DNA of 64,000 nt from the sequence record NC_023688.1; one strand, 5' to 3'. Position numbers and translations under genes: made by a program. Position 1 is the first letter of the stretch. Every line of letters starts with the position of its first letter. Positions 1 to 64,000 of the stretch are shown one piece after another. The notes beneath the pieces were generated by a model. The model saw nothing but the letters and a program-made list of their open reading frames with translations. It was not told the origin of the DNA and did no database searches.

Positions 1-2205
1 TTATTTTGCGATTTTTACGATATCAGCGGCAATAGTGTCTTTGACATCATAAATCTGATTCAGATACGCGATGATCAGCGGGTTATTTCTCTCGAATTCA
101 TGAACCTTGATATAAGCGCGGTCATGAGCTTCTTTTTCGAGACGACGAACAATAACATCCAGCGTTTCAACAGACTTAGTACCAACAAGCTTCGGTCTTG
201 CGTTAGCCATACGACTCATAAACAGACCGGTATCGCTACGCGAGCCAGTAGTACCACACAGATTGTCAGTCAGCGGTTTAGTAATCGTGTTAGATGCCAG
301 ACGGCTAATCCAACGCTCGTTTACAGTCACGCCAAAATCATCGTGAGTAAGATTATCGATCAATTTTGTGGTGTAGTCAACAATCATTTTCTCTTCGAGT
401 TGCTGAATATCGCTATTCTTATGAGCGCGAGCCCAATGTTGATTCTTGAACACATAGATCGTTTTCTTCTCAAGCTTTGACCACTCTTTGATAATACGTT
501 CATCAAAGGTATTCGCAGATTTCCAGCTCTCGTACTTGTCGCGAGTCTTACCGTTTTTCAGAGTCTCGGTTGTGATTGTCGGAGTAACAATGCGCAATGC
601 GCTATACTCGGTACCACACCAAAGAACATCTTTCAGATCATCGATATCCTCGACATACATCTGAACTTCTGACGAACCGCCGTTTTCGATCTTGATCACG
701 TTGGTTGCTTTGCCAGTACGCTTTTTGACTTGAGTATGACCAGCGTCTTTCATCGCTTTCAAGATTTCGGCGCGAACTTTCGACAACAGAATTACTTTAC
801 CCTTAGTGATACGCTTAGGGAAGTATTTCAGATATTCGATCATGTTTTCGCGATTCGCTTTACCGGTTTTCTTGCTCTTCGGATTTTTGTCATCAATCGG
901 AGCATCGGAGAATACGTCATAAACATACGCGCCGTCAACCGGGAATTTGTTCAGTCGATACAGACCGTACATTACTTCCGCTGCACCAGTTTTCATGTCG
1001 TTGATGATTATCGGTCTGAAATTAGCTCCAAAACTAACGTCATGACCACCGTGCCAACGCTGTTTTACCTTACGAACAGTACCAGCACTAACACTAGCAC
1101 GAACTACCGGCAGATCTGGATATGGTCGTTCAAAAGAGCTAAATTTCTGCTTCCAGTCTTTGATAGTCTTTTTGTGGAAGACTACATTTTGCACCATACG
1201 ATTCCAAACGTCAGTCGGGAATCGATTGATCAGTCGGGAATGAAGTTCGCGAATGTCTTTACACTTTGCAAACTCTTCCGCGATTTGATCGTCGTGAACT
1301 TTGTTCAGAATACGCATACGCTTTTGAATAGAAGCAATGGTTTCTGGGTCCAAACTCAGTTCTTCGCGGCTCGGGGTCATGTCCAGTTCGCCAATTTCGA
1401 AACGAACATAATAAACTTTACGAGAAGCGTAGAGTCCGATCATGCTATCGTTCCAATACTCACTGGGGATTGGATACACAACGCCACCCATTACAGCATA
1501 CACACCGTTGCTATGCATCGGACGGTTGCCATAAGAACCCTCGATGTGACAAATTCCGTCTTTGTCGAAGTTCAGATAGTTAACAGTAATCGGTTTGCCA
1601 ACGAAACGTGGGCGATAGATGTCGAAAGAGCAGAAAACACGTTTCGCTTCATCTTCCCAAGTATTCATGTCGTTAGACACCGGAACAGTTACTTCAACGC
1701 CAGTCGGCTCAGTAGTATCTTCCTCGTACATTTTCATGATCTGCGGCTCGCCGTTTTTCATGAATGCACTGAATACCATTTTCTTCCCACCGAACCAAGA
1801 AGTAACGGTGAAAGTATCAGTGTAAGCGAATGGAGACTTAGACCCCAGACCAAAACCACCGATTTCATCATTACTGTTTGCTTTGGTACTTGCAAAGTAG
1901 GTCGAATAAAGACCTTCGATGTCTTCTTGACACAAGCCAATGCCGTAATCGCGAACACTGAATTGTTGATTCAACATACTCGGCAGAGTAACGTCGAAAG
2001 TTGAACGAGGCTCAACGCCAGAACGTTTCAGAGCAATGTGACCATCTACCGCATTACAACACAGTTCGCGAATGATAGCGCGTTGCTTGTACTTATACAG
2101 CGAACTAGACAGAATCTTAAACGCTTTGGCACTAGCCAGAATCTTAAAGCCGGCGCTTTGTTCGATAGAGCCAAAAATCTCGGTTTCTTCTTGATGAATT
2201 CTCAC
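1..2205 (-). CDS. rIIA: RIIA lysis-inhibition/membrane protein (N-terminal GHKL/Hsp90-like ATPase domain)
   Basis: AIIRELCCNAVDG (motif I), VRDYGIGL, KANSNDEIGGFGLGSKSPFAY; 734 aa; T4-like position next to topoisomerase; GTG start. Confidence 0.92.
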   Translation of the reverse strand: MRIHQEETEIFGSIEQSAGFKILASAKAFKILSSSLYKYKQRAIIRELCCNAVDGHIALKRSGVEPRSTFDVTLPSMLNQQFSVRDYGIGLCQEDIEGLYSTYFASTKANSNDEIGGFGLGSKSPFAYTDTFTVTSWFGGKKMVFSAFMKNGEPQIMKMYEEDTTEPTGVEVTVPVSNDMNTWEDEAKRVFCSFDIYRPRFVGKPITVNYLNFDKDGICHIEGSYGNRPMHSNGVYAVMGGVVYPIPSEYWNDSMIGLYASRKVYYVRFEIGELDMTPSREELSLDPETIASIQKRMRILNKVHDDQIAEEFAKCKDIRELHSRLINRFPTDVWNRMVQNVVFHKKTIKDWKQKFSSFERPYPDLPVVRASVSAGTVRKVKQRWHGGHDVSFGANFRPIIINDMKTGAAEVMYGLYRLNKFPVDGAYVYDVFSDAPIDDKNPKSKKTGKANRENMIEYLKYFPKRITKGKVILLSKVRAEILKAMKDAGHTQVKKRTGKATNVIKIENGGSSEVQMYVEDIDDLKDVLWCGTEYSALRIVTPTITTETLKNGKTRDKYESWKSANTFDERIIKEWSKLEKKTIYVFKNQHWARAHKNSDIQQLEEKMIVDYTTKLIDNLTHDDFGVTVNERWISRLASNTITKPLTDNLCGTTGSRSDTGLFMSRMANARPKLVGTKSVETLDVIVRRLEKEAHDRAYIKVHEFERNNPLIIAYLNQIYDVKDTIAADIVKIAK

Positions 2206-2288
2206 AATTAAATCTCATTGTTGACATAATATATTTCTCACTCGATTTCAGAAAATGGCATGATTTCGAAGTCATGCCAACGGTTTAC

Positions 2289-2600
2289 TTACAGATACTC
2301 GTCAAACCAACGTTCGCCCAGCTCTTTCAGATCTACTTCGTGACCGAAGATCAGACGCAAGTTAGCAGTTTTTTCGGTGATCTCTTTTGTCTCGGCGAGC
2401 GAATCGCGAAACTTCTTGATCTCTTTCTTTACGCTATAAAGAACAAGAATGTTGTTCTCAGCACAGTAATCTTCCCACTCTTTGAACTTGTTGTCAATGA
2501 ATTTAATGAACTTTTCTCGCAAGAAAGTCATTTCGCCAACTTTAACGCAAGGGCTGATTTTCTTAGAAATATCACCCAGATTTTTGGTCAGATTACCCAT
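2289..2600 (-). CDS. Hypothetical protein
   Basis: 103-aa ORF in operon orientation, followed by hairpin TGGCATGA/TCATGCCA at about 2257-2279. Confidence 0.6.
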   Translation of the reverse strand: MGNLTKNLGDISKKISPCVKVGEMTFLREKFIKFIDNKFKEWEDYCAENNILVLYSVKKEIKKFRDSLAETKEITEKTANLRLIFGHEVDLKELGERWFDEYL

Positions 2601-3073
2601 TTTGAGTTCAGAGCCTTTTTTGTTGCTTTGTTAGCCATACGACGATTGTTGTAACGCTTATCGCCAGTCACTTCGTCACCGACCCATTCTGGGAGCGGGA
2701 GAATTTCTTCGTTTTCGTGTGCCAGTTCAATCTCGGCAACTTTCAATCCACTATACATTTCGGTAGTGAATGTGTCAAGCTCGATTTTGTGTTTACCGTG
2801 ACGATAGACGCTTCGTGTCTTAGTCAGGATTCCACCCGGACGATGTTTCATCCAGAAGAATTCGTAAACGAATTTCGGGATTCTGGTTTCCAGCTCAATC
2901 TTCTTGATTCCTTTACCGAATTTCATATTCCAGTAATAGGTAGTCAGACCGTGAACTTGCTTGCGAAACCGCATCTTACCGATATAGAACTGATCGATAT
3001 CCATACTATACATCGGAACGTCTTTGATTTCAACGTCTTTTACCAAGAACTTTCGTTCGATTTCGTGTAACAT
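2588..3073 (-). CDS. CYTH-domain (triphosphate tunnel metalloenzyme) protein
   Basis: EIERKFLV N-terminal ExExK-type motif, KTR, IELDTF, LKVAEIEL, PEWVGDEVTGDKRYNN; SD AAGGAG before MLHEIERK. Confidence 0.8.
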   Translation of the reverse strand: MLHEIERKFLVKDVEIKDVPMYSMDIDQFYIGKMRFRKQVHGLTTYYWNMKFGKGIKKIELETRIPKFVYEFFWMKHRPGGILTKTRSVYRHGKHKIELDTFTTEMYSGLKVAEIELAHENEEILPLPEWVGDEVTGDKRYNNRRMANKATKKALNSKWVI

Positions 3074-3127
3074 TGTACTCTCCTTTTTCAAACACAGATC
3101 ACAGTCTATACTTGAAAAAGGAGGGTG

Positions 3128-4972
3128 TCAACCCTCCTCCTCTTCATTTTCTACATCTTCGACATCAAAACCAAGCCATTGTTTGCGCTTGCGCTCGTCT
3201 TTGCCGAATAGCATTTCCAACAACTCTGGTGTTTTGGAATCTACAACTACTTGTTCCAGAACAAGATTTTCAATACATTGTTTGTATTCGCAATCGTCAC
3301 CTTCAACGGTCAAAGAACCAAGTCCCTTGATGTGTCGATGTGTCCACTTGCTATCGAATTTCTTAGCTCGGAATTCTTCGCGTGAATAGCTCCAATCAGT
3401 TTTCTTGCCATTAGTGCTGATGTATTCGGGTGTTCTAACGATGTAGATACGACCTTGTTCAAACCACTGTGGCCAATACTTGTAGAAAAACGCGATTGCC
3501 AGCATAGCGATAGAACCTTTACCGTCTTGATCGGCGTCAGTCATGATAGCGATATCGCTATATGCTGGTGCCTCTTTCGAGCGCAGATCTACGTTCAGAA
3601 TGCCAAGCAGTTCTGAGATCTCTTTGTTTTTCAATACTTCATGATCTGGCAGATCCCAGACGTTCAGCATTTTACCGCGCAACGGATAAGATCCTTGTGT
3701 TTCCTCATTACGAAAACGAGTAAACGGACCAATCGCTGAATCACCTTCTGCAAGAAACAGCATGGTTTTAACACGACCCATACCAGACGCTTTTACGTGC
3801 TTGGCAACGTTCGCTTTCTTTGCTTTCTTTTGTGCTTTGGTTGCGGCTGCTTTATCAGCGGCTTCCTTTTTAGCCAATGCGGATTCGATAATCGGATCAA
3901 TAACTTCCGGTGTTTTCAGCATCTTGCGAGCAAGTGCCTTATAATCCAGATTCATGTGATCTCTAATCTGACTCCACGGAGAACTCAATCGTTCTTTTGT
4001 TTGACCATCATATTTCGGCGCAATCAGATCACGAATGAACAAACCAATCAACAGACATTCTTTGATGCGAGCTTTTGGAATCTCGATCTTATGCTGACGC
4101 TTGATCATCGGAATCAATTCATCACTCAGACTGTCAATAATGCCAGTAACGTGATTACCGCCCTGCTTAGTGTGAACACCGTTAACAAAACTCAGTTGAC
4201 GGAATTCATCAGAGTTAGCGATAAACAAACTAACATTGTCATCGTTATGACTGATTACTTCACCAAATTGTGCAGCGAACTTGTTAAACTTGCTCTCAAC
4301 TTTCTTGCCATTATACTTGAAAGTGATCTGCGGGAAGTTCACAGCTAATGTGATCAGTCGAGATTGTATCACTTGCTCAAACTGATCGTCAAGCTGAAAC
4401 ACACCAAAACGTGTGAAATCTGGAACAAAAGTAACAACCGTGCCTTTGAACTTGCCTTCTTTGGTCGTGTAACTCACTTCATCAGCGTTGTTTGTGCAAC
4501 GTACAGTAACAACAGATTTACCGTTACCAGTTTCACCAACAAAGCTATCAGAGAAAAAGTTAGTCAGTGCAGAACCAACACCGTTTTTACCAATGGTCTT
4601 TCGATCAGCGGAGAAGTTTGAACCAGCGCGAGCGCGAGTCCAAGCAGCCAACGGCAACGGAACTTCATCACCTTCCGGAGTCTTTACAATTTGTTGAGGC
4701 AGACCGCGACCGTTATCCTTAACAGTTACCTGATTGTCCTTGATAAAAACTTCGATCTGATTGGCGTGTTCGAAACTGGTTCGAATCGCTTCATCCACAC
4801 AGTTATCGATTACTTCGTCGGTGATCTTGACTAGACCAGGGACATATGCATGTGGGACGAATTTACCATCAACAAGAACATCGTGAACTTCTGTAGAAAT
4901 TGCCCCGATATACATGTCGGTGTTAATAAGGCAGTGTTCTTTATCAGATAAAACTTTAAAATCTTGTGACAT
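3128..4972 (-). CDS. 39: DNA topoisomerase II large subunit (fused gp39+gp60)
   Basis: EVIDNCVDE, DNGRG, GKNGVGS ATPase motifs; TOPRIM LAEGDSA, PLRGK, IMTDADQDG, IKGLGSL in one 614-aa ORF. Confidence 0.96.
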   Translation of the reverse strand: MSQDFKVLSDKEHCLINTDMYIGAISTEVHDVLVDGKFVPHAYVPGLVKITDEVIDNCVDEAIRTSFEHANQIEVFIKDNQVTVKDNGRGLPQQIVKTPEGDEVPLPLAAWTRARAGSNFSADRKTIGKNGVGSALTNFFSDSFVGETGNGKSVVTVRCTNNADEVSYTTKEGKFKGTVVTFVPDFTRFGVFQLDDQFEQVIQSRLITLAVNFPQITFKYNGKKVESKFNKFAAQFGEVISHNDDNVSLFIANSDEFRQLSFVNGVHTKQGGNHVTGIIDSLSDELIPMIKRQHKIEIPKARIKECLLIGLFIRDLIAPKYDGQTKERLSSPWSQIRDHMNLDYKALARKMLKTPEVIDPIIESALAKKEAADKAAATKAQKKAKKANVAKHVKASGMGRVKTMLFLAEGDSAIGPFTRFRNEETQGSYPLRGKMLNVWDLPDHEVLKNKEISELLGILNVDLRSKEAPAYSDIAIMTDADQDGKGSIAMLAIAFFYKYWPQWFEQGRIYIVRTPEYISTNGKKTDWSYSREEFRAKKFDSKWTHRHIKGLGSLTVEGDDCEYKQCIENLVLEQVVVDSKTPELLEMLFGKDERKRKQWLGFDVEDVENEEEEG

Positions 4973-4985
4973 TGATACCTCTTAG

Positions 4986-5036
4986 ATGTGGAGTGTTTAG
5001 ACTCCACATTATACACAATAAACCTGTCAGATAAAC
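4986..5036 (-). promoter_or_regulatory. Early-type promoter with overlapping 9-bp inverted repeat
   Basis: Minus strand GTTTAT-17-TATAAT (5036-5031, 5013-5008); IR atgtggagt 4986-4994 / actccacat 5001-5009. Confidence 0.7.
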
Positions 5037-5537
5037 TTAGATTACCTGTTTCTTCCACTTTTCGTTCTTGCTGATCATCGCGGTAACGATCAGTTCGCGA
5101 GCTTTATCGGCAATGAGCGATTTGTCCGGCTTGCCGCCCATTTCTTTTGCCATCTTTTCGTATAGCTCAACATAGACCAGATCGATGCCGCTGATAATCA
5201 GATCTGCGATCTCACAGTGCAGCGGTTCTGGATGCTGCTTGTGCGGCTTGTTAATGACTGTAGCAGCCTCGCCAAGCTCTTCGGTGCACTTACCAAGTAC
5301 ATAGTGCTGACTACGTTCAACGGGTGCAATCTGAGACGTCTCAAGCACGTTGGCGATAGGGTCAATCGGGTTAATACTGTGAGCAGCATTCCAACCCATT
5401 ACCCAAGTATTCCAGCAACTACCACGAACAATGAATTGCTGGTCTTCGTTCAGATTTTCCCAGTTGTAAGCTTTCTGAAATTCTCGCTCGCATTCCATAC
5501 GATTTTTCGGAGCAAGACGAACATCAAGTGGAAACAT
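5037..5537 (-). CDS. MazG-like nucleotide pyrophosphohydrolase domain protein
   Basis: KCTEELGE...EIADLI acidic helix motifs of the all-alpha NTP-PPase family in the C-terminal half. Confidence 0.7.
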   Translation of the reverse strand: MFPLDVRLAPKNRMECEREFQKAYNWENLNEDQQFIVRGSCWNTWVMGWNAAHSINPIDPIANVLETSQIAPVERSQHYVLGKCTEELGEAATVINKPHKQHPEPLHCEIADLIISGIDLVYVELYEKMAKEMGGKPDKSLIADKARELIVTAMISKNEKWKKQVI

Positions 5538-5539
5538 TT

Positions 5540-5743
5540 TTAACCCTTAATAAAAGCGTGAGCACGTTTGTAGCTGGCAATGATACCCTCAACGCGAGCA
5601 GCGATGTCGATATCAGACGGTACTCGAAGATTCATAATAGCGCGATTAATAACTTCGCGTGAACTTTCGATCAGATTGTAAACAGTGCGATCCAGAGTGT
5701 CGATTTGTTTTTGCTCGAACTCGGTAAAAATTCTTTCTTCCAT
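5540..5743 (-). CDS. Hypothetical protein
   Basis: 67-aa ORF tightly packed in operon. Confidence 0.6.
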   Translation of the reverse strand: MEERIFTEFEQKQIDTLDRTVYNLIESSREVINRAIMNLRVPSDIDIAARVEGIIASYKRAHAFIKG

Positions 5744-5745
5744 TT

Positions 5746-5919
5746 TTATTGCTCCTCGGTGTATTCGGTACCAGCATCAGAAACGATTCGTTCTGCCAAT
5801 GCCTTACCTTCTTTGTTGTAGATTACGGTGGTCATTTCGCCAAAGCCATACGAAGTCCGCTCAAAAGCACCTTCGACACTAGCCAGGATCTCGTTATAAC
5901 GTACTTCGTTGATTTTCAT
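5746..5919 (-). CDS. Small hypothetical protein (57 aa, not in ORF track)
   Basis: Hand-translated MKINEVRYNEILASVEGAFERTSYGFGEMTT...EYTEEQ; SD GAGG; fills the gap exactly. Confidence 0.6.
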   Translation of the reverse strand: MKINEVRYNEILASVEGAFERTSYGFGEMTTVIYNKEGKALAERIVSDAGTEYTEEQ

Positions 5920-5921
5920 TT

Positions 5922-6602
5922 TTAGCCTCTTAAAATGGAATGTGGGTCAACATTATCGCCAGTCGGAATTTCTTCCAATCCCCAAGCATAACGCTTAGAA
6001 AAAATCAGCATTAAAATGTCCTTGGCGCAGTCATGTATACTATCATGTTTCACGAACCCGTCAAGTGTTCCCTTTGGTAAAGGACAAATTGTTTGCATTC
6101 TTGAACACAAGTTTTGTTCAATAGCTGTTCTGATGTCGCGTTGACGACTAAAGTTAACAGGCTGTTGAAAGATTGTATCGTCTTGCTCTAATGACTCGGA
6201 AAGCATGTCCTCGAACATAGGAAAGTCAAAGCTATTCCCACGACACCAAGCCAGTGATTTCCAGTAGTCAATTTTGAAATCTGGACGTCTGATATAATCA
6301 TAGAACTTTGCCATCCCATCATTGATATCAACATCTTCCGAACTCGGTTTCAAGTTCTTTTTCGCATCGAATTCTTGTGTCTTCCACCATTCGATTACAG
6401 ACTTCATTTTATGTCGATTTGACTGAGACTTCAAGTTAAATTTGATTTTAATTCCACGAGACACAAGCTCTTGAAAGCTGGGAGGATTTTGAATATCCTC
6501 CCGATAAACGATAGCAGATAAATCCACTATCGTCGCATTCGCTTTGTTACTCAGTGTCTCCATGTCGATGATATAATCATCGTACTCGGGGACTTGAATC
6601 AT
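5922..6602 (-). CDS. dexA: DexA 3'-5' exonuclease A (DEDDh)
   Basis: IIDMETL, WCRGNSFDFP, RDIRT, HDSIHDCAKD; 226 aa. Confidence 0.92.
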   Translation of the reverse strand: MIQVPEYDDYIIDMETLSNKANATIVDLSAIVYREDIQNPPSFQELVSRGIKIKFNLKSQSNRHKMKSVIEWWKTQEFDAKKNLKPSSEDVDINDGMAKFYDYIRRPDFKIDYWKSLAWCRGNSFDFPMFEDMLSESLEQDDTIFQQPVNFSRQRDIRTAIEQNLCSRMQTICPLPKGTLDGFVKHDSIHDCAKDILMLIFSKRYAWGLEEIPTGDNVDPHSILRG

Positions 6603-7099
6603 TTGGTGCCAGAACTCCCGAAACCAGCTTCACCGCGAACGGTTTCGCGTGAAAACTCGGTGACTTCTTCCAGCTTAAAGCCTTTCACATACAGATGGAA
6701 TACCATTTGCACAACGCGATCACCCGGAGAAATAGCCAGATCGCTTTCGCCTTCGTTACGCAGCTTGATCATGATCTCGCCGTGGAAATCGGAATCGATA
6801 ACACCAGCGGTATTAGCGAGACGGACATAATGCTTGAAACCCAGACCAGAGCGCGGCAGAATGCAGCCATAAACGCCAACATCCAAGAAGAATGACGCGA
6901 GATCAAGCGCACCGATGTCCATTTTCAGACCAGACGGAATTACGAGATCTTGACCGGGTTTCAGAACCACGGTTTCTTCTAGTGCGGCTCGCAGATCAAT
7001 ACCAGCAGCTTCGGCACTCTTGAACTCAGGCAGTTCCCATTCGTCGCGATAATGAGGAAGACGAATAACAGGGATATTTTTCATTAAATTTTTCTCCAT
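6599..7099 (-). CDS. dut: Trimeric dUTPase
   Basis: AAGIDL, ILPRSGLG, GVIDSDFHGEI, GDRVVQM, RGEAGFGSSG (motifs 1-5). Confidence 0.95.
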   Translation of the reverse strand: MEKNLMKNIPVIRLPHYRDEWELPEFKSAEAAGIDLRAALEETVVLKPGQDLVIPSGLKMDIGALDLASFFLDVGVYGCILPRSGLGFKHYVRLANTAGVIDSDFHGEIMIKLRNEGESDLAISPGDRVVQMVFHLYVKGFKLEEVTEFSRETVRGEAGFGSSGTK

Positions 7100-8118
7100 T
7101 CGGATAGTCTAAATTTAGCACTCAAACCAGAAACGATATTCTGCTTCAAATACTGTTCGATTTGTTCGGCAGTAGCGCCTTCATCTTTGATCATGTCATT
7201 GACGTCTTTTTTATACCAAGGACAATCTAACCACACGACCACTTTTTCGCCAGCGTCGATAAGCTTTTCAAGACGTTCTACCGTCTCTTTCGAACGTGGC
7301 TCATTGTCTAGTACCCATACGCGCTTATCTTTGAATGGTGCATCATTCAGATGCATAGAACCACCAACGATAGCCAACGAGTTGGGAATAAAAACACTAT
7401 CAATCGGACCCTCAAAGTAAAACACAGTTTTTTTACCGTCAACACGTTCCAGACCATAGATCTTGTTTGCGGTATCATCAGGTTTAACGGTCAAGTAACG
7501 TTGATTTTTGTCAACATTGCCTAACGCTCGACCTTGAATACAGCTAATAGAACCATCAGCATTATGAATCGGGATAACTAAACGATATTCCTTTTCAACG
7601 TGCTTGTATGTCTCTGGCTTAATGTGATTACTCAGAGCTTTCCAATTGTCTGTGAAATAGAACAATTCTAGTTTATCTTTCGGCAAACAGCGACTAAGCA
7701 TGTAGCGAACGACTGGATGATCTTCTCTCAGTTCAGATAGTTTAACACAATACGGCAGTTCGCAAACAGATTTTTGTTCTTTTTTCTCAAGTTTTGAGCC
7801 AAGATTTAAGTTGACTTCTTGGCGCTTAGGACGTTCGTTGTCTTTGTACTTCTCTTTGATGTATTCACGATAAAGCTCCTCATGATACATCTGAAGATAT
7901 AGCGTGAACGGCAATTGTTTGCCACAGTTGAAGCAACCATACCAAACTTGACCTTCTCGCTCATAGAACCAACCACGAGATTTATACTTGTCTTTCATCG
8001 AGTCGCCGCAGATGTGACAACGAAAGTTGTATTTGATCTCATGCGCTCGACTGTGATCCGAAAACATTGGCAACACAAATGCTATCTGATGTGCCATATG
8101 ACGCTGTAAGTATAACAA
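7084..8118 (-). CDS. 61: DNA primase gp61
   Basis: FRCHICGDS...GCFNC zinc ribbon, QGRAL, FEGPIDSVF, VLDNEPR, KDVNDM; TTG start with SD GGAG. Confidence 0.96.
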   Translation of the reverse strand: MLYLQRHMAHQIAFVLPMFSDHSRAHEIKYNFRCHICGDSMKDKYKSRGWFYEREGQVWYGCFNCGKQLPFTLYLQMYHEELYREYIKEKYKDNERPKRQEVNLNLGSKLEKKEQKSVCELPYCVKLSELREDHPVVRYMLSRCLPKDKLELFYFTDNWKALSNHIKPETYKHVEKEYRLVIPIHNADGSISCIQGRALGNVDKNQRYLTVKPDDTANKIYGLERVDGKKTVFYFEGPIDSVFIPNSLAIVGGSMHLNDAPFKDKRVWVLDNEPRSKETVERLEKLIDAGEKVVVWLDCPWYKKDVNDMIKDEGATAEQIEQYLKQNIVSGLSAKFRLSEWRKI

Positions 8119-8161
8119 TGAGTTTCTCCAAATAAAAATGCCTCAATCAAGAGGCATTATG

Positions 8162-8635
8162 TCATTCGGTCTTAGATTTTGCAACCTTTTTCTTACCCAT
8201 ATTATCGGGTCCTTTATCGGTCACACTACCAGACTTCGCACCGGTTGCAATCGCGGTTGCATCGCCACCACAATCGCCACCTACCATTTCGATAAGCTTG
8301 TGCAGATCGCTATTTTCTTCACACTCGGTTAGAGGCATCATAGAGAGATCTGGCTCGCCATACTCTTTGATAATAGCATTCCAGCCCATTTTCAGAGCAA
8401 GAGCACTTGTACCAAATCCACCACTGAATCGCTGAATTGTCTGTTTTAGACTGCGAACCATGCTATGAAATTTTGTATAATGAGATTTCTCTTTCGGTGT
8501 CTCGGGTTTTCGCAAAACGTTCCCTTGATCATCGATGATACCTAGCTTGTGTGCTTCCCATTTCGCAAACGATTTGCCAAGTAGAGTCGCCAGTCTGTAT
8601 GCATAGACTGCATCCATTATTGATTTTGCACTCAT
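8162..8635 (-). CDS. 61.1: Conserved T4-like gp61.1 protein
   Basis: AYRLATLL..F..WEAHKLGIID..GNVLRKP..YTKFH motif; position between 41 and 61. Confidence 0.75.
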   Translation of the reverse strand: MSAKSIMDAVYAYRLATLLGKSFAKWEAHKLGIIDDQGNVLRKPETPKEKSHYTKFHSMVRSLKQTIQRFSGGFGTSALALKMGWNAIIKEYGEPDLSMMPLTECEENSDLHKLIEMVGGDCGGDATAIATGAKSGSVTDKGPDNMGKKKVAKSKTE

Positions 8636-8651
8636 AAAACCTCCAAAATCT

Positions 8652-8659
8652 TATTTATG
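8652..8659 (-). promoter_or_regulatory. Possible late (gp55) promoter upstream of 61.1
   Basis: CATAAATA on minus strand, one mismatch to T4 TATAAATA, just upstream of SD GGAGG. Confidence 0.5.
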
Positions 8660-8668
8660 AAAAGGGGA

Positions 8669-10123
8669 TTAAATCCCCCATTCAGCATCGTCTCCGATAT
8701 TCATATTCGCAAGCTGATCCATCTTATTACGAGTGCTCAGATCTTTGGCTTGAGCGACGTTTTCCTTGTGCGCTTGTTGAACTCTGGAACTGGCATCATC
8801 CAGATTACCACCAAAGTTACCATCTGGTTCAGACCATCGTTGTTTACCCTTATTAACACAAAGATTAAATCGTGTAAACTTGTTCTTGTCGCCATATCGA
8901 GATTTGATCTGTTTGAACAATTGTTGCTCGATCTCAGCGAGTTCTTCGGTTTCCATCGCAGCCAGAATAAAGTCAGCAGTAGCCGCAAGACCGGCAGATT
9001 CTGCAATGTCCGACATACTGATATCAGAACTGTCCCAACCACCGCGAGTGGTTTGAGCAGCAGACCAAACAACCACATTATGCTCTACCGCAAAGCCTCG
9101 CAGCTCCTCAGCGATTGCCTTTACCAATGTATAGCTGTTCTCGGAAAACGTGGTCATACGCTTTGAGCACATGATACCGAGATAGTCCACGATAACGATG
9201 TCTGGTTTGAAACCTTTCTTGATCTGCAAGTCTGCCATCAAGTTGTTCAAATGGTTGACGTTAGCCGCACCAGTTGGGAATTGCTTGACAACAAGCTTAC
9301 CGCAGTTCTTTTGTTTCAGATTGCCGAAACGACGCATAAAATCGGTTTCGGTGATCAGACCGTCGTCAATATCATCAAGTGTGACGTCCAGCAAGTTAGC
9401 ATCGATACGCTTACCGCAAACCTCTTCACCCATTTCCATTGAGACGTAAAGCACGTTATAACCTTGTAACAGATACTCACATGCTAAGTGACACAGACCC
9501 AGAGACTTACCAACGTTAACACCAGCAAGAATCAAGTTCAGTGTCTTACGTTCGACACCGCCTTTTGTGATCGTGTTCAGAATTTTGGTCATGAACGAGA
9601 TCTTTTTGGTCTTCATGCGATAGCTTTGAAAACGTTGTTCGACGTCATCAAAGTAATCATGACCAATCGCGAGATTAAACGCAACAGCTAAAGCGTTTTT
9701 CATGAGATCGGGAATAACACCGATATCAGGAATCTTTTTGTCTCGTTCATCGAGTGGCTTGGCATGATTTTCCTGAATACGAATTGCCTCGGACAGAGCA
9801 TTATTCATCGCTCGTTCTTGACAATACTTCTCAGTTTCTGCCATCAACCACGCTAGATCTTCGGGAACACCAATCAGCTCACCGATACCACCATAAGCTT
9901 CATCAAACTCGATCTGAGAAATACCACTACGCTTTTCAAGAGCAATCACCAGCGCGTTATGAGTTGGGATTGTCTTGTAGTTATCATAATGCTTTTTGAT
10001 CAGGTCGAAAATGATACGAATCGGACCTCTCGGGAAGTATTCCGATTTTAAGAATGGGAAGACTTGACGAAAGTATTCCTCAGAAACGAGGAGATTCGTG
10101 AGAATAGATTGTTCGATTGACAT
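8669..10123 (-). CDS. 41: Replicative DNA helicase gp41
   Basis: LILAGVNVGKSL Walker A, YVSMEM, IVDYLGI, AAQTTRGG, ESAGLAATADF, KSRYGD. Confidence 0.97.
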   Translation of the reverse strand: MSIEQSILTNLLVSEEYFRQVFPFLKSEYFPRGPIRIIFDLIKKHYDNYKTIPTHNALVIALEKRSGISQIEFDEAYGGIGELIGVPEDLAWLMAETEKYCQERAMNNALSEAIRIQENHAKPLDERDKKIPDIGVIPDLMKNALAVAFNLAIGHDYFDDVEQRFQSYRMKTKKISFMTKILNTITKGGVERKTLNLILAGVNVGKSLGLCHLACEYLLQGYNVLYVSMEMGEEVCGKRIDANLLDVTLDDIDDGLITETDFMRRFGNLKQKNCGKLVVKQFPTGAANVNHLNNLMADLQIKKGFKPDIVIVDYLGIMCSKRMTTFSENSYTLVKAIAEELRGFAVEHNVVVWSAAQTTRGGWDSSDISMSDIAESAGLAATADFILAAMETEELAEIEQQLFKQIKSRYGDKNKFTRFNLCVNKGKQRWSEPDGNFGGNLDDASSRVQQAHKENVAQAKDLSTRNKMDQLANMNIGDDAEWGI

Positions 10124-10365
10124 TCTTTTCCTTCTTTGATTTGCGCTTGTATAGCGGCTTGAACATGTTTGAATAATTCATCTTTCATTATCTCTTCTTC
10201 ACTATGAGGGGTGGACCAGTCGATGTGAACTCGTCCTTCGTTGTACGTCAGATCGTGAATATACGCGATAAAGGGCTCGCCGTCAACTAAAACAACAAGC
10301 TCTTGTTTGATGTCTTTTAGCGCCTCGTCTAAAACGTCTCGATAATTTCTTTCTTTGGTTTCCAT
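10048..10365 (-). CDS. 40: Head vertex assembly chaperone gp40
   Basis: KQELVVL.DGEPFIAYIHDL...IDWST motif; canonical position before 41. Confidence 0.8.
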   Translation of the reverse strand: METKERNYRDVLDEALKDIKQELVVLVDGEPFIAYIHDLTYNEGRVHIDWSTPHSEEEIMKDELFKHVQAAIQAQIKEGKECQSNNLFSRISSFLRNTFVKSSHS

Positions 10366-11054
10366 TGGTGTCTCCGTTTGCTTTGATACTTCCAGCTTTT
10401 TTCAACAGATCGACCCGCATTATCCCACCATCGCTCTCGATGCATGAAAGCATCTACCAGACTGTTACGACGAATCTTTGGAACTGGGACATCGCACCAC
10501 ATTTCCAAACAGGCATCATAAACACCGTTGTCGTAATATTCAACGTCCAGCTCTCGCTCATAATCGCTATAGCTGATGTCTTGCTTACGCTTTGACTCGG
10601 TGTAAGCAAACATTTTGCCGAAGATGTTGCGGTTGCGACTACCGTATGCGTGTTTACGAGCGCCGCGATCATTCCATTGTCGAGTCTTCGGCTTAACTTG
10701 CTTATCATACTCACGCAAGATCAGAACAGGATCAATCACTTTGTCCATGTCACCGAGAATGATACCAGCGCAGGTACTAAACCCACGAAAGATATCAAAC
10801 CAGCTTTCGCGTCCAGCATAGTTAGCTTTAGCGTATACATGTCCTGTCAGACGATAACCGTTATGAATGTAAAATCCGTGTTTATCAATACCGTCGCGAA
10901 TTTCGTGATAGTGTTTAGAGTAAGTACCAACGTGCAAATACGTCCCGAATTTCCACAAGCGATTGGTAGACTTAATCAGATTGATAAGAGTATCATCGCG
11001 ACGTTCGCCATTAGCAAACACAGCGGTGTGAATTTTATGCAGATCGATTTTCAT
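10329..11054 (-). CDS. Hypothetical basic protein inserted between uvsX and 40
   Basis: 241-aa ORF with SD AAGGAG; C-terminal RSVEKSWKYQSKRRHQWK basic/Trp motif. Confidence 0.7.
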   Translation of the reverse strand: MKIDLHKIHTAVFANGERRDDTLINLIKSTNRLWKFGTYLHVGTYSKHYHEIRDGIDKHGFYIHNGYRLTGHVYAKANYAGRESWFDIFRGFSTCAGIILGDMDKVIDPVLILREYDKQVKPKTRQWNDRGARKHAYGSRNRNIFGKMFAYTESKRKQDISYSDYERELDVEYYDNGVYDACLEMWCDVPVPKIRRNSLVDAFMHRERWWDNAGRSVEKSWKYQSKRRHQWKPKKEIIETF

Positions 11055-11106
11055 AAATCTCTCCTTGATTAGACTACAAACAGATTATCATAGTCTCACA
11101 CAAAAG

Positions 11107-11131
11107 TAAAGGGGCTTTCGCCCCCTTTTTT
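11107..11131. terminator. Intrinsic terminator after uvsX (possibly bidirectional)
   Basis: aaaggggc-tttc-gcccccttttt stem-loop with A/T tracts on both sides. Confidence 0.7.
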
Positions 11132-12365
11132 AATCCAGATTCTCAAACAGTTCGTCGGCATCAGATCCTTCGATGTCGATTTCTGTCAGTTGATCGAGTT
11201 CATCTTCTGTTGCGGTGTCAAGCTTGCGACCAAGTTCAACTGGGATTTCACCAGTACCGGAGAACAGGTCATCAACTTCATCAAACACTTCGTCCTTAAC
11301 TGAAACGGATTTCAGCTTGAAAGCGTCGGAGCAAGCGTCTTTGAACGGCTGATGTGAGAACATCGGTTTCCAGAATTCAAGACAGTTGGTGTCAGCGCGA
11401 CGCCACTTACGATCTTCTTCGACCAGCTCGCCAGTTTCTTCGTCAAGGAATGCACGACTAAACCAACCATTTGACGGCTTAACAACGAAACCGATGTCAA
11501 GAGCGATGTCAAGCATACCGGAGTAAGTGTTGATACCACCTTGGAAAGTTACTTCTAGCGGCAGCTTAGATTGTTCTTTGACGAAACGGGATTTCTCCAT
11601 GTTCAGAACAAAGTTATAACCCAGCAACTCTTTACCGTCTTTCTCTTGTTGACGACCGATAATGATCACGGTGTCGGCAGAGTAAGTGATACCAGTACCA
11701 CCAGAAACGACTTTTTTGGAATAAAGTTCTTGTGTGTCGTAGACGTGAGCAATAGCAATAGCCGGTATATCATTCATTGTTAGATAAGGCGTCATAATTC
11801 GAGTCAAAGATTTTAGTTGCTTCGCTCTCGTCATATCACTAACGGATTTCTCGTCGATAGCGTCATCAACTTCTTTCTTAGATGCAGCGTTACCAATGGA
11901 ATCGATAAACACAATAACGCGATCACCGCGCTCAATTGCCTCAAGCTTTTTAACGATGTCGAATTTCAGTTCTTCAATGTTTTTGAACGGGCAGTGAATA
12001 ACACGACTAACATCAACACCTTGTGATTCGAAATAACCCGGAGTAGAGCCGAATTCGTTGTCAAAGAACAGACAAACGGCATCTGGATATTTGCGCATAT
12101 ACGCGGCAATAAACACCAGACCTAGATTTGATTTAAAGTGCTTAGACGGGCCAGCAAGTACAGTCAGACCGGGAGCAAGACCACCATCAAGTTCACCGCT
12201 CATTGCCAAGTTAAGCAACGGTACGCGAGTGCGAACACTGTCTTTATCGTTGAAGAATTTACTTTCGGATAGAACAGCACTCATTTTATTAGTTGATGTT
12301 CCCGCCAGCTTAGACATAAGAGTGCCTAAGTTACCAGCTCTTGCAGTTTTAATACCTTTAGCCAT
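11130..12365 (-). CDS. uvsX: UvsX RecA-like recombinase
   Basis: LAGPSKHFKS Walker A, FDNEFG, FIDSIGN, VVSGGTG; 411 aa. Confidence 0.97.
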   Translation of the reverse strand: MAKGIKTARAGNLGTLMSKLAGTSTNKMSAVLSESKFFNDKDSVRTRVPLLNLAMSGELDGGLAPGLTVLAGPSKHFKSNLGLVFIAAYMRKYPDAVCLFFDNEFGSTPGYFESQGVDVSRVIHCPFKNIEELKFDIVKKLEAIERGDRVIVFIDSIGNAASKKEVDDAIDEKSVSDMTRAKQLKSLTRIMTPYLTMNDIPAIAIAHVYDTQELYSKKVVSGGTGITYSADTVIIIGRQQEKDGKELLGYNFVLNMEKSRFVKEQSKLPLEVTFQGGINTYSGMLDIALDIGFVVKPSNGWFSRAFLDEETGELVEEDRKWRRADTNCLEFWKPMFSHQPFKDACSDAFKLKSVSVKDEVFDEVDDLFSGTGEIPVELGRKLDTATEDELDQLTEIDIEGSDADELFENLD

Positions 12366-12433
12366 TTTACAGTTTTGCCTCTATTATCAGTTTTAGTTTC
12401 TATTTCATAATCTCCATAAAGTAGTCATCAACA

Positions 12434-12469
12434 TAGGGCTATTATCTCATAGCCCTACATCATTATAAA
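12434..12469 (-). promoter_or_regulatory. uvsX promoter with 9-bp IR over -10
   Basis: TTTATA-17-GATAAT; IR tagggctat 12434-42 / atagcccta 12449-57. Confidence 0.65.
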
Positions 12470-12470
12470 C

Positions 12471-15233
12471 TTACCAATCGCCAAAAAGATCGGTAAGACT
12501 TGTTTTCTTCTCTGTATCCCAGCCAATAGCCTCGCAGATATTTTCCAGTGGTTTCAGAAAATGCTTTCCATACATCCCAGTATAGTCCAGATACTTGTTC
12601 AAATCGAGTTCGAATTCATCTGGGATCTTCTCACCACTCGGGAACGCCAAGACGGGAGAATGTAACTGGTTCGGTTCTTTCAGCATGATAATCTGAATCT
12701 TTTCACCACTTCGAATCATATCAACGCGCTTTTGTTCGGCAAACTTGTTATAAGCCAATGCGCCTTTGATGTGACCCGGACAACCTTTGACAGGAACCCA
12801 GTTGTTGTGGTTCTTATCAATATTGTTCGCGCTCGATACGGATGCAATCTCTCGATAATCTTTCGTAGGATACGCTGCCTTAACTTCTGCAACGTGCTCC
12901 TGTAGAGCAGCTTCACCCTTAGTCAGGATTAGCTTGATACTCTTCTCAAGCGATTTACCAGCGAATACCGGTGTGCTTGAACGTTGAGTTTCGATACCCA
13001 TGATCTTGAGCTTGGGAACAACTTTACCGTGTTCGTCTAGCTTGCGTTTACCTTCTGAGTCCCACACGTTAGCAGCATAACGCTTTTTACCTGTGATAAA
13101 GAAAGTATCAGCGATGATCTCTCGATCCATGAACAACTGGTGATCATATGCGTTGGTATATTCTGCCAACTCACGATAGCTTTGATCGATATACGGCTCG
13201 CATTTCTCTTTAGCGAATTTCGACAAGAAATCAACCCATCGAATTTTCTCGATGCTATCAACTTCAATACCTTTTCGAGCTGCCATTTGACTTACGAAAG
13301 TTTCGAACGTCATATAAATGGAGTCAGTATCGCCGTAAACAACATAATCAATCTGATTGGTATTACACACAGCATTCATATATTCGTTCATCTTACGCAT
13401 AATCCAACGAATAGCGAGTTGACCGGATACAGTGATTGCCTCAGCGTTTCTTGTGTCAAAGTAACGGAAATGCTGATTACCCAATGCGCCATAAAGTGAG
13501 TTGATCAATACCTTACGTGCTTGTTGGTTTACGTTTTCAAGCTTCTCCATAAAGCGACACCAAGCAACAACTTCGCTAAGTGTGGCACTCGGTAGAGAAT
13601 GCAGAACAGATTTAAAATCTTCAAACTCTTGACCTTTCATAGAAAGATTAATCGAATGAATATCAAATCGCTCGGTGCTGAAATTATTTTCGTCCAGCTT
13701 ACCGTCTTGACGACCGACAATAATATCGTATGCGATTGTTGCGATCTTATCCGCTGTGAATTCGGCATTCTTTGCTGCTTTACGCTGCAAGAACACTTTA
13801 TCGATCTCGGTCGGGATAATACCACGTTTAGCGCGAGTATAACGCATCCCATTTGCTGCAAAAGTCATATCGTCTTTCGGGATCTCATATGTCTTTGCAA
13901 TCATACCGGTGCCAAATACATCTGGTACCATGCGATCTTTCACGAAAGTTCGCGGAACATCAACCTGTCCCATAATCGTCTCTGGACTAATGTTCAGCCA
14001 TTTGATGATGTGTGGATACAGTGATGTCAAGTCGAAACTCATAATCCATTTATAGAAACCGGGGAACGGTTCTTTAACAAATGCACCAGCGAATTTCTCT
14101 TTGGTCGAACGCTTGTTTTCTGGAACAACGATGCCTTGTACGATCAGACTATTGTGAATAATCGCGTCCCAAGTTTTCAGTGGACTAAACACGTTTTGAT
14201 AGTTGACTTTTGCGTAATACGCTACACTGGTAATCAGTGCCATCAACGACAAACGAGCGTCTAGTTTAACCAACAAGTCAACGTCTCGAATCAAATAGTC
14301 AATATATCGCTGTGGATTTTTCTGACTAAATGCGAGGTATGTCTTCTCGGTCATTTCCAACTTTCTCATACCCAGTTCAACTTGACCGATGTAATCCAAA
14401 CGATATGTTGGACGAGTCTTGAAAGTGAACTTCTTATAAGCTGCCATGTAATCGATACAAGCAATGCCCATAAGTTCATAGGTGATGATTTCTTCGGCAT
14501 CTTCGTCATCGTCATTGTGAGCTATGCGCTCAACAATTTGCTCCCAAGGACTAAGCTTGTTTGCATAGACTTCACCGAGAACCTTGCGATATCGATTTAC
14601 AATATAGCGCAAGTCGAACATTTCGGAGTTCCACCCGGAGAATACATCTGGTGTATTATCGCGGAAGAATTTCAGATACTTGATTAAAAGCTCTCGCTCA
14701 GACGCACAGAACGTATATTCTACGTGTTCGAGTGTGTCAACGCTCTTACCACTATCGTCTTTATCGAGAATCGATTTGGCGATGTCCCACGGTCTTGTGG
14801 TGAACAAAAAGAATTTCTTGCGCTTGGTACTATAATGACAGATACCATCAATTTCCCAATCGCAAATATGAGGTTCTGGGAAAGGTCCATCAGTCGGGAC
14901 CTCAATATCGACAAACGCGATATCCAGTTGCTCATAGTTGAATGAAATCGGACCGCTATACGTGTGATACAGATATTGAAGAATAAAGTCATCCATACCA
15001 AGCGGTTCGCGATTGATATCGCGCATTTCTTTCATCCAACGTCTTGCATCGCCAATGCTATCATGTTGAACAGCAACAGCAGCACGACCATAGATATCTT
15101 TTAGATCTCCGTTTGCGGAGTGCTTATACATAATCGGTTTAAACGGGACTTTGCGAGTTCGAGAAAGTCCAGAGTCATCGATAAATCGTTCTAAAACCTG
15201 ATTGCCTTGAATACAAATATTCGTGTAAAACAT
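12471..15233 (-). CDS. 43: DNA polymerase gp43 (family B, unsplit)
   Basis: Exonuclease DIEV, GWNSEMFD; polymerase SFDLTSLYP, KVLINSLYGALG, YGDTDS, KKRYA; C-terminal clamp peptide SLTDLFGDW. Confidence 0.98.
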   Translation of the reverse strand: MFYTNICIQGNQVLERFIDDSGLSRTRKVPFKPIMYKHSANGDLKDIYGRAAVAVQHDSIGDARRWMKEMRDINREPLGMDDFILQYLYHTYSGPISFNYEQLDIAFVDIEVPTDGPFPEPHICDWEIDGICHYSTKRKKFFLFTTRPWDIAKSILDKDDSGKSVDTLEHVEYTFCASERELLIKYLKFFRDNTPDVFSGWNSEMFDLRYIVNRYRKVLGEVYANKLSPWEQIVERIAHNDDDEDAEEIITYELMGIACIDYMAAYKKFTFKTRPTYRLDYIGQVELGMRKLEMTEKTYLAFSQKNPQRYIDYLIRDVDLLVKLDARLSLMALITSVAYYAKVNYQNVFSPLKTWDAIIHNSLIVQGIVVPENKRSTKEKFAGAFVKEPFPGFYKWIMSFDLTSLYPHIIKWLNISPETIMGQVDVPRTFVKDRMVPDVFGTGMIAKTYEIPKDDMTFAANGMRYTRAKRGIIPTEIDKVFLQRKAAKNAEFTADKIATIAYDIIVGRQDGKLDENNFSTERFDIHSINLSMKGQEFEDFKSVLHSLPSATLSEVVAWCRFMEKLENVNQQARKVLINSLYGALGNQHFRYFDTRNAEAITVSGQLAIRWIMRKMNEYMNAVCNTNQIDYVVYGDTDSIYMTFETFVSQMAARKGIEVDSIEKIRWVDFLSKFAKEKCEPYIDQSYRELAEYTNAYDHQLFMDREIIADTFFITGKKRYAANVWDSEGKRKLDEHGKVVPKLKIMGIETQRSSTPVFAGKSLEKSIKLILTKGEAALQEHVAEVKAAYPTKDYREIASVSSANNIDKNHNNWVPVKGCPGHIKGALAYNKFAEQKRVDMIRSGEKIQIIMLKEPNQLHSPVLAFPSGEKIPDEFELDLNKYLDYTGMYGKHFLKPLENICEAIGWDTEKKTSLTDLFGDW

Positions 15234-15315
15234 TCATTACCTCTTTCAGTGCGCCTTTCGGGGGTCGCATCTTGGGTGAAACATCCATAATATACCTCTC
15301 ACAAGTTGAAAGTCT

Positions 15316-15351
15316 ATTATAGATGCGCTCTCGATGTTAGTCAAGAGCGCA
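15316..15351 (-). promoter_or_regulatory. Gene 43 promoter with 8-bp IR around -35
   Basis: TTGACT-17-TATAAT (15344-39, 15321-16); IR tgcgctct 15324-31 / agagcgca 15344-51. Confidence 0.8.
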
Positions 15352-15361
15352 GAACGTTTTA

Positions 15362-15730
15362 TTAAGAGCCGAACTTGTATTTGTGTACCAGAGTCCAGTT
15401 TGCTTTCTCTTTGTGAGAGATCACGCGGAAGAAGTTGTTGCCGGGTGCGGTATGTTCGCTGATGATTTCACACATACCCCATTCTTGCAGCAGTACAGCG
15501 ATATCAGAACGACGATCAATATCTTCTTGACTGATTTCTACCACACGACCATCGAGCTGGAGCAGTTCTTTAAAGTGAACGATGTAGTATTTGCCTTGCT
15601 TTTGCAGAATGTGGCAGCTTTGATACAGGCGCTTTTCTACGTTGTTCGCGATACCGATACGGGTCAGAGTCTCACGAATTTTCAGGAAGTCTTCATCAGT
15701 TTTCAATTGGATTTGCAGCATCATTTTCAT
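15362..15730 (-). CDS. regA: RegA translational repressor
   Basis: FLKIRETLTRIGIAN, LYQSCHILQKQGKYYIVHFKE, WTLVHKY. Confidence 0.97.
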   Translation of the reverse strand: MKMMLQIQLKTDEDFLKIRETLTRIGIANNVEKRLYQSCHILQKQGKYYIVHFKELLQLDGRVVEISQEDIDRRSDIAVLLQEWGMCEIISEHTAPGNNFFRVISHKEKANWTLVHKYKFGS

Positions 15731-15739
15731 TATTTCCTT

Positions 15740-16318
15740 TTACCAAGAACGGATAGCGCGTTGAATTTTATCACGTTCGGTTTTAGTTGGGATCATTGCC
15801 AAGCACGGTGCGTTGACATCATTTACCATCGGAGAAAACATTTTTCTCAGCTTGGCTTTTTGTTCATCAGAGAAGCGATTGATATATTCTCTGGCTCGTT
15901 GTGTCGAGACTTCGTAAAAGTCAGAAACTAGGTATTCGAACACTCGTTCTTCCCAGTCGTCAGTGAGTTTAGCAAACTTGACTTTAGGCAGACTACACTG
16001 ACGAATGGTAAAATACATGTAATCATAATGCATTTGATCAGAAATGTGACCTTCCATCGTGTTGAGTTCGAAAGCATAACCTCTCATTTCAACATGCTGG
16101 GACAAAGCATTATTCAACATATGTTGGTCATAATCGGCAAATCGCGCAACAGACCCATGACCTAGTTTCTTGGTAACGTTGTCCAGTACCACAAACAGAC
16201 TTTGTTCAGCTGGAACTTTGAACTGTTTAGCCAGTTCTTTTACAGCGTCCCAATCTCTGGAACGCCATGCAACTTCGTGCTCGTTTAAGCTTTCTTCACC
16301 AAGAAAATCTAGAGACAT
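15740..16318 (-). CDS. 62: Clamp loader small subunit gp62
   Basis: NALSQH, ISDQMHYDY, YEVS..RAREY; position between 44 and regA. Confidence 0.9.
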   Translation of the reverse strand: MSLDFLGEESLNEHEVAWRSRDWDAVKELAKQFKVPAEQSLFVVLDNVTKKLGHGSVARFADYDQHMLNNALSQHVEMRGYAFELNTMEGHISDQMHYDYMYFTIRQCSLPKVKFAKLTDDWEERVFEYLVSDFYEVSTQRAREYINRFSDEQKAKLRKMFSPMVNDVNAPCLAMIPTKTERDKIQRAIRSW

Positions 16319-16321
16319 AAT

Positions 16322-17293
16322 TTATTTCCATGTGGTTTCGAGTTCAAACGCGAGATCTGCCAGCAGATCAAACAGGTGAATCTCCATGTTCGGAATGTCG
16401 TTTGCGTACTTCTGGTTTTCCGCAATCAGCTTGATCATAACACGCAATCCAGCCGGTTTGATTTCAGTAAACAAACGCTCATAAAGCTTGGTAACGAAGT
16501 TATCATAATCGACAGTAAACTTCGGAATCATAGCACGAATCGCGCCGAGTTTCTTAGTTCGAAGCATTTCGATTACTTCGTTCATATCCTCAGTTGCCTG
16601 AGTCGCTTTGGTCAAAACACCTTCATCGATCTTGCCAGACTTGGCATAGCTATCGAGAGTTGTAATGGTACCGCGCAGATCTGGGAAATTCATCTTAACC
16701 AGTGCAGCGATAGCCTTACGAGATTCTACTACAACACCTTCGATTTCGCAAATCTTTTCGCACCGAAGAATCATTTCTTTCATCATTCGGATCTTGTCTG
16801 CATCAGTCGGATTACCAAATTCGATCTGACGGAAACGAGACTTGAGCGGCGCCGGGATTGCTTCGACATGATTACAAGTCATGATCACAGAACAGTTGAA
16901 ACTGTATGCTTCCATCCAAGAACGAAGTTCTTCGTGAACTGCTTTCATACCCTTGTTATCACCTTCATCGATGATGATAACTTTGCCACCGGGCTTTTGT
17001 GTAGTAGTACACGCAAATGCGGTCAAGCTATTACGCAAGTCATCGATACGCAGTTTACCACCAGAGATAAACATCACTTCGGCGTCAATCTCGTTACACA
17101 GAACGCGAGCCATTGTGGTCTTACCAGTGCCGGGGCTCTTAGAGTAAAGCAGAATGTGTGGAATTCGACCAGAAGCAACAATACCTTTAAAACGCTCGAT
17201 ATCAGATTCAGGAAGAACACACTCAGAAATCAGATTTGGTCGGAACTTTTGTTCCCACATAAACTCATTTGGATCAGTAACAGTCACAGTCAT
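16322..17293 (-). CDS. 44: Clamp loader large subunit gp44 (AAA+)
   Basis: WEQKFRP, SPGTGKTT, IIDE, LKSRF, FPDLR. Confidence 0.97.
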   Translation of the reverse strand: MTVTVTDPNEFMWEQKFRPNLISECVLPESDIERFKGIVASGRIPHILLYSKSPGTGKTTMARVLCNEIDAEVMFISGGKLRIDDLRNSLTAFACTTTQKPGGKVIIIDEGDNKGMKAVHEELRSWMEAYSFNCSVIMTCNHVEAIPAPLKSRFRQIEFGNPTDADKIRMMKEMILRCEKICEIEGVVVESRKAIAALVKMNFPDLRGTITTLDSYAKSGKIDEGVLTKATQATEDMNEVIEMLRTKKLGAIRAMIPKFTVDYDNFVTKLYERLFTEIKPAGLRVMIKLIAENQKYANDIPNMEIHLFDLLADLAFELETTWK

Positions 17294-17383
17294 TTATATT
17301 TCTCTCATTGCGGGGTAAAACAGTTTAGAATAACTAGCATTATAAACTATTTTAAGTGGGGAGGTCAACCCTCCCCGAACTCA

Positions 17384-18061
17384 TTAAGCGGTATATTTGG
17401 ACTTGGCATCCAGCGAGATAATGTAACTTGCGTTAGCACCTTCAAAGCAGATTGCACCTTCTTTAGCAATCATTACTTTGTATTTCGCATCGGTCATTTT
17501 CATGTTACCAAGTGCAACGATGAAATCAAAGTTAGCGTCGTTACCTTCGTAATCGTCAGCAACCGGAATTTCAAAGGTATTGCTGTTAGCGTCGCCGCCA
17601 GTCAGTCGAGCCAGAATCTTGCGACCATCATTTACAAAGTGCAGATCAACCAGTGACATGGTAGAAGCAGATTTCATGATCTGTTTCAGTTGTTCTTCGG
17701 TCAGCTCAAACACAACGGACGCGGTTGGGATGCTGATAGCTTTCTTCGGATGAATGATGGTACCAGCTTCTGCCATCTTGATCTTAGCCATAGACTTGCC
17801 ACCGGCTGCATTCTTGATAGTGATGTATTCACCATCCTCAGTCACTTGAGCAGGCAGACCAATCATGTTGGCTACACCAATCAATTCACCAAGACTGTAG
17901 ATTCGCAGTTCGCTATCAATTTGATCTTTGATAGTAGCGGATGCATACAGAACGTTGTTGACGCTCTTGGTGTTGATAAAAGTACCCGGTTTCAGCACCA
18001 CAGACGGATTGATTTTGGCGAAGTTAGACAGGATTTCTACAGTTTCTTTGCTCAGTTGCAT
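17384..18061 (-). CDS. 45: Sliding clamp gp45
   Basis: MQLSKETVEILSNFAKINPS N-terminus; 225 aa; position. Confidence 0.95.
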   Translation of the reverse strand: MQLSKETVEILSNFAKINPSVVLKPGTFINTKSVNNVLYASATIKDQIDSELRIYSLGELIGVANMIGLPAQVTEDGEYITIKNAAGGKSMAKIKMAEAGTIIHPKKAISIPTASVVFELTEEQLKQIMKSASTMSLVDLHFVNDGRKILARLTGGDANSNTFEIPVADDYEGNDANFDFIVALGNMKMTDAKYKVMIAKEGAICFEGANASYIISLDAKSKYTA

Positions 18062-18105
18062 TTCATTTCCTCAGTTTCAGTTCAATATTCGGTTAGGTGT
18101 TTAGT

Positions 18106-18402
18106 TTAAGCTGCTTTCCACTCAGAGTAAACAAGCAGAGCGGCTTCGGTAACAAATTCTTCCAGATCGCGTTTGCAGTTCAGATTTGCAGCGCGGAATT
18201 CTTTAGACAGACGAAGCGCGGTTTCCATTACGTCGTCGTCAAACTCTTTGTAGACGTCGAAACGAACATCACGTTCCAGACACTGCAAACGGTCGTAATC
18301 TTCTTGACTGACCAGACAAACCCAGTTTTTACGAGCAAGGTTCTGCCAGTAGAAAGCGGCGCTAGTAGTTTTCAGAGAATCACCAGGGATAAAATCAATC
18401 AT
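18106..18402 (-). CDS. rpbA: Probable RNA polymerase-binding protein RpbA
   Basis: QNLARKNWVCLVSQ resembles T4 RpbA QNKIRRAWVLSLS (recalled); position upstream of 45. Confidence 0.6.
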   Translation of the reverse strand: MIDFIPGDSLKTTSAAFYWQNLARKNWVCLVSQEDYDRLQCLERDVRFDVYKEFDDDVMETALRLSKEFRAANLNCKRDLEEFVTEAALLVYSEWKAA

Positions 18403-18562
18403 TTCGAACTCCAGTCAAGTAAGTAATATAACGTTTCAATGAGCGAGAAAGATGTTTTCGAACTTTCTCACTGTCGTCGTGCATTATACACGATTTAAGC
18501 CACAAGTAAAGCACTATCAGACAAATGATTGGAAACATCAATGTCAGAATTATACGGTTCAT
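18395..18562 (-). CDS. Small membrane protein
   Basis: MNRIILTLMFPIICLIVLYLWL hydrophobic helix; TAATG overlap with upstream gene. Confidence 0.55.
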   Translation of the reverse strand: MNRIILTLMFPIICLIVLYLWLKSCIMHDDSEKVRKHLSRSLKRYITYLTGVRND

Positions 18563-18738
18563 TATAGCTTCCATGCTATCCAATGCGGGTCAAAGTTGTT
18601 GATAACCCTTGCTAAATGCTCTTCGCCAAATCTAGCAAGTAACTGATTATAAGTCAACTTGATTTCTTGGTTAAATCTCTTGTTTGATAGTACCCAGAAT
18701 TCCACATCTGGGTACACTTCATCTATATTATCGAACAT
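18562..18738 (-). CDS. Small protein at the T4 45.2 position (58 aa, not in ORF track)
   Basis: Hand-translated MFDNIDEVYPDVEFWVLSNKRFNQEIKLTYNQLLARFGEEHLARVINNFDPHWIAWKL; overlaps the gp46 stop. Confidence 0.6.
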   Translation of the reverse strand: MFDNIDEVYPDVEFWVLSNKRFNQEIKLTYNQLLARFGEEHLARVINNFDPHWIAWKL

Positions 18739-21046
18739 TCTCCACCATCGTAGTAAAGCGACCTTGCTTATGCATACGAATGTGGCGGTTAAAGCTGTCG
18801 TCTCCGGCGTCTTTGCGGTGTGAGATCACAAGAATATTTGATTTCATCTTGTCAAGCATTCGGTTGATACCGGCAATGCCTACGTCATCACAACTACCGT
18901 CAAACACTTCGTCCATACATAGCAAGTTGATATTAACACCACTAATCATACTGCTAACGTCACGCCATGTAAACAACAAACTGAGATTAATTCGTGCTTT
19001 CTCACCTTCTGAGAAGGAAGCGTAACAGAAATCCTCTCGACCTCTTGAACGAATCGACTCGTTAAAACTCTCGTCCAGTGCAAACACATAGTCAGCACCA
19101 AGCGATTTGAGATATTCGTTGATCTTCTTGTTAAAGACAGGGATATACCGTTTGACGATATGCGCTTTCACGCCATTGTCTTTCAGCATTTCACCAACGA
19201 TAGAACGATGATGCAGTTCGAGAACGATTGTAGCGATCTCTTTCTTGTAGTCATTCAGTCGTTTCGTTGCGTCTTCAACTTGAGAGCAATCATACTCTTT
19301 CGCTTTTAGTTCGTCAATCTGATTTTTCAGATTTTTTGCATTCTCTGCCGACTTGTCATAAGACTCAGTATTGCTAATGATAGCAGCGTTTAAAGCGTCT
19401 ACCGCAGCGTTATAGCGAGCCAGATTCAAGTTGTGTGCAGTCTCACGCTCCGAACGTTTGCGCTCTGCCTCGTCGTCCAGCTTATCGATAAGCTGTTCCA
19501 GTTCAGAACGATGTTCCTTGTAATAATTCTCACAGTCGCGGATCTCGTTGTTAATACGATTCAGCTTGTTGTGATAGTTATTGACCTGTTGAACATGATT
19601 CAGCTTCATGGATTCGATTTCGCGATCAATACGACGAATTTCTTCGTTGTGTTCTTCGCTCAGAGTTCGACAAGCTTGCGCATAGGCAGCGGTCTGTCTC
19701 TCATATGCTATACGAATCTGTGTGTTGCTGTCAAGATCAGATCGATATTGTTTTACTGCTTCATTGTAAGCCAGCTCTTGCGCATTCAGTTCAGCAAGAA
19801 TAGCTTCCTGTTCTGCAATTTTAGCATCAATCGCGGCGATTTCAACATCAAGTTCACCAATTCTTTCATGAGAATGAGTTGAGCAATCGGTGCCACAAGT
19901 CGGACACGCGCCACCTTTCTCGAAGAACTCACGGCGAGCCATGATCTTGCTCTTGTCGATCTGCATTGCAGTTGACAGTTTAGTGGCAAACTGAATATCT
20001 TCGCGGACATCAACCTTTACAGGCTCAACGACTTCGGCATAAACTGGTTCATCCGGAATAGGAACGAGCGCAGTCTTAGCCACAAGCTGTTCTTCGGTAG
20101 GCTTGCTGTCTTCCAGCATCATAACATCATGATCGAGCGCACATTCATATGGCTCCATCAGATGATGTTCACCTAACTGACACTTCAACTCAGCGATGTC
20201 GTCATCGAATTTTACTCTCAGATCTTCAATCTGAGACTCCAGATTACCGCGACGTTCTGCGATTTCTGTAGAATCATCCTGTTCAATGTAAACCGGCTCG
20301 ATCAGATTGTCAAGATCGGTTTTGCTTTTCGCAGCACGTTCCTTGTAATCTTTCGCTTGATCGATAATCTCGCGGAAATTGGTAGTCAACATAACGATCA
20401 TCATGTTGGTTTGCTTTTGTTGTGCAGCAATCGCACCTTCGGCAGACTCTACTTCATTAGTAGCAGATTCCAACTTGACTTTCAAGAGATCTTGTTGAGA
20501 TTTCAACTCCTTGATTAGACCTTTGTTCTGCTTGTCCATTTCCCCGATAACAGAGACATCAAGCAGATCTTCAACGAGTTCGCGACGCTTACCGGCAGGC
20601 AGCTCCATGAACGGCTTATAACCAGCAGTACCAAGAACGATGATCTGTTTGAAGCTATCATAGTTGATGCCTAACAGCTCATTCTCGAAATACGCTTGAT
20701 ACTCGGTCGCGCTCGCAACCTCTTTTAAAGGCACACCATTTTTCTGAATTTTCAGAACGTTAGGCTTGATACCGCGCTCGATGTGATAGCGATCTTTACC
20801 AACGCTCAATTCACCTTCAACAAACAGACCTTTCTTGTTCTGTGAGTTTACGAGTTGTGCCTTTGTGATGTCTCGAAACGCTTTCCCATAAAGTAGAAAA
20901 GTCAATGCTTCGATGAAAGTCGATTTACCAGCACCGTTAGTACCAGTTACCAAAGTCTTTTTGTGTTGGTCAAGAACAACTGTGATGGGCTTCGCGCCCA
21001 CCGACATAATGTTTTGATACTTGACCCAATGGAATACTACGTCCAT
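18728..21046 (-). CDS. 46: Recombination ATPase/nuclease subunit gp46 (Rad50/SbcC-like), elongated
   Basis: GTNGAGKST Walker A, CPTC zinc hook, FSEGEKARI signature, MDEVFDG Walker B. Confidence 0.96.
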   Translation of the reverse strand: MDVVFHWVKYQNIMSVGAKPITVVLDQHKKTLVTGTNGAGKSTFIEALTFLLYGKAFRDITKAQLVNSQNKKGLFVEGELSVGKDRYHIERGIKPNVLKIQKNGVPLKEVASATEYQAYFENELLGINYDSFKQIIVLGTAGYKPFMELPAGKRRELVEDLLDVSVIGEMDKQNKGLIKELKSQQDLLKVKLESATNEVESAEGAIAAQQKQTNMMIVMLTTNFREIIDQAKDYKERAAKSKTDLDNLIEPVYIEQDDSTEIAERRGNLESQIEDLRVKFDDDIAELKCQLGEHHLMEPYECALDHDVMMLEDSKPTEEQLVAKTALVPIPDEPVYAEVVEPVKVDVREDIQFATKLSTAMQIDKSKIMARREFFEKGGACPTCGTDCSTHSHERIGELDVEIAAIDAKIAEQEAILAELNAQELAYNEAVKQYRSDLDSNTQIRIAYERQTAAYAQACRTLSEEHNEEIRRIDREIESMKLNHVQQVNNYHNKLNRINNEIRDCENYYKEHRSELEQLIDKLDDEAERKRSERETAHNLNLARYNAAVDALNAAIISNTESYDKSAENAKNLKNQIDELKAKEYDCSQVEDATKRLNDYKKEIATIVLELHHRSIVGEMLKDNGVKAHIVKRYIPVFNKKINEYLKSLGADYVFALDESFNESIRSRGREDFCYASFSEGEKARINLSLLFTWRDVSSMISGVNINLLCMDEVFDGSCDDVGIAGINRMLDKMKSNILVISHRKDAGDDSFNRHIRMHKQGRFTTMVENVR

Positions 21047-22074
21047 TAAGCTCCCTTACCTGCGGTTGCGTTCGCGTACAAATCTTGTACGTATTTTGAA
21101 ACAACTGTTTTTTCGTCAGCATCGATAGGCATGTTTTTAACATAGTCTTTCATTTGCTCGATAACCTTTTTGGTTTCGGTGATGTCTTCTACATCAGACG
21201 AAAAGTTATACACTTGTTTGTGTTTGAATTCGTGACACACGTTTTCCAACTGTGCCATAACAGCGTCAAGCTTTTCATCGAATTCATAGACTACCAATTC
21301 TACCACTTTGCCTTTGCACTTGTCAAACAGCTTTTCATCAAAATCGCCACGATAGTCAATTCTGATGTGCCACATATCTGGGTTAGCTACAAACTCGAAA
21401 GTCTCGGTGTCGGTGTCAAACACCCAGAAACCGCGAACTTCGTTTGCGTCGCCCATAGTCAAAGTGTAAGGAGTCCCAGTATAGAACACGTTACCTTTGC
21501 GGCTCGATGTGTGATAGTGTCCACTGACAACCTGCTTGTAATCGCTCAGGAAGTCGATTGCTTCACCAGTTGACGGGATACCCTTGTAGAACTCGAAACC
21601 ATCAAGCTCCCAGTGTCCAGCGCAATATTCTGACTCGGATTTCTCAACGAAGTCAAGAATTTCTTTTTCATTTTCTGAACACTTCCACGGGAACAGATCC
21701 CAAAGTGTATCGCCAAACGCTACGGTAGTCGGTTTGTCGATGATGTGAACACCGGGAACATCATGAAACATTTCAGTAACAGAGTTCGGATGAATCTTGT
21801 CTTTCACATGCATATCATGATTGCCTACCAGCTTGTAACGTTGCTCGAAAGCTTCGGTGTAAAGCGGGTTCAGCTTCTCACGTTGAAAGTTCATAGTCGC
21901 TTGAGACAGACCAGAACGAACGTCAAACCAGTCACCTACTTGCAATAGTACAGTGATGCCGTTCTTCTTCGCGTAGTCACACAAGAATTTGGAACCCAGA
22001 TAGATAGCGTTTTCCATGTACTCGCTATCTTTATGAGTCCCAACATGCTTATCACCTTCAATGATAATCTTCAT
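21046..22074 (-). CDS. 47: Recombination nuclease gp47 (Mre11/SbcD-like)
   Basis: GDKHVG, GDWFD, VGNHD, GHWE, SGHYH; start MKIIIEG after SD AAGGA. Confidence 0.96.
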   Translation of the reverse strand: MKIIIEGDKHVGTHKDSEYMENAIYLGSKFLCDYAKKNGITVLLQVGDWFDVRSGLSQATMNFQREKLNPLYTEAFEQRYKLVGNHDMHVKDKIHPNSVTEMFHDVPGVHIIDKPTTVAFGDTLWDLFPWKCSENEKEILDFVEKSESEYCAGHWELDGFEFYKGIPSTGEAIDFLSDYKQVVSGHYHTSSRKGNVFYTGTPYTLTMGDANEVRGFWVFDTDTETFEFVANPDMWHIRIDYRGDFDEKLFDKCKGKVVELVVYEFDEKLDAVMAQLENVCHEFKHKQVYNFSSDVEDITETKKVIEQMKDYVKNMPIDADEKTVVSKYVQDLYANATAGKGA

Positions 22075-22102
22075 ATTGTTTCCTTTGTTGAATGATAAAG
22101 CG

Positions 22103-22131
22103 ATCATACACACTTCGAAACTGAATGTAAA
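22103..22131 (-). promoter_or_regulatory. Gene 47 promoter
   Basis: (G)TTTACA-17-TATGAT, T4-early-like -35. Confidence 0.7.
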
Positions 22132-22138
22132 CAAGTTT

Positions 22139-22248
22139 GTGCGCAGCACTTCGCGTTAGCGAGAGAAGATAAAATGTCTTATATATCTTTAATGAGAATC
22201 TATCTTCTCTTCTTCTTAGGTTTCAATGAGTTAGCGGCAAGCCGCAGT
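22139..22248. repeat. Non-coding palindromic element, copy A
   Basis: IR agagaagata 22162-71 / tatcttctct 22201-10 around an AT-rich core; aligns with the reverse complement of 38881-39001. Confidence 0.85.
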
Positions 22249-22265
22249 GTAAGCACAATAGATAC

Positions 22266-22288
22266 AAAAAAGCCACCCGAAGGTGGCT
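22266..22288 (-). terminator. Intrinsic terminator (UUCG loop)
   Basis: agccacc-cgaa-ggtggct with minus-strand U tract; a second hairpin agggagc-cgaa-gctccct lies at about 22307-22325. Confidence 0.85.
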
Positions 22289-22328
22289 AATTTATTAAGC
22301 TAATTCAGGGAGCCGAAGCTCCCTTTAT

Positions 22329-22721
22329 TTAGATAGAACAGACTGGAACCGTAGCAGTCTCTGGTTGCTCACCAGACGCTACCTCAGTGTTTTCATTTAC
22401 TTTCGCATATGCTTCCATCACAAGTTCATCGTAACGCTGTTTTGAACTCAACCAGAGCGATTCAAGAACAGAACGTTCGATAGGTTTCTGCATGGTCAGA
22501 ACACGAAGCTTTTCGATAGCGTAGATGTAACCATCTTTGTTACATACATGCAAACATTCTTCGGCGTGTTCGCGCAAACGTTTGATTTCTTTGCCATGTT
22601 TGGCCAAGTATTTCTTAGATTTCTTCTCGACCATAGCTTTAATCAAAGCTTGTTCGCGTTCTTTCGCTTCGTTAATTTCTTTTTGATCTTGATCGATAAG
22701 TTGATCGATATTCTCGTTCAT
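22329..22721 (-). CDS. a-gt.4: a-gt.4-like conserved protein
   Basis: KEIKRLREHAE...YIYAIEKLR motif; position. Confidence 0.7.
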   Translation of the reverse strand: MNENIDQLIDQDQKEINEAKEREQALIKAMVEKKSKKYLAKHGKEIKRLREHAEECLHVCNKDGYIYAIEKLRVLTMQKPIERSVLESLWLSSKQRYDELVMEAYAKVNENTEVASGEQPETATVPVCSI

Positions 22722-22966
22722 TACATTTCCCATTTAAACTTGTAGTGTGATTCTTCGGTATCGAGCGAAATGATTTCGCCAATTAGTTTACCATGCTTGA
22801 CGCTTATGACGTTAGAACGAATTGAAAGAGGATCAATAATCACCGGGATTCCAGATTCGAGTAATTTTATTTTGAGCATATAGGGGACTAATTCGGGTTC
22901 ATCATTGCACTCATGATAATTTTCCCAGAGTGGAATAGTTACTTCAATATTATTCGTCGGCATCAT
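22721..22966 (-). CDS. a-gt.5: a-gt.5-like conserved protein
   Basis: PELVPYMLKIKL...GIPVIIDPL motif; position after 55. Confidence 0.65.
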   Translation of the reverse strand: MMPTNNIEVTIPLWENYHECNDEPELVPYMLKIKLLESGIPVIIDPLSIRSNVISVKHGKLIGEIISLDTEESHYKFKWEM

Positions 22967-23474
22967 CGTCATCCTCAAGGAATGACAATCCGCCTAGTTG
23001 CTTTGGCTTTTTAGCTTTCTGATTTTTCATTGTAGCTTCAAAGTCGTTTGCTTTGGTCATCATGTCATTATAGAAAGATAGGTCAACTAATTTTGCCATA
23101 TCTTCATCTTCGGCATCATGGACGTGTTCCAAAAAATACTTATACTTTGCAGCTTCTTCTTTCTTGGAATGTCTAATTCGAGCAATGAACGAGCGAGCAC
23201 ATATCATGGTAATATATGCGTGTGGATTCGTATATCGTTCGGTGTCAAAGTTCTTGCAGTATTTCAAGCAAGTTTCAACAGCATCACCAACCATCAGCTC
23301 TTTCCAAGTGTCGGTATAACGACTAAATCGCCAATAATTCGTGAACCCATAAGCGATCTTCATGATTGAAGAACCAATGAACTCGGGCATTCGCTCACTG
23401 GGGTTTTCTTTCAACTTCTCTTTCCAAGCGACAAATGCTTGATAAAGTTCCTCGTTGTTAACGTAATCTGCCAT
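22950..23474 (-). CDS. 55: Late sigma factor gp55
   Basis: YVNNEELY, IMKIAYG, FSRYTDTWKELMVGDAVE, NFD...NPHAYITM. Confidence 0.95.
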   Translation of the reverse strand: MADYVNNEELYQAFVAWKEKLKENPSERMPEFIGSSIMKIAYGFTNYWRFSRYTDTWKELMVGDAVETCLKYCKNFDTERYTNPHAYITMICARSFIARIRHSKKEEAAKYKYFLEHVHDAEDEDMAKLVDLSFYNDMMTKANDFEATMKNQKAKKPKQLGGLSFLEDDDDADE

Positions 23475-23476
23475 AC

Positions 23477-23537
23477 AGTATACTTCCTTTGTTTTTGTCA
23501 ACAAAAGAAGTATACTATGTAAATGCAACTTTATAAA
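23477..23537 (-). promoter_or_regulatory. Gene 55 promoter and RBS-sequestering hairpin
   Basis: TTTATA-17-TATACT; 10-bp IR 23477-86 / 23507-16 whose 3' arm overlaps SD AAGGAAG. Confidence 0.7.
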
Positions 23538-24973
23538 CTCCGGAGCTTATTTATCCAGTCTGATACCAGTTTAACATGCTCGGGTTGTATGACGTCAAGC
23601 TTTAAATCCATTTTTGCTGACCATCGGTAGAACTTTCCTTGTTCTGCTTTTGTAAAGTCGAACATGTTCACGAAACTAAGTTTCTTTTTGCGAGGCAGTT
23701 CTTCTTTCTTTCGCTCTTTACGTGCTGGTCCACTAATCATGTGATTTGTGTCGATCTTAGCCTCTAACAGATATCTCGATTTCAGATACTCAGCAGCGCG
23801 TAAATCTGGGACCAACAGCGTGACTTTCCATGTTGAATGCTGATTACGAATATCGGTACGCAAGCACAATTGAAACACAGGCTCAAGATATTTCGATACC
23901 AAATAAGCATCAATCAACTTGTTTGTGTCCATGTCGTGACAGCTAGACAGACATTTCAGCAACTCGATTTGCCAAGGCATAGGATTATAGCTGAATAACG
24001 CTACCGCAGTTGTGTGGCTCATATAGCTGTTTAGCCCGTGTGGGTTATAAGCAACTCGATGTCCGACTTTCAATGCCGCACGATAACTATTTGTTGTGTA
24101 GATAAACGGCGTCATGCCAACTAAATCATACACGTTATCCTTGACCTTGTTGTAAACACTTTCTCCGTCGATATCTTTGTCGGCAGCATATCTAGACCAG
24201 ATACCATCGAATAATGGCACGATCTCGACTCTACTCGAATTCGGATACTGAATGAAATCCAGTTTTTTCATCAACGGGCTTGTTTTGAATTTCCAACCGC
24301 AAAAGTCTTTGAGAACAACACCGGTGAATGTCTCTTTAAAGTTTGCACAAGCGATTGTGATCTTAGAAAAGACGTTCCACTTTTGAGTTGTACTATCATC
24401 GATAAAGTATACCACGTTATCTTTGAGAATAACGGGGATATTTTGCAACAGAGATCTTGCTAATGAGAAAACAGAACTTGACACCACATCATGACCATAT
24501 AGACCATCGGTAGCAATCTTTTCTACTTTCGAACGACACTCTTCTTTTAATGTCATTCTGCCATCAACAGTGTCGCAGTATTTCCCGATAAAGTCAAGGT
24601 TGTCAGTGAATTTCAACTGATTTAATTGAACAAAATCAGGTACTTCATCGATATAGAGTTCATGATCTCTCATGTCTTCATAATCTGGATATGCCAGCAA
24701 TGCAGCATGAGTAATGAAAATGACTCTATTATGACCGATGCTTTCTTTTATTACCTCGGCGACGCTCTTGCTTCTACTAACATGATCTGAGTCAATGATA
24801 ATACTGTCATTGTCACCACTAATCTTGTTGTAAAAGTCAAAACTTTGTTGCGATAACTGACAACTAATTGACGCTATGATACAAGGCTTTTTGTTCTTTC
24901 GAACGTGAGTCAGAATAGCTTTTGTTTTACCAGCAGCAGGGACCGCCTGTAGAATCTCAACGCTTGATGCCAT
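23531..24973 (-). CDS. SF2-like helicase/NTPase of unknown function
   Basis: QAVPAAGKT Walker A, FITHAAL, LYIDEVP motif II, later Q...R(TDIR) motif VI-like. Confidence 0.65.
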   Translation of the reverse strand: MASSVEILQAVPAAGKTKAILTHVRKNKKPCIIASISCQLSQQSFDFYNKISGDNDSIIIDSDHVSRSKSVAEVIKESIGHNRVIFITHAALLAYPDYEDMRDHELYIDEVPDFVQLNQLKFTDNLDFIGKYCDTVDGRMTLKEECRSKVEKIATDGLYGHDVVSSSVFSLARSLLQNIPVILKDNVVYFIDDSTTQKWNVFSKITIACANFKETFTGVVLKDFCGWKFKTSPLMKKLDFIQYPNSSRVEIVPLFDGIWSRYAADKDIDGESVYNKVKDNVYDLVGMTPFIYTTNSYRAALKVGHRVAYNPHGLNSYMSHTTAVALFSYNPMPWQIELLKCLSSCHDMDTNKLIDAYLVSKYLEPVFQLCLRTDIRNQHSTWKVTLLVPDLRAAEYLKSRYLLEAKIDTNHMISGPARKERKKEELPRKKKLSFVNMFDFTKAEQGKFYRWSAKMDLKLDVIQPEHVKLVSDWINKLRSL

Positions 24974-25205
24974 TATCCACACCAAAAGCAATTACATCAT
25001 ATTCACGTAGAATGAAAGCAACCAGATGCTCACGCAACTCGTTTTTCAACCACTGAGTATTTGCAACTACCTTGGAGACATCAGCATACATCCATTCGAC
25101 TTGTTCGTCAAGCCATTTCGGATCACATGCCATACCGGTTTTCTTGCGAGCTTCAACAGCTTCAATGATACGAGTGTTACAGATATTACCAAATACAACG
25201 TTCAT
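24957..25205 (-). CDS. Hypothetical protein
   Basis: 82 aa, SD GAGGTG, own promoter. Confidence 0.6.
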   Translation of the reverse strand: MNVVFGNICNTRIIEAVEARKKTGMACDPKWLDEQVEWMYADVSKVVANTQWLKNELREHLVAFILREYDVIAFGVDNGIKR

Positions 25206-25225
25206 TTATTCACCTCTCGTTTAAT

Positions 25226-25262
25226 GTATGCATATTCTTGCATACTATTCAGTGTTCGTCAA
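25226..25262 (-). promoter_or_regulatory. Early promoter with 7-bp IR
   Basis: TTGACG-17-AAGAAT; IR gtatgca / tgcatac. Confidence 0.6.
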
Positions 25263-25281
25263 CAACAAAAAAGGTTCTGAC

Positions 25282-25824
25282 TTACGCCAGAACCTTGTTC
25301 CAATACTTGTATCCCATCTTTCGTGCGGTCTTATACGACTCAACAGCACTTAGCGGTTGCTTATGCAAACGTTTCGCACTCTTGACGACACCGGCACTAC
25401 CATGAGAATATATATAGATCAGTCCGACCCAAGAAGGAACTTCATCTGGCTTGACCAGTCCTTCGGGCACAGCATACCAGAAATAATTCGACATATGACC
25501 CGCTTCTAAAGCTTCCCGCTTCGACTTGCGCACCATTCTGTGAGTCCGGTATAGTGTAGGCTTCTCTAATTTTTCTGAGATTCGAACGTGTTTCTTTGCA
25601 TCCACTCTGAAATCAGATCGACTCACTTTGATTTCTATTTCATCACATAACCCACTAGGACGCAAGCAAAATAAATCTGCCTCGTTGTCATATTGAGTAT
25701 AGCAGTTCGGTACGATTATATCATACCTAAGTTGAAATTCGCGACTTCTGGCAATCGCTGCCTGTACGTCTTTTTCAGTCAAGACAACCTCCTTCAAACT
25801 TTTCGCTAAAAGTTTTGTATCCAC
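25282..25824 (-). CDS. PD-(D/E)XK nuclease-like protein (MmcB/DUF1052-like)
   Basis: EADLFCL..SGLCDEIEIKVSRSDFRVD.KK, NYFWYAVP, VGLIYI. Confidence 0.7.
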   Translation of the reverse strand: MDTKLLAKSLKEVVLTEKDVQAAIARSREFQLRYDIIVPNCYTQYDNEADLFCLRPSGLCDEIEIKVSRSDFRVDAKKHVRISEKLEKPTLYRTHRMVRKSKREALEAGHMSNYFWYAVPEGLVKPDEVPSWVGLIYIYSHGSAGVVKSAKRLHKQPLSAVESYKTARKMGYKYWNKVLA

Positions 25825-26065
25825 CTACCCATTTATCGTTGACAAAAATCTGAGGGTATGATCTTGGAGGCGTGTCTTTACCAGCTCTTACTCTACATTC
25901 TTCAATATTAGCACGATGATACGTGAAACCAATAGATGATGAATCTTTAATAAGAATCGGTATAAATGTAAATTCTAACCCATGAGAACGACAGAAATCG
26001 ACGGCAGCTTTACAACCGGGACATTGAACGAATTCTTCCGGTACGCCGTAGATTTCTATTTTCAT
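25775..26065 (-). CDS. nrdH: Glutaredoxin (NrdH-like)
   Basis: MKIEIYG..CPGC, YPQIFVNDKWVGGY. Confidence 0.85.
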   Translation of the reverse strand: MKIEIYGVPEEFVQCPGCKAAVDFCRSHGLEFTFIPILIKDSSSIGFTYHRANIEECRVRAGKDTPPRSYPQIFVNDKWVGGYKTFSEKFEGGCLD

Positions 26066-26334
26066 GCGTTTTCGTTAACCCAAGCTTTGAGTTCTTCGAA
26101 ACCACCGATATAATGACCGTCGATGAATGCTTGTGGCATAGATGTCACAACAACGCCATGTTCTTTAGCGCGACGAGTCAAATCGGCTTTATTGATTTTG
26201 TGTTCTTCTGTCTTGCTGATCTTGGCGATAGGCAGAAAAACATAGTCTACCAGTCTGGTATCAAGCAGACGCTTGGCATTCAGACAAGGTTTGCATTCGA
26301 GTTCGAGAGGATCGAATCCGTATAGCTCAATCAT
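26062..26334 (-). CDS. nrdC: Thioredoxin/glutaredoxin NrdC
   Basis: YGFD...CKPCLNAKRLL, MPQAFIDGHYIGGFEEL. Confidence 0.85.
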   Translation of the reverse strand: MIELYGFDPLELECKPCLNAKRLLDTRLVDYVFLPIAKISKTEEHKINKADLTRRAKEHGVVVTSMPQAFIDGHYIGGFEELKAWVNENA

Positions 26335-26343
26335 TTATATTCC

Positions 26344-26721
26344 TTACATGCTTTGAGTAAATGTTCTGGAGATTACGTCCAGTTGTTGTTCTTGTGTCAG
26401 TGCGGCGAAACGAATAGCGTAGCCACTAACGCGAATTACCAGATTCGGATATTTCTCTGGTTGTTCCATAGCCAGAACGAGTTGTTCACGACTGAGAACA
26501 TTCACGTTCAAATGTTGGCCGCTGTTATTCATAACTTCGAGTTCAACATCGCGAGTTTCGTTAAAATCAATCTCGGATTTGATAGCGTCGAATTTAAGAC
26601 TACCAGCTTTGAAGACTTGATCTTCGCCATAACCGGGAGCACAAATAACACGAACAGCGTCTTCGGTAATAATAAAGATGCCGCCTTTCAGACGACCTTT
26701 AAGAATTTGTAGAGCTTTCAT
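26344..26721 (-). CDS. grcA: Autonomous glycyl radical cofactor (GrcA/YfiD, T4 vs.6-like)
   Basis: GQHLNVNVL...[15 protein letters not shown]...[10 protein letters not shown]. Confidence 0.93.
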
Positions 26722-27199
26722 TTAATCTCTCTATGTGAATGATTCGTTGATTGCTTGACCCTCTGAAATTCAAATCGATGTCTTTTAATTCGGACACGAA
26801 CTTTCCATCCACGAGTACGTCAATCAGTGATGTAACTATAACATGTTTTCTTGATTCAAGTAAACATTCTTCTCTTGTGAAACCAGTCCACAGCCAAACA
26901 GTTTTGTTCGGGAACTCAGCACGAAACCACTTGAGGAATGACACCAAACCGTCTAGGTTGCGTTCATAGAACGGATCGCCCCCAAGTAGTGATATCCCAT
27001 CACGCTTAATACGGGAATCGCTCATATCACGTCTGACGCGCTCACGTAAATCAATTTCTTCTTCTGTCTGACCTTTCCACGCCCATGTGTGTTTGCTGAA
27101 ACAGCCGGGACACTGATGATCACAACCAGCAAGCCAGATGCTCGATCTTGTTCCTGTGCCGTTTAGCACATCCAATGATTTATAGTCAAGTATTAGCAC
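26699..27199 (-). CDS. nrdG: Anaerobic RNR activase (radical SAM)
   Basis: [44 protein letters not shown]. Confidence 0.96.
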
Positions 27200-27228
27200 G
27201 ATTATTTTTACTCCAAACTTGAAATGTT

Positions 27229-27247
27229 AAAGGGCCCGAAGGCCCTT
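27229..27247 (-). terminator. Terminator-like hairpin after nrdD
   Basis: aagggcc-cgaa-ggccctt. Confidence 0.7.
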
Positions 27248-27248
27248 A

Positions 27249-29363
27249 TTACAAATGTTTAACACGTTTTTGCACTTCGTCCTGCTTGCCGGCATTAAAT
27301 GCGCGAGAACCGGGGTTCCCCAAATAACCGCAGACGCGACGAATAACGTTCATTTTGGTATCATCATGATTGCCGCACTTAGGACATTCATATCCTTTAG
27401 ATGTAGCAGTGAATTCGCCGTGATAACCGCATTCAAAACAAACATCAACTGGGGTATTGGTCCCATAATACGGGGTATTCCTATAAGCATAATCCCAAAC
27501 ATCTTCGAGAGCTTTCAGATTATCTTTCATATTCGGATATTCACCGTATGAAATAAAACCACCAGAACTAAGCGGAATGAATTGCTTTTCAAAATCGATC
27601 TTGTCATACGGATTTGTATTATGACGAACGTCCAGATGGAAACTGTTGGTATAATAATCCTTATCAAAGATTTTATGATTCGGATATTTTTCACTGTCAA
27701 TCTTCGCGAAACGATAGCACAGACTTTCAGACGGAGTACCGTACAAACTGAATGCTAAACCGGTTTCAGCTTTCCAAGAGTCAACAAGTTCTTTCATTCG
27801 AGCAAGAACTGCCAGCGCAAAAGTCTGCTTCTCTTTATTTTCCATGATATGTTCGCTAATGCTTGACATCATGATTTCGGTAACTTCATGCATACCGATG
27901 TAACCGATACTAACAGATGCGCGACCGTTGTCAAATGCTTTCATGATATCGTCATCTGGGTTCAGACGAACACCACAAGCACCTTCAACGTAAAGAATCG
28001 GAGCGACGCTGGCTTTAACGCCACGCAGACGATCAACGCGAGCCATCAAAGCTTGCTTGGTGATTTCCATACGTTCTTCCAGAAGATCCCAGAAACGCAT
28101 AGGATTGCCATTTGAATCAAGAGCGATTCGCGGCAAGTTCAGAGTGACCACACCCAAGTTGTTACGGCCTTCATGAACTTCAACACCGTTTTCGTCTTCC
28201 CAGCGATGCAAGAAACTACGGCATCCCATTGGGAATTTGAAACTACCAGTCACTTCAACGATCTTATCATAGCTCAGAATGTCCGGATACATACGTTTCG
28301 CAGCGCATTCCAGAGCCAACTGTTTGATACGATACAGCGGATCAGTCGGGTTCAAGTTGTGTCCGTCTTTCAGAGCGAATACCAGTTTCGGGAAAACAGG
28401 GGTGATACCCTCTTTACCAAGACCAGCCAAACGAACTTTCAGGATTGCTTCTTGAATCAGTTCTGACTCCCAGCTAGTACCAAGACCAAAGCCGAAGGTA
28501 CAGAACGGAGTTTGACCATTTGCGGAGTGCAGAGTGTTGACCTCATACTCCAGACCTTGCATAGCATCATATACAGCTTTGCGAGTCTTTGCAATAGCAT
28601 ATTGCTGTTGATCTGGAATTTTCCAGTAACGAGCTTCATCCAAGTGCTTTTCGTGTGTCATTTTAACATACGGTGCCAGCACTTCGTCAATGCGATTGAT
28701 TGTGTTACCGCCATAAATGTGACTTGCTACTTGAGCGATGATTTGAGCAATCACGGCAGCAGCGGTAGAAATGCTTTTCGGAGTCTCGATTTGAGCATTA
28801 CCCATTCTGAAACCACGTTTCAACATTCCTTCAACATCTATCAACATGCAGTTAAACATTGGGAAGAACGGTGAATAATCAAGATCGTGGAAGTGAATCC
28901 AACCATTTTCGTGTGCTTGCATAACTTCAACAGGCAGATAATGCTTGGCGAAATGCTTACTAACGATACCAGCTACCAAATCGCGTTGAGTTGGAATTAC
29001 CTTGGCGTCTTTGTTTGCATTTTCATTCATGATTGATTCATCAGATTGCTTCATCAGTCCCATGATGCGTTTTGTCATGTCTGAGTTCAGGTCGCGAGCG
29101 ACATCGCGATCATAGCGATATTCAATGTATGCGCGAGCCACAGCGGGATAGCGCGATCGCATCAGTGTATCTTCTACAACGTGTTGAATTTCGCCAATCG
29201 TCACCATAGAGCGACCAATGAGCTTACGAACAACTGCTTCTGTAGCGTGATGTGGGAAGGTGGGATCGGTAATACCGATAGATTGCAGAGAATTAGAGAT
29301 TGCTGTTTCAATAAAAGATTGATCGAAATCAACGATTCGACCATCGCGTTTTTGTACTTGCAT
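27249..29363 (-). CDS. nrdD: Class III anaerobic ribonucleoside-triphosphate reductase with N-terminal ATP cone
   Basis: VQKRDG ATP cone, IHFHDLD, PMGCRS, TPSESLC, CFEC/CPKC zinc site, RRVCGYL glycyl-radical loop. Confidence 0.97.
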   Translation of the reverse strand: MQVQKRDGRIVDFDQSFIETAISNSLQSIGITDPTFPHHATEAVVRKLIGRSMVTIGEIQHVVEDTLMRSRYPAVARAYIEYRYDRDVARDLNSDMTKRIMGLMKQSDESIMNENANKDAKVIPTQRDLVAGIVSKHFAKHYLPVEVMQAHENGWIHFHDLDYSPFFPMFNCMLIDVEGMLKRGFRMGNAQIETPKSISTAAAVIAQIIAQVASHIYGGNTINRIDEVLAPYVKMTHEKHLDEARYWKIPDQQQYAIAKTRKAVYDAMQGLEYEVNTLHSANGQTPFCTFGFGLGTSWESELIQEAILKVRLAGLGKEGITPVFPKLVFALKDGHNLNPTDPLYRIKQLALECAAKRMYPDILSYDKIVEVTGSFKFPMGCRSFLHRWEDENGVEVHEGRNNLGVVTLNLPRIALDSNGNPMRFWDLLEERMEITKQALMARVDRLRGVKASVAPILYVEGACGVRLNPDDDIMKAFDNGRASVSIGYIGMHEVTEIMMSSISEHIMENKEKQTFALAVLARMKELVDSWKAETGLAFSLYGTPSESLCYRFAKIDSEKYPNHKIFDKDYYTNSFHLDVRHNTNPYDKIDFEKQFIPLSSGGFISYGEYPNMKDNLKALEDVWDYAYRNTPYYGTNTPVDVCFECGYHGEFTATSKGYECPKCGNHDDTKMNVIRRVCGYLGNPGSRAFNAGKQDEVQKRVKHL

Positions 29364-29390
29364 TTAGGTTTCCGTTGTGAGTGTATGGGA

Positions 29391-29451
29391 AAAATAAAAA
29401 ACGAGTCTTTCGACTCGTTTCTATTGTACTGCTATTTAGTGTTTCGATAAA
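29391..29451 (-). promoter_or_regulatory. nrdD leader: promoter(s) followed by terminator-like hairpin
   Basis: TTTATC-17-TACAAT with nested ACTAAATA (29440-33), then aaacgagtc/gactcgttt hairpin plus U tract. Confidence 0.6.
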
Positions 29452-29452
29452 C

Positions 29453-29848
29453 TCAACCGAACAAAGAAAGTAGCTCGGTGTCTTCTTTTTTCAGATTGGC
29501 AACGATGTTAGCCAGCGCAGCATAGCGGATAGAACAACGACCTTTATTTACATCGATACCAGCTTCTTTCAGCGCAGACAACGGAATCGGACGAACGTTA
29601 TCAAAAAAGATATCGTTGGTATTCAGTTCTTTGTCAGTCCAAGTGCCGGTGTAAACCTCGGTGATATCAGCGAAATAAGCTTTGTTCCCTTTGTCAACGA
29701 TTGCGATGTGTTTTACCTTGTTGATGCGTTCGGCAGCACCGATAAAACCTTCGGCTTTCTTCTCTTTCAGCATACGCTCAAAGCTCAGACAGCCAGCAGT
29801 ACCATCCATTTCGCGACTCGGGATTACAACGATAGTATCTTGTTTCAT
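29453..29848 (-). CDS. Hypothetical protein with possible C-terminal clamp-binding peptide (ELLSLFG)
   Basis: 131 aa from MKQDT; SD GAGGA; own promoter. Confidence 0.7.
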   Translation of the reverse strand: MKQDTIVVIPSREMDGTAGCLSFERMLKEKKAEGFIGAAERINKVKHIAIVDKGNKAYFADITEVYTGTWTDKELNTNDIFFDNVRPIPLSALKEAGIDVNKGRCSIRYAALANIVANLKKEDTELLSLFG

Positions 29849-29874
29849 GATTTGTTCCTCAGCTTTGTTTCGAT

Positions 29875-29908
29875 AGAGCCATCTTATCATGATGGCTCTT
29901 TGTGTCAA
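29875..29908 (-). promoter_or_regulatory. Early promoter with 9-bp IR
   Basis: TTGACA-16-(TGn)TAAGAT; IR agagccatc / gatggctct. Confidence 0.75.
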
Positions 29909-29916
29909 CTAACTTT

Positions 29917-30195
29917 TCAGATTTTTTCGATTCTTGGACAACCAATCACAGACAGACCGGCGTTTTCGAGTTTCTGGATGCAACTGATAACATCATAGTG
30001 TTCTTCGATTACTGCATATGCTTTTTTGTCTTCGAGGATCTCATTCAGATAATGATCTCGCTCGGGGTGAGTAAATCGCCGCATATGAGCACGATTCATC
30101 GCCTGTTGATTTTTCAGCTTGGTATAAGCAACGCGAGTTGTGATCCAAGCTTTCATCTGAGTTGGAGATACAAACACACATACAGTAACGGACAT
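29917..30195 (-). CDS. Hypothetical protein
   Basis: MSVTVCV start after SD GAGGA; co-transcribed with the mini-pilin ORF. Confidence 0.65.
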   Translation of the reverse strand: MSVTVCVFVSPTQMKAWITTRVAYTKLKNQQAMNRAHMRRFTHPERDHYLNEILEDKKAYAVIEEHYDVISCIQKLENAGLSVIGCPRIEKI

Positions 30196-30218
30196 AATAT
30201 TTTCCTCAGTTATCAACA

Positions 30219-30308
30219 TTAGTGGAACAGTGCTGGGATAGATACGGATGCCAGAATTCCGATAATCGCAACAACAACCAACAGTTCAATCAGAGTAAAG
30301 CCTTTCAT
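30219..30308 (-). CDS. 29-aa type IV prepilin N-terminal peptide (mini-pilin), not in ORF track
   Basis: MKG|FTLIELLVVVAIIGILASVSIPALFH*: class III signal with G-1, F1, E5, G14, P22 in exact pilin register; SD GAGGA 6 nt upstream. Confidence 0.85.
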   Translation of the reverse strand: MKGFTLIELLVVVAIIGILASVSIPALFH

Positions 30309-30337
30309 TTTCATTCCTCGTTTGTTTTGATGTGTCC

Positions 30338-30365
30338 ATCATAGCAGCACAAAAATCGGTGTCAA
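30338..30365 (-). promoter_or_regulatory. Early promoter of the mini-pilin cassette
   Basis: TTGACA-16-(TGn)TATGAT immediately after the nrdB terminator. Confidence 0.8.
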
Positions 30366-30374
30366 GGCACAAAC

Positions 30375-30400
30375 AAAAAAAATCGCCCGAAGGCGATTTT
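30375..30400 (-). terminator. nrdAB terminator
   Basis: aaatcgcc-cgaa-ggcgattt with long minus-strand U tract. Confidence 0.9.
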
Positions 30401-30401
30401 C

Positions 30402-31532
30402 TTAAACTTCCAGTTCCTCAAAGAAATCTGCATCAAGTGTGGGATCAACTTGACCGATCAAATAGCTAGACAATTCTGCCTCTTGTGCAGCAACTTGAAC
30501 GGAATCGGAGTTCAGCCATTTGCGAATCCACGGCAGCGGATGTTTAATCGGTACGTTGACTTCATCCGGAACAGGCAAACCGACGGACCGCATACGACTA
30601 CCAGTTAGATAATCGATGTAATCAATCATTTCGGCCAGACTCAATCCGGGAATACTTACGTTACCAAGCAAGTCTTTCGCCCATTCTTTCTCTTGTTCTG
30701 CTACCTCGATAAAAATAGAAACTGCTTTTGACTCAAGACGTCTAGCAATGTCAACCATTTCCGAGTCATCATCGCCGTTCTGCCAAGCACGAATGAGATA
30801 CTGAGTCCCTTTCAAGTGCAATTGTTCGTCGCGAGCGATCAAGCGCATGATCTTGGCGTTACCTTCCATCAAACCACGCTCACCAAATGAGAATGTGCAA
30901 GCAAAGCTAACATAGAAACGCATTGCCTCAAGAGCGTTTACGGCGTGCATTGCGAGATACATAGCTTCTTTTACATTGGTGAGCTGTGCAACTCTCAGCT
31001 CAGGAGAAAACACGGACTGACGAAGCAGGTCGTAGGTTTTCAGCTCGCTAATCAGATCGTCGTAATACTGGGTTACAGAAGTTGCGCGAGCCATAATCTT
31101 GGCGTCAAGCAAGATCCTATCAAAGACAGCAGACGGATCGACATACAGATTACGCATGATATGAGTATAAGAGCGACTGTGAATTGTCTCACTAAAACTC
31201 CAAGTCGTGATCCAAGTCTCAAGCGCAACATCAGAGACGATTGGCAAGAATACCAAGTTTGGTGCGCGACCTTGAACAGAGTCGAGCAGACTTTGATATT
31301 TCAGATTCTGAGTGAACACATATTGTTCTTGTTCGCTCAATCGAGAGTAATCAATCGCATCCTTAGACAGATCGACTTCCTCTGGTCGCCAGAAAAATGA
31401 GAGCGAACGTTCCGTTAATTTATCAATCGCTGGGTGTTTTACTGTTTCATATCTGGCTAATCCCATTGCTTCGCCCAAGAACAACGGAGCTTTCATATGA
31501 TCAACTACATTTTTATTAAATACGGTATCCAT
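30402..31532 (-). CDS. nrdB: Class Ia RNR beta subunit
   Basis: FFWRPEE, LDSVQGR, SETIHSRSY, LEAMRFYVSFAC, RDEQLH, AQEAELSSY; no intron. Confidence 0.97.
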   Translation of the reverse strand: MDTVFNKNVVDHMKAPLFLGEAMGLARYETVKHPAIDKLTERSLSFFWRPEEVDLSKDAIDYSRLSEQEQYVFTQNLKYQSLLDSVQGRAPNLVFLPIVSDVALETWITTWSFSETIHSRSYTHIMRNLYVDPSAVFDRILLDAKIMARATSVTQYYDDLISELKTYDLLRQSVFSPELRVAQLTNVKEAMYLAMHAVNALEAMRFYVSFACTFSFGERGLMEGNAKIMRLIARDEQLHLKGTQYLIRAWQNGDDDSEMVDIARRLESKAVSIFIEVAEQEKEWAKDLLGNVSIPGLSLAEMIDYIDYLTGSRMRSVGLPVPDEVNVPIKHPLPWIRKWLNSDSVQVAAQEAELSSYLIGQVDPTLDADFFEELEV

Positions 31533-31580
31533 TTTTATTCCTTGTTATAGGGGCCGAAGCCCCTAGTGATAGACTTGATA

Positions 31581-33815
31581 TTAGACCTTGCACGTCTCGC
31601 ATTCGGAAGAAGTATCTTCTGTGCCGTCTGCACCATCGCGGGTGTTTGAATAGTACATCGATTTAACACCATGTTTCTGTGCTCTTGACATATCTTTCAA
31701 TACGATTTTCATCGGGATTTTCTCACCCGGATACACAGCGGGATCATAGTATGTGTTAGCACTGATCATCTGGTCTACGAACTTCTGCATGATGGCAACA
31801 ATGTCAAGATATCCTTTCATGCCACGCTTAGTCATTTTCCAAGCGGTTTCGTATTCGCTACCAAGCATATCAACCTCTGGAACGAGTTGATTAAACACGC
31901 CATCTTTCGATTGCTTTGTGCTCATTAGAGCGCGAGGTGGCTCAATTCCGTTTGTGCTGTTGGTGATCTGTGAACTACTCTCACACGGCATAAACGCGCT
32001 CAGTGTGTCATTACGAAGACCATATTTCTTGATCTCAGCTCGCAACCATTCCCAATCCATTTTCAGATCATTCGGAACGATATTGTCAACATTCTTGTTG
32101 TACCAGTCAATCGGTAATAGACCATCAGCCCACTTAGTCTTGTGATGCCATTCATTTGCGCCACGTTCTTTAGCGAGTTCCATAGACGCAACAAGATTAG
32201 CAAATTGCATCATTTCCATGGTACGATGAACAAGCTTGTTCGCGTTGCCGCTTGAATAGTCAACAAAGTTCTTTGCTAAGAAATAAGCAAAGTTTGTTAC
32301 ACCAATCCCAAGTGCGCGACGCTTTTTGGCAGCAAGTGCTTGAACAACAGGATAATCCTGATAGTCAAGCAAGTTGTCCAGTGCTCGAACAGCAGCGCGA
32401 GCAACATTCAAAAAGTCTTCGTAACTCTCGATTGCACCAAGATTATATGCCGCAAGAGTACACAAAGCGATCTCGCCGGAACCATCACGCTTAACCGGAT
32501 ATGTCGGCAACGCGATCTCAATACACAAGTTGGACTGACGAATTGGCTCTTTGTACGGAGTAGCCGAGTTCACGTTATCAATAAACATCGGATAAATTCG
32601 ACCTGTGCCAGTACGCTCTTGCGCAAACAGGTTGAAGATCTCAGATGCTTTGATACGCTTTTTGCGAACAAACGGTTCTTCTTCCAGCATTTCGTACAAC
32701 TCTTTGAACTTAACGGGATCTTTATAGAACAGATCGTAAAGCTCGCCATTTTGAACATCAGGACTAAACAGCGTGATATAATCATCGTTTTTCAGACGTT
32801 CCCAGAACATTTTATTGATTTGGATACCGTAGTCCAAGTGTCTGATTCGATTTTCTTCCACACCCTTGTTGTTCTTGAGCACAAGGATTTTTTCAACTTC
32901 AAGATGCCACATCGGATAATACAGAGTAGCAGCGCCACCACGTACACCGCCCTGTGAGCAGCTTTTTACCGCAGTCTGAAAGTATTTCCAGAATGGGATA
33001 ATACCAGTATGACGAACCTCGCCAGAACGAATTCTAGAGCCTTCAGCACGAATAGCACCACCATTGATACCGATACCAGCTCTCTTGCTGATATAGTCAA
33101 CGATAGAACTAGCGGTTGCGTTAATGCTATCGAGTTCATCACCACTTTCAATCTTGACGCATGAGCTAAACTGACGGGTCGGAGTACGAACACCAGCCAG
33201 AATAGGAGTCGGAAGACTCAGCTTGCCAAGAGAAGTGACGTCATAAAAGTTTTTAACTTTAGCGAGTCTATCTGTTTTTTCGTCTTGATGCAAGCACATT
33301 GCAACCAGCATATAAAGCATTTGTGGAGTTTCGTACAACTCTCCGGTACTGCGATCTTTCGCCAAATACTTTTCTTTGAACTGCATTACACCAGCATAAG
33401 CCAGATTAAAATCGCGTTCGTGAATGATATAGTTATTCAGCTCACTGAATTCTTCATCAGTCCATTTAGTAGCAAGATCCGGATCATAGATGCCATCTTG
33501 TACCAGTTCGAGCGTATGGCGTTTCAGATGCGGAGGATCAAACTGATTATATGCTTGTTTGCGCAAGGCATACATTTGCAGACGAGCCGCAACATACTGA
33601 TAATCAGGTTGTTCAATAGAAATTCTGTCTGCGGCAAACTTGATTGCCAGCTTTTGAATGTCTTTTGTGCTCATACCGTTAGTGATAGACGACATGATAC
33701 CACTCATGATCTCAATCGGATCAATTCGTGTGCCAGTGGTAGCAAACGTGATTATGCGATAAAGTTTCTGTTTGTCAAAGCTTTCTGTAATACCACTTGA
33801 TTTTCTTACTAACAT
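31581..33815 (-). CDS. nrdA: Class Ia RNR alpha subunit (intact)
   Basis: ATP cone, PTPILAG, QFSSC, SQGGVRGG, QSNLCIE, PCESSSQI..STNGIEP, KSMYY, C-terminal CETC. Confidence 0.97.
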   Translation of the reverse strand: MLVRKSSGITESFDKQKLYRIITFATTGTRIDPIEIMSGIMSSITNGMSTKDIQKLAIKFAADRISIEQPDYQYVAARLQMYALRKQAYNQFDPPHLKRHTLELVQDGIYDPDLATKWTDEEFSELNNYIIHERDFNLAYAGVMQFKEKYLAKDRSTGELYETPQMLYMLVAMCLHQDEKTDRLAKVKNFYDVTSLGKLSLPTPILAGVRTPTRQFSSCVKIESGDELDSINATASSIVDYISKRAGIGINGGAIRAEGSRIRSGEVRHTGIIPFWKYFQTAVKSCSQGGVRGGAATLYYPMWHLEVEKILVLKNNKGVEENRIRHLDYGIQINKMFWERLKNDDYITLFSPDVQNGELYDLFYKDPVKFKELYEMLEEEPFVRKKRIKASEIFNLFAQERTGTGRIYPMFIDNVNSATPYKEPIRQSNLCIEIALPTYPVKRDGSGEIALCTLAAYNLGAIESYEDFLNVARAAVRALDNLLDYQDYPVVQALAAKKRRALGIGVTNFAYFLAKNFVDYSSGNANKLVHRTMEMMQFANLVASMELAKERGANEWHHKTKWADGLLPIDWYNKNVDNIVPNDLKMDWEWLRAEIKKYGLRNDTLSAFMPCESSSQITNSTNGIEPPRALMSTKQSKDGVFNQLVPEVDMLGSEYETAWKMTKRGMKGYLDIVAIMQKFVDQMISANTYYDPAVYPGEKIPMKIVLKDMSRAQKHGVKSMYYSNTRDGADGTEDTSSECETCKV

Positions 33816-33849
33816 GTTACCTCGTTGTGTTTGTATGGAGGAGAGATAC

Positions 33850-33888
33850 ATTATACATCATTCATGGTTGATGTAAACATTTTACATC
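33850..33888 (-). promoter_or_regulatory. nrdA promoter with 8-bp IR over -35
   Basis: (G)TTTACA-16-TATAAT; IR gatgtaaa 33870-77 / tttacatc 33881-88. Confidence 0.7.
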
Positions 33889-33928
33889 TTTAGATTTTTA
33901 AAAATCCCGACTTAACGGGATTTCTTAT

Positions 33929-34396
33929 TTACTTTTGATTGTAATGATTATCAACGAACGTCATCACATTGAGCCAATGTCTAGCTAGTTCAAGCCTAGC
34001 TTCATAGTATTTTACATTATTCCGGTAATAACGTTCTTCTGCATACTGCATTTGAGGACTACTACCGTCTTTGATGTCAATCAGAAACAAGTCGTTACAT
34101 GTTTCTTTGTCCCAGTGTGGATACATCGCCATAAGCGAATCGACTCGCAGAATACTAGCCACTTCAAATCCAACATGATAGCAGATGCCACACGCAATTG
34201 TCTTGCGCGCCAAAGTTCGATCTGAGATCTTATACAGTGTTTCCATTGCATCGGCATATCGATCAGGCTTTTCGATTCGCATTTTCAGCAAATCATAATA
34301 CTTTGTCAGATCCGAGTTGTCCAGAAATTTCAGTTTCAGACGCTCGTTCTTGCTCATGAAAATGGATTTGATTTTGGTTTGCAGTGCAGTAAACAT
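33929..34396 (-). CDS. Hypothetical protein, paralog family member 1
   Basis: GIC...W...YYEARLELARHWL motif. Confidence 0.7.
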   Translation of the reverse strand: MFTALQTKIKSIFMSKNERLKLKFLDNSDLTKYYDLLKMRIEKPDRYADAMETLYKISDRTLARKTIACGICYHVGFEVASILRVDSLMAMYPHWDKETCNDLFLIDIKDGSSPQMQYAEERYYRNNVKYYEARLELARHWLNVMTFVDNHYNQK

Positions 34397-34857
34397 TAAT
34401 TTATTCCTCTCGATAAGATAATGCCAGTATACGCTTTTTTCTCGTTTTGATACTGCTCAATTACTTTCAGCCAGTGATTGGCAAGTTCGACACGCTTTTT
34501 GTAGTATTCAATCTCCTCCGCCGGTTTCATCAGAAGTTGAGAGAAATCATGGTATGCATGAATACCACCTTCAATCGGATAAACGTGATCACCACTAAAA
34601 TATTTATAGTCGCGATTCGCATAACGCTTGAAAGCAAGATTCGCTAGTCCATTCATACAGACACACAGACCAAACCGGAGATCTTCCATATCCTTTGTGC
34701 TAACGCTTTTAAGAAAAAGAACATCACGCTTAAATCGTTCAGTGTCCATGAAAGCATCCAAGTGTTCAGTGAATGCTACTTTTTCGTGATCAATCGGTTC
34801 CGGTTTCTTGAACCAATTTCGAATCCAATTAAGCATCATTTTTCTCCAGACTAACAA
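34396..34857 (-). CDS. Hypothetical protein, paralog family member 2
   Basis: GLC...YFSGDHVYP...YYKKRVELANHWL. Confidence 0.7.
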   Translation of the reverse strand: MLVWRKMMLNWIRNWFKKPEPIDHEKVAFTEHLDAFMDTERFKRDVLFLKSVSTKDMEDLRFGLCVCMNGLANLAFKRYANRDYKYFSGDHVYPIEGGIHAYHDFSQLLMKPAEEIEYYKKRVELANHWLKVIEQYQNEKKAYTGIILSRGIN

Positions 34858-35263
34858 TGTTACTCAGAACCAGTTCAACGAATTTCACCCAGTGACAAGC
34901 CAATGATTTACGAGCTTCCCAGTATTCCGGATTAGTGTCATCAACTTCACCGCGACAGAACCGATTCTCTTGATTGTACTCTGCGATTGCTTGATCCAAA
35001 TATTCTTCATTGATACGACCGGACTCGGTAGTCTTATCAGAGTAAAGAACATAGCCACGCTGGCCACTCCAGTATTCGAAATCTTTGTTGATTTCTTTGG
35101 CAGTCAGATTGATAGGAAGCAAATCACACAGACCTTCCCGGCAATCATAACGGGTCAATTCACCAGTGATAACTTTCTTGAGAATTTCGCGAGCATCCTT
35201 CCATAGTTGAATTTTTTCACTGGTATAGATTTGTTCAGCGTAAACTTTTGCAATGTTTTCCAT
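34829..35263 (-). CDS. Hypothetical protein, paralog family member 3
   Basis: GLC...YWSGQRGY...YWEARKSLACHWV; start MENIAK. Confidence 0.7.
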   Translation of the reverse strand: MENIAKVYAEQIYTSEKIQLWKDAREILKKVITGELTRYDCREGLCDLLPINLTAKEINKDFEYWSGQRGYVLYSDKTTESGRINEEYLDQAIAEYNQENRFCRGEVDDTNPEYWEARKSLACHWVKFVELVLSNIVSLEKNDA

Positions 35264-35315
35264 GATATATCTCTCGTTTGTTGATGTAGCTATCTTAGCA
35301 GATTCGCAATCGGTG

Positions 35316-35486
35316 TCAATTAGTTTCGGAAAGAAATTTGATATCTTCTTTTGCGTCTTCAATACGAAGATATTCGCCACGCAGAACACTATCCATTACC
35401 ATAGCGGTAGATCGTTCGGTTTTGTCTTTGCTCTTGAGCATAGCGTTAATCTTTGATCTGATTTCAAATGCTTCTTCTAGTGTCAT
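35316..35486 (-). CDS. Small hypothetical protein (56 aa, not in ORF track)
   Basis: MTLEEAFEIRSKINAMLK...LSETN; SD GAGGA; own promoter. Confidence 0.6.
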   Translation of the reverse strand: MTLEEAFEIRSKINAMLKSKDKTERSTAMVMDSVLRGEYLRIEDAKEDIKFLSETN

Positions 35487-35510
35487 GATATTATCCTCTA
35501 AAACAATAAA

Positions 35511-35542
35511 GCCAGTCTATAGAAGACTGGCCGTTATGTCAA
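35511..35542 (-). promoter_or_regulatory. Early promoter with 8-bp IR
   Basis: TTGACA-17-TAGACT; IR gccagtct / agactggc followed by a U-rich tract. Confidence 0.7.
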
Positions 35543-35543
35543 A

Positions 35544-36029
35544 TCAATTATGAAGTTTTTTCATCTTTTTTGGCATTTCTTTGTTGAACACTTTGCAGAG
35601 TTCAGCCTTGGTCATGCCGTCGTTGTACGCGAAACCGTTTGCTTGTAACTCGGCAATCATTGTCGGTTTGTCTTGACGAGCGAAACGCTTTTTCAAATCT
35701 GGCAACAGTTTCGGGTGAATGTCATTTTCTTTGGTATCTTGTTCGAGATACGATATCAAGGTTTTTAGTTGTGTGATGTAATCGACATTTCTAGACGCCA
35801 GACCAGATCGCATAAACTCATGTCTAACCATACCTTCAAACTTGTTACAAAAGCAACACAGCAAACCGCGCACACGTCCAGCTTGCGGCCCATCTAATTC
35901 GTGATCATGATCAAGATGATTTTTGTTAATCTCTTTATCAAGCTCACGCTTACAGAGAGGGCAAATGCCGTTTTGTGCATGGTACAGTTTTTCTTTAGCG
36001 GCATCATAGGTTTTCGGTGTCAACAGCAT
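35544..36029 (-). CDS. 49: Recombination endonuclease VII (Holliday junction resolvase)
   Basis: MLLT, CPLC, HLDHDH, GRVRGLLC..CN, DIHP. Confidence 0.95.
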   Translation of the reverse strand: MLLTPKTYDAAKEKLYHAQNGICPLCKRELDKEINKNHLDHDHELDGPQAGRVRGLLCCFCNKFEGMVRHEFMRSGLASRNVDYITQLKTLISYLEQDTKENDIHPKLLPDLKKRFARQDKPTMIAELQANGFAYNDGMTKAELCKVFNKEMPKKMKKLHN

Positions 36030-36066
36030 AGAGTCATTTCCATTAGTGAATATGACTCTATTTAGT
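36029..36066 (-). promoter_or_regulatory. Late promoter plus RBS-occluding hairpin of gene 49
   Basis: ACTAAATA 36066-59; 9-bp IR 36029-37 / 36052-60 reaching the start codon. Confidence 0.75.
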
Positions 36067-36950
36067 TAGAAGTCACCGAACAGATCGGTCAACCCTTTAT
36101 CTCGATTGAATTCGTCAAGAGTTTTTAGCCATTTCATCGTCTCGTTTTCTTCGAGATCTTTTATCTCGGCGTCGAAGTCAAGAGATTTTGATTTAGCTTT
36201 CGCTAGATTAGCATAGTTATCTTCGCCTCTCCACTTGAACATCAGATAAGCTCTCGCGTACATTCTCGGCGGATAAGTGAATTCTCGATAGTCTATGCCT
36301 TTGCTATACTCGGGATAAGGCAATTTTTCTTTCTTGCACTTTACCTTTCTGTCTAGCCAATAAATGTAGCGATAAGTTTTGACATCAAACCACTTGCATT
36401 TATCATCGAGAAGCATTCTCCAACGTTCGAGCATAGAACCCGGTCGTTTTGTGTTCTCGAACGGAACATGATGAAACACTTCTCCGGTTTCGGTGTTCTC
36501 GGCAAATAGAGTTTGATCGAAACCGTAGTAATCGAAATTCGATGCTTTGTAGATTGTACCACAACCAAGTCTACCATCAGCAAAGCTTTGAATTGCTTTG
36601 ATATGAGGATAACACTTGCGAATGATTTTAAATGACGCACCGAGCATAGTGGTTTCGCCATTATGCCCGATACTATCATCAATCCACAATCGATTCAACT
36701 CGATTATGTTATTTGATTCAAGTTCATCTGAAATTGATTTGTAAGAACCCGGGTTCATCAGATTCCCAAACACAGCAACCCCAAGAAGAACATCATCACG
36801 AAACACGCCAATGTTCACTATTCCAAACGAGGTATTCCACTTTTTCGAGTAATGATTTTTCTCAATCATTTCTCTTGCAACGTCTCGGTCTACTTCCATG
36901 AATGTCAACAGACCGTTATTTTTTGTTTGTTTGTGTATAACGTATTTCAT
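36066..36950 (-). CDS. Mom-like DNA modification protein (GNAT fold)
   Basis: IEKNHYS, GVAVFG, IELNRLW, QSFADGRLGCGTIYKASNFDYYG; C-terminus GLTDLFGDF. Confidence 0.8.
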   Translation of the reverse strand: MKYVIHKQTKNNGLLTFMEVDRDVAREMIEKNHYSKKWNTSFGIVNIGVFRDDVLLGVAVFGNLMNPGSYKSISDELESNNIIELNRLWIDDSIGHNGETTMLGASFKIIRKCYPHIKAIQSFADGRLGCGTIYKASNFDYYGFDQTLFAENTETGEVFHHVPFENTKRPGSMLERWRMLLDDKCKWFDVKTYRYIYWLDRKVKCKKEKLPYPEYSKGIDYREFTYPPRMYARAYLMFKWRGEDNYANLAKAKSKSLDFDAEIKDLEENETMKWLKTLDEFNRDKGLTDLFGDF

Positions 36951-36958
36951 TACTCTCC

Positions 36959-37540
36959 TTATGCTTCCCACTTCAGGATTTGATGCGTTTCGATATATTT
37001 GATGTTTGATTTCACCATTTTGTCGTTTTTATGCATATACCAGTTGCCGTTTTTGTCATAAGCATAGATTAGCCCAGTCTGACCCATAAACAGCATTGCA
37101 TTCGATGATGGGTTATTAGTAAACGATGTATAACTAATGATCCCACCTTGTTCCATGAATCCCTGAACAAAGCCTATGAATCGAGTAACAACACGACTCG
37201 GCGGAATACCATTTTCTTGACTCATGATTCGAAGTGGGAAATTGCGACCAATTGCAATCTCTTTCTGACGTTTTACATCGGCACCGACCCAGATTTTGTC
37301 GTCTTTCAGTATCAGATTAATCGGACTCGAATACTCACTATTGATCCAGCTATCACCTTTCAGATGATAAAACTTAGCAGTGACATCCATATCACCGATT
37401 GTCATGAAAAACGTGGCTGCTTTTGCTTTCGAATCAAACTCAACAAGTCGGCAGCGTTTGCTTTTGATGATAGTATAATCACCAACACACAACTCTCGGT
37501 ATTGATCTTCTGGCTTTGCGATTTCTTCAATTACAAACAT
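36959..37540 (-). CDS. Hypothetical protein
   Basis: 193-aa ORF in tight operon. Confidence 0.65.
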   Translation of the reverse strand: MFVIEEIAKPEDQYRELCVGDYTIIKSKRCRLVEFDSKAKAATFFMTIGDMDVTAKFYHLKGDSWINSEYSSPINLILKDDKIWVGADVKRQKEIAIGRNFPLRIMSQENGIPPSRVVTRFIGFVQGFMEQGGIISYTSFTNNPSSNAMLFMGQTGLIYAYDKNGNWYMHKNDKMVKSNIKYIETHQILKWEA

Positions 37541-38061
37541 TAATCATATCTCCATGGCAAATCGAGTACATGTTCCAGACTACCGTCATTGGTAGAGTAG
37601 AGTTGAACGGCTTCATAATCGCCAGATTCAACAGCGATAGCATAGTGCGCCATGCCTTTGTTGTCAATCAAAATCAAACAAGGATCTGCTTCTATGATGC
37701 CAATTCGCACACCCTCAACTTTAGAGCTGATTTTATCCCATAGCAGTGTGATCCCAGTTTCGGCAACAACTTTCATTTCATCAACAAAATCACCAACATT
37801 AATCACGCTGCGATTAGTATAGAAAAGCTCTTCGTTTTCGATTGTATAGTCGGACATATGAATTAGATACATCGGGCGACCAATCGGATCTTTTGCATTG
37901 CGCCAGCGTCCATTTTCAAACACGAGTTCGGAATAAGCGATTTCTCCGATTGTGATCTTGATTGAGTTCGATGTTACCTCAGTCAAAACACCTTGCAGTC
38001 CTTTTACACGAACAACATTGCCGATTTCAACTTTTTTCTTGTCTTCTGAATAACGAAACAT
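37540..38061 (-). CDS. Hypothetical protein
   Basis: 173 aa, overlapping start/stop. Confidence 0.65.
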   Translation of the reverse strand: MFRYSEDKKKVEIGNVVRVKGLQGVLTEVTSNSIKITIGEIAYSELVFENGRWRNAKDPIGRPMYLIHMSDYTIENEELFYTNRSVINVGDFVDEMKVVAETGITLLWDKISSKVEGVRIGIIEADPCLILIDNKGMAHYAIAVESGDYEAVQLYSTNDGSLEHVLDLPWRYD

Positions 38062-38062
38062 G

Positions 38063-38635
38063 TTAACCCCGATATTGATTGACTACACAGATATGGGTAT
38101 TGTTAATGAACATACGGCCTTCCGAGTCCGGTTCTACAAAGTAGAGTGTTTGTCCAGTTGCAACAATAACACGCTCTTTACCGTCTTCGGTTTTCACCAC
38201 AATAGCGTTTCTTTCGGACTTGCAGTTATGAAAAATGATCTCGTTTTTAGACATACCAAACGAGCCCACAGCCATCACCACACCCTTGTAATAGATAGAC
38301 TCGACGCAGAAGTCGATAATCTCACCAGCAGCGATTGGCTGCTTTATACCGTAATCATACAGCATACCAAGACTCATGCCATAGCGAGAGTTCACACCGC
38401 TACCAGTAATTTCGTGACCGCGTATGTCATACGTCGCGTCCGGGTGATACATTCGATAACGATATGATTTGGAAGTCAGTTGATAAAAAACAACTTCTAC
38501 CTTTTCTCCCGTCTCTGAGTTAGTCAGATAAACTTTCTTGTCTTCAATTTTGTCGATAGTCAGGAGTTCGTCGCGATGCAAGCGAATCGAATCACCAACG
38601 GTCAGACGCTTTGGGTTAACAATTTTACAAATCAT
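38063..38635 (-). CDS. Hypothetical protein
   Basis: 190 aa, operon context. Confidence 0.65.
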   Translation of the reverse strand: MICKIVNPKRLTVGDSIRLHRDELLTIDKIEDKKVYLTNSETGEKVEVVFYQLTSKSYRYRMYHPDATYDIRGHEITGSGVNSRYGMSLGMLYDYGIKQPIAAGEIIDFCVESIYYKGVVMAVGSFGMSKNEIIFHNCKSERNAIVVKTEDGKERVIVATGQTLYFVEPDSEGRMFINNTHICVVNQYRG

Positions 38636-38805
38636 TTATTCATTCTCATTTCACGTTTAAGGCGTTCGATACGCTGTTTAATAGCGATACCGTCGGGAGT
38701 ACACACAGAAGCACCAGAAGCGGTATGAATCTGCATAGAGTACACATTGATTTTGATCATCGGCTTGTACTTCATACGATTAAGCAGACGCTTCAAGTAA
38801 TTCAT
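38632..38805 (-). CDS. Small hypothetical protein
   Basis: MNYLKRLL start after SD GAGGAG and promoter TTGACA-16-TATACT. Confidence 0.6.
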   Translation of the reverse strand: MNYLKRLLNRMKYKPMIKINVYSMQIHTASGASVCTPDGIAIKQRIERLKREMRMNK

Positions 38806-38880
38806 GATTATCTCCTCAGTTGAATACCAGTAGTATAGACGTTTCCGATATGATGTCAACTAAAAAATGTCGCGCCAGCG

Positions 38881-39001
38881 ACTGCGGAGCTAACTCATTG
38901 TAACCTAATGAGAAGAGAAGATAGATCTTCATTAAAGGTATATAAGGAACTTTATCTTCTCTTCTTTTAACATTTAGCGGCAAAGCCGCAGTGCTACGCA
39001 C
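38881..39001. repeat. Non-coding palindromic element, copy B
   Basis: 13-bp IR 38911-23 / 38953-65 and outer 7-bp IR actgcgg/ccgcagt; inverted copy of 22139-22248. Confidence 0.85.
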
Positions 39002-39003
39002 AT

Positions 39004-39462
39004 TTAGTATCTTAGATTGAAGCGAGTTAACACAATGTTATTGGTACTATAATCTAATGTGATGTTATACCAGCGACCATACTCGGTACATACATTGCTA
39101 TAACCGATCTTACAATTCGGACTTGCCCATTGCAGAGTGTTGGCAATGCCTTGATCTGTTCTATCTGAACTCATTTTGACCAGCACATTTTTACCAGTGT
39201 TTACTATGCAACCGCTACTAATGAAATCTTGATCGAACTCTTGTGGCTTAATCTCGATGTCAATCTTGCGAATAAAGCGCATAGGCATAGGCACCTCAGC
39301 ATCCTTTAGCTTTAGCATGACACTGTATTCAGCTAGGATATCAGCCTCCAAAACGCGATTGGTAAGCTGTGAGTGATACAGCTCGATTACTTGTTCTTTC
39401 GATAGATCTGGTTTATTTTCGAATTCATAGAAATCAACCATGTTTATAATTTGTACTCTCAT
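39004..39462 (-). CDS. Hypothetical protein
   Basis: 152 aa, SD GGAG. Confidence 0.65.
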   Translation of the reverse strand: MRVQIINMVDFYEFENKPDLSKEQVIELYHSQLTNRVLEADILAEYSVMLKLKDAEVPMPMRFIRKIDIEIKPQEFDQDFISSGCIVNTGKNVLVKMSSDRTDQGIANTLQWASPNCKIGYSNVCTEYGRWYNITLDYSTNNIVLTRFNLRY

Positions 39463-39476
39463 TTATTTCTCCAATG

Positions 39477-39498
39477 AAAAAGGGCCCGAAGGCCCTTT
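39477..39498 (-). terminator. Intrinsic terminator
   Basis: aaagggcc-cgaa-ggcccttt with U tract. Confidence 0.85.
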
Positions 39499-39502
39499 GT
39501 TT

Positions 39503-39721
39503 TTAGATTTCACTCAGATGTATACCGTTTATTGCTTCAACTTTGGTGCCGTCTCGCAACACAACATCAAATGAGTTATAGGCGTTTGCACAAATGATTG
39601 TTACGTGTTCGCCATACACCTGTGCTTTCAACAGCTTACCGAACACTACATCACCATAAGAGAATTCCCACTCGGATGCGTCTACCATGTCCAGTTTAAC
39701 GATTTTTGCTTTTGCTTGCAT
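39503..39721 (-). CDS. Hypothetical protein
   Basis: 72 aa, cassette RBS CTGAGGAAAACATAATG. Confidence 0.65.
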   Translation of the reverse strand: MQAKAKIVKLDMVDASEWEFSYGDVVFGKLLKAQVYGEHVTIICANAYNSFDVVLRDGTKVEAINGIHLSEI

Positions 39722-39775
39722 TATGTTTTCCTCAGTTGTTTTGCTTCAATGAGGATATAATATCAGAACCACGGA

Positions 39776-40129
39776 TCAGTGCAAGCACTTTTTCATAAAT
39801 TCGTGATGTTTTTTTCGATTGAAGGTATATCCGAACTCAGGACGAGCCACTATACCTTCAAACAAAACGTGTTTCTTTGCTACCACTGTGACATCATAGC
39901 CGATCAGTTCGCGCTCGCCATCAATATTCGGGACTTTGATCTCACGCTCTACCTGTTCTTGAACAACAACACCGTGAATAGTCCGGAACAAATAACCGGT
40001 AACTTTTTTCTTGATCATAACGGGAATAGTGAAAAGCTCTTTGATTCGAATTCCTTCGATGTGACCATTAGCAATCATTTGTTGATAAACAGCCAGAGAC
40101 GCTTTCCAATCTTCTTTCTTGATAAACAT
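39776..40129 (-). CDS. Hypothetical protein
   Basis: 117 aa, SD AAGGA. Confidence 0.6.
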   Translation of the reverse strand: MFIKKEDWKASLAVYQQMIANGHIEGIRIKELFTIPVMIKKKVTGYLFRTIHGVVVQEQVEREIKVPNIDGERELIGYDVTVVAKKHVLFEGIVARPEFGYTFNRKKHHEFMKKCLH

Positions 40130-40138
40130 AGTATTTCC

Positions 40139-40366
40139 TTAAATCAGCTCAATGAATTTTGATGGGATATCTTCAAACAAAACACAATTCAACTCAAAGC
40201 TATATCCGTTTTCCGTCTCTTCAATTTCAAACTCGGTCTTTCGTTCGGCATGATAGAAGAAAACATGAATACCGTGAATACCAATAAGTCCATACAGATA
40301 ATCACTTACATCGGATGAAACAAAGGCTTCGATGTTGATTCCAAAATCTTTGATACGTGCTTTCAT
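40139..40366 (-). CDS. Hypothetical protein
   Basis: 75 aa. Confidence 0.6.
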   Translation of the reverse strand: MKARIKDFGINIEAFVSSDVSDYLYGLIGIHGIHVFFYHAERKTEFEIEETENGYSFELNCVLFEDIPSKFIELI

Positions 40367-40746
40367 TAACGACCCTCACGACAAGAAATAAAACCAAAGA
40401 TACCATGAGCGGATGCTTGGCTCATTGCGGAACGCCAATCGGAAACGTTACCACGAACATACTTAGAAGCAGCTTTCCAGCCATTCGCTTTCATGATGTT
40501 ACCGTTTTCCAAGTCAACAAACCACACAACACTTCTGGAGCTACCGTTGTAATCAGCGCGATAAACTCGGGCATTCTTACGACCGTATTCTACACCGTAG
40601 ACATTGCGATTAAGGTTTTGCTTCATGAAACATTTAACGTGGTCTTCATCATAACGCTTTTTCATGTCAGGGATAAGAATGTTCCAGTAATGATTTTCAC
40701 TGAACTCATTCATTTCACGGATCATTTGCTCGATTGCTGCTTTCAT
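40366..40746 (-). CDS. Hypothetical protein
   Basis: MKAAIEQ start with cassette RBS; GRKNARV...VVWFVD..NGNIMKANGWK motif. Confidence 0.65.
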   Translation of the reverse strand: MKAAIEQMIREMNEFSENHYWNILIPDMKKRYDEDHVKCFMKQNLNRNVYGVEYGRKNARVYRADYNGSSRSVVWFVDLENGNIMKANGWKAASKYVRGNVSDWRSAMSQASAHGIFGFISCREGR

Positions 40747-40820
40747 GATGTTTTCCTCAATGTTTCGTTTCGATGTGGCCATAATAACAGATACAGCCAC
40801 ACGCGCAAGCACTTTCTTAA

Positions 40821-41393
40821 TTATTTTTCGATACCAGTGGTATTATAGTTGTGATCGATTTTATCGAAAAATTCGTTTACCAGTTCTTTCATTTCTTCAT
40901 TATGCAACGGACAATCTCGATTCACTCGACGGAACACATTACCCGGTATGTGTTGTGGACAAGTGCAGTGCGGCAAATTGTACTTGTGGAAAGACGAATC
41001 GATATCAAAACCCCAGAGAGATTGCAATTCGTATTCGATATCCCGTAGCCAAGCAAGATGATCAGCAATGCGTTGTTTCTGAACTACTTGACCAACAGTT
41101 CCAACATTGTAAAGTTCCTCGTTCTTTAGACGCTTTACATGCAAATCGCGATATCGTTGCAGTTGATCGATCTTGAGAATCGTTTCGTCTGATAGACCCC
41201 GAGAGATAGCCAGATCCAGATTAACGGTAGTATGACGCTGTTTGATAGCGCGTTCCCATTGTTCGGCCATATATGCAATGATCTTTTGTGCATTCGGTCG
41301 ATCTTTCGCTTCAAACGCACCAAGCAGTTTCAGCGCGTCTTTCTGTGCGATATTGATACGAAGTTTATCCGTATCGGTAATCAGTTTTTTCAT
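40821..41393 (-). CDS. Hypothetical protein with C-terminal Cys/His (zinc) cluster
   Basis: LQSLWGF...FHK..PHCTCP...CPLH. Confidence 0.65.
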   Translation of the reverse strand: MKKLITDTDKLRINIAQKDALKLLGAFEAKDRPNAQKIIAYMAEQWERAIKQRHTTVNLDLAISRGLSDETILKIDQLQRYRDLHVKRLKNEELYNVGTVGQVVQKQRIADHLAWLRDIEYELQSLWGFDIDSSFHKYNLPHCTCPQHIPGNVFRRVNRDCPLHNEEMKELVNEFFDKIDHNYNTTGIEK

Positions 41394-41617
41394 TTGACAA
41401 ATTCCATCAGTTGTTGTTCGAAACCACGAGCGTTAGCATAAGAAACAACGTCTTCTCCACCCGCGATCATGTGACGACGCAGAGATTCCAAAAAGTAATC
41501 GAACTCGCTAAAACCAACAGAACTTTGCATTTTCAAATGCCAGTTGATTTTTTGATCCAGTTCGGTCAGATTGATTGTGTGATGTTTCCAATGAAATATT
41601 CGATTTTGACCTTTCAT
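41390..41617 (-). CDS. Hypothetical protein
   Basis: 75 aa, SD AAGGAG, own promoter. Confidence 0.6.
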   Translation of the reverse strand: MKGQNRIFHWKHHTINLTELDQKINWHLKMQSSVGFSEFDYFLESLRRHMIAGGEDVVSYANARGFEQQLMEFVK

Positions 41618-41636
41618 AACAATCTCCTTTTAAGAT

Positions 41637-41671
41637 GGGAGCATTATTACATGCTCCCGGATTTTCGTCAA
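41637..41671 (-). promoter_or_regulatory. Early promoter with 8-bp IR
   Basis: TTGACG-17-AATAAT; IR gggagcat / atgctccc. Confidence 0.65.
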
Positions 41672-42589
41672 TCACTTTTTACCAACAAACCAAGCAACTA
41701 CCAGAGAGAAAGTGCGATCAGCGTTTTTGCAACCGGCAGCTTCATAAGCAGCGATGAATTCCGCTTTGGTCTTGATCCCGTTTTCCCAGATTTGAACAGC
41801 GGTCTTGGACGGTTTGTGAGCAACCAACAGACCACTCGGAGCCATGTGACGCTTCGGGGTAGCGACTGCGGTATTAGCAGCAACTGGCAGAGCTTTAGGA
41901 GCTACTACAGCAACAGGAGTAACAACCTTGGCTTTAGCAATAGCAACTTTCTTCTGAGTGTCAACCACGTTAGTTTTAACAGTGTAAGGAGCGACTTCGT
42001 TATCACGGGTCGGAACAACATTCATTGCAGTTTTCTGAACTTCGCCAACAAAGTGAGATTTGTCCAGACGACGGGAAACGCCGTTAACAGTGGTCAAGTA
42101 GTAATGACCTGCCATCACTTTGTTATGACGAACTTGACCGAGTTTAATAGATTTACCGTGAACATTGTATTCATATTCAGCGGTGGCCAGTTCCAGTTGG
42201 TGATAAGTGTGAGCTTGACCACCCAGCATTTCATGCAGGAACTTCCAACGAGAGTCATGACCGCTTTTTTGACGCTGAACATAATCAACAACGTGAGCGA
42301 TTTCATGGCTAACTGTTTCGTCCAGCATATGCCACCAAGCTTTTTCGTTCATGATCATCATGTTGACGTTGAAACGAATGGCATACTTGCGAGAGTCAAA
42401 ACCACCAGCTTTGCGACCAGTCATAACAGCTTGACCAGCGGCACGACCTTTCAGATTGAATTCAACTTTCAGATTCTTACCGATTACCAGATTCGCGTCG
42501 AAGTGTTCGTTTGCCATTTTCAGATCGTGATTGATGCGAGCGGTCAGAGCAGCGATGGCGTTTTGTTTCATTTCGATTGTAGTCAGCAT
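41672..42589 (-). CDS. SprT-like zinc metalloprotease with low-complexity C-terminal tail
   Basis: NLKGRAAGQA, IRFN, HEIAH (HExxH), GHDSRWK. Confidence 0.85.
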   Translation of the reverse strand: MLTTIEMKQNAIAALTARINHDLKMANEHFDANLVIGKNLKVEFNLKGRAAGQAVMTGRKAGGFDSRKYAIRFNVNMMIMNEKAWWHMLDETVSHEIAHVVDYVQRQKSGHDSRWKFLHEMLGGQAHTYHQLELATAEYEYNVHGKSIKLGQVRHNKVMAGHYYLTTVNGVSRRLDKSHFVGEVQKTAMNVVPTRDNEVAPYTVKTNVVDTQKKVAIAKAKVVTPVAVVAPKALPVAANTAVATPKRHMAPSGLLVAHKPSKTAVQIWENGIKTKAEFIAAYEAAGCKNADRTFSLVVAWFVGKK

Positions 42590-42670
42590 GATGTTTTCCT
42601 CAGTTGTGTATCTCGTTTCGATGTAGCTATATTAACAGAAACCGGATTCTGTGCAAGGACTTTTCCGGAT

Positions 42671-42701
42671 AAAATAAAAAAAAACCACCCGAAGGTGGTT
42701 T
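42671..42701 (-). terminator. Intrinsic terminator
   Basis: aaaccacc-cgaa-ggtggttt with long U tract. Confidence 0.88.
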
Positions 42702-42996
42702 AGACTTTCTTTGTAGCCATTTTCAGCAAGTGCCTGAGTTGTGCGCTATCAATATTCGTTTTGATTTGTTCTGCCAAATCAGCTGGGTTTAAATCTGGCA
42801 GTGCATCGGCATACGCTTGATAAACATCATCGGCACTGTCAAACCCACGATATCGCTTGATTCGATTCTTGGTTATTGACCGCATCAAGGACGATTCGAA
42901 TTGATCTCGATAGATTCCAGATTTTACCACCATTCGATCAATAAAAGCGGCGATATGATAGAGAACATACAACAAGACAAATTGAACGTATTTCAT
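42700..42996 (-). CDS. Hypothetical protein
   Basis: 98 aa, SD AAGGAG. Confidence 0.6.
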   Translation of the reverse strand: MKYVQFVLLYVLYHIAAFIDRMVVKSGIYRDQFESSLMRSITKNRIKRYRGFDSADDVYQAYADALPDLNPADLAEQIKTNIDSAQLRHLLKMATKKV

Positions 42997-43038
42997 ACTT
43001 CTCCTTAAATGAAAAGAGGGCTTTCGCCCTCTTATTGA

Positions 43039-43986
43039 TTACTGCATTTGTTTCAGAAACAGAGGAGCTTGACCGTTGCCCATCATAGTGAAGTTAGCAG
43101 GAACTTGACCATTCCAACCTTCACCAGCTTGTTTCATTTGAACTTCCAGACGCTTCAGCTCGATAATCTGCGGAGTCAGAGAAGATGCCAATTTCTGGTT
43201 ACCAATCGCGGTTTGTTCAGCCATGTAACGATCTGCATCAGCTTTTTGTTTTACGCCATCAGCATATGCTTTGGCTTCCACGAATGTCTTGTAAGCTTCT
43301 GCTTCAAACTTCGCTTTGTTCGCGGCAGCGTTACCCTTAGCGGTTGCTTCGGTAGTCTGTGCGGCAGTGGTAGCGATTCGCAGTTGAGATTTCTCAGCTT
43401 CTTCTTTCTGAATTCGATCTTGAGTTTGCAGAATCTGATTCTGAATACGCGGATCGAAAGTTACGTCCTGAATCAGAATTTCTTGCAGAGTGATACCGGT
43501 TCCAGTCAATGCTTCTTGCAGGCGACGCTTGGTATTCTCTTGCATGGTGGTAACGTTGAAACTGTCAGCCAGACCACGTGAATCCGCAATTTTACGACCT
43601 TCGTCTTTGATAATGCTGGTCAGGAACTGAGACATCGCTTTATCAACAAACATTTCCATAGTACCGTAGTTCTTTTTGATGAACGGGGTCTTGGAGTTAT
43701 CAACACGATACAGAACGGCAACGTTCGCGGTACTGTTGAAACGGTCTTTGGTCGGAATCAACAGATTCTCTTTAACAAACTTGTTGTTACGAGTGTCGAA
43801 AGTATCGAATCCCATCAGCGGGTTTACAAAGTGCAAACCTTCTTCCAGAGGACGATCTTGAACTTCACCCATGATGGTACCGACTTTGGTAGTACCAGCA
43901 TCAACGATTGTGTAAGAGTTCATTGCCAGAATAGCAGCAAACAGACCACCAACAGCAACACCACCAAGTTTAAACATATCGTTCAT
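43039..43986 (-). CDS. SPFH/band 7 (prohibitin-like) membrane protein
   Basis: N-terminal TM helix, EGLHFVNP, coiled-coil AAQ/EAEA repeats, LTPQIIELKRLE...WNGQVP. Confidence 0.88.
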   Translation of the reverse strand: MNDMFKLGGVAVGGLFAAILAMNSYTIVDAGTTKVGTIMGEVQDRPLEEGLHFVNPLMGFDTFDTRNNKFVKENLLIPTKDRFNSTANVAVLYRVDNSKTPFIKKNYGTMEMFVDKAMSQFLTSIIKDEGRKIADSRGLADSFNVTTMQENTKRRLQEALTGTGITLQEILIQDVTFDPRIQNQILQTQDRIQKEEAEKSQLRIATTAAQTTEATAKGNAAANKAKFEAEAYKTFVEAKAYADGVKQKADADRYMAEQTAIGNQKLASSLTPQIIELKRLEVQMKQAGEGWNGQVPANFTMMGNGQAPLFLKQMQ

Positions 43987-44330
43987 TAAACAATCCTTTT
44001 ATATTCTCCCATAACATCTTGATAATTTTCGACGTTAAAAGCTGGGAGAGAGCAGCTTAGATTAGAATCACAAAAGTGATTCACCAGTTGATCGATAACA
44101 GCATCATTAAGACGGAAGTTATCGGCTTCGTAAGTTTCCCAGGCATCACGTATCATTTGTTCGGTGACTGAGAAACAGAAATTGTTAACACCATACACTC
44201 TGATTTCGATTTCTTTGTTATCAAACAAAGCAATCAGATTTTGAACATTCGGGCTAGTAACCATGTTTGCGCGAGTTGCATTGTAGATACCACGAGCATT
44301 GATTTTAGCTTTTACAGTAACAAAGTGCAT
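43986..44330 (-). CDS. Hypothetical protein
   Basis: 114 aa, own promoter. Confidence 0.6.
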   Translation of the reverse strand: MHFVTVKAKINARGIYNATRANMVTSPNVQNLIALFDNKEIEIRVYGVNNFCFSVTEQMIRDAWETYEADNFRLNDAVIDQLVNHFCDSNLSCSLPAFNVENYQDVMGEYKRIV

Positions 44331-44356
44331 AATGTATTCCTCATTCGTTATTTGAT

Positions 44357-44391
44357 AGAGCCATTATTGCATGGCTCTGTGCGTTAGTCAA
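44357..44391 (-). promoter_or_regulatory. Early promoter with 8-bp IR
   Basis: TTGACT-17-AATAAT; IR agagccat / atggctct. Confidence 0.7.
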
Positions 44392-44398
44392 CAACTTT

Positions 44399-44686
44399 TT
44401 ATTCGGCTTTACAAATCATTGTGAGTTGCATAACCTTTTCAGAATCACCAGCACCAGACAACCAAGCGGTGTGATCCCATTGCTCAGTGATAGAAGCATT
44501 GGTGAACATCTTAGAACGAGACAGGTCGCGCTCGATTGCTTGCAGTGTGCCAACGTAGTCGGAAGTAACAACAATCATGTTATTGCCTTCACATTTACCA
44601 TCGAAGTTAACGATGATTTGCACATTACGAACAGAGTATTTGCGAGTTGCGAACAGTGCTTTGAATTCGGCGGCTACGTTTTTCAT
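44399..44686 (-). CDS. Hypothetical protein
   Basis: 95 aa, cassette RBS. Confidence 0.6.
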   Translation of the reverse strand: MKNVAAEFKALFATRKYSVRNVQIIVNFDGKCEGNNMIVVTSDYVGTLQAIERDLSRSKMFTNASITEQWDHTAWLSGAGDSEKVMQLTMICKAE

Positions 44687-44715
44687 GATGTATTCCTCAG
44701 TTGTCTTGATTTGAT

Positions 44716-44750
44716 AGAGACATTATCGCATGTCTCTTGGCGTTCGTCAA
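44716..44750 (-). promoter_or_regulatory. Early promoter with 8-bp IR
   Basis: TTGACG-17-GATAAT; IR agagacat / atgtctct. Confidence 0.7.
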
Positions 44751-44773
44751 CAACTTTCAAAAAACTTTTTCAA

Positions 44774-45175
44774 TTAACTGCGATCATCATCCAGTGATGG
44801 TTCATCCCAGTAATCATCCATTTCAAGAGGATAATCCCAAGAGCCAGAATCGGTATTTCGTTGCTTGATAATATCGAGTTCTTTGCACATTTTCACATAA
44901 CGATCCGCAGCTTTCTTTTTGAAGAACAACCGGTGATAGTTATAATTGTTGATTTCGCCAACGTTGCAATCACCAAGGCTGAAATCGCTATCGAATTTAC
45001 CGATAGTACCATCAGAGAATACAAACCCAGCTCGAACAAAGATGTATCCAGTTCTTGGACTCACATACGGACGCGAACGAACAATGTATTTGGTAACGAA
45101 TGAGTGTTCACCAAGAGCGTGAGCATAGTAAACAGTCTGACCAGCTTTGATATTCTTTGCTTTCATCTTTTTCAT
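44774..45175 (-). CDS. Hypothetical protein
   Basis: 133 aa, SD GAGGA. Confidence 0.6.
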   Translation of the reverse strand: MKKMKAKNIKAGQTVYYAHALGEHSFVTKYIVRSRPYVSPRTGYIFVRAGFVFSDGTIGKFDSDFSLGDCNVGEINNYNYHRLFFKKKAADRYVKMCKELDIIKQRNTDSGSWDYPLEMDDYWDEPSLDDDRS

Positions 45176-45178
45176 GAT

Positions 45179-45454
45179 TTATTCCTCATAGCTTTTGATT
45201 GAATTGATAATGCTTTCGATGAATTCTAGATCCGCATCTTCGAAGATAGTTGGTTCCAGATTATCGGTAACGTCATTATAATAATAAACAGTATATCCGA
45301 AAATCTTTGGATAAACAACTAACATCTTAGAGACTGGCATTCTGATGTAGACAGAATTCCCCGGAAACGCTATCGATCTATAACCATTGTATCCCAGCAT
45401 TTTAAAGAAAGCAATGAGTTTTTCGCATTTTCTTTCTTTGATGAACTCAAACAT
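45179..45454 (-). CDS. Hypothetical protein
   Basis: MFEFIKE start overlapping the upstream stop. Confidence 0.55.
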   Translation of the reverse strand: MFEFIKERKCEKLIAFFKMLGYNGYRSIAFPGNSVYIRMPVSKMLVVYPKIFGYTVYYYNDVTDNLEPTIFEDADLEFIESIINSIKSYEE

Positions 45455-45699
45455 TATTTGGCCCAACCCGGTTTGTAACATTCCCAAGTGATTTCGATGT
45501 CACATTCATCAGCGATTTGTTGCGCGGTTTCGTGTGCATCGACCAAACTATCTTCGAAATCTTCGAAAATCTCTTGACCAAAAACATCTTCGGCAGCACC
45601 AGTTGCTTTAACACCGTAATGCTCTTCCAAAACATCTTCATCTTGATCAACAACAGCTTCATAAGAATAGATGATAACTTGAGTGATTTCTTTGGTCAT
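45454..45699 (-). CDS. Acidic hypothetical protein
   Basis: MTKEITQ start, very D/E rich, own promoter. Confidence 0.6.
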   Translation of the reverse strand: MTKEITQVIIYSYEAVVDQDEDVLEEHYGVKATGAAEDVFGQEIFEDFEDSLVDAHETAQQIADECDIEITWECYKPGWAK

Positions 45700-45719
45700 G
45701 ATACTTTCTTCTGTCTTGA

Positions 45720-45755
45720 TATGGCTCATTATACAGTAACGAGCCATACCGTCAA
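45720..45755 (-). promoter_or_regulatory. Early promoter with 8-bp IR
   Basis: TTGACG-16-TATAAT; IR tatggctc / gagccata. Confidence 0.7.
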
Positions 45756-45758
45756 GCA

Positions 45759-46688
45759 TTAAGAAAAGATAATTCGAACTTTTTTCTTAAAAATTTTCCA
45801 CTTCAAATCGCTGATAATCGCATTCATGATAGGCATGATCTGCTTGTAACGATCTGCGCTTTCTGTGCTAGTACCATGAGCGTTTCTGATTCGCTCTTTA
45901 AACTTCTTATAGGTAATGCCATTCTGACAACCAGCACTCACACAAACCTCATTTTCATGAGTAAAGAACAACACGTTGCGACCGTACTTTCCACACCCAG
46001 CAAGCATGAAATGATCACCGAGATTCAATTCAGCGCGATCCGGCAGCTTAGTATTAGACAGTTTGACACTCTCGCCAATCTTAGCCGAACCAGCTTGAAC
46101 GGAATGCAAATCAACACATTGATCGATAACACTATAATCACCAATCGATGATTTGTCAATAGACACAGAACGTTTGATCTCGCTATCTCGTCCGATATTA
46201 GAACGACTAATATTAACTCCATCCCATAGATGCGTATTGTAACCGATTTTGGTACCGGTACCTAATGTGCAACTCGAACCGATTCTAGCACCACTACAAA
46301 TACAACATCTTTCATAAATCGATGTATTGTAACCGATTCTGACGCTGTTTTGAATAAGAGTATTCGACATAATCAAAACGTTCATGCCGATTTGAACTCC
46401 ATCTGAAATCATTACATCGTCTTTGATTCGAGCGCGACCTTCGATCACGCAATTCTCACCGATATAACAGCTTCCGAGTTTGGAACTCATTATATGAGGA
46501 TAGAAAGTGGTACCTTTACCTACCCACAATCTTTCTGTGGTTTTAGGCAACTTGACAAAACTTTCAATCTTGGCACCAACATCGCCAGCTTTAACAAATT
46601 TGTCGCGACTAGCGGCAGGATGATAAAAGTTGTAATCTACTAACGCTTCGATGCAACCATCTTCATTGATTTTCCAGAGTTCAGTCAT
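45759..46688 (-). CDS. Left-handed beta-helix (hexapeptide repeat) protein
   Basis: Many [LIV]-G-x4 repeats (YIGENC, QIGMNV, RIGYNT, RIGSSC, KIGYNT); C-terminal VSAGCQNG. Confidence 0.8.
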   Translation of the reverse strand: MTELWKINEDGCIEALVDYNFYHPAASRDKFVKAGDVGAKIESFVKLPKTTERLWVGKGTTFYPHIMSSKLGSCYIGENCVIEGRARIKDDVMISDGVQIGMNVLIMSNTLIQNSVRIGYNTSIYERCCICSGARIGSSCTLGTGTKIGYNTHLWDGVNISRSNIGRDSEIKRSVSIDKSSIGDYSVIDQCVDLHSVQAGSAKIGESVKLSNTKLPDRAELNLGDHFMLAGCGKYGRNVLFFTHENEVCVSAGCQNGITYKKFKERIRNAHGTSTESADRYKQIMPIMNAIISDLKWKIFKKKVRIIFS

Positions 46689-46948
46689 AGATCTTTGTCC
46701 AGTTTGATTAGAGTCTTAACAAAAGCAATTGCACCTTTGATATGATTGATTTCAACCACTTCTGGTGTGCAATCATTTGTAATCTTGTATTGCATTAGAC
46801 CGGGAGTAACCCAAAGCTTCATGCACTCCAACGAGACAACACAGCAATCACGATACCGTTCGAATGCAATATTTTCTTTCTTGAGTCGCTTTGCTAGTTC
46901 ATCAACTCGCCGCTTCATAATCATTTTCTTGATATCTGCGATCAACAT
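46685..46948 (-). CDS. Hypothetical protein
   Basis: 87 aa from MLIADI. Confidence 0.55.
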   Translation of the reverse strand: MLIADIKKMIMKRRVDELAKRLKKENIAFERYRDCCVVSLECMKLWVTPGLMQYKITNDCTPEVVEINHIKGAIAFVKTLIKLDKDL

Positions 46949-47247
46949 ACGGTTACCTTTGCATTCCACGCTTGAATCGCTTGAATCATTTCAACATCCG
47001 AACCAAAGATAGTCGATACTTTATCACACATACGCTTCTTATAGCTTGCAGTAGAGATACAACGGAAGTTTGTTTGCTTCACAAAGATATCAGCGATTGC
47101 TTGTGCCTGAACGTGATCTGAAATCCATACTTCCAGCTTAAAGCGATTACCGAATTCAGTAGAACTAACTACAACGTTGTGATAACTGTAACTCAGCTTC
47201 TCTAACAGTTGCTTTACAACAATTTGAAGTTCTTGCTTGGTAGTCAT
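46942..47247 (-). CDS. Hypothetical protein
   Basis: 101 aa. Confidence 0.55.
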   Translation of the reverse strand: MTTKQELQIVVKQLLEKLSYSYHNVVVSSTEFGNRFKLEVWISDHVQAQAIADIFVKQTNFRCISTASYKKRMCDKVSTIFGSDVEMIQAIQAWNAKVTVC

Positions 47248-47420
47248 ACGTTAGTCTCCAGAACATAGATGGAATGCAAAATGCTTTCGATTTCTTTTTC
47301 CCATACATCACGCTTATCTGCGCCTTCGGGTGTCCACACTTCATCATAAGATGATTCGATTTGATTTTGCAGATACTTGATTTGTGAACTCAGGACTTCG
47401 ATTGCTACTTTGTTTTGCAT
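47244..47420 (-). CDS. Small hypothetical protein (58 aa, not in ORF track)
   Basis: MQNKVAIEVLSSQIKYLQNQIE...LETNV; SD GAGGA. Confidence 0.6.
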   Translation of the reverse strand: MQNKVAIEVLSSQIKYLQNQIESSYDEVWTPEGADKRDVWEKEIESILHSIYVLETNV

Positions 47421-47430
47421 GATTATTTCC

Positions 47431-47661
47431 TCAGAATTTTTCGATGTTAGATTTTACAAACTCAACAACCTGTGCAGTCAGCTTTTTACCAAGCTTCTTG
47501 CTAGAACCCGGACGACCAGTGTTAGCATAAACAGTGGCAGTGCCGTTAACGTCAAACACTCGAACATAGATACCGTTGACCCATACCGCAACTTCGATCT
47601 TACCATTCATTTCTTGCTTAGAGAATTGAGCAACACTGATAGTTTCGATTTGCTTGATCAT
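47431..47661 (-). CDS. Hypothetical protein
   Basis: MIKQIET start with SD GAGGA. Confidence 0.6.
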   Translation of the reverse strand: MIKQIETISVAQFSKQEMNGKIEVAVWVNGIYVRVFDVNGTATVYANTGRPGSSKKLGKKLTAQVVEFVKSNIEKF

Positions 47662-47691
47662 GATATTTTCCTCTGTTCGTGTGTTTGACGT

Positions 47692-47749
47692 CTTGCGTCT
47701 TGATGTAGGTATAATATCAAACCGGTACCAAGACGCAAGCTCTTTTTTC
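47692..47749 (-). promoter_or_regulatory. Promoter flanked by 11-bp IR
   Basis: TTGCGT-16-(TGn)TATTAT; cttgcgtcttg ... caagacgcaag. Confidence 0.6.
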
Positions 47750-47751
47750 AC

Positions 47752-47985
47752 TTAATCCAAATAAACTTTTGGACCATAGTGTTCATAACCTTCGCGAATC
47801 AAGAATTCGCATTCTTGACCTTCTCGTTCTTCGTCATGAACATAGGTACCAGTCCACTCCCAAGCACCATCTTCACTGCGAACCGGCTTGGTCTTACACA
47901 CAAATCGAGCAACATGAAAGCCATAACACTCAACAAACGGAGTACCAACTTCCAGTTTCTTCACACATTCTTCAATTTTACTCAC
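47752..47985 (-). CDS. Hypothetical protein
   Basis: 77 aa. Confidence 0.55.
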   Translation of the reverse strand: MSKIEECVKKLEVGTPFVECYGFHVARFVCKTKPVRSEDGAWEWTGTYVHDEEREGQECEFLIREGYEHYGPKVYLD

Positions 47986-48217
47986 TCAAAAACCCCTTAG
48001 TATCAAGAACTTTACACGCTTCGCGAACTGCTTCGATGCTTTCGCTAATGCTTTCATCGTGACCGTATACAGCAATATGACGCATCACCTTGTCCATTGC
48101 ACCCGGCAGATTGTTGTTGTAGATCGCAGACACCGGATCTTTCAGCGGACGATGCTTAAAGAAAGTCGCCAGCATGATCTTGTTTACGTGATCTTTAGTC
48201 TCTTGCCAATAACTCAT
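47978..48217 (-). CDS. Hypothetical protein
   Basis: MSYWQE start overlapping the upstream stop. Confidence 0.55.
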   Translation of the reverse strand: MSYWQETKDHVNKIMLATFFKHRPLKDPVSAIYNNNLPGAMDKVMRHIAVYGHDESISESIEAVREACKVLDTKGFLSE

Positions 48218-48405
48218 TAGATAATCCCACAATAGTTAAACAGAAAATAAGACAGACTAATGAACGGAATCATGGTAGTCAAGCCAACGATATAACGTTT
48301 CATCGTTTGACCTTCATCCCAGACTTCCAAGAAACATACTACACCAAGTCCATATACAACGTTTATCAGTGTCAGACAAAGTGCGATGATTTCTTGATTG
48401 TTCAT
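48217..48405 (-). CDS. Small membrane protein
   Basis: Two hydrophobic segments; SD GAGGAG. Confidence 0.6.
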   Translation of the reverse strand: MNNQEIIALCLTLINVVYGLGVVCFLEVWDEGQTMKRYIVGLTTMIPFISLSYFLFNYCGII

Positions 48406-48429
48406 GATTATCTCCTCGTTTCGATAGAG

Positions 48430-49041
48430 CTATATTAACAGAACAAAAATCAGATTGCAAGCACCAAAAACGAAAAAACCACCCGAAGGTGGTTTTATTT
48501 TTACCAAGATAACATCAGTCAGACTTTCGCCCATAATGCTCTCTGCTTCTTCAATCCAATCGGACGTATCCGGTGAATCATAGAATTGTTCAACGCTTTC
48601 GAAAATAGCTTGCTTTTGTCCCATTTCGGTACGTTTCTTGGATTGAAATCCAGCAGTTCCCTTTGGGTACACAGTAGCAATTTCGATCTGTCTGTTCTTC
48701 ACACGACCAGCAACGCTAATATCCATTGACTTCGAATGAAACATGAACTGACCATTTCGAATCTTTTCATCTTCGACATAATGCGCAATCTTACGATAAA
48801 ACGCTTTCCAGTCTTCTGCGGATACATCATTGCGACGTTGTGCGGCGCGAGCCTGTGCATGAATAGAACTCATGAAATCATAAACACCAACTTTCATTTT
48901 GGTATTCAGTTTAGATTTCTTTGATAGTTCAAACTCCTGCTCTTTTGTCAGCTCGACAACTTGATTTTTACTTTTGTATACTTGCTTTGGTTCTGGAGCT
49001 TCTTTCACACTCTCAGCAAGAAAATTACTTAATGTCTTCAC
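48430..49041 (-). CDS. Probable internal head protein (capsid targeting sequence)
   Basis: N-terminus MKTLSNFLAE resembles T4 IP CTS MKTYQEFIAE with L-A-E protease site; downstream of a late promoter. Confidence 0.6.
   Translation of the reverse strand: MKTLSNFLAESVKEAPEPKQVYKSKNQVVELTKEQEFELSKKSKLNTKMKVGVYDFMSSIHAQARAAQRRNDVSAEDWKAFYRKIAHYVEDEKIRNGQFMFHSKSMDISVAGRVKNRQIEIATVYPKGTAGFQSKKRTEMGQKQAIFESVEQFYDSPDTSDWIEEAESIMGESLTDVILVKIKPPSGGFFVFGACNLIFVLLI
48474..48496 (-). terminator. Intrinsic terminator lying inside the 3' end of the annotated ORF
   Basis: aaaaccacc-cgaa-ggtggtttt with U tract. Confidence 0.85.
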
Positions 49042-49285
49042 TCTTTGTCTCCTTACGAATCTTTGCGCGTAGCATCAAATCAGCAACAGCAAAAACAACA
49101 ATAACACCAGAGAAATAGAGCGCAAACGGACCATCACTCTCAACGAATGTATCCGTAATCCACGCTTGTCCAGCAGCGAATGCCATAGAACCTAGCAACA
49201 GTTGCCAAAGTGTGCAACACAGTTTTTGAAAGAATTTGACATCAAACCCGGCCAATACTTTTTTCAGTTCTTCTTCATCGGTCAT
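49025..49285 (-). CDS. Two-TM membrane protein
   Basis: MTDEEELKK start, SD AGGAG, two hydrophobic helices, basic C-terminus. Confidence 0.6.
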   Translation of the reverse strand: MTDEEELKKVLAGFDVKFFQKLCCTLWQLLLGSMAFAAGQAWITDTFVESDGPFALYFSGVIVVFAVADLMLRAKIRKETKSEDIK

Positions 49286-49304
49286 TTTTATTCTCCTAAA
49301 ACTG

Positions 49305-49312
49305 TATTTAGT
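49305..49312 (-). promoter_or_regulatory. Probable late promoter
   Basis: ACTAAATA, same octamer as upstream of gene 49. Confidence 0.6.
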
Positions 49313-49496
49313 GAGAAATGAACATAACCGACTTGGCACCAAATTGAGCCAACACAATCAGCCATATGAATGCAACAAAAAAGTAAAACGAGTTCTTTCG
49401 TTTTTGTAATGTATCGGCAAACAACGCGCCATGAAGTGATATTACAATCGAGATTGTATACATCATATTCAACAAAAGAATGCCAAGTCCGGTCAT
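49308..49496 (-). CDS. Small membrane protein
   Basis: 62 aa, two hydrophobic helices. Confidence 0.55.
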   Translation of the reverse strand: MTGLGILLLNMMYTISIVISLHGALFADTLQKRKNSFYFFVAFIWLIVLAQFGAKSVMFISH

Positions 49497-49624
49497 TTTA
49501 TTAGTCCATTAGTGAGTAAGTAAAAAGCTACACCGAATCCAATAATGGCACCGCGAGTTATATTGTTGCCAACTATTAACAAAAACACAGCCGCAGATAG
49601 CAACAAATTGGATTCGATAAACAT
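49493..49624 (-). CDS. Small membrane protein (43 aa, not in ORF track)
   Basis: MFIESNLLLSAAVFLLIVGNNITRGAIIGFGVAFYLLTNGLIK; overlapping start/stop on both sides. Confidence 0.55.
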   Translation of the reverse strand: MFIESNLLLSAAVFLLIVGNNITRGAIIGFGVAFYLLTNGLIK

Positions 49625-49908
49625 CAGATTACCCCGAGTTCGATCAGTTCATAGTCATCGGCAGTCTTACGCTTGATATCATAATCAGTCAGAGACGGAT
49701 CATCAATGCCAGAGTTAAACCACTTAGTAACTTGATTGTGATGAATCACGTTTTCGAAGATACCACGATCTGATGAAATAAACGGGACAGAACACATGAA
49801 ATCGAAATCAGCGGTCACCGAATTGCAGAACTCAGCATTTTCGTTTGCGGTAGTTGAGATACCAAGCCACAGATCTTTCTTCTCTTTATGACGCATTGCA
49901 TAGAACAT
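49624..49908 (-). CDS. Hypothetical protein
   Basis: 94 aa, own promoter. Confidence 0.6.
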   Translation of the reverse strand: MFYAMRHKEKKDLWLGISTTANENAEFCNSVTADFDFMCSVPFISSDRGIFENVIHHNQVTKWFNSGIDDPSLTDYDIKRKTADDYELIELGVI

Positions 49909-49930
49909 GATATATTCCTCTTGATAAGAT

Positions 49931-49965
49931 AGGTCCTATTCTACATGAACAGGACCTGATGTCAA
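49931..49965 (-). promoter_or_regulatory. Early promoter with 7-bp IR
   Basis: TTGACA-16-TAGAAT; IR aggtcct / aggacct. Confidence 0.65.
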
Positions 49966-50295
49966 CTAGATTAAGCCAAGAATTTTCTTTTCTTCGTCAC
50001 TCAGTTTAGCAAGTGCCGCGGCTTTCTTCTCGTTGTTGATTTTTGTTTCGTAATCTTCGCGTTTGCGAATAACGGTAATGCGATTTTTAACTAGGAAGCT
50101 GAATTCTTCGCCGTCGATATCAAAAGTCATTACATCTTTTGCACCAGAGTAGCAAGCACCATTACCACCATACCAACCTTTACCCTTAGACAATTCCAGC
50201 CCCAGAGATTCGTTGGTTGAGTAACAGAACACACCGGATTGACGCTCGTCGGTAGCAACCGAGATTTCATAAACTTTTTCGCGTTTCAGATTCAT
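49966..50295 (-). CDS. Hypothetical protein
   Basis: 109 aa; C-terminal ALAKLSDEEKKILGL. Confidence 0.6.
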   Translation of the reverse strand: MNLKREKVYEISVATDERQSGVFCYSTNESLGLELSKGKGWYGGNGACYSGAKDVMTFDIDGEEFSFLVKNRITVIRKREDYETKINNEKKAAALAKLSDEEKKILGLI

Positions 50296-50489
50296 TACAG
50301 ATACTCCGTTGAAGAACTGATTTCTTTACCGTTCAGAGTGATCGACACTTTCAAAGTGACATCATTATAATAACCATGACGACGGTTAATATTGATGCTC
50401 AGATGTTGTTCCAGATATTCCTGAATTTTCTCTTCAAACCAGCCATTGTCATGACGGCAGCGTTCTTTGTCTTTATCGCTCATTACCAT
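50295..50489 (-). CDS. Hypothetical protein (paralog of next)
   Basis: KIQEYLEQHL...ISSSTEY. Confidence 0.6.
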   Translation of the reverse strand: MVMSDKDKERCRHDNGWFEEKIQEYLEQHLSININRRHGYYNDVTLKVSITLNGKEISSSTEYL

Positions 50490-50716
50490 TCATCCTTTTG
50501 ATTGATCATGTCACAAATGTATTCGGAACTGCTTGAAATCGTTTCGTCTCCGATGTTTATATCAACGCGGATTCGACCGCATTGTGTATAAAGCGATACA
50601 TTCAGATTTTCTTTCAGATAAGCTTTTATCTGTTCGTTGAGATTAAGTTTACTGGATTCTGCCTCGGTGTCAACATCTTTTTTCAGATCCGACCCATGTT
50701 CTTGTGTTCCTGACAT
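50483..50716 (-). CDS. Hypothetical protein (paralog of previous)
   Basis: QIKAYLKENL...ISSSSEY. Confidence 0.6.
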   Translation of the reverse strand: MSGTQEHGSDLKKDVDTEAESSKLNLNEQIKAYLKENLNVSLYTQCGRIRVDINIGDETISSSSEYICDMINQKDEW

Positions 50717-51171
50717 TGCGTAGTCCTATAACCATCAAATACACTTCTGGCACGATAATAGTCCTTGACTGTAAAGCCATTAGCACTATCAACGTGAATG
50801 AAATTTTCTTTTTGTGATTCCAACATATCGTCATCATCGTCAATGATAACATACTTTTTACAATCGAGGTGTTTGTCTAACCATTCTTTGATTAGCTCTC
50901 CGCGATGTTCACCAACGAGATCCCGAGTCTTGAAATCTTCATGCAGACATCCGGGAGGAAATCCAGCTAGTGCTAGATGATCTCTCACCATCTGAACATC
51001 ACAGCCAAGTCTCCAAGTGCTACTGTATACCACTTTCAAATTGTAGTCAACGATAAGTTTTGATAGGAGCTTTACAGCCCCTATATCTACCATTTGTCCA
51101 TATTTCAGATAGCTAGAATCAGAATGATAAACGCCATCAACATCGAGAAACAATACTCTCAGTTCTTTCAT
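50683..51171 (-). CDS. HAD-superfamily phosphatase (Swiss-Army-Knife RNA-repair HAD-like)
   Basis: LFLDVDGV, VYSSTWR, RGELIKEWL, YVIIDDDDDM. Confidence 0.85.
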   Translation of the reverse strand: MKELRVLFLDVDGVYHSDSSYLKYGQMVDIGAVKLLSKLIVDYNLKVVYSSTWRLGCDVQMVRDHLALAGFPPGCLHEDFKTRDLVGEHRGELIKEWLDKHLDCKKYVIIDDDDDMLESQKENFIHVDSANGFTVKDYYRARSVFDGYRTTQCQEHKNMGRI

Positions 51172-52415
51172 ATGTCAAGCGTCCACATTGTATCTTTCAG
51201 CCAAGACGGATATTCTCTACCTTCGCTGGTATCAGTTTCGTCTAGTGTGTTGCAATAAGCAATACAAAATTCTAACTGCGAACGTTGTTCTTCGCCGAGT
51301 AACGCAACCAAACGCTCTATGGCAGCGTTTCTATTGTCCAGCATATACTCGCAAGCGTAGATACGAGAAACGATTCTGGTAGCACCCTGACCAGCGTTGA
51401 GCATACGCTTTACAATACCTTCGAGTATGTTACCGTCACCGCACGATGGCTCAAAGAAAGTCGAACCTGAATTCAGATCATCGATGTCCGTATAATCTAA
51501 CATCTGATTAACGATTTCAATCGGAGTAAAGAATTCTGCCGTTTTCTTTTGACGTTCTCGCTCGATTGTGCTAGTGAAGTTTCTGGTTTCATCAACAACT
51601 TTCGTTTTGTGTCTGATACCAGAATAGTAATCTTCGATTACTTCCGGCACTTTATGTCTGATATGAGTTAATTCAAATTTCTCAAATAGTTCATCATCAG
51701 TCCAGCGTCTGGTCATATCTAACCATGGTATCGCATTCAGTTCTCCGCTGTCAAGATGAATGTTCATCTTATACAAAGAAAGCATGAATCTAGCGAAATC
51801 TGTTTTCAGATAAGCAACAAAGTTCTCTGCCTCTTCTAACGTTTTGAATGCAAAGTTTTGACCACGCTTAGGCATTTCAGTTGTCGGAACGTAGTCGGTC
51901 GGAAACATGGTAAAGAAATCAGAATTAAAGCGTTTGCCAGCTTCTGGTGGGTGTCCTCTAACACTCGCTATAGTGACGTAATGACTTGCGCCAATAACCT
52001 CACCGGAGCATTCCATATGCGCTACGCTAGGATATTTCATCTTGTCATAGACATCAGAACACCAATCGCCAAGCATATTGATTTTGTCTAAAGGCAATTT
52101 AGCAGTGTAATATCCAGAGACATCGATTAGATCTGATTTCTTTGTGGTATCAATAACAGTTATACTAAGCGGAGTCAGAAACCCAGCTTTGAAAACGGCG
52201 TTACCGTCGAACAAATGAATACTCGTTTTGTGCGCTTTCATGTTGCCAAGAAGTTCAGCAACGCGCTTTGTTTGTCGGGTCGGCTTTCTGTTTACAAAGG
52301 GGCCAGACGGATGCACAGCGATTGTGACATCACATTTCTTTACCCCTAAGTTAACAAAGTCAACGTGCAAACCCGCACTATATGGCGGGTTTGCGATCAT
52401 ATAATCAAAGCGCAT
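51168..52415 (-). CDS. Amino-DNA methyltransferase (N6mA/N4mC), permuted motif order
   Basis: N-terminal DYMIANPPY; C-terminal AEFFTP, FFEPSCGDGNIL, IYACE. Confidence 0.8.
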   Translation of the reverse strand: MRFDYMIANPPYSAGLHVDFVNLGVKKCDVTIAVHPSGPFVNRKPTRQTKRVAELLGNMKAHKTSIHLFDGNAVFKAGFLTPLSITVIDTTKKSDLIDVSGYYTAKLPLDKINMLGDWCSDVYDKMKYPSVAHMECSGEVIGASHYVTIASVRGHPPEAGKRFNSDFFTMFPTDYVPTTEMPKRGQNFAFKTLEEAENFVAYLKTDFARFMLSLYKMNIHLDSGELNAIPWLDMTRRWTDDELFEKFELTHIRHKVPEVIEDYYSGIRHKTKVVDETRNFTSTIERERQKKTAEFFTPIEIVNQMLDYTDIDDLNSGSTFFEPSCGDGNILEGIVKRMLNAGQGATRIVSRIYACEYMLDNRNAAIERLVALLGEEQRSQLEFCIAYCNTLDETDTSEGREYPSWLKDTMWTLDI

Positions 52416-53100
52416 GAGTGCTCAATCGCTCGCTGTATTCGCGCTCCATGCCGAACTCTTTCGCAATCTTCATAATAGCGATGTTCATTTTTACCAGCTT
52501 ATCACGTTCGACGATATAATCATTCATCATTACATCGAGTTCGAGTGCATGACGTCGCTTGATTTCAGCTTCAATTTGTTTGATTTGAAGTTTCAAAATG
52601 TCGGTAGAAACTTCTTTGATGTCCTTTTCCACTTTAGCGATGATCTCCGGTTTCGGTTGCTTAGGAGCTTTTTGTAGCAAATCGATTTTGCGTTCGGGTA
52701 TACGAACGTTCATTTTGAATCCATAATCGGTGCGCTTTGCCGCGAAAGGAGAAAATGCTTTCATTCGAATGAAAATCTCGTCAATGATAGACTGACTACC
52801 ACGACTGAATTCAAACTCAACGATGTTAACAATTATGCCTTCGCCGAGTTTCGTTACATTAACACCCATCAACTCCGGGAACTGACCGTCTTCAATATAC
52901 GCGCCAAACAGTTCGCTTAGATGCGCTTTGTTGAACGGACGACTACCAATCATCGATTCTGTATAGCGTCTGATGTTTTTGCGGAACTTCGCTGGGTCGA
53001 TATCGACTTTAGTTCCAGCTGGCTTGGTATGAGTTTCACACGCAATATTCAGGAATTTGTACCACTGATTACGCGCAACCAACTTTCGTTTTTCGTTCAT
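52405..53100 (-). CDS. Hypothetical protein with C-terminal coiled coil
   Basis: 231 aa, SD GGAG. Confidence 0.65.
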   Translation of the reverse strand: MNEKRKLVARNQWYKFLNIACETHTKPAGTKVDIDPAKFRKNIRRYTESMIGSRPFNKAHLSELFGAYIEDGQFPELMGVNVTKLGEGIIVNIVEFEFSRGSQSIIDEIFIRMKAFSPFAAKRTDYGFKMNVRIPERKIDLLQKAPKQPKPEIIAKVEKDIKEVSTDILKLQIKQIEAEIKRRHALELDVMMNDYIVERDKLVKMNIAIMKIAKEFGMEREYSERLSTHAL

Positions 53101-53139
53101 AATTTCTCCAATGAGAGGGCTTTTAACCCTCTCACTATA

Positions 53140-54318
53140 TTAGATACCAAACATAAAATCAAGCCCAGATTTAGCATTTTCTTTATCGTGTGCTTCGATT
53201 GCTTTCTTATACGCTTCGAGTTCAGACGGAACACCAATAAACTCATGAGAATAGCTAACGCGATCTTTCACAAACTTGGGATCGACCGAGTGTTTCATCA
53301 TTTTGTTTGGTGTAACTGGTGTTCTATTGCTGGACGTCGCTTTCCACTTGATAGAACGTTCGTGGTACTCTCCGAGCTTAGGGTTAGTGGTACGAGTATA
53401 GAATCTCTTACCTCTCGCCAGAAGCTGGTAGGCGACGGCCTCGGTCATCTTCGGACCAATCCCCATTCCCTGAAAGTCTGGAAGCACAACAAGACGATGT
53501 GCAATCCACGCATCTTTGACTGTGCCAGATGGCAACGGGAGAATACTAACGAATCCAACCGGTACATCACCCCATTTCATCAAGTAACAATGGCTTGCCA
53601 CGTTGATTTCGCGAGAGAGGTAGTGATGGTCGGCAAACCCAAGATCTGAGTAGGCTTTTGCTGATACAGGTGTGATGTCGAGCGCAATCGCTGGAAACCG
53701 CCTTTCTGACCCCCGAATAATTAGTTGCTCATTCGATACGTCAAACACCCAATCCGGTTGCAGCCACTCGATGATATCATAGTGACAAGACGCAAACACA
53801 AGACCTTTGATGCCAGTACGATCAACGTATTTTCTAATACTCTTTGAGCAAGAAATAGCAACGTTACGGTCAACAACCGATGTAAACTCGTCAATAACGG
53901 TATTATCAACCAGACTACGGGCCAAGTTAGCGCGGAACTGTTGACCATTAGAAAGAGAATGAAACGGTTTTGCCCAGTGTGGGACAGAGTTGAAACCAAC
54001 GGCACCAAGTCGTTCTTGCGCATCTTCAACACTATCAAAGTGTGAAGCAATCGCTTTGTTGTGTTCCCACTTTACTTCTTTTTCGATACCGAAATTACGA
54101 AGAATGGTTGACTTACCACTACCACTTGGACCAACAATCAAACCAATGCCGTATTCTTTCGGTACTTCATGTGGCATCAGATTCTTGATCTTGGTAGTGG
54201 TAGTTCCATCAAACTCAAAATCCATTTGCTTGGTTACTTCAACGACAATAGCGTCGAGTTCAACTTTGGTTTCGCGAGTGATATATCCACTTTCGTCGGT
54301 AAATTGTTCGAGACTCAT
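53140..54318 (-). CDS. ABC-type ATPase fused to GNAT acetyltransferase
   Basis: GPSGSGKST, LSNGQQ, VIDEF, SCH; GNAT HRLVVLPDFQGMGIG; C-terminus SGLDFMFGI. Confidence 0.88.
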   Translation of the reverse strand: MSLEQFTDESGYITRETKVELDAIVVEVTKQMDFEFDGTTTTKIKNLMPHEVPKEYGIGLIVGPSGSGKSTILRNFGIEKEVKWEHNKAIASHFDSVEDAQERLGAVGFNSVPHWAKPFHSLSNGQQFRANLARSLVDNTVIDEFTSVVDRNVAISCSKSIRKYVDRTGIKGLVFASCHYDIIEWLQPDWVFDVSNEQLIIRGSERRFPAIALDITPVSAKAYSDLGFADHHYLSREINVASHCYLMKWGDVPVGFVSILPLPSGTVKDAWIAHRLVVLPDFQGMGIGPKMTEAVAYQLLARGKRFYTRTTNPKLGEYHERSIKWKATSSNRTPVTPNKMMKHSVDPKFVKDRVSYSHEFIGVPSELEAYKKAIEAHDKENAKSGLDFMFGI

Positions 54319-54335
54319 TAAATTCCTCCAATAAA

Positions 54336-54378
54336 AAGCGCGTGACTGTAATTTACCACAATGTCACGCGCTTGTAAA
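54336..54378 (-). promoter_or_regulatory. Promoter/terminator hybrid with 11-bp IR
   Basis: (G)TTTACA-17-TAAATT; IR aagcgcgtgac / gtcacgcgctt followed by U tract. Confidence 0.65.
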
Positions 54379-54379
54379 C

Positions 54380-55171
54380 TTAGAATGTCAGAAGATTTGA
54401 ACGAGCTTTGTTGATTTCTTCGATGATTGCTTGTTCTTCTTTTGCCATTTCGACTCGCTCTTTACGAAGACGCTCAATTTCAGCGTCGTGCAGTCGCATC
54501 TTCTCATTCAGCAAACGAATACGGTCAAACTTCTCACCGTGATTCAGTTCGATGAAACGATTCACGCTTACCAGATACTGACGCTTGATTTCATTCTCAC
54601 TGACCGGCGGCAGAGAAGAAGTGATGGTCGGTTCATCCAGTTGTACTACTTCCACAGTTTCTTCCTTTTTGTATGGTTTCACCAGATCGGCAGCAACCAA
54701 TTCTTTGTTTTCTTGTTTAAGATACGGCATCATTTTCAGCGGTTTCAGTGTTTTCAGATCCGGAGACATAAAGATGTGAGCATCCAGTTGAATAACACCG
54801 TTCACAATCTTGGCATACCCCAACTTAACCATGTTGGAGTTTTCCATATGATTCACGTATTTGGAACGAATGACCATACGAATACAGTGAAACGATGCAA
54901 ACTGATTGATAGCGCGAACAACAGACGCAGTATCCCACACCACAGCTTCATCACCAAATGCACGATAGAACTTACGTTTCATGTTGAGATTGGTTTCAAG
55001 ACGATCAGCTTTCTTTACGTGTTCGGCGGTATAATCGTTATACACGCGAATGGTTTGACCTTTTACGGTAACATTCTTGAAAAAGATGTGATTCAGAATC
55101 GCACGACAAGCGTTATGATTCTTGATTGATTCTTTCATCTTATTCCGATTTGATTTTACTTGACTGCTCAT
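54380..55171 (-). CDS. Hypothetical protein with C-terminal coiled coil (paralog of next)
   Basis: ILNHIFFKNVTVKGQT N-terminal motif. Confidence 0.7.
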   Translation of the reverse strand: MSSQVKSNRNKMKESIKNHNACRAILNHIFFKNVTVKGQTIRVYNDYTAEHVKKADRLETNLNMKRKFYRAFGDEAVVWDTASVVRAINQFASFHCIRMVIRSKYVNHMENSNMVKLGYAKIVNGVIQLDAHIFMSPDLKTLKPLKMMPYLKQENKELVAADLVKPYKKEETVEVVQLDEPTITSSLPPVSENEIKRQYLVSVNRFIELNHGEKFDRIRLLNEKMRLHDAEIERLRKERVEMAKEEQAIIEEINKARSNLLTF

Positions 55172-56049
55172 TACGCTTCCTTAAAGCTGTATTTGTCGAG
55201 AATTTGAGTCATGATAGTGATTTTCGGTTGCAAAGTCAACATCACCTCATGATATTCTGCATATGCTTGTTGTTGTTCTGCAACAGCCTGATCAAGCTGT
55301 GCTTGTGCTTGTGCCAACAGTTGCTTGAACTGTTTCACATTGACACTCTTAGATTCAACAACGCGCTCCAGTTCTTGAAGTTGAGCGAAACCAGGCAGAA
55401 CTTTTTCGAAATCGATATTAAAAACATCTTGACTTTGAACTTCTTTCTTGCTCATTTCTTCCAGAGTTCGGACGTTCTCGGTTCTGGTGTTTTTATAGCA
55501 GATATCAAAGCCTATTGAATTTTTATCCGTGCGAACATCAAACAGTTTGTTTTCACCAAACACAGGAACAGTGATAACAACACGACTCTTATATTGTGTT
55601 GGGTCACAGTGCCAGACACGCATACCGGTTTCGCCGTCTTTGAATCCCCAGTTCTCCATAGAGAAGTGTTTGCCGAGATTTGAATTAAGCAGCTTCTCAG
55701 GAACTTGTGATTTGAAATACAATGCGATTTGCGTAGGAGAAATCACACGATATTGCCAAATGCTCGTTTGAAGACTAGGCCAAATCGGGCGCAATTTTTC
55801 GTATTGGTCATATTCCGCATTGACGTTGTTATACAACGATTTGCTAAAGAAACTATCGGTACCAAACATTGCCACGAATGCGGATGCAATGCGAACCAGA
55901 TTGGTACTGGAAAACATATTACCGTCAAACGCACGGGTCTGAGTCTTACCGTCGATAGTCACGTTTTCACAGAACAGGATCTGATTCATACGAACAACGA
56001 AGTTTTTGAATTTCTTGTCCTTGAATACCTGCTTACGTTCTTTTTTCAT
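55171..56049 (-). CDS. Hypothetical protein with C-terminal coiled coil (paralog of previous)
   Basis: MNQILFCENVTIDGKT; QAQAQLDQAVAEQQQ coil. Confidence 0.7.
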   Translation of the reverse strand: MKKERKQVFKDKKFKNFVVRMNQILFCENVTIDGKTQTRAFDGNMFSSTNLVRIASAFVAMFGTDSFFSKSLYNNVNAEYDQYEKLRPIWPSLQTSIWQYRVISPTQIALYFKSQVPEKLLNSNLGKHFSMENWGFKDGETGMRVWHCDPTQYKSRVVITVPVFGENKLFDVRTDKNSIGFDICYKNTRTENVRTLEEMSKKEVQSQDVFNIDFEKVLPGFAQLQELERVVESKSVNVKQFKQLLAQAQAQLDQAVAEQQQAYAEYHEVMLTLQPKITIMTQILDKYSFKEA

Positions 56050-56051
56050 TA

Positions 56052-56276
56052 TTAAGCCTCCGCTTTGATATAATCAACGATGTCGTCAAAGTTAGCAGAT
56101 TCCACGCCAACACCAGATTCATCATTGACACTAAACACCGTGCCGTAATCTTCATCTTCGCGTTGTGCTACAGTAAAAACTCGACCGTTCTTCATGTGGA
56201 CATTCATTTCATTTTGATTGTCCAGATCCAGATTGATGTATTTCACGGTTTCGATAGCGGAGATTTGAGCCAACAT
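56052..56276 (-). CDS. Hypothetical protein
   Basis: 74 aa, cassette promoter/RBS. Confidence 0.6.
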   Translation of the reverse strand: MLAQISAIETVKYINLDLDNQNEMNVHMKNGRVFTVAQREDEDYGTVFSVNDESGVGVESANFDDIVDYIKAEA

Positions 56277-56317
56277 GATGTATTCCTCTTTTGTTTTGAT
56301 GTAGCTATCTTAACAGA

Positions 56318-56851
56318 TCAGTATTCTACGTCAAGGACTTTTCTCGCATAATCCACGTTTTTTACACATTGAATTAGCTCACCAAGTTTTTCTTTCTTGA
56401 TAGTCAACGTGGTAAAATCACCGTCGCTATTCATATCAAAAATCACGTTCTCTTTTGACGTTCTAACACCAAGTCTTGAATCATTGATTTTCATTCGACC
56501 GACTTGAATGTCTTTAGATTTGAACACGGATTCGGTTACGATAGAATTCGATCTCTCGATAAACCTAACAAACTTGTCGTGGTCCGCTCGTTTCGGCAAC
56601 TGAAACAAAACCTTTTTATTAAAGTTCTCAGTTACCTCCATCACAGTAGTATGATCTTTGATATAAAATGAAATAGTGTAAAACTGATTGACACCAACAC
56701 CAGAACAAGCAACCGCTTCCTTATTGTTGGCAATCAACTGATTATAGAAATCCGACTGATCTACAATAGCGGCGTTTGCAGAACAAACCACAAACGCCAT
56801 TGCTATCTTAGTTGCCAGATTCTTCACATTCTTCGGGAAGAACGGAATCAT
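56318..56851 (-). CDS. Exported protein (Sec signal peptide)
   Basis: KNLATKIAMAFVVCSANA|A. Confidence 0.6.
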   Translation of the reverse strand: MIPFFPKNVKNLATKIAMAFVVCSANAAIVDQSDFYNQLIANNKEAVACSGVGVNQFYTISFYIKDHTTVMEVTENFNKKVLFQLPKRADHDKFVRFIERSNSIVTESVFKSKDIQVGRMKINDSRLGVRTSKENVIFDMNSDGDFTTLTIKKEKLGELIQCVKNVDYARKVLDVEY

Positions 56852-57131
56852 CACACAGCACCTCTTCTTCGTTAGTACCATTATCGACTTGTTGATCGTT
56901 ACCATTCTGCATAGCATTCATAAGCATCATGGTAGTTACCACGTTTGCGGCAGTGTTGGTATGAACTGCGGCATTGCTCACTGTAGTAGCAGGGCGAACC
57001 GGTGCGCTAACTGAGACTGGACGCGATACGGTCATCGGGCGGCTGATAGTCATTGGACGACTCATGCTAATAGCAGCGTTAGCAGAACCGATCATAGAAA
57101 ACAGAGCGATAGCCAGAATTGATTTTTTCAT
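56808..57131 (-). CDS. Exported low-complexity protein with SRPMT/SRPVS repeats
   Basis: MKKSILAIALFSMIGSANA|A then SRPMTISRPMTVSRPVSV. Confidence 0.7.
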   Translation of the reverse strand: MKKSILAIALFSMIGSANAAISMSRPMTISRPMTVSRPVSVSAPVRPATTVSNAAVHTNTAANVVTTMMLMNAMQNGNDQQVDNGTNEEEVLCDDSVLPEECEESGN

Positions 57132-57245
57132 TTGTACCTCAAACAGAATAGGCATAATGCCATGATAAGTATTGTTGTCAGTGTTTCCACTTTCTTAACC
57201 CTCTTGTAAAAGTTTTAAGAAAGTGGGGAACAAGTCCCCGACTTT

Positions 57246-57479
57246 TTAATCTACTTTTCTGATTACAACGTGAAACCCGTTGTTTTTCAGTTTTGTTTCA
57301 AGACGACAAGCTTTCTTAAAATCTTCAATCGTTGTTGTTGCGTTAAAACCGATTACATCACCAGCTTTAGAGCGAACAGCTACAGCTTTCATCACAGTAT
57401 CAACCAACAGAATTTCGTTGTTGTTGGTGATGGAGATATAACGCTCGGTCGGTACAACTACAGTGAAAACATATTTCAT
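57246..57479 (-). CDS. Hypothetical protein
   Basis: 77 aa, SD GAGGAG. Confidence 0.6.
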   Translation of the reverse strand: MKYVFTVVVPTERYISITNNNEILLVDTVMKAVAVRSKAGDVIGFNATTTIEDFKKACRLETKLKNNGFHVVIRKVD

Positions 57480-57524
57480 GATAAGCTCCTCTCAGAAAGT
57501 AGAGCTATCTTACACTCGCACGAA

Positions 57525-57854
57525 TCAGATGTCAAACATTTTCATCAAAGAAGATTTTTCTTTTTTCTCGACGTTTGTGGCAATAATCTCATGATCGCTT
57601 TTCGTCTTTGAACCACCGGTATATGTAACCGCAAAATCAACAATGCGATCAATTCCAAACGTTTCATCAAACAGTTGATGTTTTTTGTTGCAGAAAATGA
57701 CCTTATGTTTATTCATAAGATTCAAAGCATAACGCGATGATTCTTCTTGCAACTTATAGCCAAACGAGTTTCTATCGTCATATCTGGTAAAGCTATTGAT
57801 GTATGGCGGGTCCATAAACACCAACGAGTTTACGGGAAACCCGGTACTGCTCAT
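57525..57854 (-). pseudogene. C-terminal fragment of a Dam-like adenine methyltransferase
   Basis: VFMDPPY...VIFCN...HEIIATN with no SAM-binding motif I; has its own promoter and RBS. Confidence 0.65.
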
Positions 57855-57881
57855 TTATCTCTACTTTGTTACGATGAAGAT

Positions 57882-57910
57882 ATCATACTCGATACATACA
57901 CCGTGGTCAA
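57882..57910 (-). promoter_or_regulatory. Promoter of the Dam fragment
   Basis: TTGACC-17-TATGAT. Confidence 0.7.
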
Positions 57911-57916
57911 TCATTT

Positions 57917-58459
57917 TTATTGAAAATCGGAAACTTTTGTATGATTCACGCTTACATCGCTTTCAACCGCCGCATTCATCTGAGTACAGCCTTGAAGCAT
58001 CATGTATGGGTTGGTGTGCATCAACTGAGAACCAATCACAACGCCTTGTTCGAAACCGGCTTGAACCTTAGCGGCATCATAGTTCGGATTAGATTTCGCA
58101 TCTTTCAGAACTTTGGTCTTAAAGTGATTGTAGTAGCTGGAATTTGACATCCGAGCTTGAGCACACTTACTGGTGATACCAAGTCCACGACCCAGATTGA
58201 AAGAGAAGTTCTTGGCTTCATCTTCTGCGATTCGTTGATCGATCTTGGCGTCGTTCTGGCGAGACCATTCTTTCTGCTCTGCTTCGATAGCGTTACGCGC
58301 TTCGCGTTCTTCCAGATTGATTGTAAGCTGTTTGGCTTGTTCTTCCATGTTGTTCAGAAAGTTGATCTGACTATGACGCGCACCGATGTCGTATTCATCG
58401 GACGGGATAGAAGCACAACCACCAAGCAGTAAACCAGCAATCAGAATAAGACGTTTCAT
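57917..58459 (-). CDS. Lipoprotein
   Basis: MKRLILIAGLLLGG|C lipobox. Confidence 0.8.
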   Translation of the reverse strand: MKRLILIAGLLLGGCASIPSDEYDIGARHSQINFLNNMEEQAKQLTINLEEREARNAIEAEQKEWSRQNDAKIDQRIAEDEAKNFSFNLGRGLGITSKCAQARMSNSSYYNHFKTKVLKDAKSNPNYDAAKVQAGFEQGVVIGSQLMHTNPYMMLQGCTQMNAAVESDVSVNHTKVSDFQ

Positions 58460-58785
58460 TTGGCACCTACACAGTTAACAAAAATACGGAAATCGGACGG
58501 CGTGAGATTGATTTCAACGCGATCATTTTTTAACACAGGATTGTTGATGTTGTCAACCAGTTCCTGTTTGCTCATTTCAAAAAAGAAATGAGACGGGTCG
58601 GTTGGATTAAACGGGTCGGCAGTGTAGCTAGTGAACACAACACCGGTTTTTTGTCCAACGTGAGCGAAAGACATCAGAGAGCGATCATAACCACCTTCTT
58701 TGGTGAAAGTTTCGCACTCGGTAGTGGCAGCGGTAGCGCCGAAAGAAAACAGGGTAGCAACAAGAAACAGATTTTTCATTTTCAT
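58456..58785 (-). CDS. Exported protein (Sec signal peptide)
   Basis: MKMKNLFLVATLFSFGATA|A. Confidence 0.7.
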   Translation of the reverse strand: MKMKNLFLVATLFSFGATAATTECETFTKEGGYDRSLMSFAHVGQKTGVVFTSYTADPFNPTDPSHFFFEMSKQELVDNINNPVLKNDRVEINLTPSDFRIFVNCVGAK

Positions 58786-58911
58786 TTTATTTTCGCGACC
58801 CACTAACGATAGCTCTAAGAATGCCCCCATTCACCTAGCACAAACAATTAAGTTAAGTTAAAAGTTAGTGTAAGAAAAGAGCTACCGTTAGTGGGTCCCG
58901 TCTCCAATTTG

Positions 58912-59451
58912 TTATTTCAGATAAGAAGTAGCGGATTCAACACAACCGGAAATCATGTCTGCCGATCCGTTGATATCAACAGCATAACCACCAACGAGGG
59001 AAGAATCATCTTGAACACCGAGATAAACTTCGCCGGTTGCATACTTATCGACGTCAACCTTTACCTCATTGAAAGAAACGTATTCATACTGGAAGAATTC
59101 GTCATCAACCAATTCTTTAACATCGGAGTTTGCAACCAGTTTGATTTGACGGGCAAACTCAGTTGCATTTGCTTTGCTCATTGCGCCAAACATCGGAGAA
59201 AGAGCTTGATTACCTTCCAGCATGTAGCCGATAACAACAACGGTATTGGATTTCAGATTCACACCGATACCGAGTTGTTCGGGACCAACTTCGCCTGTAA
59301 AGTCGATGGTACACACGTTAGCACTTCGTTTTGCTGCCAGTTGTGCTTGAACTTCGTCCATAGTCAGTTGAACAAAGTTTTCGACGGTAGCGGCATTCGC
59401 TACACAGGAAAAGCCGAACAGCATTGCAAATACAGATTTCTTGAAATTCAT
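58912..59451 (-). CDS. Exported acidic protein (Sec signal peptide)
   Basis: MNFKKSVFAMLFGFSCVANA|A. Confidence 0.7.
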   Translation of the reverse strand: MNFKKSVFAMLFGFSCVANAATVENFVQLTMDEVQAQLAAKRSANVCTIDFTGEVGPEQLGIGVNLKSNTVVVIGYMLEGNQALSPMFGAMSKANATEFARQIKLVANSDVKELVDDEFFQYEYVSFNEVKVDVDKYATGEVYLGVQDDSSLVGGYAVDINGSADMISGCVESATSYLK

Positions 59452-59474
59452 GATTAAGTCTCTTTGTTGTTTCG

Positions 59475-59789
59475 TTATGAAGCTATAGTAATCTCTTTAG
59501 CGACTGAGGTCAAGGTGTTTTTGAAATTTTTTGCGATTTCGAGTTCAGTTTCACCAAATACTTGCACGATTTGCCACATGTAAATGTTATCAAAGTCTGA
59601 TGTTTCGTGAGAATAAACACTTCTCAGAACTACCCAGTGATCTGAATATTTGTATTCAGATACTCCCCACCCACGACTAACTCGTTCTTTTTTGGTAGCG
59701 AATGCAACAGCATAAGCACCACGAGGGACCGGACCATCATAGGTACTATCGCTAATATCGTATTGCTTTTCCTGAAAATAATACTTCAT
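59475..59789 (-). CDS. Hypothetical protein
   Basis: 104 aa, SD GAGGA. Confidence 0.6.
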   Translation of the reverse strand: MKYYFQEKQYDISDSTYDGPVPRGAYAVAFATKKERVSRGWGVSEYKYSDHWVVLRSVYSHETSDFDNIYMWQIVQVFGETELEIAKNFKNTLTSVAKEITIAS

Positions 59790-59791
59790 GA

Positions 59792-60253
59792 TTATTCCTC
59801 AAATGTAAGTAATGTAATAACACGGTCTTCGCGTCGAATAATGCGAACATCATTAGGTGGATTTTTAACATACTCACGAATTTCGTTTTGTAGCTTTTCC
59901 GTGAACATTCCGTGTCTATTACCCCATCTGATTTTCATCATATCAGAGTCAACAACAGGATACAAGCCATATTCCAGTTTTATTTGTTCTTCGTCAAACT
60001 TATAATCTCGAACTCGTTCCATATAGCGAACTAAAAAGTGGTCTGACAGATTCAGACAACCAACAGTTCGCCAAGTGTTATAACAAAAGTGATCTTGAAT
60101 TCGTCCATTCTTCCAGTCGCCCGGCAATACAGTTCGTTCAACACCATTCAAAATACGATTGCTTTCAGCAATGCAATCGTTAATCTCTTGAAGTTGTTGA
60201 TTGAGTTTTAGAACCTTCGACGGACGAACTCGTCTAAGTCTACGACCTTGCAT
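59792..60253 (-). CDS. Hypothetical protein
   Basis: 153 aa; LSDHFLVRYMERV. Confidence 0.6.
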   Translation of the reverse strand: MQGRRLRRVRPSKVLKLNQQLQEINDCIAESNRILNGVERTVLPGDWKNGRIQDHFCYNTWRTVGCLNLSDHFLVRYMERVRDYKFDEEQIKLEYGLYPVVDSDMMKIRWGNRHGMFTEKLQNEIREYVKNPPNDVRIIRREDRVITLLTFEE

Positions 60254-60255
60254 AC

Positions 60256-60843
60256 TTATTTCCCCAGATAAAAATCAATTGCCTTGTGTGGATCAACGAA
60301 GATCTTAACAAGCAGATCGGAAACATCACACTGACCACCGCCATCAACTTTAGTAAAGGTGTGTCGAGTCTCGGTATTATCGCAATACCAGGTCTTTCCG
60401 TCAATCTCTTTTGTTTCTCGATGATTATGACTATGCACTTTATGATTTCTGATTTCAATAGGCATCAGACGAATTTCGTTCTTAATAAACACCACATATT
60501 TGATCTCAATCATGTTTGTCATGCCAAGCATACGGCATTCGATCTGAGTCAAATCCATATTGTTGATGCGATTCACATATGCAGTAGCTTCATGAACAGT
60601 GGTAAACACACGATTGACCGTGTATGCGTCGTGATGCAGATCGTCATTAATGATGTTGTAATCATTATAATCAATCTCTTTGAATTGACCACTACCAACA
60701 ATTTGAATAACAGCTTTGTTGTCATTGATACTAACAACTTTACCGGTAAACATCAATGCGGTAACTTTATTATCGGTCTTGCGAACAATCACAGCGGACA
60801 AGTTATTATCGTATTTGATTTGATTTTTGGATGAAACTAACAT
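60256..60843 (-). CDS. Hypothetical protein
   Basis: 195 aa, SD GGAG. Confidence 0.6.
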   Translation of the reverse strand: MLVSSKNQIKYDNNLSAVIVRKTDNKVTALMFTGKVVSINDNKAVIQIVGSGQFKEIDYNDYNIINDDLHHDAYTVNRVFTTVHEATAYVNRINNMDLTQIECRMLGMTNMIEIKYVVFIKNEIRLMPIEIRNHKVHSHNHRETKEIDGKTWYCDNTETRHTFTKVDGGGQCDVSDLLVKIFVDPHKAIDFYLGK

Positions 60844-60897
60844 GATGATCTCCTATGTGTTTTCGACAATGAGCACTCGAAAGTGCTCATTAGCAAA

Positions 60898-61320
60898 TTA
60901 CGCAGTAACGAAATCGGCGATGATTCGCGGATTGGCAATGTGACCACTCAGTTTCCAGATAGAAACGGTGTCGGTCGTGTTCTTGATCTTGTGTTCGCGA
61001 GCAACTTCCATCGCTTGTTTATCAGTCATAGGACTCATAAACACGCTTTGACCGTCTGCATTAGTAATTTGAACGATAGAGGTCAGTTTGCCTTGTTTGA
61101 CACCAACACCAATATCACTCATGATCTTCTTGGCTTCGGTATCGTTGATCTCATCCAGAGACTTGATACTCAGATAAACACGTTTGCCGTCAATGCGCAG
61201 AACACCAGAACAAACACCATCACGCCAAGTATAATCTTCCATCTTAGCAACAGCGCCGTGATGCTTAGATTTTACGTTGTTTACACGAACCATACCACGA
61301 TAAGAAGTTTTTACAGCCAT
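60898..61320 (-). CDS. Hypothetical protein
   Basis: 140 aa, SD GAGGTG; hairpin atgagcact/agtgctcat downstream. Confidence 0.6.
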   Translation of the reverse strand: MAVKTSYRGMVRVNNVKSKHHGAVAKMEDYTWRDGVCSGVLRIDGKRVYLSIKSLDEINDTEAKKIMSDIGVGVKQGKLTSIVQITNADGQSVFMSPMTDKQAMEVAREHKIKNTTDTVSIWKLSGHIANPRIIADFVTA

Positions 61321-61328
61321 TTTTCACC

Positions 61329-61889
61329 TCAGATAAATTTGAATGTTTGTAGTGCTTCTTGACTAAGTTGCACTACCAGGTCTTTTTCGATACAGAGCTT
61401 TGAATACAGGTCCAGCTTATCAGCTTTCACCAGTATGTCAACGATTTTATCGAACTTTTCTTTTGCTTCCCAATCGCCGTCAGCAACGATTGTAAATTCA
61501 GCAGTCGCAACAACAAACTCGCCTTCTATACCACGCGCTTTGGTCAAGCTGTAGGCATAGAAATCAAAGCTTTCACGCTTTGCAACTGCGGCATATTTTC
61601 GCACTTCCTCGATGCTATGCATGACCGCATCAAGAGGGAACATTGTGTTGAAATTGTATTTCCACTTGCCATGATAGTCGAATGCGCCACAATGACGTTG
61701 CAGATCAACAAACAGGTTTTCATGACTGTCTTCATACATCGGACGATGTGCGCGATGATTCCATCCACAATGAGTATGGCCCATCTTACCAGCTTGTTGA
61801 CAGTTCACGCGCTCCAGATCATCTTGGATTGGTTTGCGTCCAGTGAACTTTTTAAACAGTTTGGCATCCATTTCGGTTTTAAGACGCAT
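61329..61889 (-). CDS. Hypothetical protein with N-terminal Cys/His motif
   Basis: TGRKPIQDDLERVNC..AG..GHTHCGW. Confidence 0.6.
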   Translation of the reverse strand: MRLKTEMDAKLFKKFTGRKPIQDDLERVNCQQAGKMGHTHCGWNHRAHRPMYEDSHENLFVDLQRHCGAFDYHGKWKYNFNTMFPLDAVMHSIEEVRKYAAVAKRESFDFYAYSLTKARGIEGEFVVATAEFTIVADGDWEAKEKFDKIVDILVKADKLDLYSKLCIEKDLVVQLSQEALQTFKFI

Positions 61890-62052
61890 ATGAGATCTCC
61901 AAAATACCGTATATGAAGATGATGAACATCACGATTACCCCATTTTTGAGACAGTCGATCATTTGCATCGGTGTGAACTTTGAATTAAACGTCATGTAAA
62001 TCATACGAGCTATGAACATCGCAACAAATACAATCAGAATATAATAACGCAT
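61879..62052 (-). CDS. Small membrane protein (57 aa, not in ORF track)
   Basis: MRYYILIVFVAMFIARMIYM...VIVMFIIFIYGILEISYAS. Confidence 0.55.
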   Translation of the reverse strand: MRYYILIVFVAMFIARMIYMTFNSKFTPMQMIDCLKNGVIVMFIIFIYGILEISYAS

Positions 62053-62315
62053 TACATGTCCTCCAGAATAACGATCTCACGGTCTTTCGGGTTTGCGTCA
62101 TAGTCAAAGAAAGACATCACGCCATCTTTGCGAGCGGTCAAATAACCAAGATGATTATCAACTTGCTCGATTGTGTAGCCGTTTTCTTTCAGAAACATAA
62201 CAACTTCTTGATGCGCGTGAGTGCGACCACACCCAGTCCAGTCAATCACAGCGGCTTTAGCACCAGCGTTGTTAGAAACAAACAGAGCATTGCGAACGTT
62301 ATTCGGATTAAACAT
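62052..62315 (-). CDS. Hypothetical protein
   Basis: 87 aa, own promoter. Confidence 0.6.
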   Translation of the reverse strand: MFNPNNVRNALFVSNNAGAKAAVIDWTGCGRTHAHQEVVMFLKENGYTIEQVDNHLGYLTARKDGVMSFFDYDANPKDREIVILEDM

Positions 62316-62337
62316 GGTGTATTCCTCTTGTCTTGAT

Positions 62338-62372
62338 ATGGTTCATTATACGCTAATGAACCATGGCGTCAA
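62338..62372 (-). promoter_or_regulatory. Early promoter with 11-bp IR
   Basis: TTGACG-16-TATAAT; IR atggttcatta / taatgaaccat. Confidence 0.75.
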
Positions 62373-62723
62373 TCACTTTTTCAAAGCTTTTGGATCAAAA
62401 TGCCAGAATCGAACTTTTTTACCGTTGTGCATGTATTGATCAAACACGATACCATGAGTCTTGCGCATATGCTCGATGTTTTCTTCGGACTGTTTGAATG
62501 CATTGCGAACGTCGCGCTCCCAAGTCTCAACCCAGCGAGTTTTAACAAACTCGTTGATCTTGTCGTCTTTTCGATTATACATGTCCAGATGTTTGTTGAA
62601 ATCTGAGTTTTCGCGCAGATAATCAACGATATCATTGTTACTGAATTTCACAAACGGAACACTTTTGATAGCCGGAATAGCATACATCAGAACGGCAGCA
62701 CGTACACTCAGTTTCTTTTTCAT
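62373..62723 (-). CDS. Hypothetical protein
   Basis: 116 aa, SD GAGG. Confidence 0.6.
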   Translation of the reverse strand: MKKKLSVRAAVLMYAIPAIKSVPFVKFSNNDIVDYLRENSDFNKHLDMYNRKDDKINEFVKTRWVETWERDVRNAFKQSEENIEHMRKTHGIVFDQYMHNGKKVRFWHFDPKALKK

Positions 62724-62726
62724 ATA

Positions 62727-62891
62727 TTAACCTCTTACGTTTTTAATTACGGATGAACCAATATCAGCGATTGTACCAACTGCGGCAATAAGCAGCACGA
62801 TAACAACCACACAGAAACCAAGTGCGACACTGGCAATATAAACCCAGTTTTCGATAATCCACGAAAACACACTAACAATTGAATCAAGCAT
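62727..62891 (-). CDS. Small membrane protein (54 aa, not in ORF track)
   Basis: MLDSIVSVFSWIIENWVYIASVALGFCVVVIVLLIAAVG... Confidence 0.55.
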   Translation of the reverse strand: MLDSIVSVFSWIIENWVYIASVALGFCVVVIVLLIAAVGTIADIGSSVIKNVRG

Positions 62892-63225
62892 TCAAGTGAT
62901 CCTTTAATACTCGAAGATGATCGGCACTCAGACCGCGAAGTTGTTTCTTCGCTTCTTCCAACAGATTGTGATCTCGATTCTGCTTTTCATCAACAACAAC
63001 ACGAAAAGAATCACCGAAAGATTTTGTGACTTTCACACCGTTTGCTTCATTCAGATGATTTGCATTCAGAACCTCAACTGGCTGAAAATTGTAGCCATAG
63101 TATGGGTTCTTTCCCTGCAACAGCAGAAGACTTACAATCTTTTTGATCTCACCAGAGTAAACACCAAGGTGACGAATTGAGCGACCTTCACAATCGCCCT
63201 CAGTTGTTACGCTATAAGTTGCCAT
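62884..63225 (-). CDS. Hypothetical protein
   Basis: 113 aa; TTEGDCEGRS motif. Confidence 0.6.
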   Translation of the reverse strand: MATYSVTTEGDCEGRSIRHLGVYSGEIKKIVSLLLLQGKNPYYGYNFQPVEVLNANHLNEANGVKVTKSFGDSFRVVVDEKQNRDHNLLEEAKKQLRGLSADHLRVLKDHLNA

Positions 63226-63233
63226 GATTTGCC

Positions 63234-63425
63234 TCAGATTTTAAATTTAACGATTTCGCTTTTGTGGATAACGATCACGGTTTGACGCTTACGCCAGAAC
63301 TGATACCACTTAACTCGAACGTAATCAGCCATTTGCATTACTTGCTCGACCGATGCGGTAGTAACAGAGATCTCACCATTAGGCAGTGACATCATAACTT
63401 GGTCATTCACGATTTGCAGATTCAT
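63234..63425 (-). CDS. Hypothetical protein
   Basis: 63 aa. Confidence 0.55.
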   Translation of the reverse strand: MNLQIVNDQVMMSLPNGEISVTTASVEQVMQMADYVRVKWYQFWRKRQTVIVIHKSEIVKFKI

Positions 63426-63435
63426 AATATTTTAC

Positions 63436-63537
63436 TCAGTTGAGTTGATTCAGTAAACTAGACAGTGCTTCGGCATATGCGAGTGCCAATCCTAAAAGGA
63501 TTACAACAACAATCTTACCGAATAGTTGATCTGACAT
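63436..63537 (-). CDS. 33-aa hydrophobic peptide (not in ORF track)
   Basis: MSDQLFGKIVVVILLGLALAYAEALSSLLNQLN; SD GAGGA and cassette promoter. Confidence 0.55.
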   Translation of the reverse strand: MSDQLFGKIVVVILLGLALAYAEALSSLLNQLN

Positions 63538-63632
63538 AATGATTCCTCGTTTCGATGTAGCTATATTAACAGAACCAATTAGGTACACAAGGACTTTAGG
63601 TGATTTTTTAACCAATTATTTTTCGAGACATT

Positions 63633-63655
63633 AAAAAACCCGCCGAAGCGGGTTT
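63633..63655 (-). terminator. Intrinsic terminator
   Basis: aaacccgc-cgaa-gcgggttt with U tract. Confidence 0.88.
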
Positions 63656-63875
63656 AGTCTTTCTTTGATGCTAACATAGCAGCCATCATTAGATCGTGTC
63701 GTCTTTGTTCTTCTTTCTCTTTGCGCAGATTCGGAAGAATCAACAGCAGAATGATAGAGAAAAGCGGGGTCAGAAACACAGTGATGATAAACCAACCCAG
63801 CACAGATCGACCGCGAGAGTTAGCCAACACCAAAGTTACGATCAGAAATACAAGCCACCCAATTGCGATTGTCAT
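63654..63875 (-). CDS. Small membrane protein
   Basis: TM-GRS-GW-TM-P pattern. Confidence 0.65.
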   Translation of the reverse strand: MTIAIGWLVFLIVTLVLANSRGRSVLGWFIITVFLTPLFSIILLLILPNLRKEKEEQRRHDLMMAAMLASKKD

Positions 63876-64000
63876 TTAATTACCATTATGATAGTTGATA
63901 GCGTATTCTTTCAGCTCTTGATAGAATGCTTGATACTCGATTGTTCGAATGATGTCCTTCGGACCAATGCCCTTCAAACGTCGAATATCGCTATTAGTCC
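63876..64000 (-). CDS. 3' end of a gene continuing beyond the window
   Basis: ...RRLKGIGPKDII... (helix-hairpin-helix-like) ending in TAA at 63876. Confidence 0.45.
   Translation of the reverse strand, partial: TNSDIRRLKGIGPKDIIRTIEYQAFYQELKEYAINYHNGN

Follow-up and report, generated by a model that had tools for sequence, protein, structure and literature searches.

Polymerase-like C-terminal tails, candidate gp45-docking motifs, on predicted DNA-modifying enzymes of Aeromonas phage PX29

The stretch of DNA analysed here (the window; 64,000 nucleotides) comprises bases 1-64000 of the T4-like Aeromonas phage PX29. Two predicted DNA-modifying enzymes, a small conserved protein and the remnant of a methyltransferase gene encoded in it end in a short peptide resembling the C-terminal tail of T4-type DNA polymerases (gp43). 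The tail motif is a real feature, and it is probably a gp45-docking motif. The overall explanation favoured here, to which we give a probability of roughly 0.7, is that these tails belong to the same class as those of gp43, gp33 and gp55 and would hold modifying enzymes on new DNA. The mechanism of clamp docking is already known; the tailed DNA-modifying enzymes are a new class of client.

Polymerase-type tails in PX29

The preliminary description quoted five tails, and all of them are present in the PX29 sequence at the ends of the genes named, each on the minus strand. The reference carrier is gene 43, which encodes a family B DNA polymerase (12471..15233, minus strand; Pfam DNA_pol_B, PHROG 262 and record annotation). 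Its tail, SLTDLFGDW (12474..12500, minus strand), scores 14.2 bits with a polymerase-derived matrix. The same genome carries a gp45-type sliding clamp, the proposed docking platform (gene 45; 17384..18061, minus strand; Pfam gp45-slide_C, PHROG 223), and a clamp loader (genes 62 and 44; 15740..17293, minus strand; record annotation). PX29 gp45 aligns over its full length with the solved clamps of T4 and RB69 (PDB 1CZD and 1B77/1B8H; E ~1e-33 and 4e-31); entry 1B8H appears there alongside the RB69 clamp. The late sigma factor encoded by gene 55 (22950..23474, minus strand; record annotation) has the end ...GLSFLEDDDDADE, in which a less strict form of the tail precedes an acidic stretch; this variant is also found in Aeh1 and phiAS5. 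The gene for gp33 is located beyond the window and its product ends ...TLEQFF. In all five tailed PX29 proteins the tail core is followed by 0-2 residues, placing it at the extreme C-terminus. The beta-clamp-binding motif class is defined by a leading Q and a hydrophobic L-F core (PMC9690074); the leading Q of this class (QL(S/D)LF) is missing from the PX29 tails.

Enrichment was assessed across all of PX29, with the loci of the record read separately (360 ORFs, 71,642 residues). The pattern L-x-x-[LM]-F-[GD], a short one whose first definition followed inspection of the data, occurs nine times, and five of these occurrences fall in the last eight residues of a protein versus 0.063 expected (P 8e-9, or 6e-7 without gp43). 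A scoring matrix was also derived from polymerase tails only, namely the 90 among 145 diverse gp43-type polymerases that end in L-x-x-[LMIF]-F. With this matrix the highest scores in PX29 belong to gp33 (18.0 bits) and gp43. Four C-terminal matches reach at least 8 bits versus 0.30 expected, and these, the only four, include the ABC-GNAT and Mom-like proteins. Scores outside the replication and transcription proteins are moderate (ABC-GNAT 8.8, Mom 8.2 and the Dam remnant 7.4 bits, with the small protein below the last of these), and with gp43 and gp33 removed the matrix test alone gives P 0.036. By this measure the PX29 tails fit the tail pattern of gp43-type polymerases.

The tailed proteins

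The first of these proteins (36066..36950, minus strand; PHROG 1384) had been called Mom-like from its letters alone, and a match to PF25680 bears this out (E 4.9e-57; the score of 193 bits exceeds Pfam's threshold of 27.1, and the alignment spans positions 2-201 of the 202 in the profile). It thus falls in the GNAT superfamily, in a family described as modifying adenine in DNA at N6 (PMC7824862). Among Aeromonas phages it is found in PX29 and AsFcp_1/2/4 only. Its tail, GLTDLFGDF (36069..36095, minus strand), is predicted to be unstructured and is identical to that of PX29 gp43 at seven of nine positions, while the best of 145 other polymerases reaches five of nine. Only two of the seven shared residues use the same codon. 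Because the other five differ in codon, and no downstream DNA is common to the Mom and gp43 tail regions, the likeness speaks for selection at the peptide level and against recent copying of the DNA.

The second is an ABC-ATPase and GNAT fusion (PX29p085; 53140..54318, minus strand; Pfam ABC_tran and Acetyltransf_1, PHROG 11143) with the tail GLDFMFGI (53143..53166, minus strand). Passages in PMC7824862 (with Iyer et al. 2013 cited therein) and PMC8056088 predict that GNAT proteins joined to an ABC-ATPase acylate a DNA base, and PMC8056088 lists PX29p085 by name as a member of the family. The Walker-A glycines and lysine are invariant across 65 sequences. A typical family member stops at the end of the conserved core; a linker and polymerase-type tail beyond it occur in PX29 and its five closest relatives only, and the extra helix directly before the PX29 tail is missing in most members. 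The RB14 gp43 end, ...SLDFLFG, is nearly the same as the tails of two of these relatives (P0122 and P0123) and close to that of PX29. AlphaFold2 models of both enzymes show confident globular folds (pLDDT 93 for Mom and 90.6 for ABC-GNAT, the latter resembling ABC nucleotide-binding domains and GNATs) with the last ~10 residues at low confidence (residues 285-294 and 383-392, respectively). The tails are therefore predicted to be flexible and to follow the folded domain.

The third is a small conserved protein (29453..29908, minus strand; PHROG 23814, function unknown). Its 151-aa ORF probably starts 14 codons downstream, giving a protein of ~131 aa. The tail LLSLFG (29456..29473, minus strand) was read from the sequence and an alignment, in which the residues of the tail are either unchanged or replaced conservatively across three genera. 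Homologs were found only in Aeromonas T4-like phages.

The fourth is the remnant of a Dam-family (D12 class) adenine methyltransferase gene (57525..57854, minus strand; DNA-methyltransferase PHROGs) with the tail SLMKMFDI (57528..57551, minus strand). When the full-length Dam enzyme of Klebsiella phage BIS47 is compared by tblastn, a single break is seen, a large truncation that takes away the N-terminal two thirds. TIGR00571 matches at positions 173-256 of 267, in the C-terminal part only, and no Pfam domain is reported for this ORF. A DPPY-type catalytic motif is kept, which is insufficient without the cofactor-binding part, and the catalytic domain is incomplete, its AdoMet-binding N-terminal portion being absent. 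As only the C-terminal third of the gene survives, its product cannot by itself be a methyltransferase. The remnant is confined to the Angelvirus group, and in AsFcp_4 its tail has been lost and the end is different. Full-length tailed Dam enzymes do occur in other T4-like phages. The preliminary description had counted three tailed base modifiers; the Mom and ABC-GNAT proteins are plausible in that role and the Dam fragment, being a truncated remnant, is not, so that PX29 has two plausible tailed modifiers rather than three.

Tails and clamp type in other phages

Homologs of Mom and ABC-GNAT carry polymerase-type tails in T4-like contexts, including the Mom homologs of L025 and L026, and tails of the beta-clamp type in small phages without a clamp of their own. 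Most of the remaining homologs have no tail. Nineteen of 120 Mom homologs have a terminal motif of the beta-clamp class, Q-x-x-[LIM]-F, versus 3 internal matches in 34,339 positions; the homologs are phylogenetically related, and family-wide P values overstate their independence. One Q-tailed Mom homolog belongs to a phage whose replisome organiser is of host type, and the DNA methylase of that phage has the same tail. A Nonlabens siphovirus copy of ABC-GNAT ends in the beta-clamp-type QISLF, and the copy in vB_VmeM-32 has a terminal peptide of unclear type. Conservation of the tails in clamp-encoding versus non-clamp phages had been put forward as a check, and tail type does track clamp type in both families. 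Comparative evidence of this kind strongly supports the core idea of clamp-docking peptides on DNA-modifying enzymes.

Polymerase-like tails also appear on Dam, TET and glycosyltransferase proteins in at least three other T4-like genomes. In C48C1 the polymerase scores 20.8 bits, a Dam-family methyltransferase 18.9 and TET 15.5, and 55 of the 120 closest homologs of this Dam have the tail beyond the end of the conserved core. In phage DLP_6, TET and TAGT end like the phage's own polymerase, and on the metagenomic contig L008 TET, GT1, TAGT and ABC-GNAT are all tailed. The sugar-donor enzymes of the same clusters have no tail. In Cr30 the tails of TET and a TAGT-like protein are weak. ABC-GNAT is also associated in genomes with DNA-modification genes: in L008 the TET/GT/TAGT cluster is three genes away from it, and it holds the slot of TET, TAGT and a methyltransferase in sibling Nonlabens phages, and occupies Mom's slot in Porphyromonas phages. 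In the 156-kb marine contig L023 it lies two genes away from Mom, and both genes there are tail-less.

A broader rule may be proposed, at what we judge to be even odds: that a short C-terminal motif brings phage enzymes whose substrate is polymerised DNA to sliding clamps, the motif type matching the clamp with which the phage replicates (its own gp45-type clamp or the host beta clamp). It would take in at least six unrelated families (Dam/D12 and N6_N4 methyltransferases, TET/JBP dioxygenases, TAGT and GT1 glycosyltransferases, Mom and ABC-GNAT). Such a rule appears to be unrecognised so far; no description of clamp tails on phage DNA-modifying enzymes was found in the literature.

Interpretation and comparison with known systems

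In the mechanism proposed for PX29, the motif is joined to a Mom-family adenine modifier, a predicted base-acylating ABC-GNAT and the small protein, and was formerly joined to a Dam methyltransferase. The flexible last ~10 residues of an otherwise globular enzyme would fit into the hydrophobic pocket of a gp45 clamp loaded on DNA, and the enzyme would be kept on freshly replicated DNA or slide along with the clamp. New DNA could then be modified promptly and processively, ahead of host nucleases. The motif, its enrichment, its predicted disorder and its co-variation with polymerase tail and clamp type are seen in the sequences and models; we infer the binding to gp45, activity at the fork itself and not on clamps it leaves behind, the chemistry, and a benefit against restriction. 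The clamp-docking tails of the preliminary description are favoured by this enrichment, the likeness to the phage's own polymerase tail and the tracking of clamp type; its Dam fragment as an enzyme falls away.

Short hydrophobic C-terminal peptides serve many partners, and the tails might instead bind the host beta clamp, a single-strand-binding protein, or an adaptor for a protease or chaperone that recognises C-terminal ends. The C-terminal peptide of the PX29 RNR small subunit resembles the tails and serves subunit docking, and homologs elsewhere clearly use a beta-type tail. However, the PX29 tails have no leading Q of the beta-clamp kind and match the phage's own polymerase tail, and enzyme tails follow the polymerase tail in three further T4-like genomes, making another partner quite unlikely. 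It is also unlikely, if a little less so, that the Dam remnant and the 131-aa protein are clamp regulators or decoys that occupy pockets and tune the access of polymerase, gp33 and gp55. Neither has a recognisable catalytic domain, the 131-aa protein and its tail are kept in three genera, and a promoter-like site lies immediately upstream of the remnant ORF. Yet the restriction of the remnant to the Angelvirus group and its different end in AsFcp_4 resemble decay rather than a conserved regulator, and this reading leaves Mom and ABC-GNAT uncovered.

The tails could also be inherited baggage, functionless in PX29, on genes transferred already tailed from T4-like phages. The sister phages Aeh1, Ah1 and phiAS5 have neither Mom nor ABC-GNAT, which are thus recent acquisitions, and the Dam gene is in decay. 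Against this, the Mom tail is nearer to the PX29 polymerase tail than to any of 145 others and has been kept through synonymous change, which argues that adaptation followed arrival and renders baggage very unlikely. That the motif is short and post hoc leaves room for chance likeness among hydrophobic C-termini, but the enrichment persists with an independently trained matrix and is replicated in four further loci and three protein families; chance is exceedingly improbable.

Docking on gp45 would bear on the means by which T4 relatives that lack the hmC/glucose pathway escape restriction, which PMC2993671 calls an open question. The hmC/glucosylation genes are absent from the PX29 annotation, in agreement with that paper and with the preliminary description, which took the phage to lack this pathway. 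If correct, the reading would supply an explicit motif, open to sequence searches, that connects hypermodification of DNA after replication with the replisome, and it would give independent support to the DNA modification predicted for the ABC-GNAT family. A match between a protein's tail and that of the phage's polymerase would be a simple sequence-only marker for DNA-acting or DNA-modifying enzymes among unknown phage genes, and the conserved 131-aa protein would become a candidate modifying enzyme. Studies of phage TET and glycosyltransferases and recent alpha-GT pull-downs used C-terminal tags; these would cover the docking peptide, which would explain how such tagging can mask interactions.

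Several known systems resemble the proposed one. Phage Mu, which encodes the prototype Mom, likewise has a protein with beta-clamp motifs, but these sit on MuC, the activator of late transcription, and PMC12867686 reports nothing on Mom itself. The concept of a modification enzyme riding on gp45 is shared with T4 alpha-glucosyltransferase, whose interaction with gp45, reported from in vitro data, a 2025 preprint failed to reproduce. The glucosyltransferases of the T-even phage RB14, alpha-GT included, have no polymerase-like tails, whereas the PX29-type cases have an explicit sequence motif; clamp tethering is therefore not universal. Eukaryotic Dnmt1 has a PCNA-binding motif (PMC9690074), a short clamp-binding motif that brings a methyltransferase to new DNA by the logic of the tailed phage Dam, and would gain a prokaryotic-virus parallel. 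However, its clamp and motif class differ, it maintains an epigenetic mark rather than evading restriction, and no evolutionary relation is implied. There is a close likeness to the T4 and RB69 gp43 tails, in their extreme C-terminal position, their L-x-x-hydrophobic-F core and the presence of clamp and loader in the same phage. Those tails dock on gp45 (Berdis et al. 1996, cited in PMC9690074), and the polymerase C-terminus is needed for the holoenzyme to form (PMC9690074 and its ref. 64); the PX29 carriers differ in being predicted DNA base-modifying enzymes, not replication or transcription proteins. T4 gp33 and gp55 are non-polymerase clients that dock in the same pocket of gp45 via a C-terminal motif (PMC9690074), and PX29 gp33 scores highest with the polymerase matrix. 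The PX29 enzymes would likewise place a terminal peptide in this pocket. While gp33 and gp55 couple transcription to replication, the tailed PX29 proteins would couple DNA modification to it.

Polymerase-type termini in the PX29 proteome

The window (1-64000) shows 100% identity to Aeromonas phage PX29 (Straboviridae, Angelvirus), and all of its genes lie on the minus strand. The replication core consists of gene 43 (polymerase), regA, genes 62 and 44 (clamp loader), 45 (sliding clamp), 46, 47 and 55, and nrd genes; beyond it extends a long run of early genes without an assigned function. The structures solved for the clamps of T4 and RB69 align with gp45 of PX29 (17384-18061) over its full length. 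The PX29 record carries no annotation for a dCMP hydroxymethylase, a glucosyltransferase or dam, and PX29 and Aeh1 are among the T4 relatives described as lacking the hmC/glucosylation network (PMC2993671), in agreement with the preliminary description of a phage without this T4 pathway.

The five C-terminal tails quoted in that description are all found exactly where it placed them, and the carriers are what it took them to be. They are gp43, a family B polymerase (12471-15233, ending SLTDLFGDW), a Mom-family protein (36066-36950, GLTDLFGDF), an ABC-ATPase and GNAT fusion (PX29p085, here ABC-GNAT; 53140-54318, GLDFMFGI), a small ORF with methyltransferase similarity (57525-57854, SLMKMFDI) and a protein of unknown function (29453-29908, LLSLFG). 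The last has conserved counterparts in phages of Angelvirus, Chrysonvirus and Cinqassovirus, in which the tail positions either stay the same or change conservatively (Aeh1 has W for F), and domain and profile searches found no recognisable domain in it. Over all 360 ORFs of the complete PX29 record, read as separate loci, L-x-x-[LM]-F-[GD] is found at nine sites, and five of these fall within the last 8 residues (0.063 expected). This pattern was picked post hoc, and an independent model was therefore built from 145 full-length gp43-type polymerases, one for each cluster at 50% identity; of the 145, 90 terminate in L-x-x-[LMIF]-F. A matrix derived from these 90 tails was used to scan every position of every PX29 ORF. 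The two highest scores of the entire proteome belong to gp33 and gp43, and C-terminal matches of at least 8 bits number four (gp33, gp43, ABC-GNAT and Mom) vs 0.30 expected, with the Dam-like ORF at 7.4 bits. The tail feature is real and non-random.

NrdB, the small subunit of ribonucleotide reductase (30402-31532), carries a similar-looking peptide six residues from its end that scores 10.3 bits, so the matrix by itself is not specific; this peptide is probably a subunit-docking tail. In the topoisomerase gp60plus39 (3128-4972) a polymerase-tail-like peptide, ELLEMLFG, stops 23 residues short of the C-terminus and a basic segment comes after it. Elsewhere in the PX29 record, the baseplate hub protein gp26 (105270-106046; 41270-42046 of locus L003) ends GLSDFFD (6.9 bits) and DNA ligase gp30 (163133-164620; 1133-2620 of locus L005) ends KKFFG. 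These two ends may belong to further clamp clients or may be due to chance.

Mom, ABC-GNAT and Dam tails and their homologs

AlphaFold2 models of PX29 Mom and ABC-GNAT are confident (pLDDT 93 and 90.6), with the exception of about 10 terminal residues in each, tail included, which are of low confidence and unstructured. The Mom tail agrees with that of the phage's own polymerase at 7/9 positions, vs 5/9 for the best of 145 other polymerases. Codons are identical at only two of the seven residues in common, and the DNA beyond the two genes is not related; a recent duplication of the end of gene 43 into Mom is rejected on these grounds. No 3' regulatory DNA element common to the two genes was seen. 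The identity has therefore been kept at the level of the peptide. Mom and ABC-GNAT are both absent from Aeh1 and phiAS5. Most of the 120 closest Mom homologs (~300 aa) have a lysine-rich, motif-free helix at the C-terminus, and 19 end in Q-x-x-[LIM]-F, a pattern matched internally 3 times in 34,339 positions. Peptides of this type are the class described for partners of the bacterial beta clamp (PMC9690074). Docking of the PX29 tails on the host beta clamp was also considered and is rejected, as the Q that defines this class is absent from them.

Polymerase-type tails on Mom occur in the PX29 cluster, its closest relative (P0002, known from a 1.2-kb contig) and two further homologs, both in T4-like contexts. 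One of these (P0024) adjoins endonuclease VII, as PX29 Mom does, and the other (P0116) is near gp33-like, gp59 and gp32 genes. In L017, a contig with a host-type replisome-organiser gene, one and the same beta-clamp-type peptide terminates both the Mom homolog and an N6_N4 DNA methylase. A check of homolog tails in phages with and without a clamp had been proposed at the outset. In both Mom and ABC-GNAT, tail type follows clamp type, with polymerase-type tails in T4-like contexts and beta-type tails in L017 and Nonlabens. In contigs L016 and L017 the beta-tailed Mom gene has as its immediate upstream neighbour a gene (97-1044 and 8952-10001, respectively) whose product ends in DLPF, which looks like the tail of a single-strand-binding protein; these phages thus use several terminal docking peptides.

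Members of the ABC-GNAT family (>7,000 matches) normally stop a few residues past the end of the conserved core. A linker and a polymerase-type tail have been added only in PX29 and the five relatives nearest to it, and AlphaFold2 models the addition in PX29 as an extra helix and an unstructured end. Of these five, P0122 has T4-like surroundings, and P0137 (on contig L008) is three genes from a cluster of TET/JBP, GT1 and TAGT. The homolog in Nonlabens siphovirus P12024S ends QISLF. In the Vibrio phage vB_VmeM-32 (Straboviridae; L029, 395-1558) the protein is extended and ends HIKDILDI, closer to the tail of the PX29 Dam-like ORF than to the usual polymerase tail. The GNAT+ABC-ATPase family has been predicted to modify a DNA base with an uncharacterised acyl group (Iyer et al. 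2013, as cited in PMC7824862 and PMC8056088), and the two citing papers name PX29p085 as a member. NCBIfam and PDB sequence searches with ABC-GNAT returned only generic ABC matches; a fold search returned ABC nucleotide-binding domains, GNATs and a weak match to a Kre33/NAT10-type acetyltransferase chain. Between the same primase and helicase genes of sibling Nonlabens phages ABC-GNAT replaces a TET+TAGT+methylase cassette, in Porphyromonas phages it takes the place of Mom behind a common set of tail genes, and a marine contig has it at a distance of two genes from Mom. These genome positions lend positional support to the earlier prediction of DNA modification.

Sibling phages swap modification modules at one fixed slot: ABC-GNAT against TET+TAGT+methylase in Nonlabens P12024S/P12024L (L019/L020), and Mom against ABC-GNAT plus a formyltransferase-like gene in Porphyromonas 012a/011a (L021/L022). 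Two genes downstream of ABC-GNAT in PX29, a 415-aa protein (51168-52415) matches N6_Mtase just under the Pfam cut-off (E 4.9e-4) and has no tail. The same early-gene stretch encodes a HAD_SAK_2 domain protein and a hexapeptide-repeat acyltransferase (50683-51171 and 45759-46688).

The Dam-like ORF is the C-terminal third of a Dam-family gene, as judged against the full-length Dam of Klebsiella phage BIS47 and against TIGR00571. It retains the catalytic DPPY-type motif. The cofactor-binding part is missing, so the ORF is a relic, and its reading as a small active methylase is rejected. Of the three tailed modifiers originally proposed, Mom and ABC-GNAT therefore remain plausible and the Dam fragment does not. 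The damage consists of a single break, a large truncation; a promoter-like site lies just upstream of the remnant, and the relic tail testifies to a formerly tailed Dam. In AsFcp_4 (L015), whose record is unverified, the Dam-like gene has lost less of its sequence than in PX29 and its C-terminus is different. Three reading frames share what is left, so there are at least two frameshifts; these breaks may stem from sequencing error.

Tailed modification enzymes in other phages

Other T4-like phages provide independent cases. On contig L008 the TET, GT1, TAGT and ABC-GNAT proteins are all tailed (13–21 bits, with one internal match in 6,686 positions), and a methyltransferase-like gene has a related end. 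A homing-endonuclease gene of opposite orientation splits the DnaB-type helicase gene of this contig (277-2847). In phage C48C1 (Kyanoviridae) the only three C-terminal matches among 62 ORFs are the polymerase (20.8 bits), the adjacent D12-class adenine methyltransferase (18.9) and TET (15.5). Among the 120 homologs closest to the C48C1 Dam, 55 have a tail past the end of the conserved core, and internal matches number 4 in 34,901 residues; these homologs are mutually related, so nominal probabilities overstate their independence. In Stenotrophomonas phage DLP_6 the polymerase, TET and TAGT glycosyltransferase are tailed. Sugar-donor enzymes of the same clusters (the C48C1 epimerase and UDP-glucose dehydrogenase, and the DLP_6 nucleotidyl transferase) have no tail, which fits a device needed only by enzymes working on DNA. 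For PX29, C48C1 and DLP_6 the tail comparison included the phage's own polymerase. A broad tblastn search with the gp43 end added little.

The T-even glucosyltransferases were considered as a further example and are rejected. In RB14, gp43 and gp55 show the expected motif, and the alpha-GT, the second glucosyltransferase and gp42 are tail-less. The tails of Cr30 are ambiguous, as is the end of the vB_VmeM-32 ABC-GNAT, and on a large marine contig the Mom and ABC-GNAT copies both lack one.

Relation to known clamp clients

Taken together, the tails are likely, at a probability of roughly 0.7, to be a gp45-docking motif placed on DNA-modifying enzymes, and there are signs of a much wider rule. 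In the literature covered, which does not extend to all journals, no description of a clamp motif on phage DNA modification enzymes, Mom or methyltransferases was found; papers on phage TET and glycosyltransferases leave the arrangement unmentioned and used C-terminal tags. The tail-less RB14 alpha-GT agrees with a 2025 preprint on T4, in which a reported interaction between alpha-GT and gp45 failed to be reproduced, and clamp tethering is thus not universal. The tailed modifiers are best regarded as a new class of clients for an already known mechanism.
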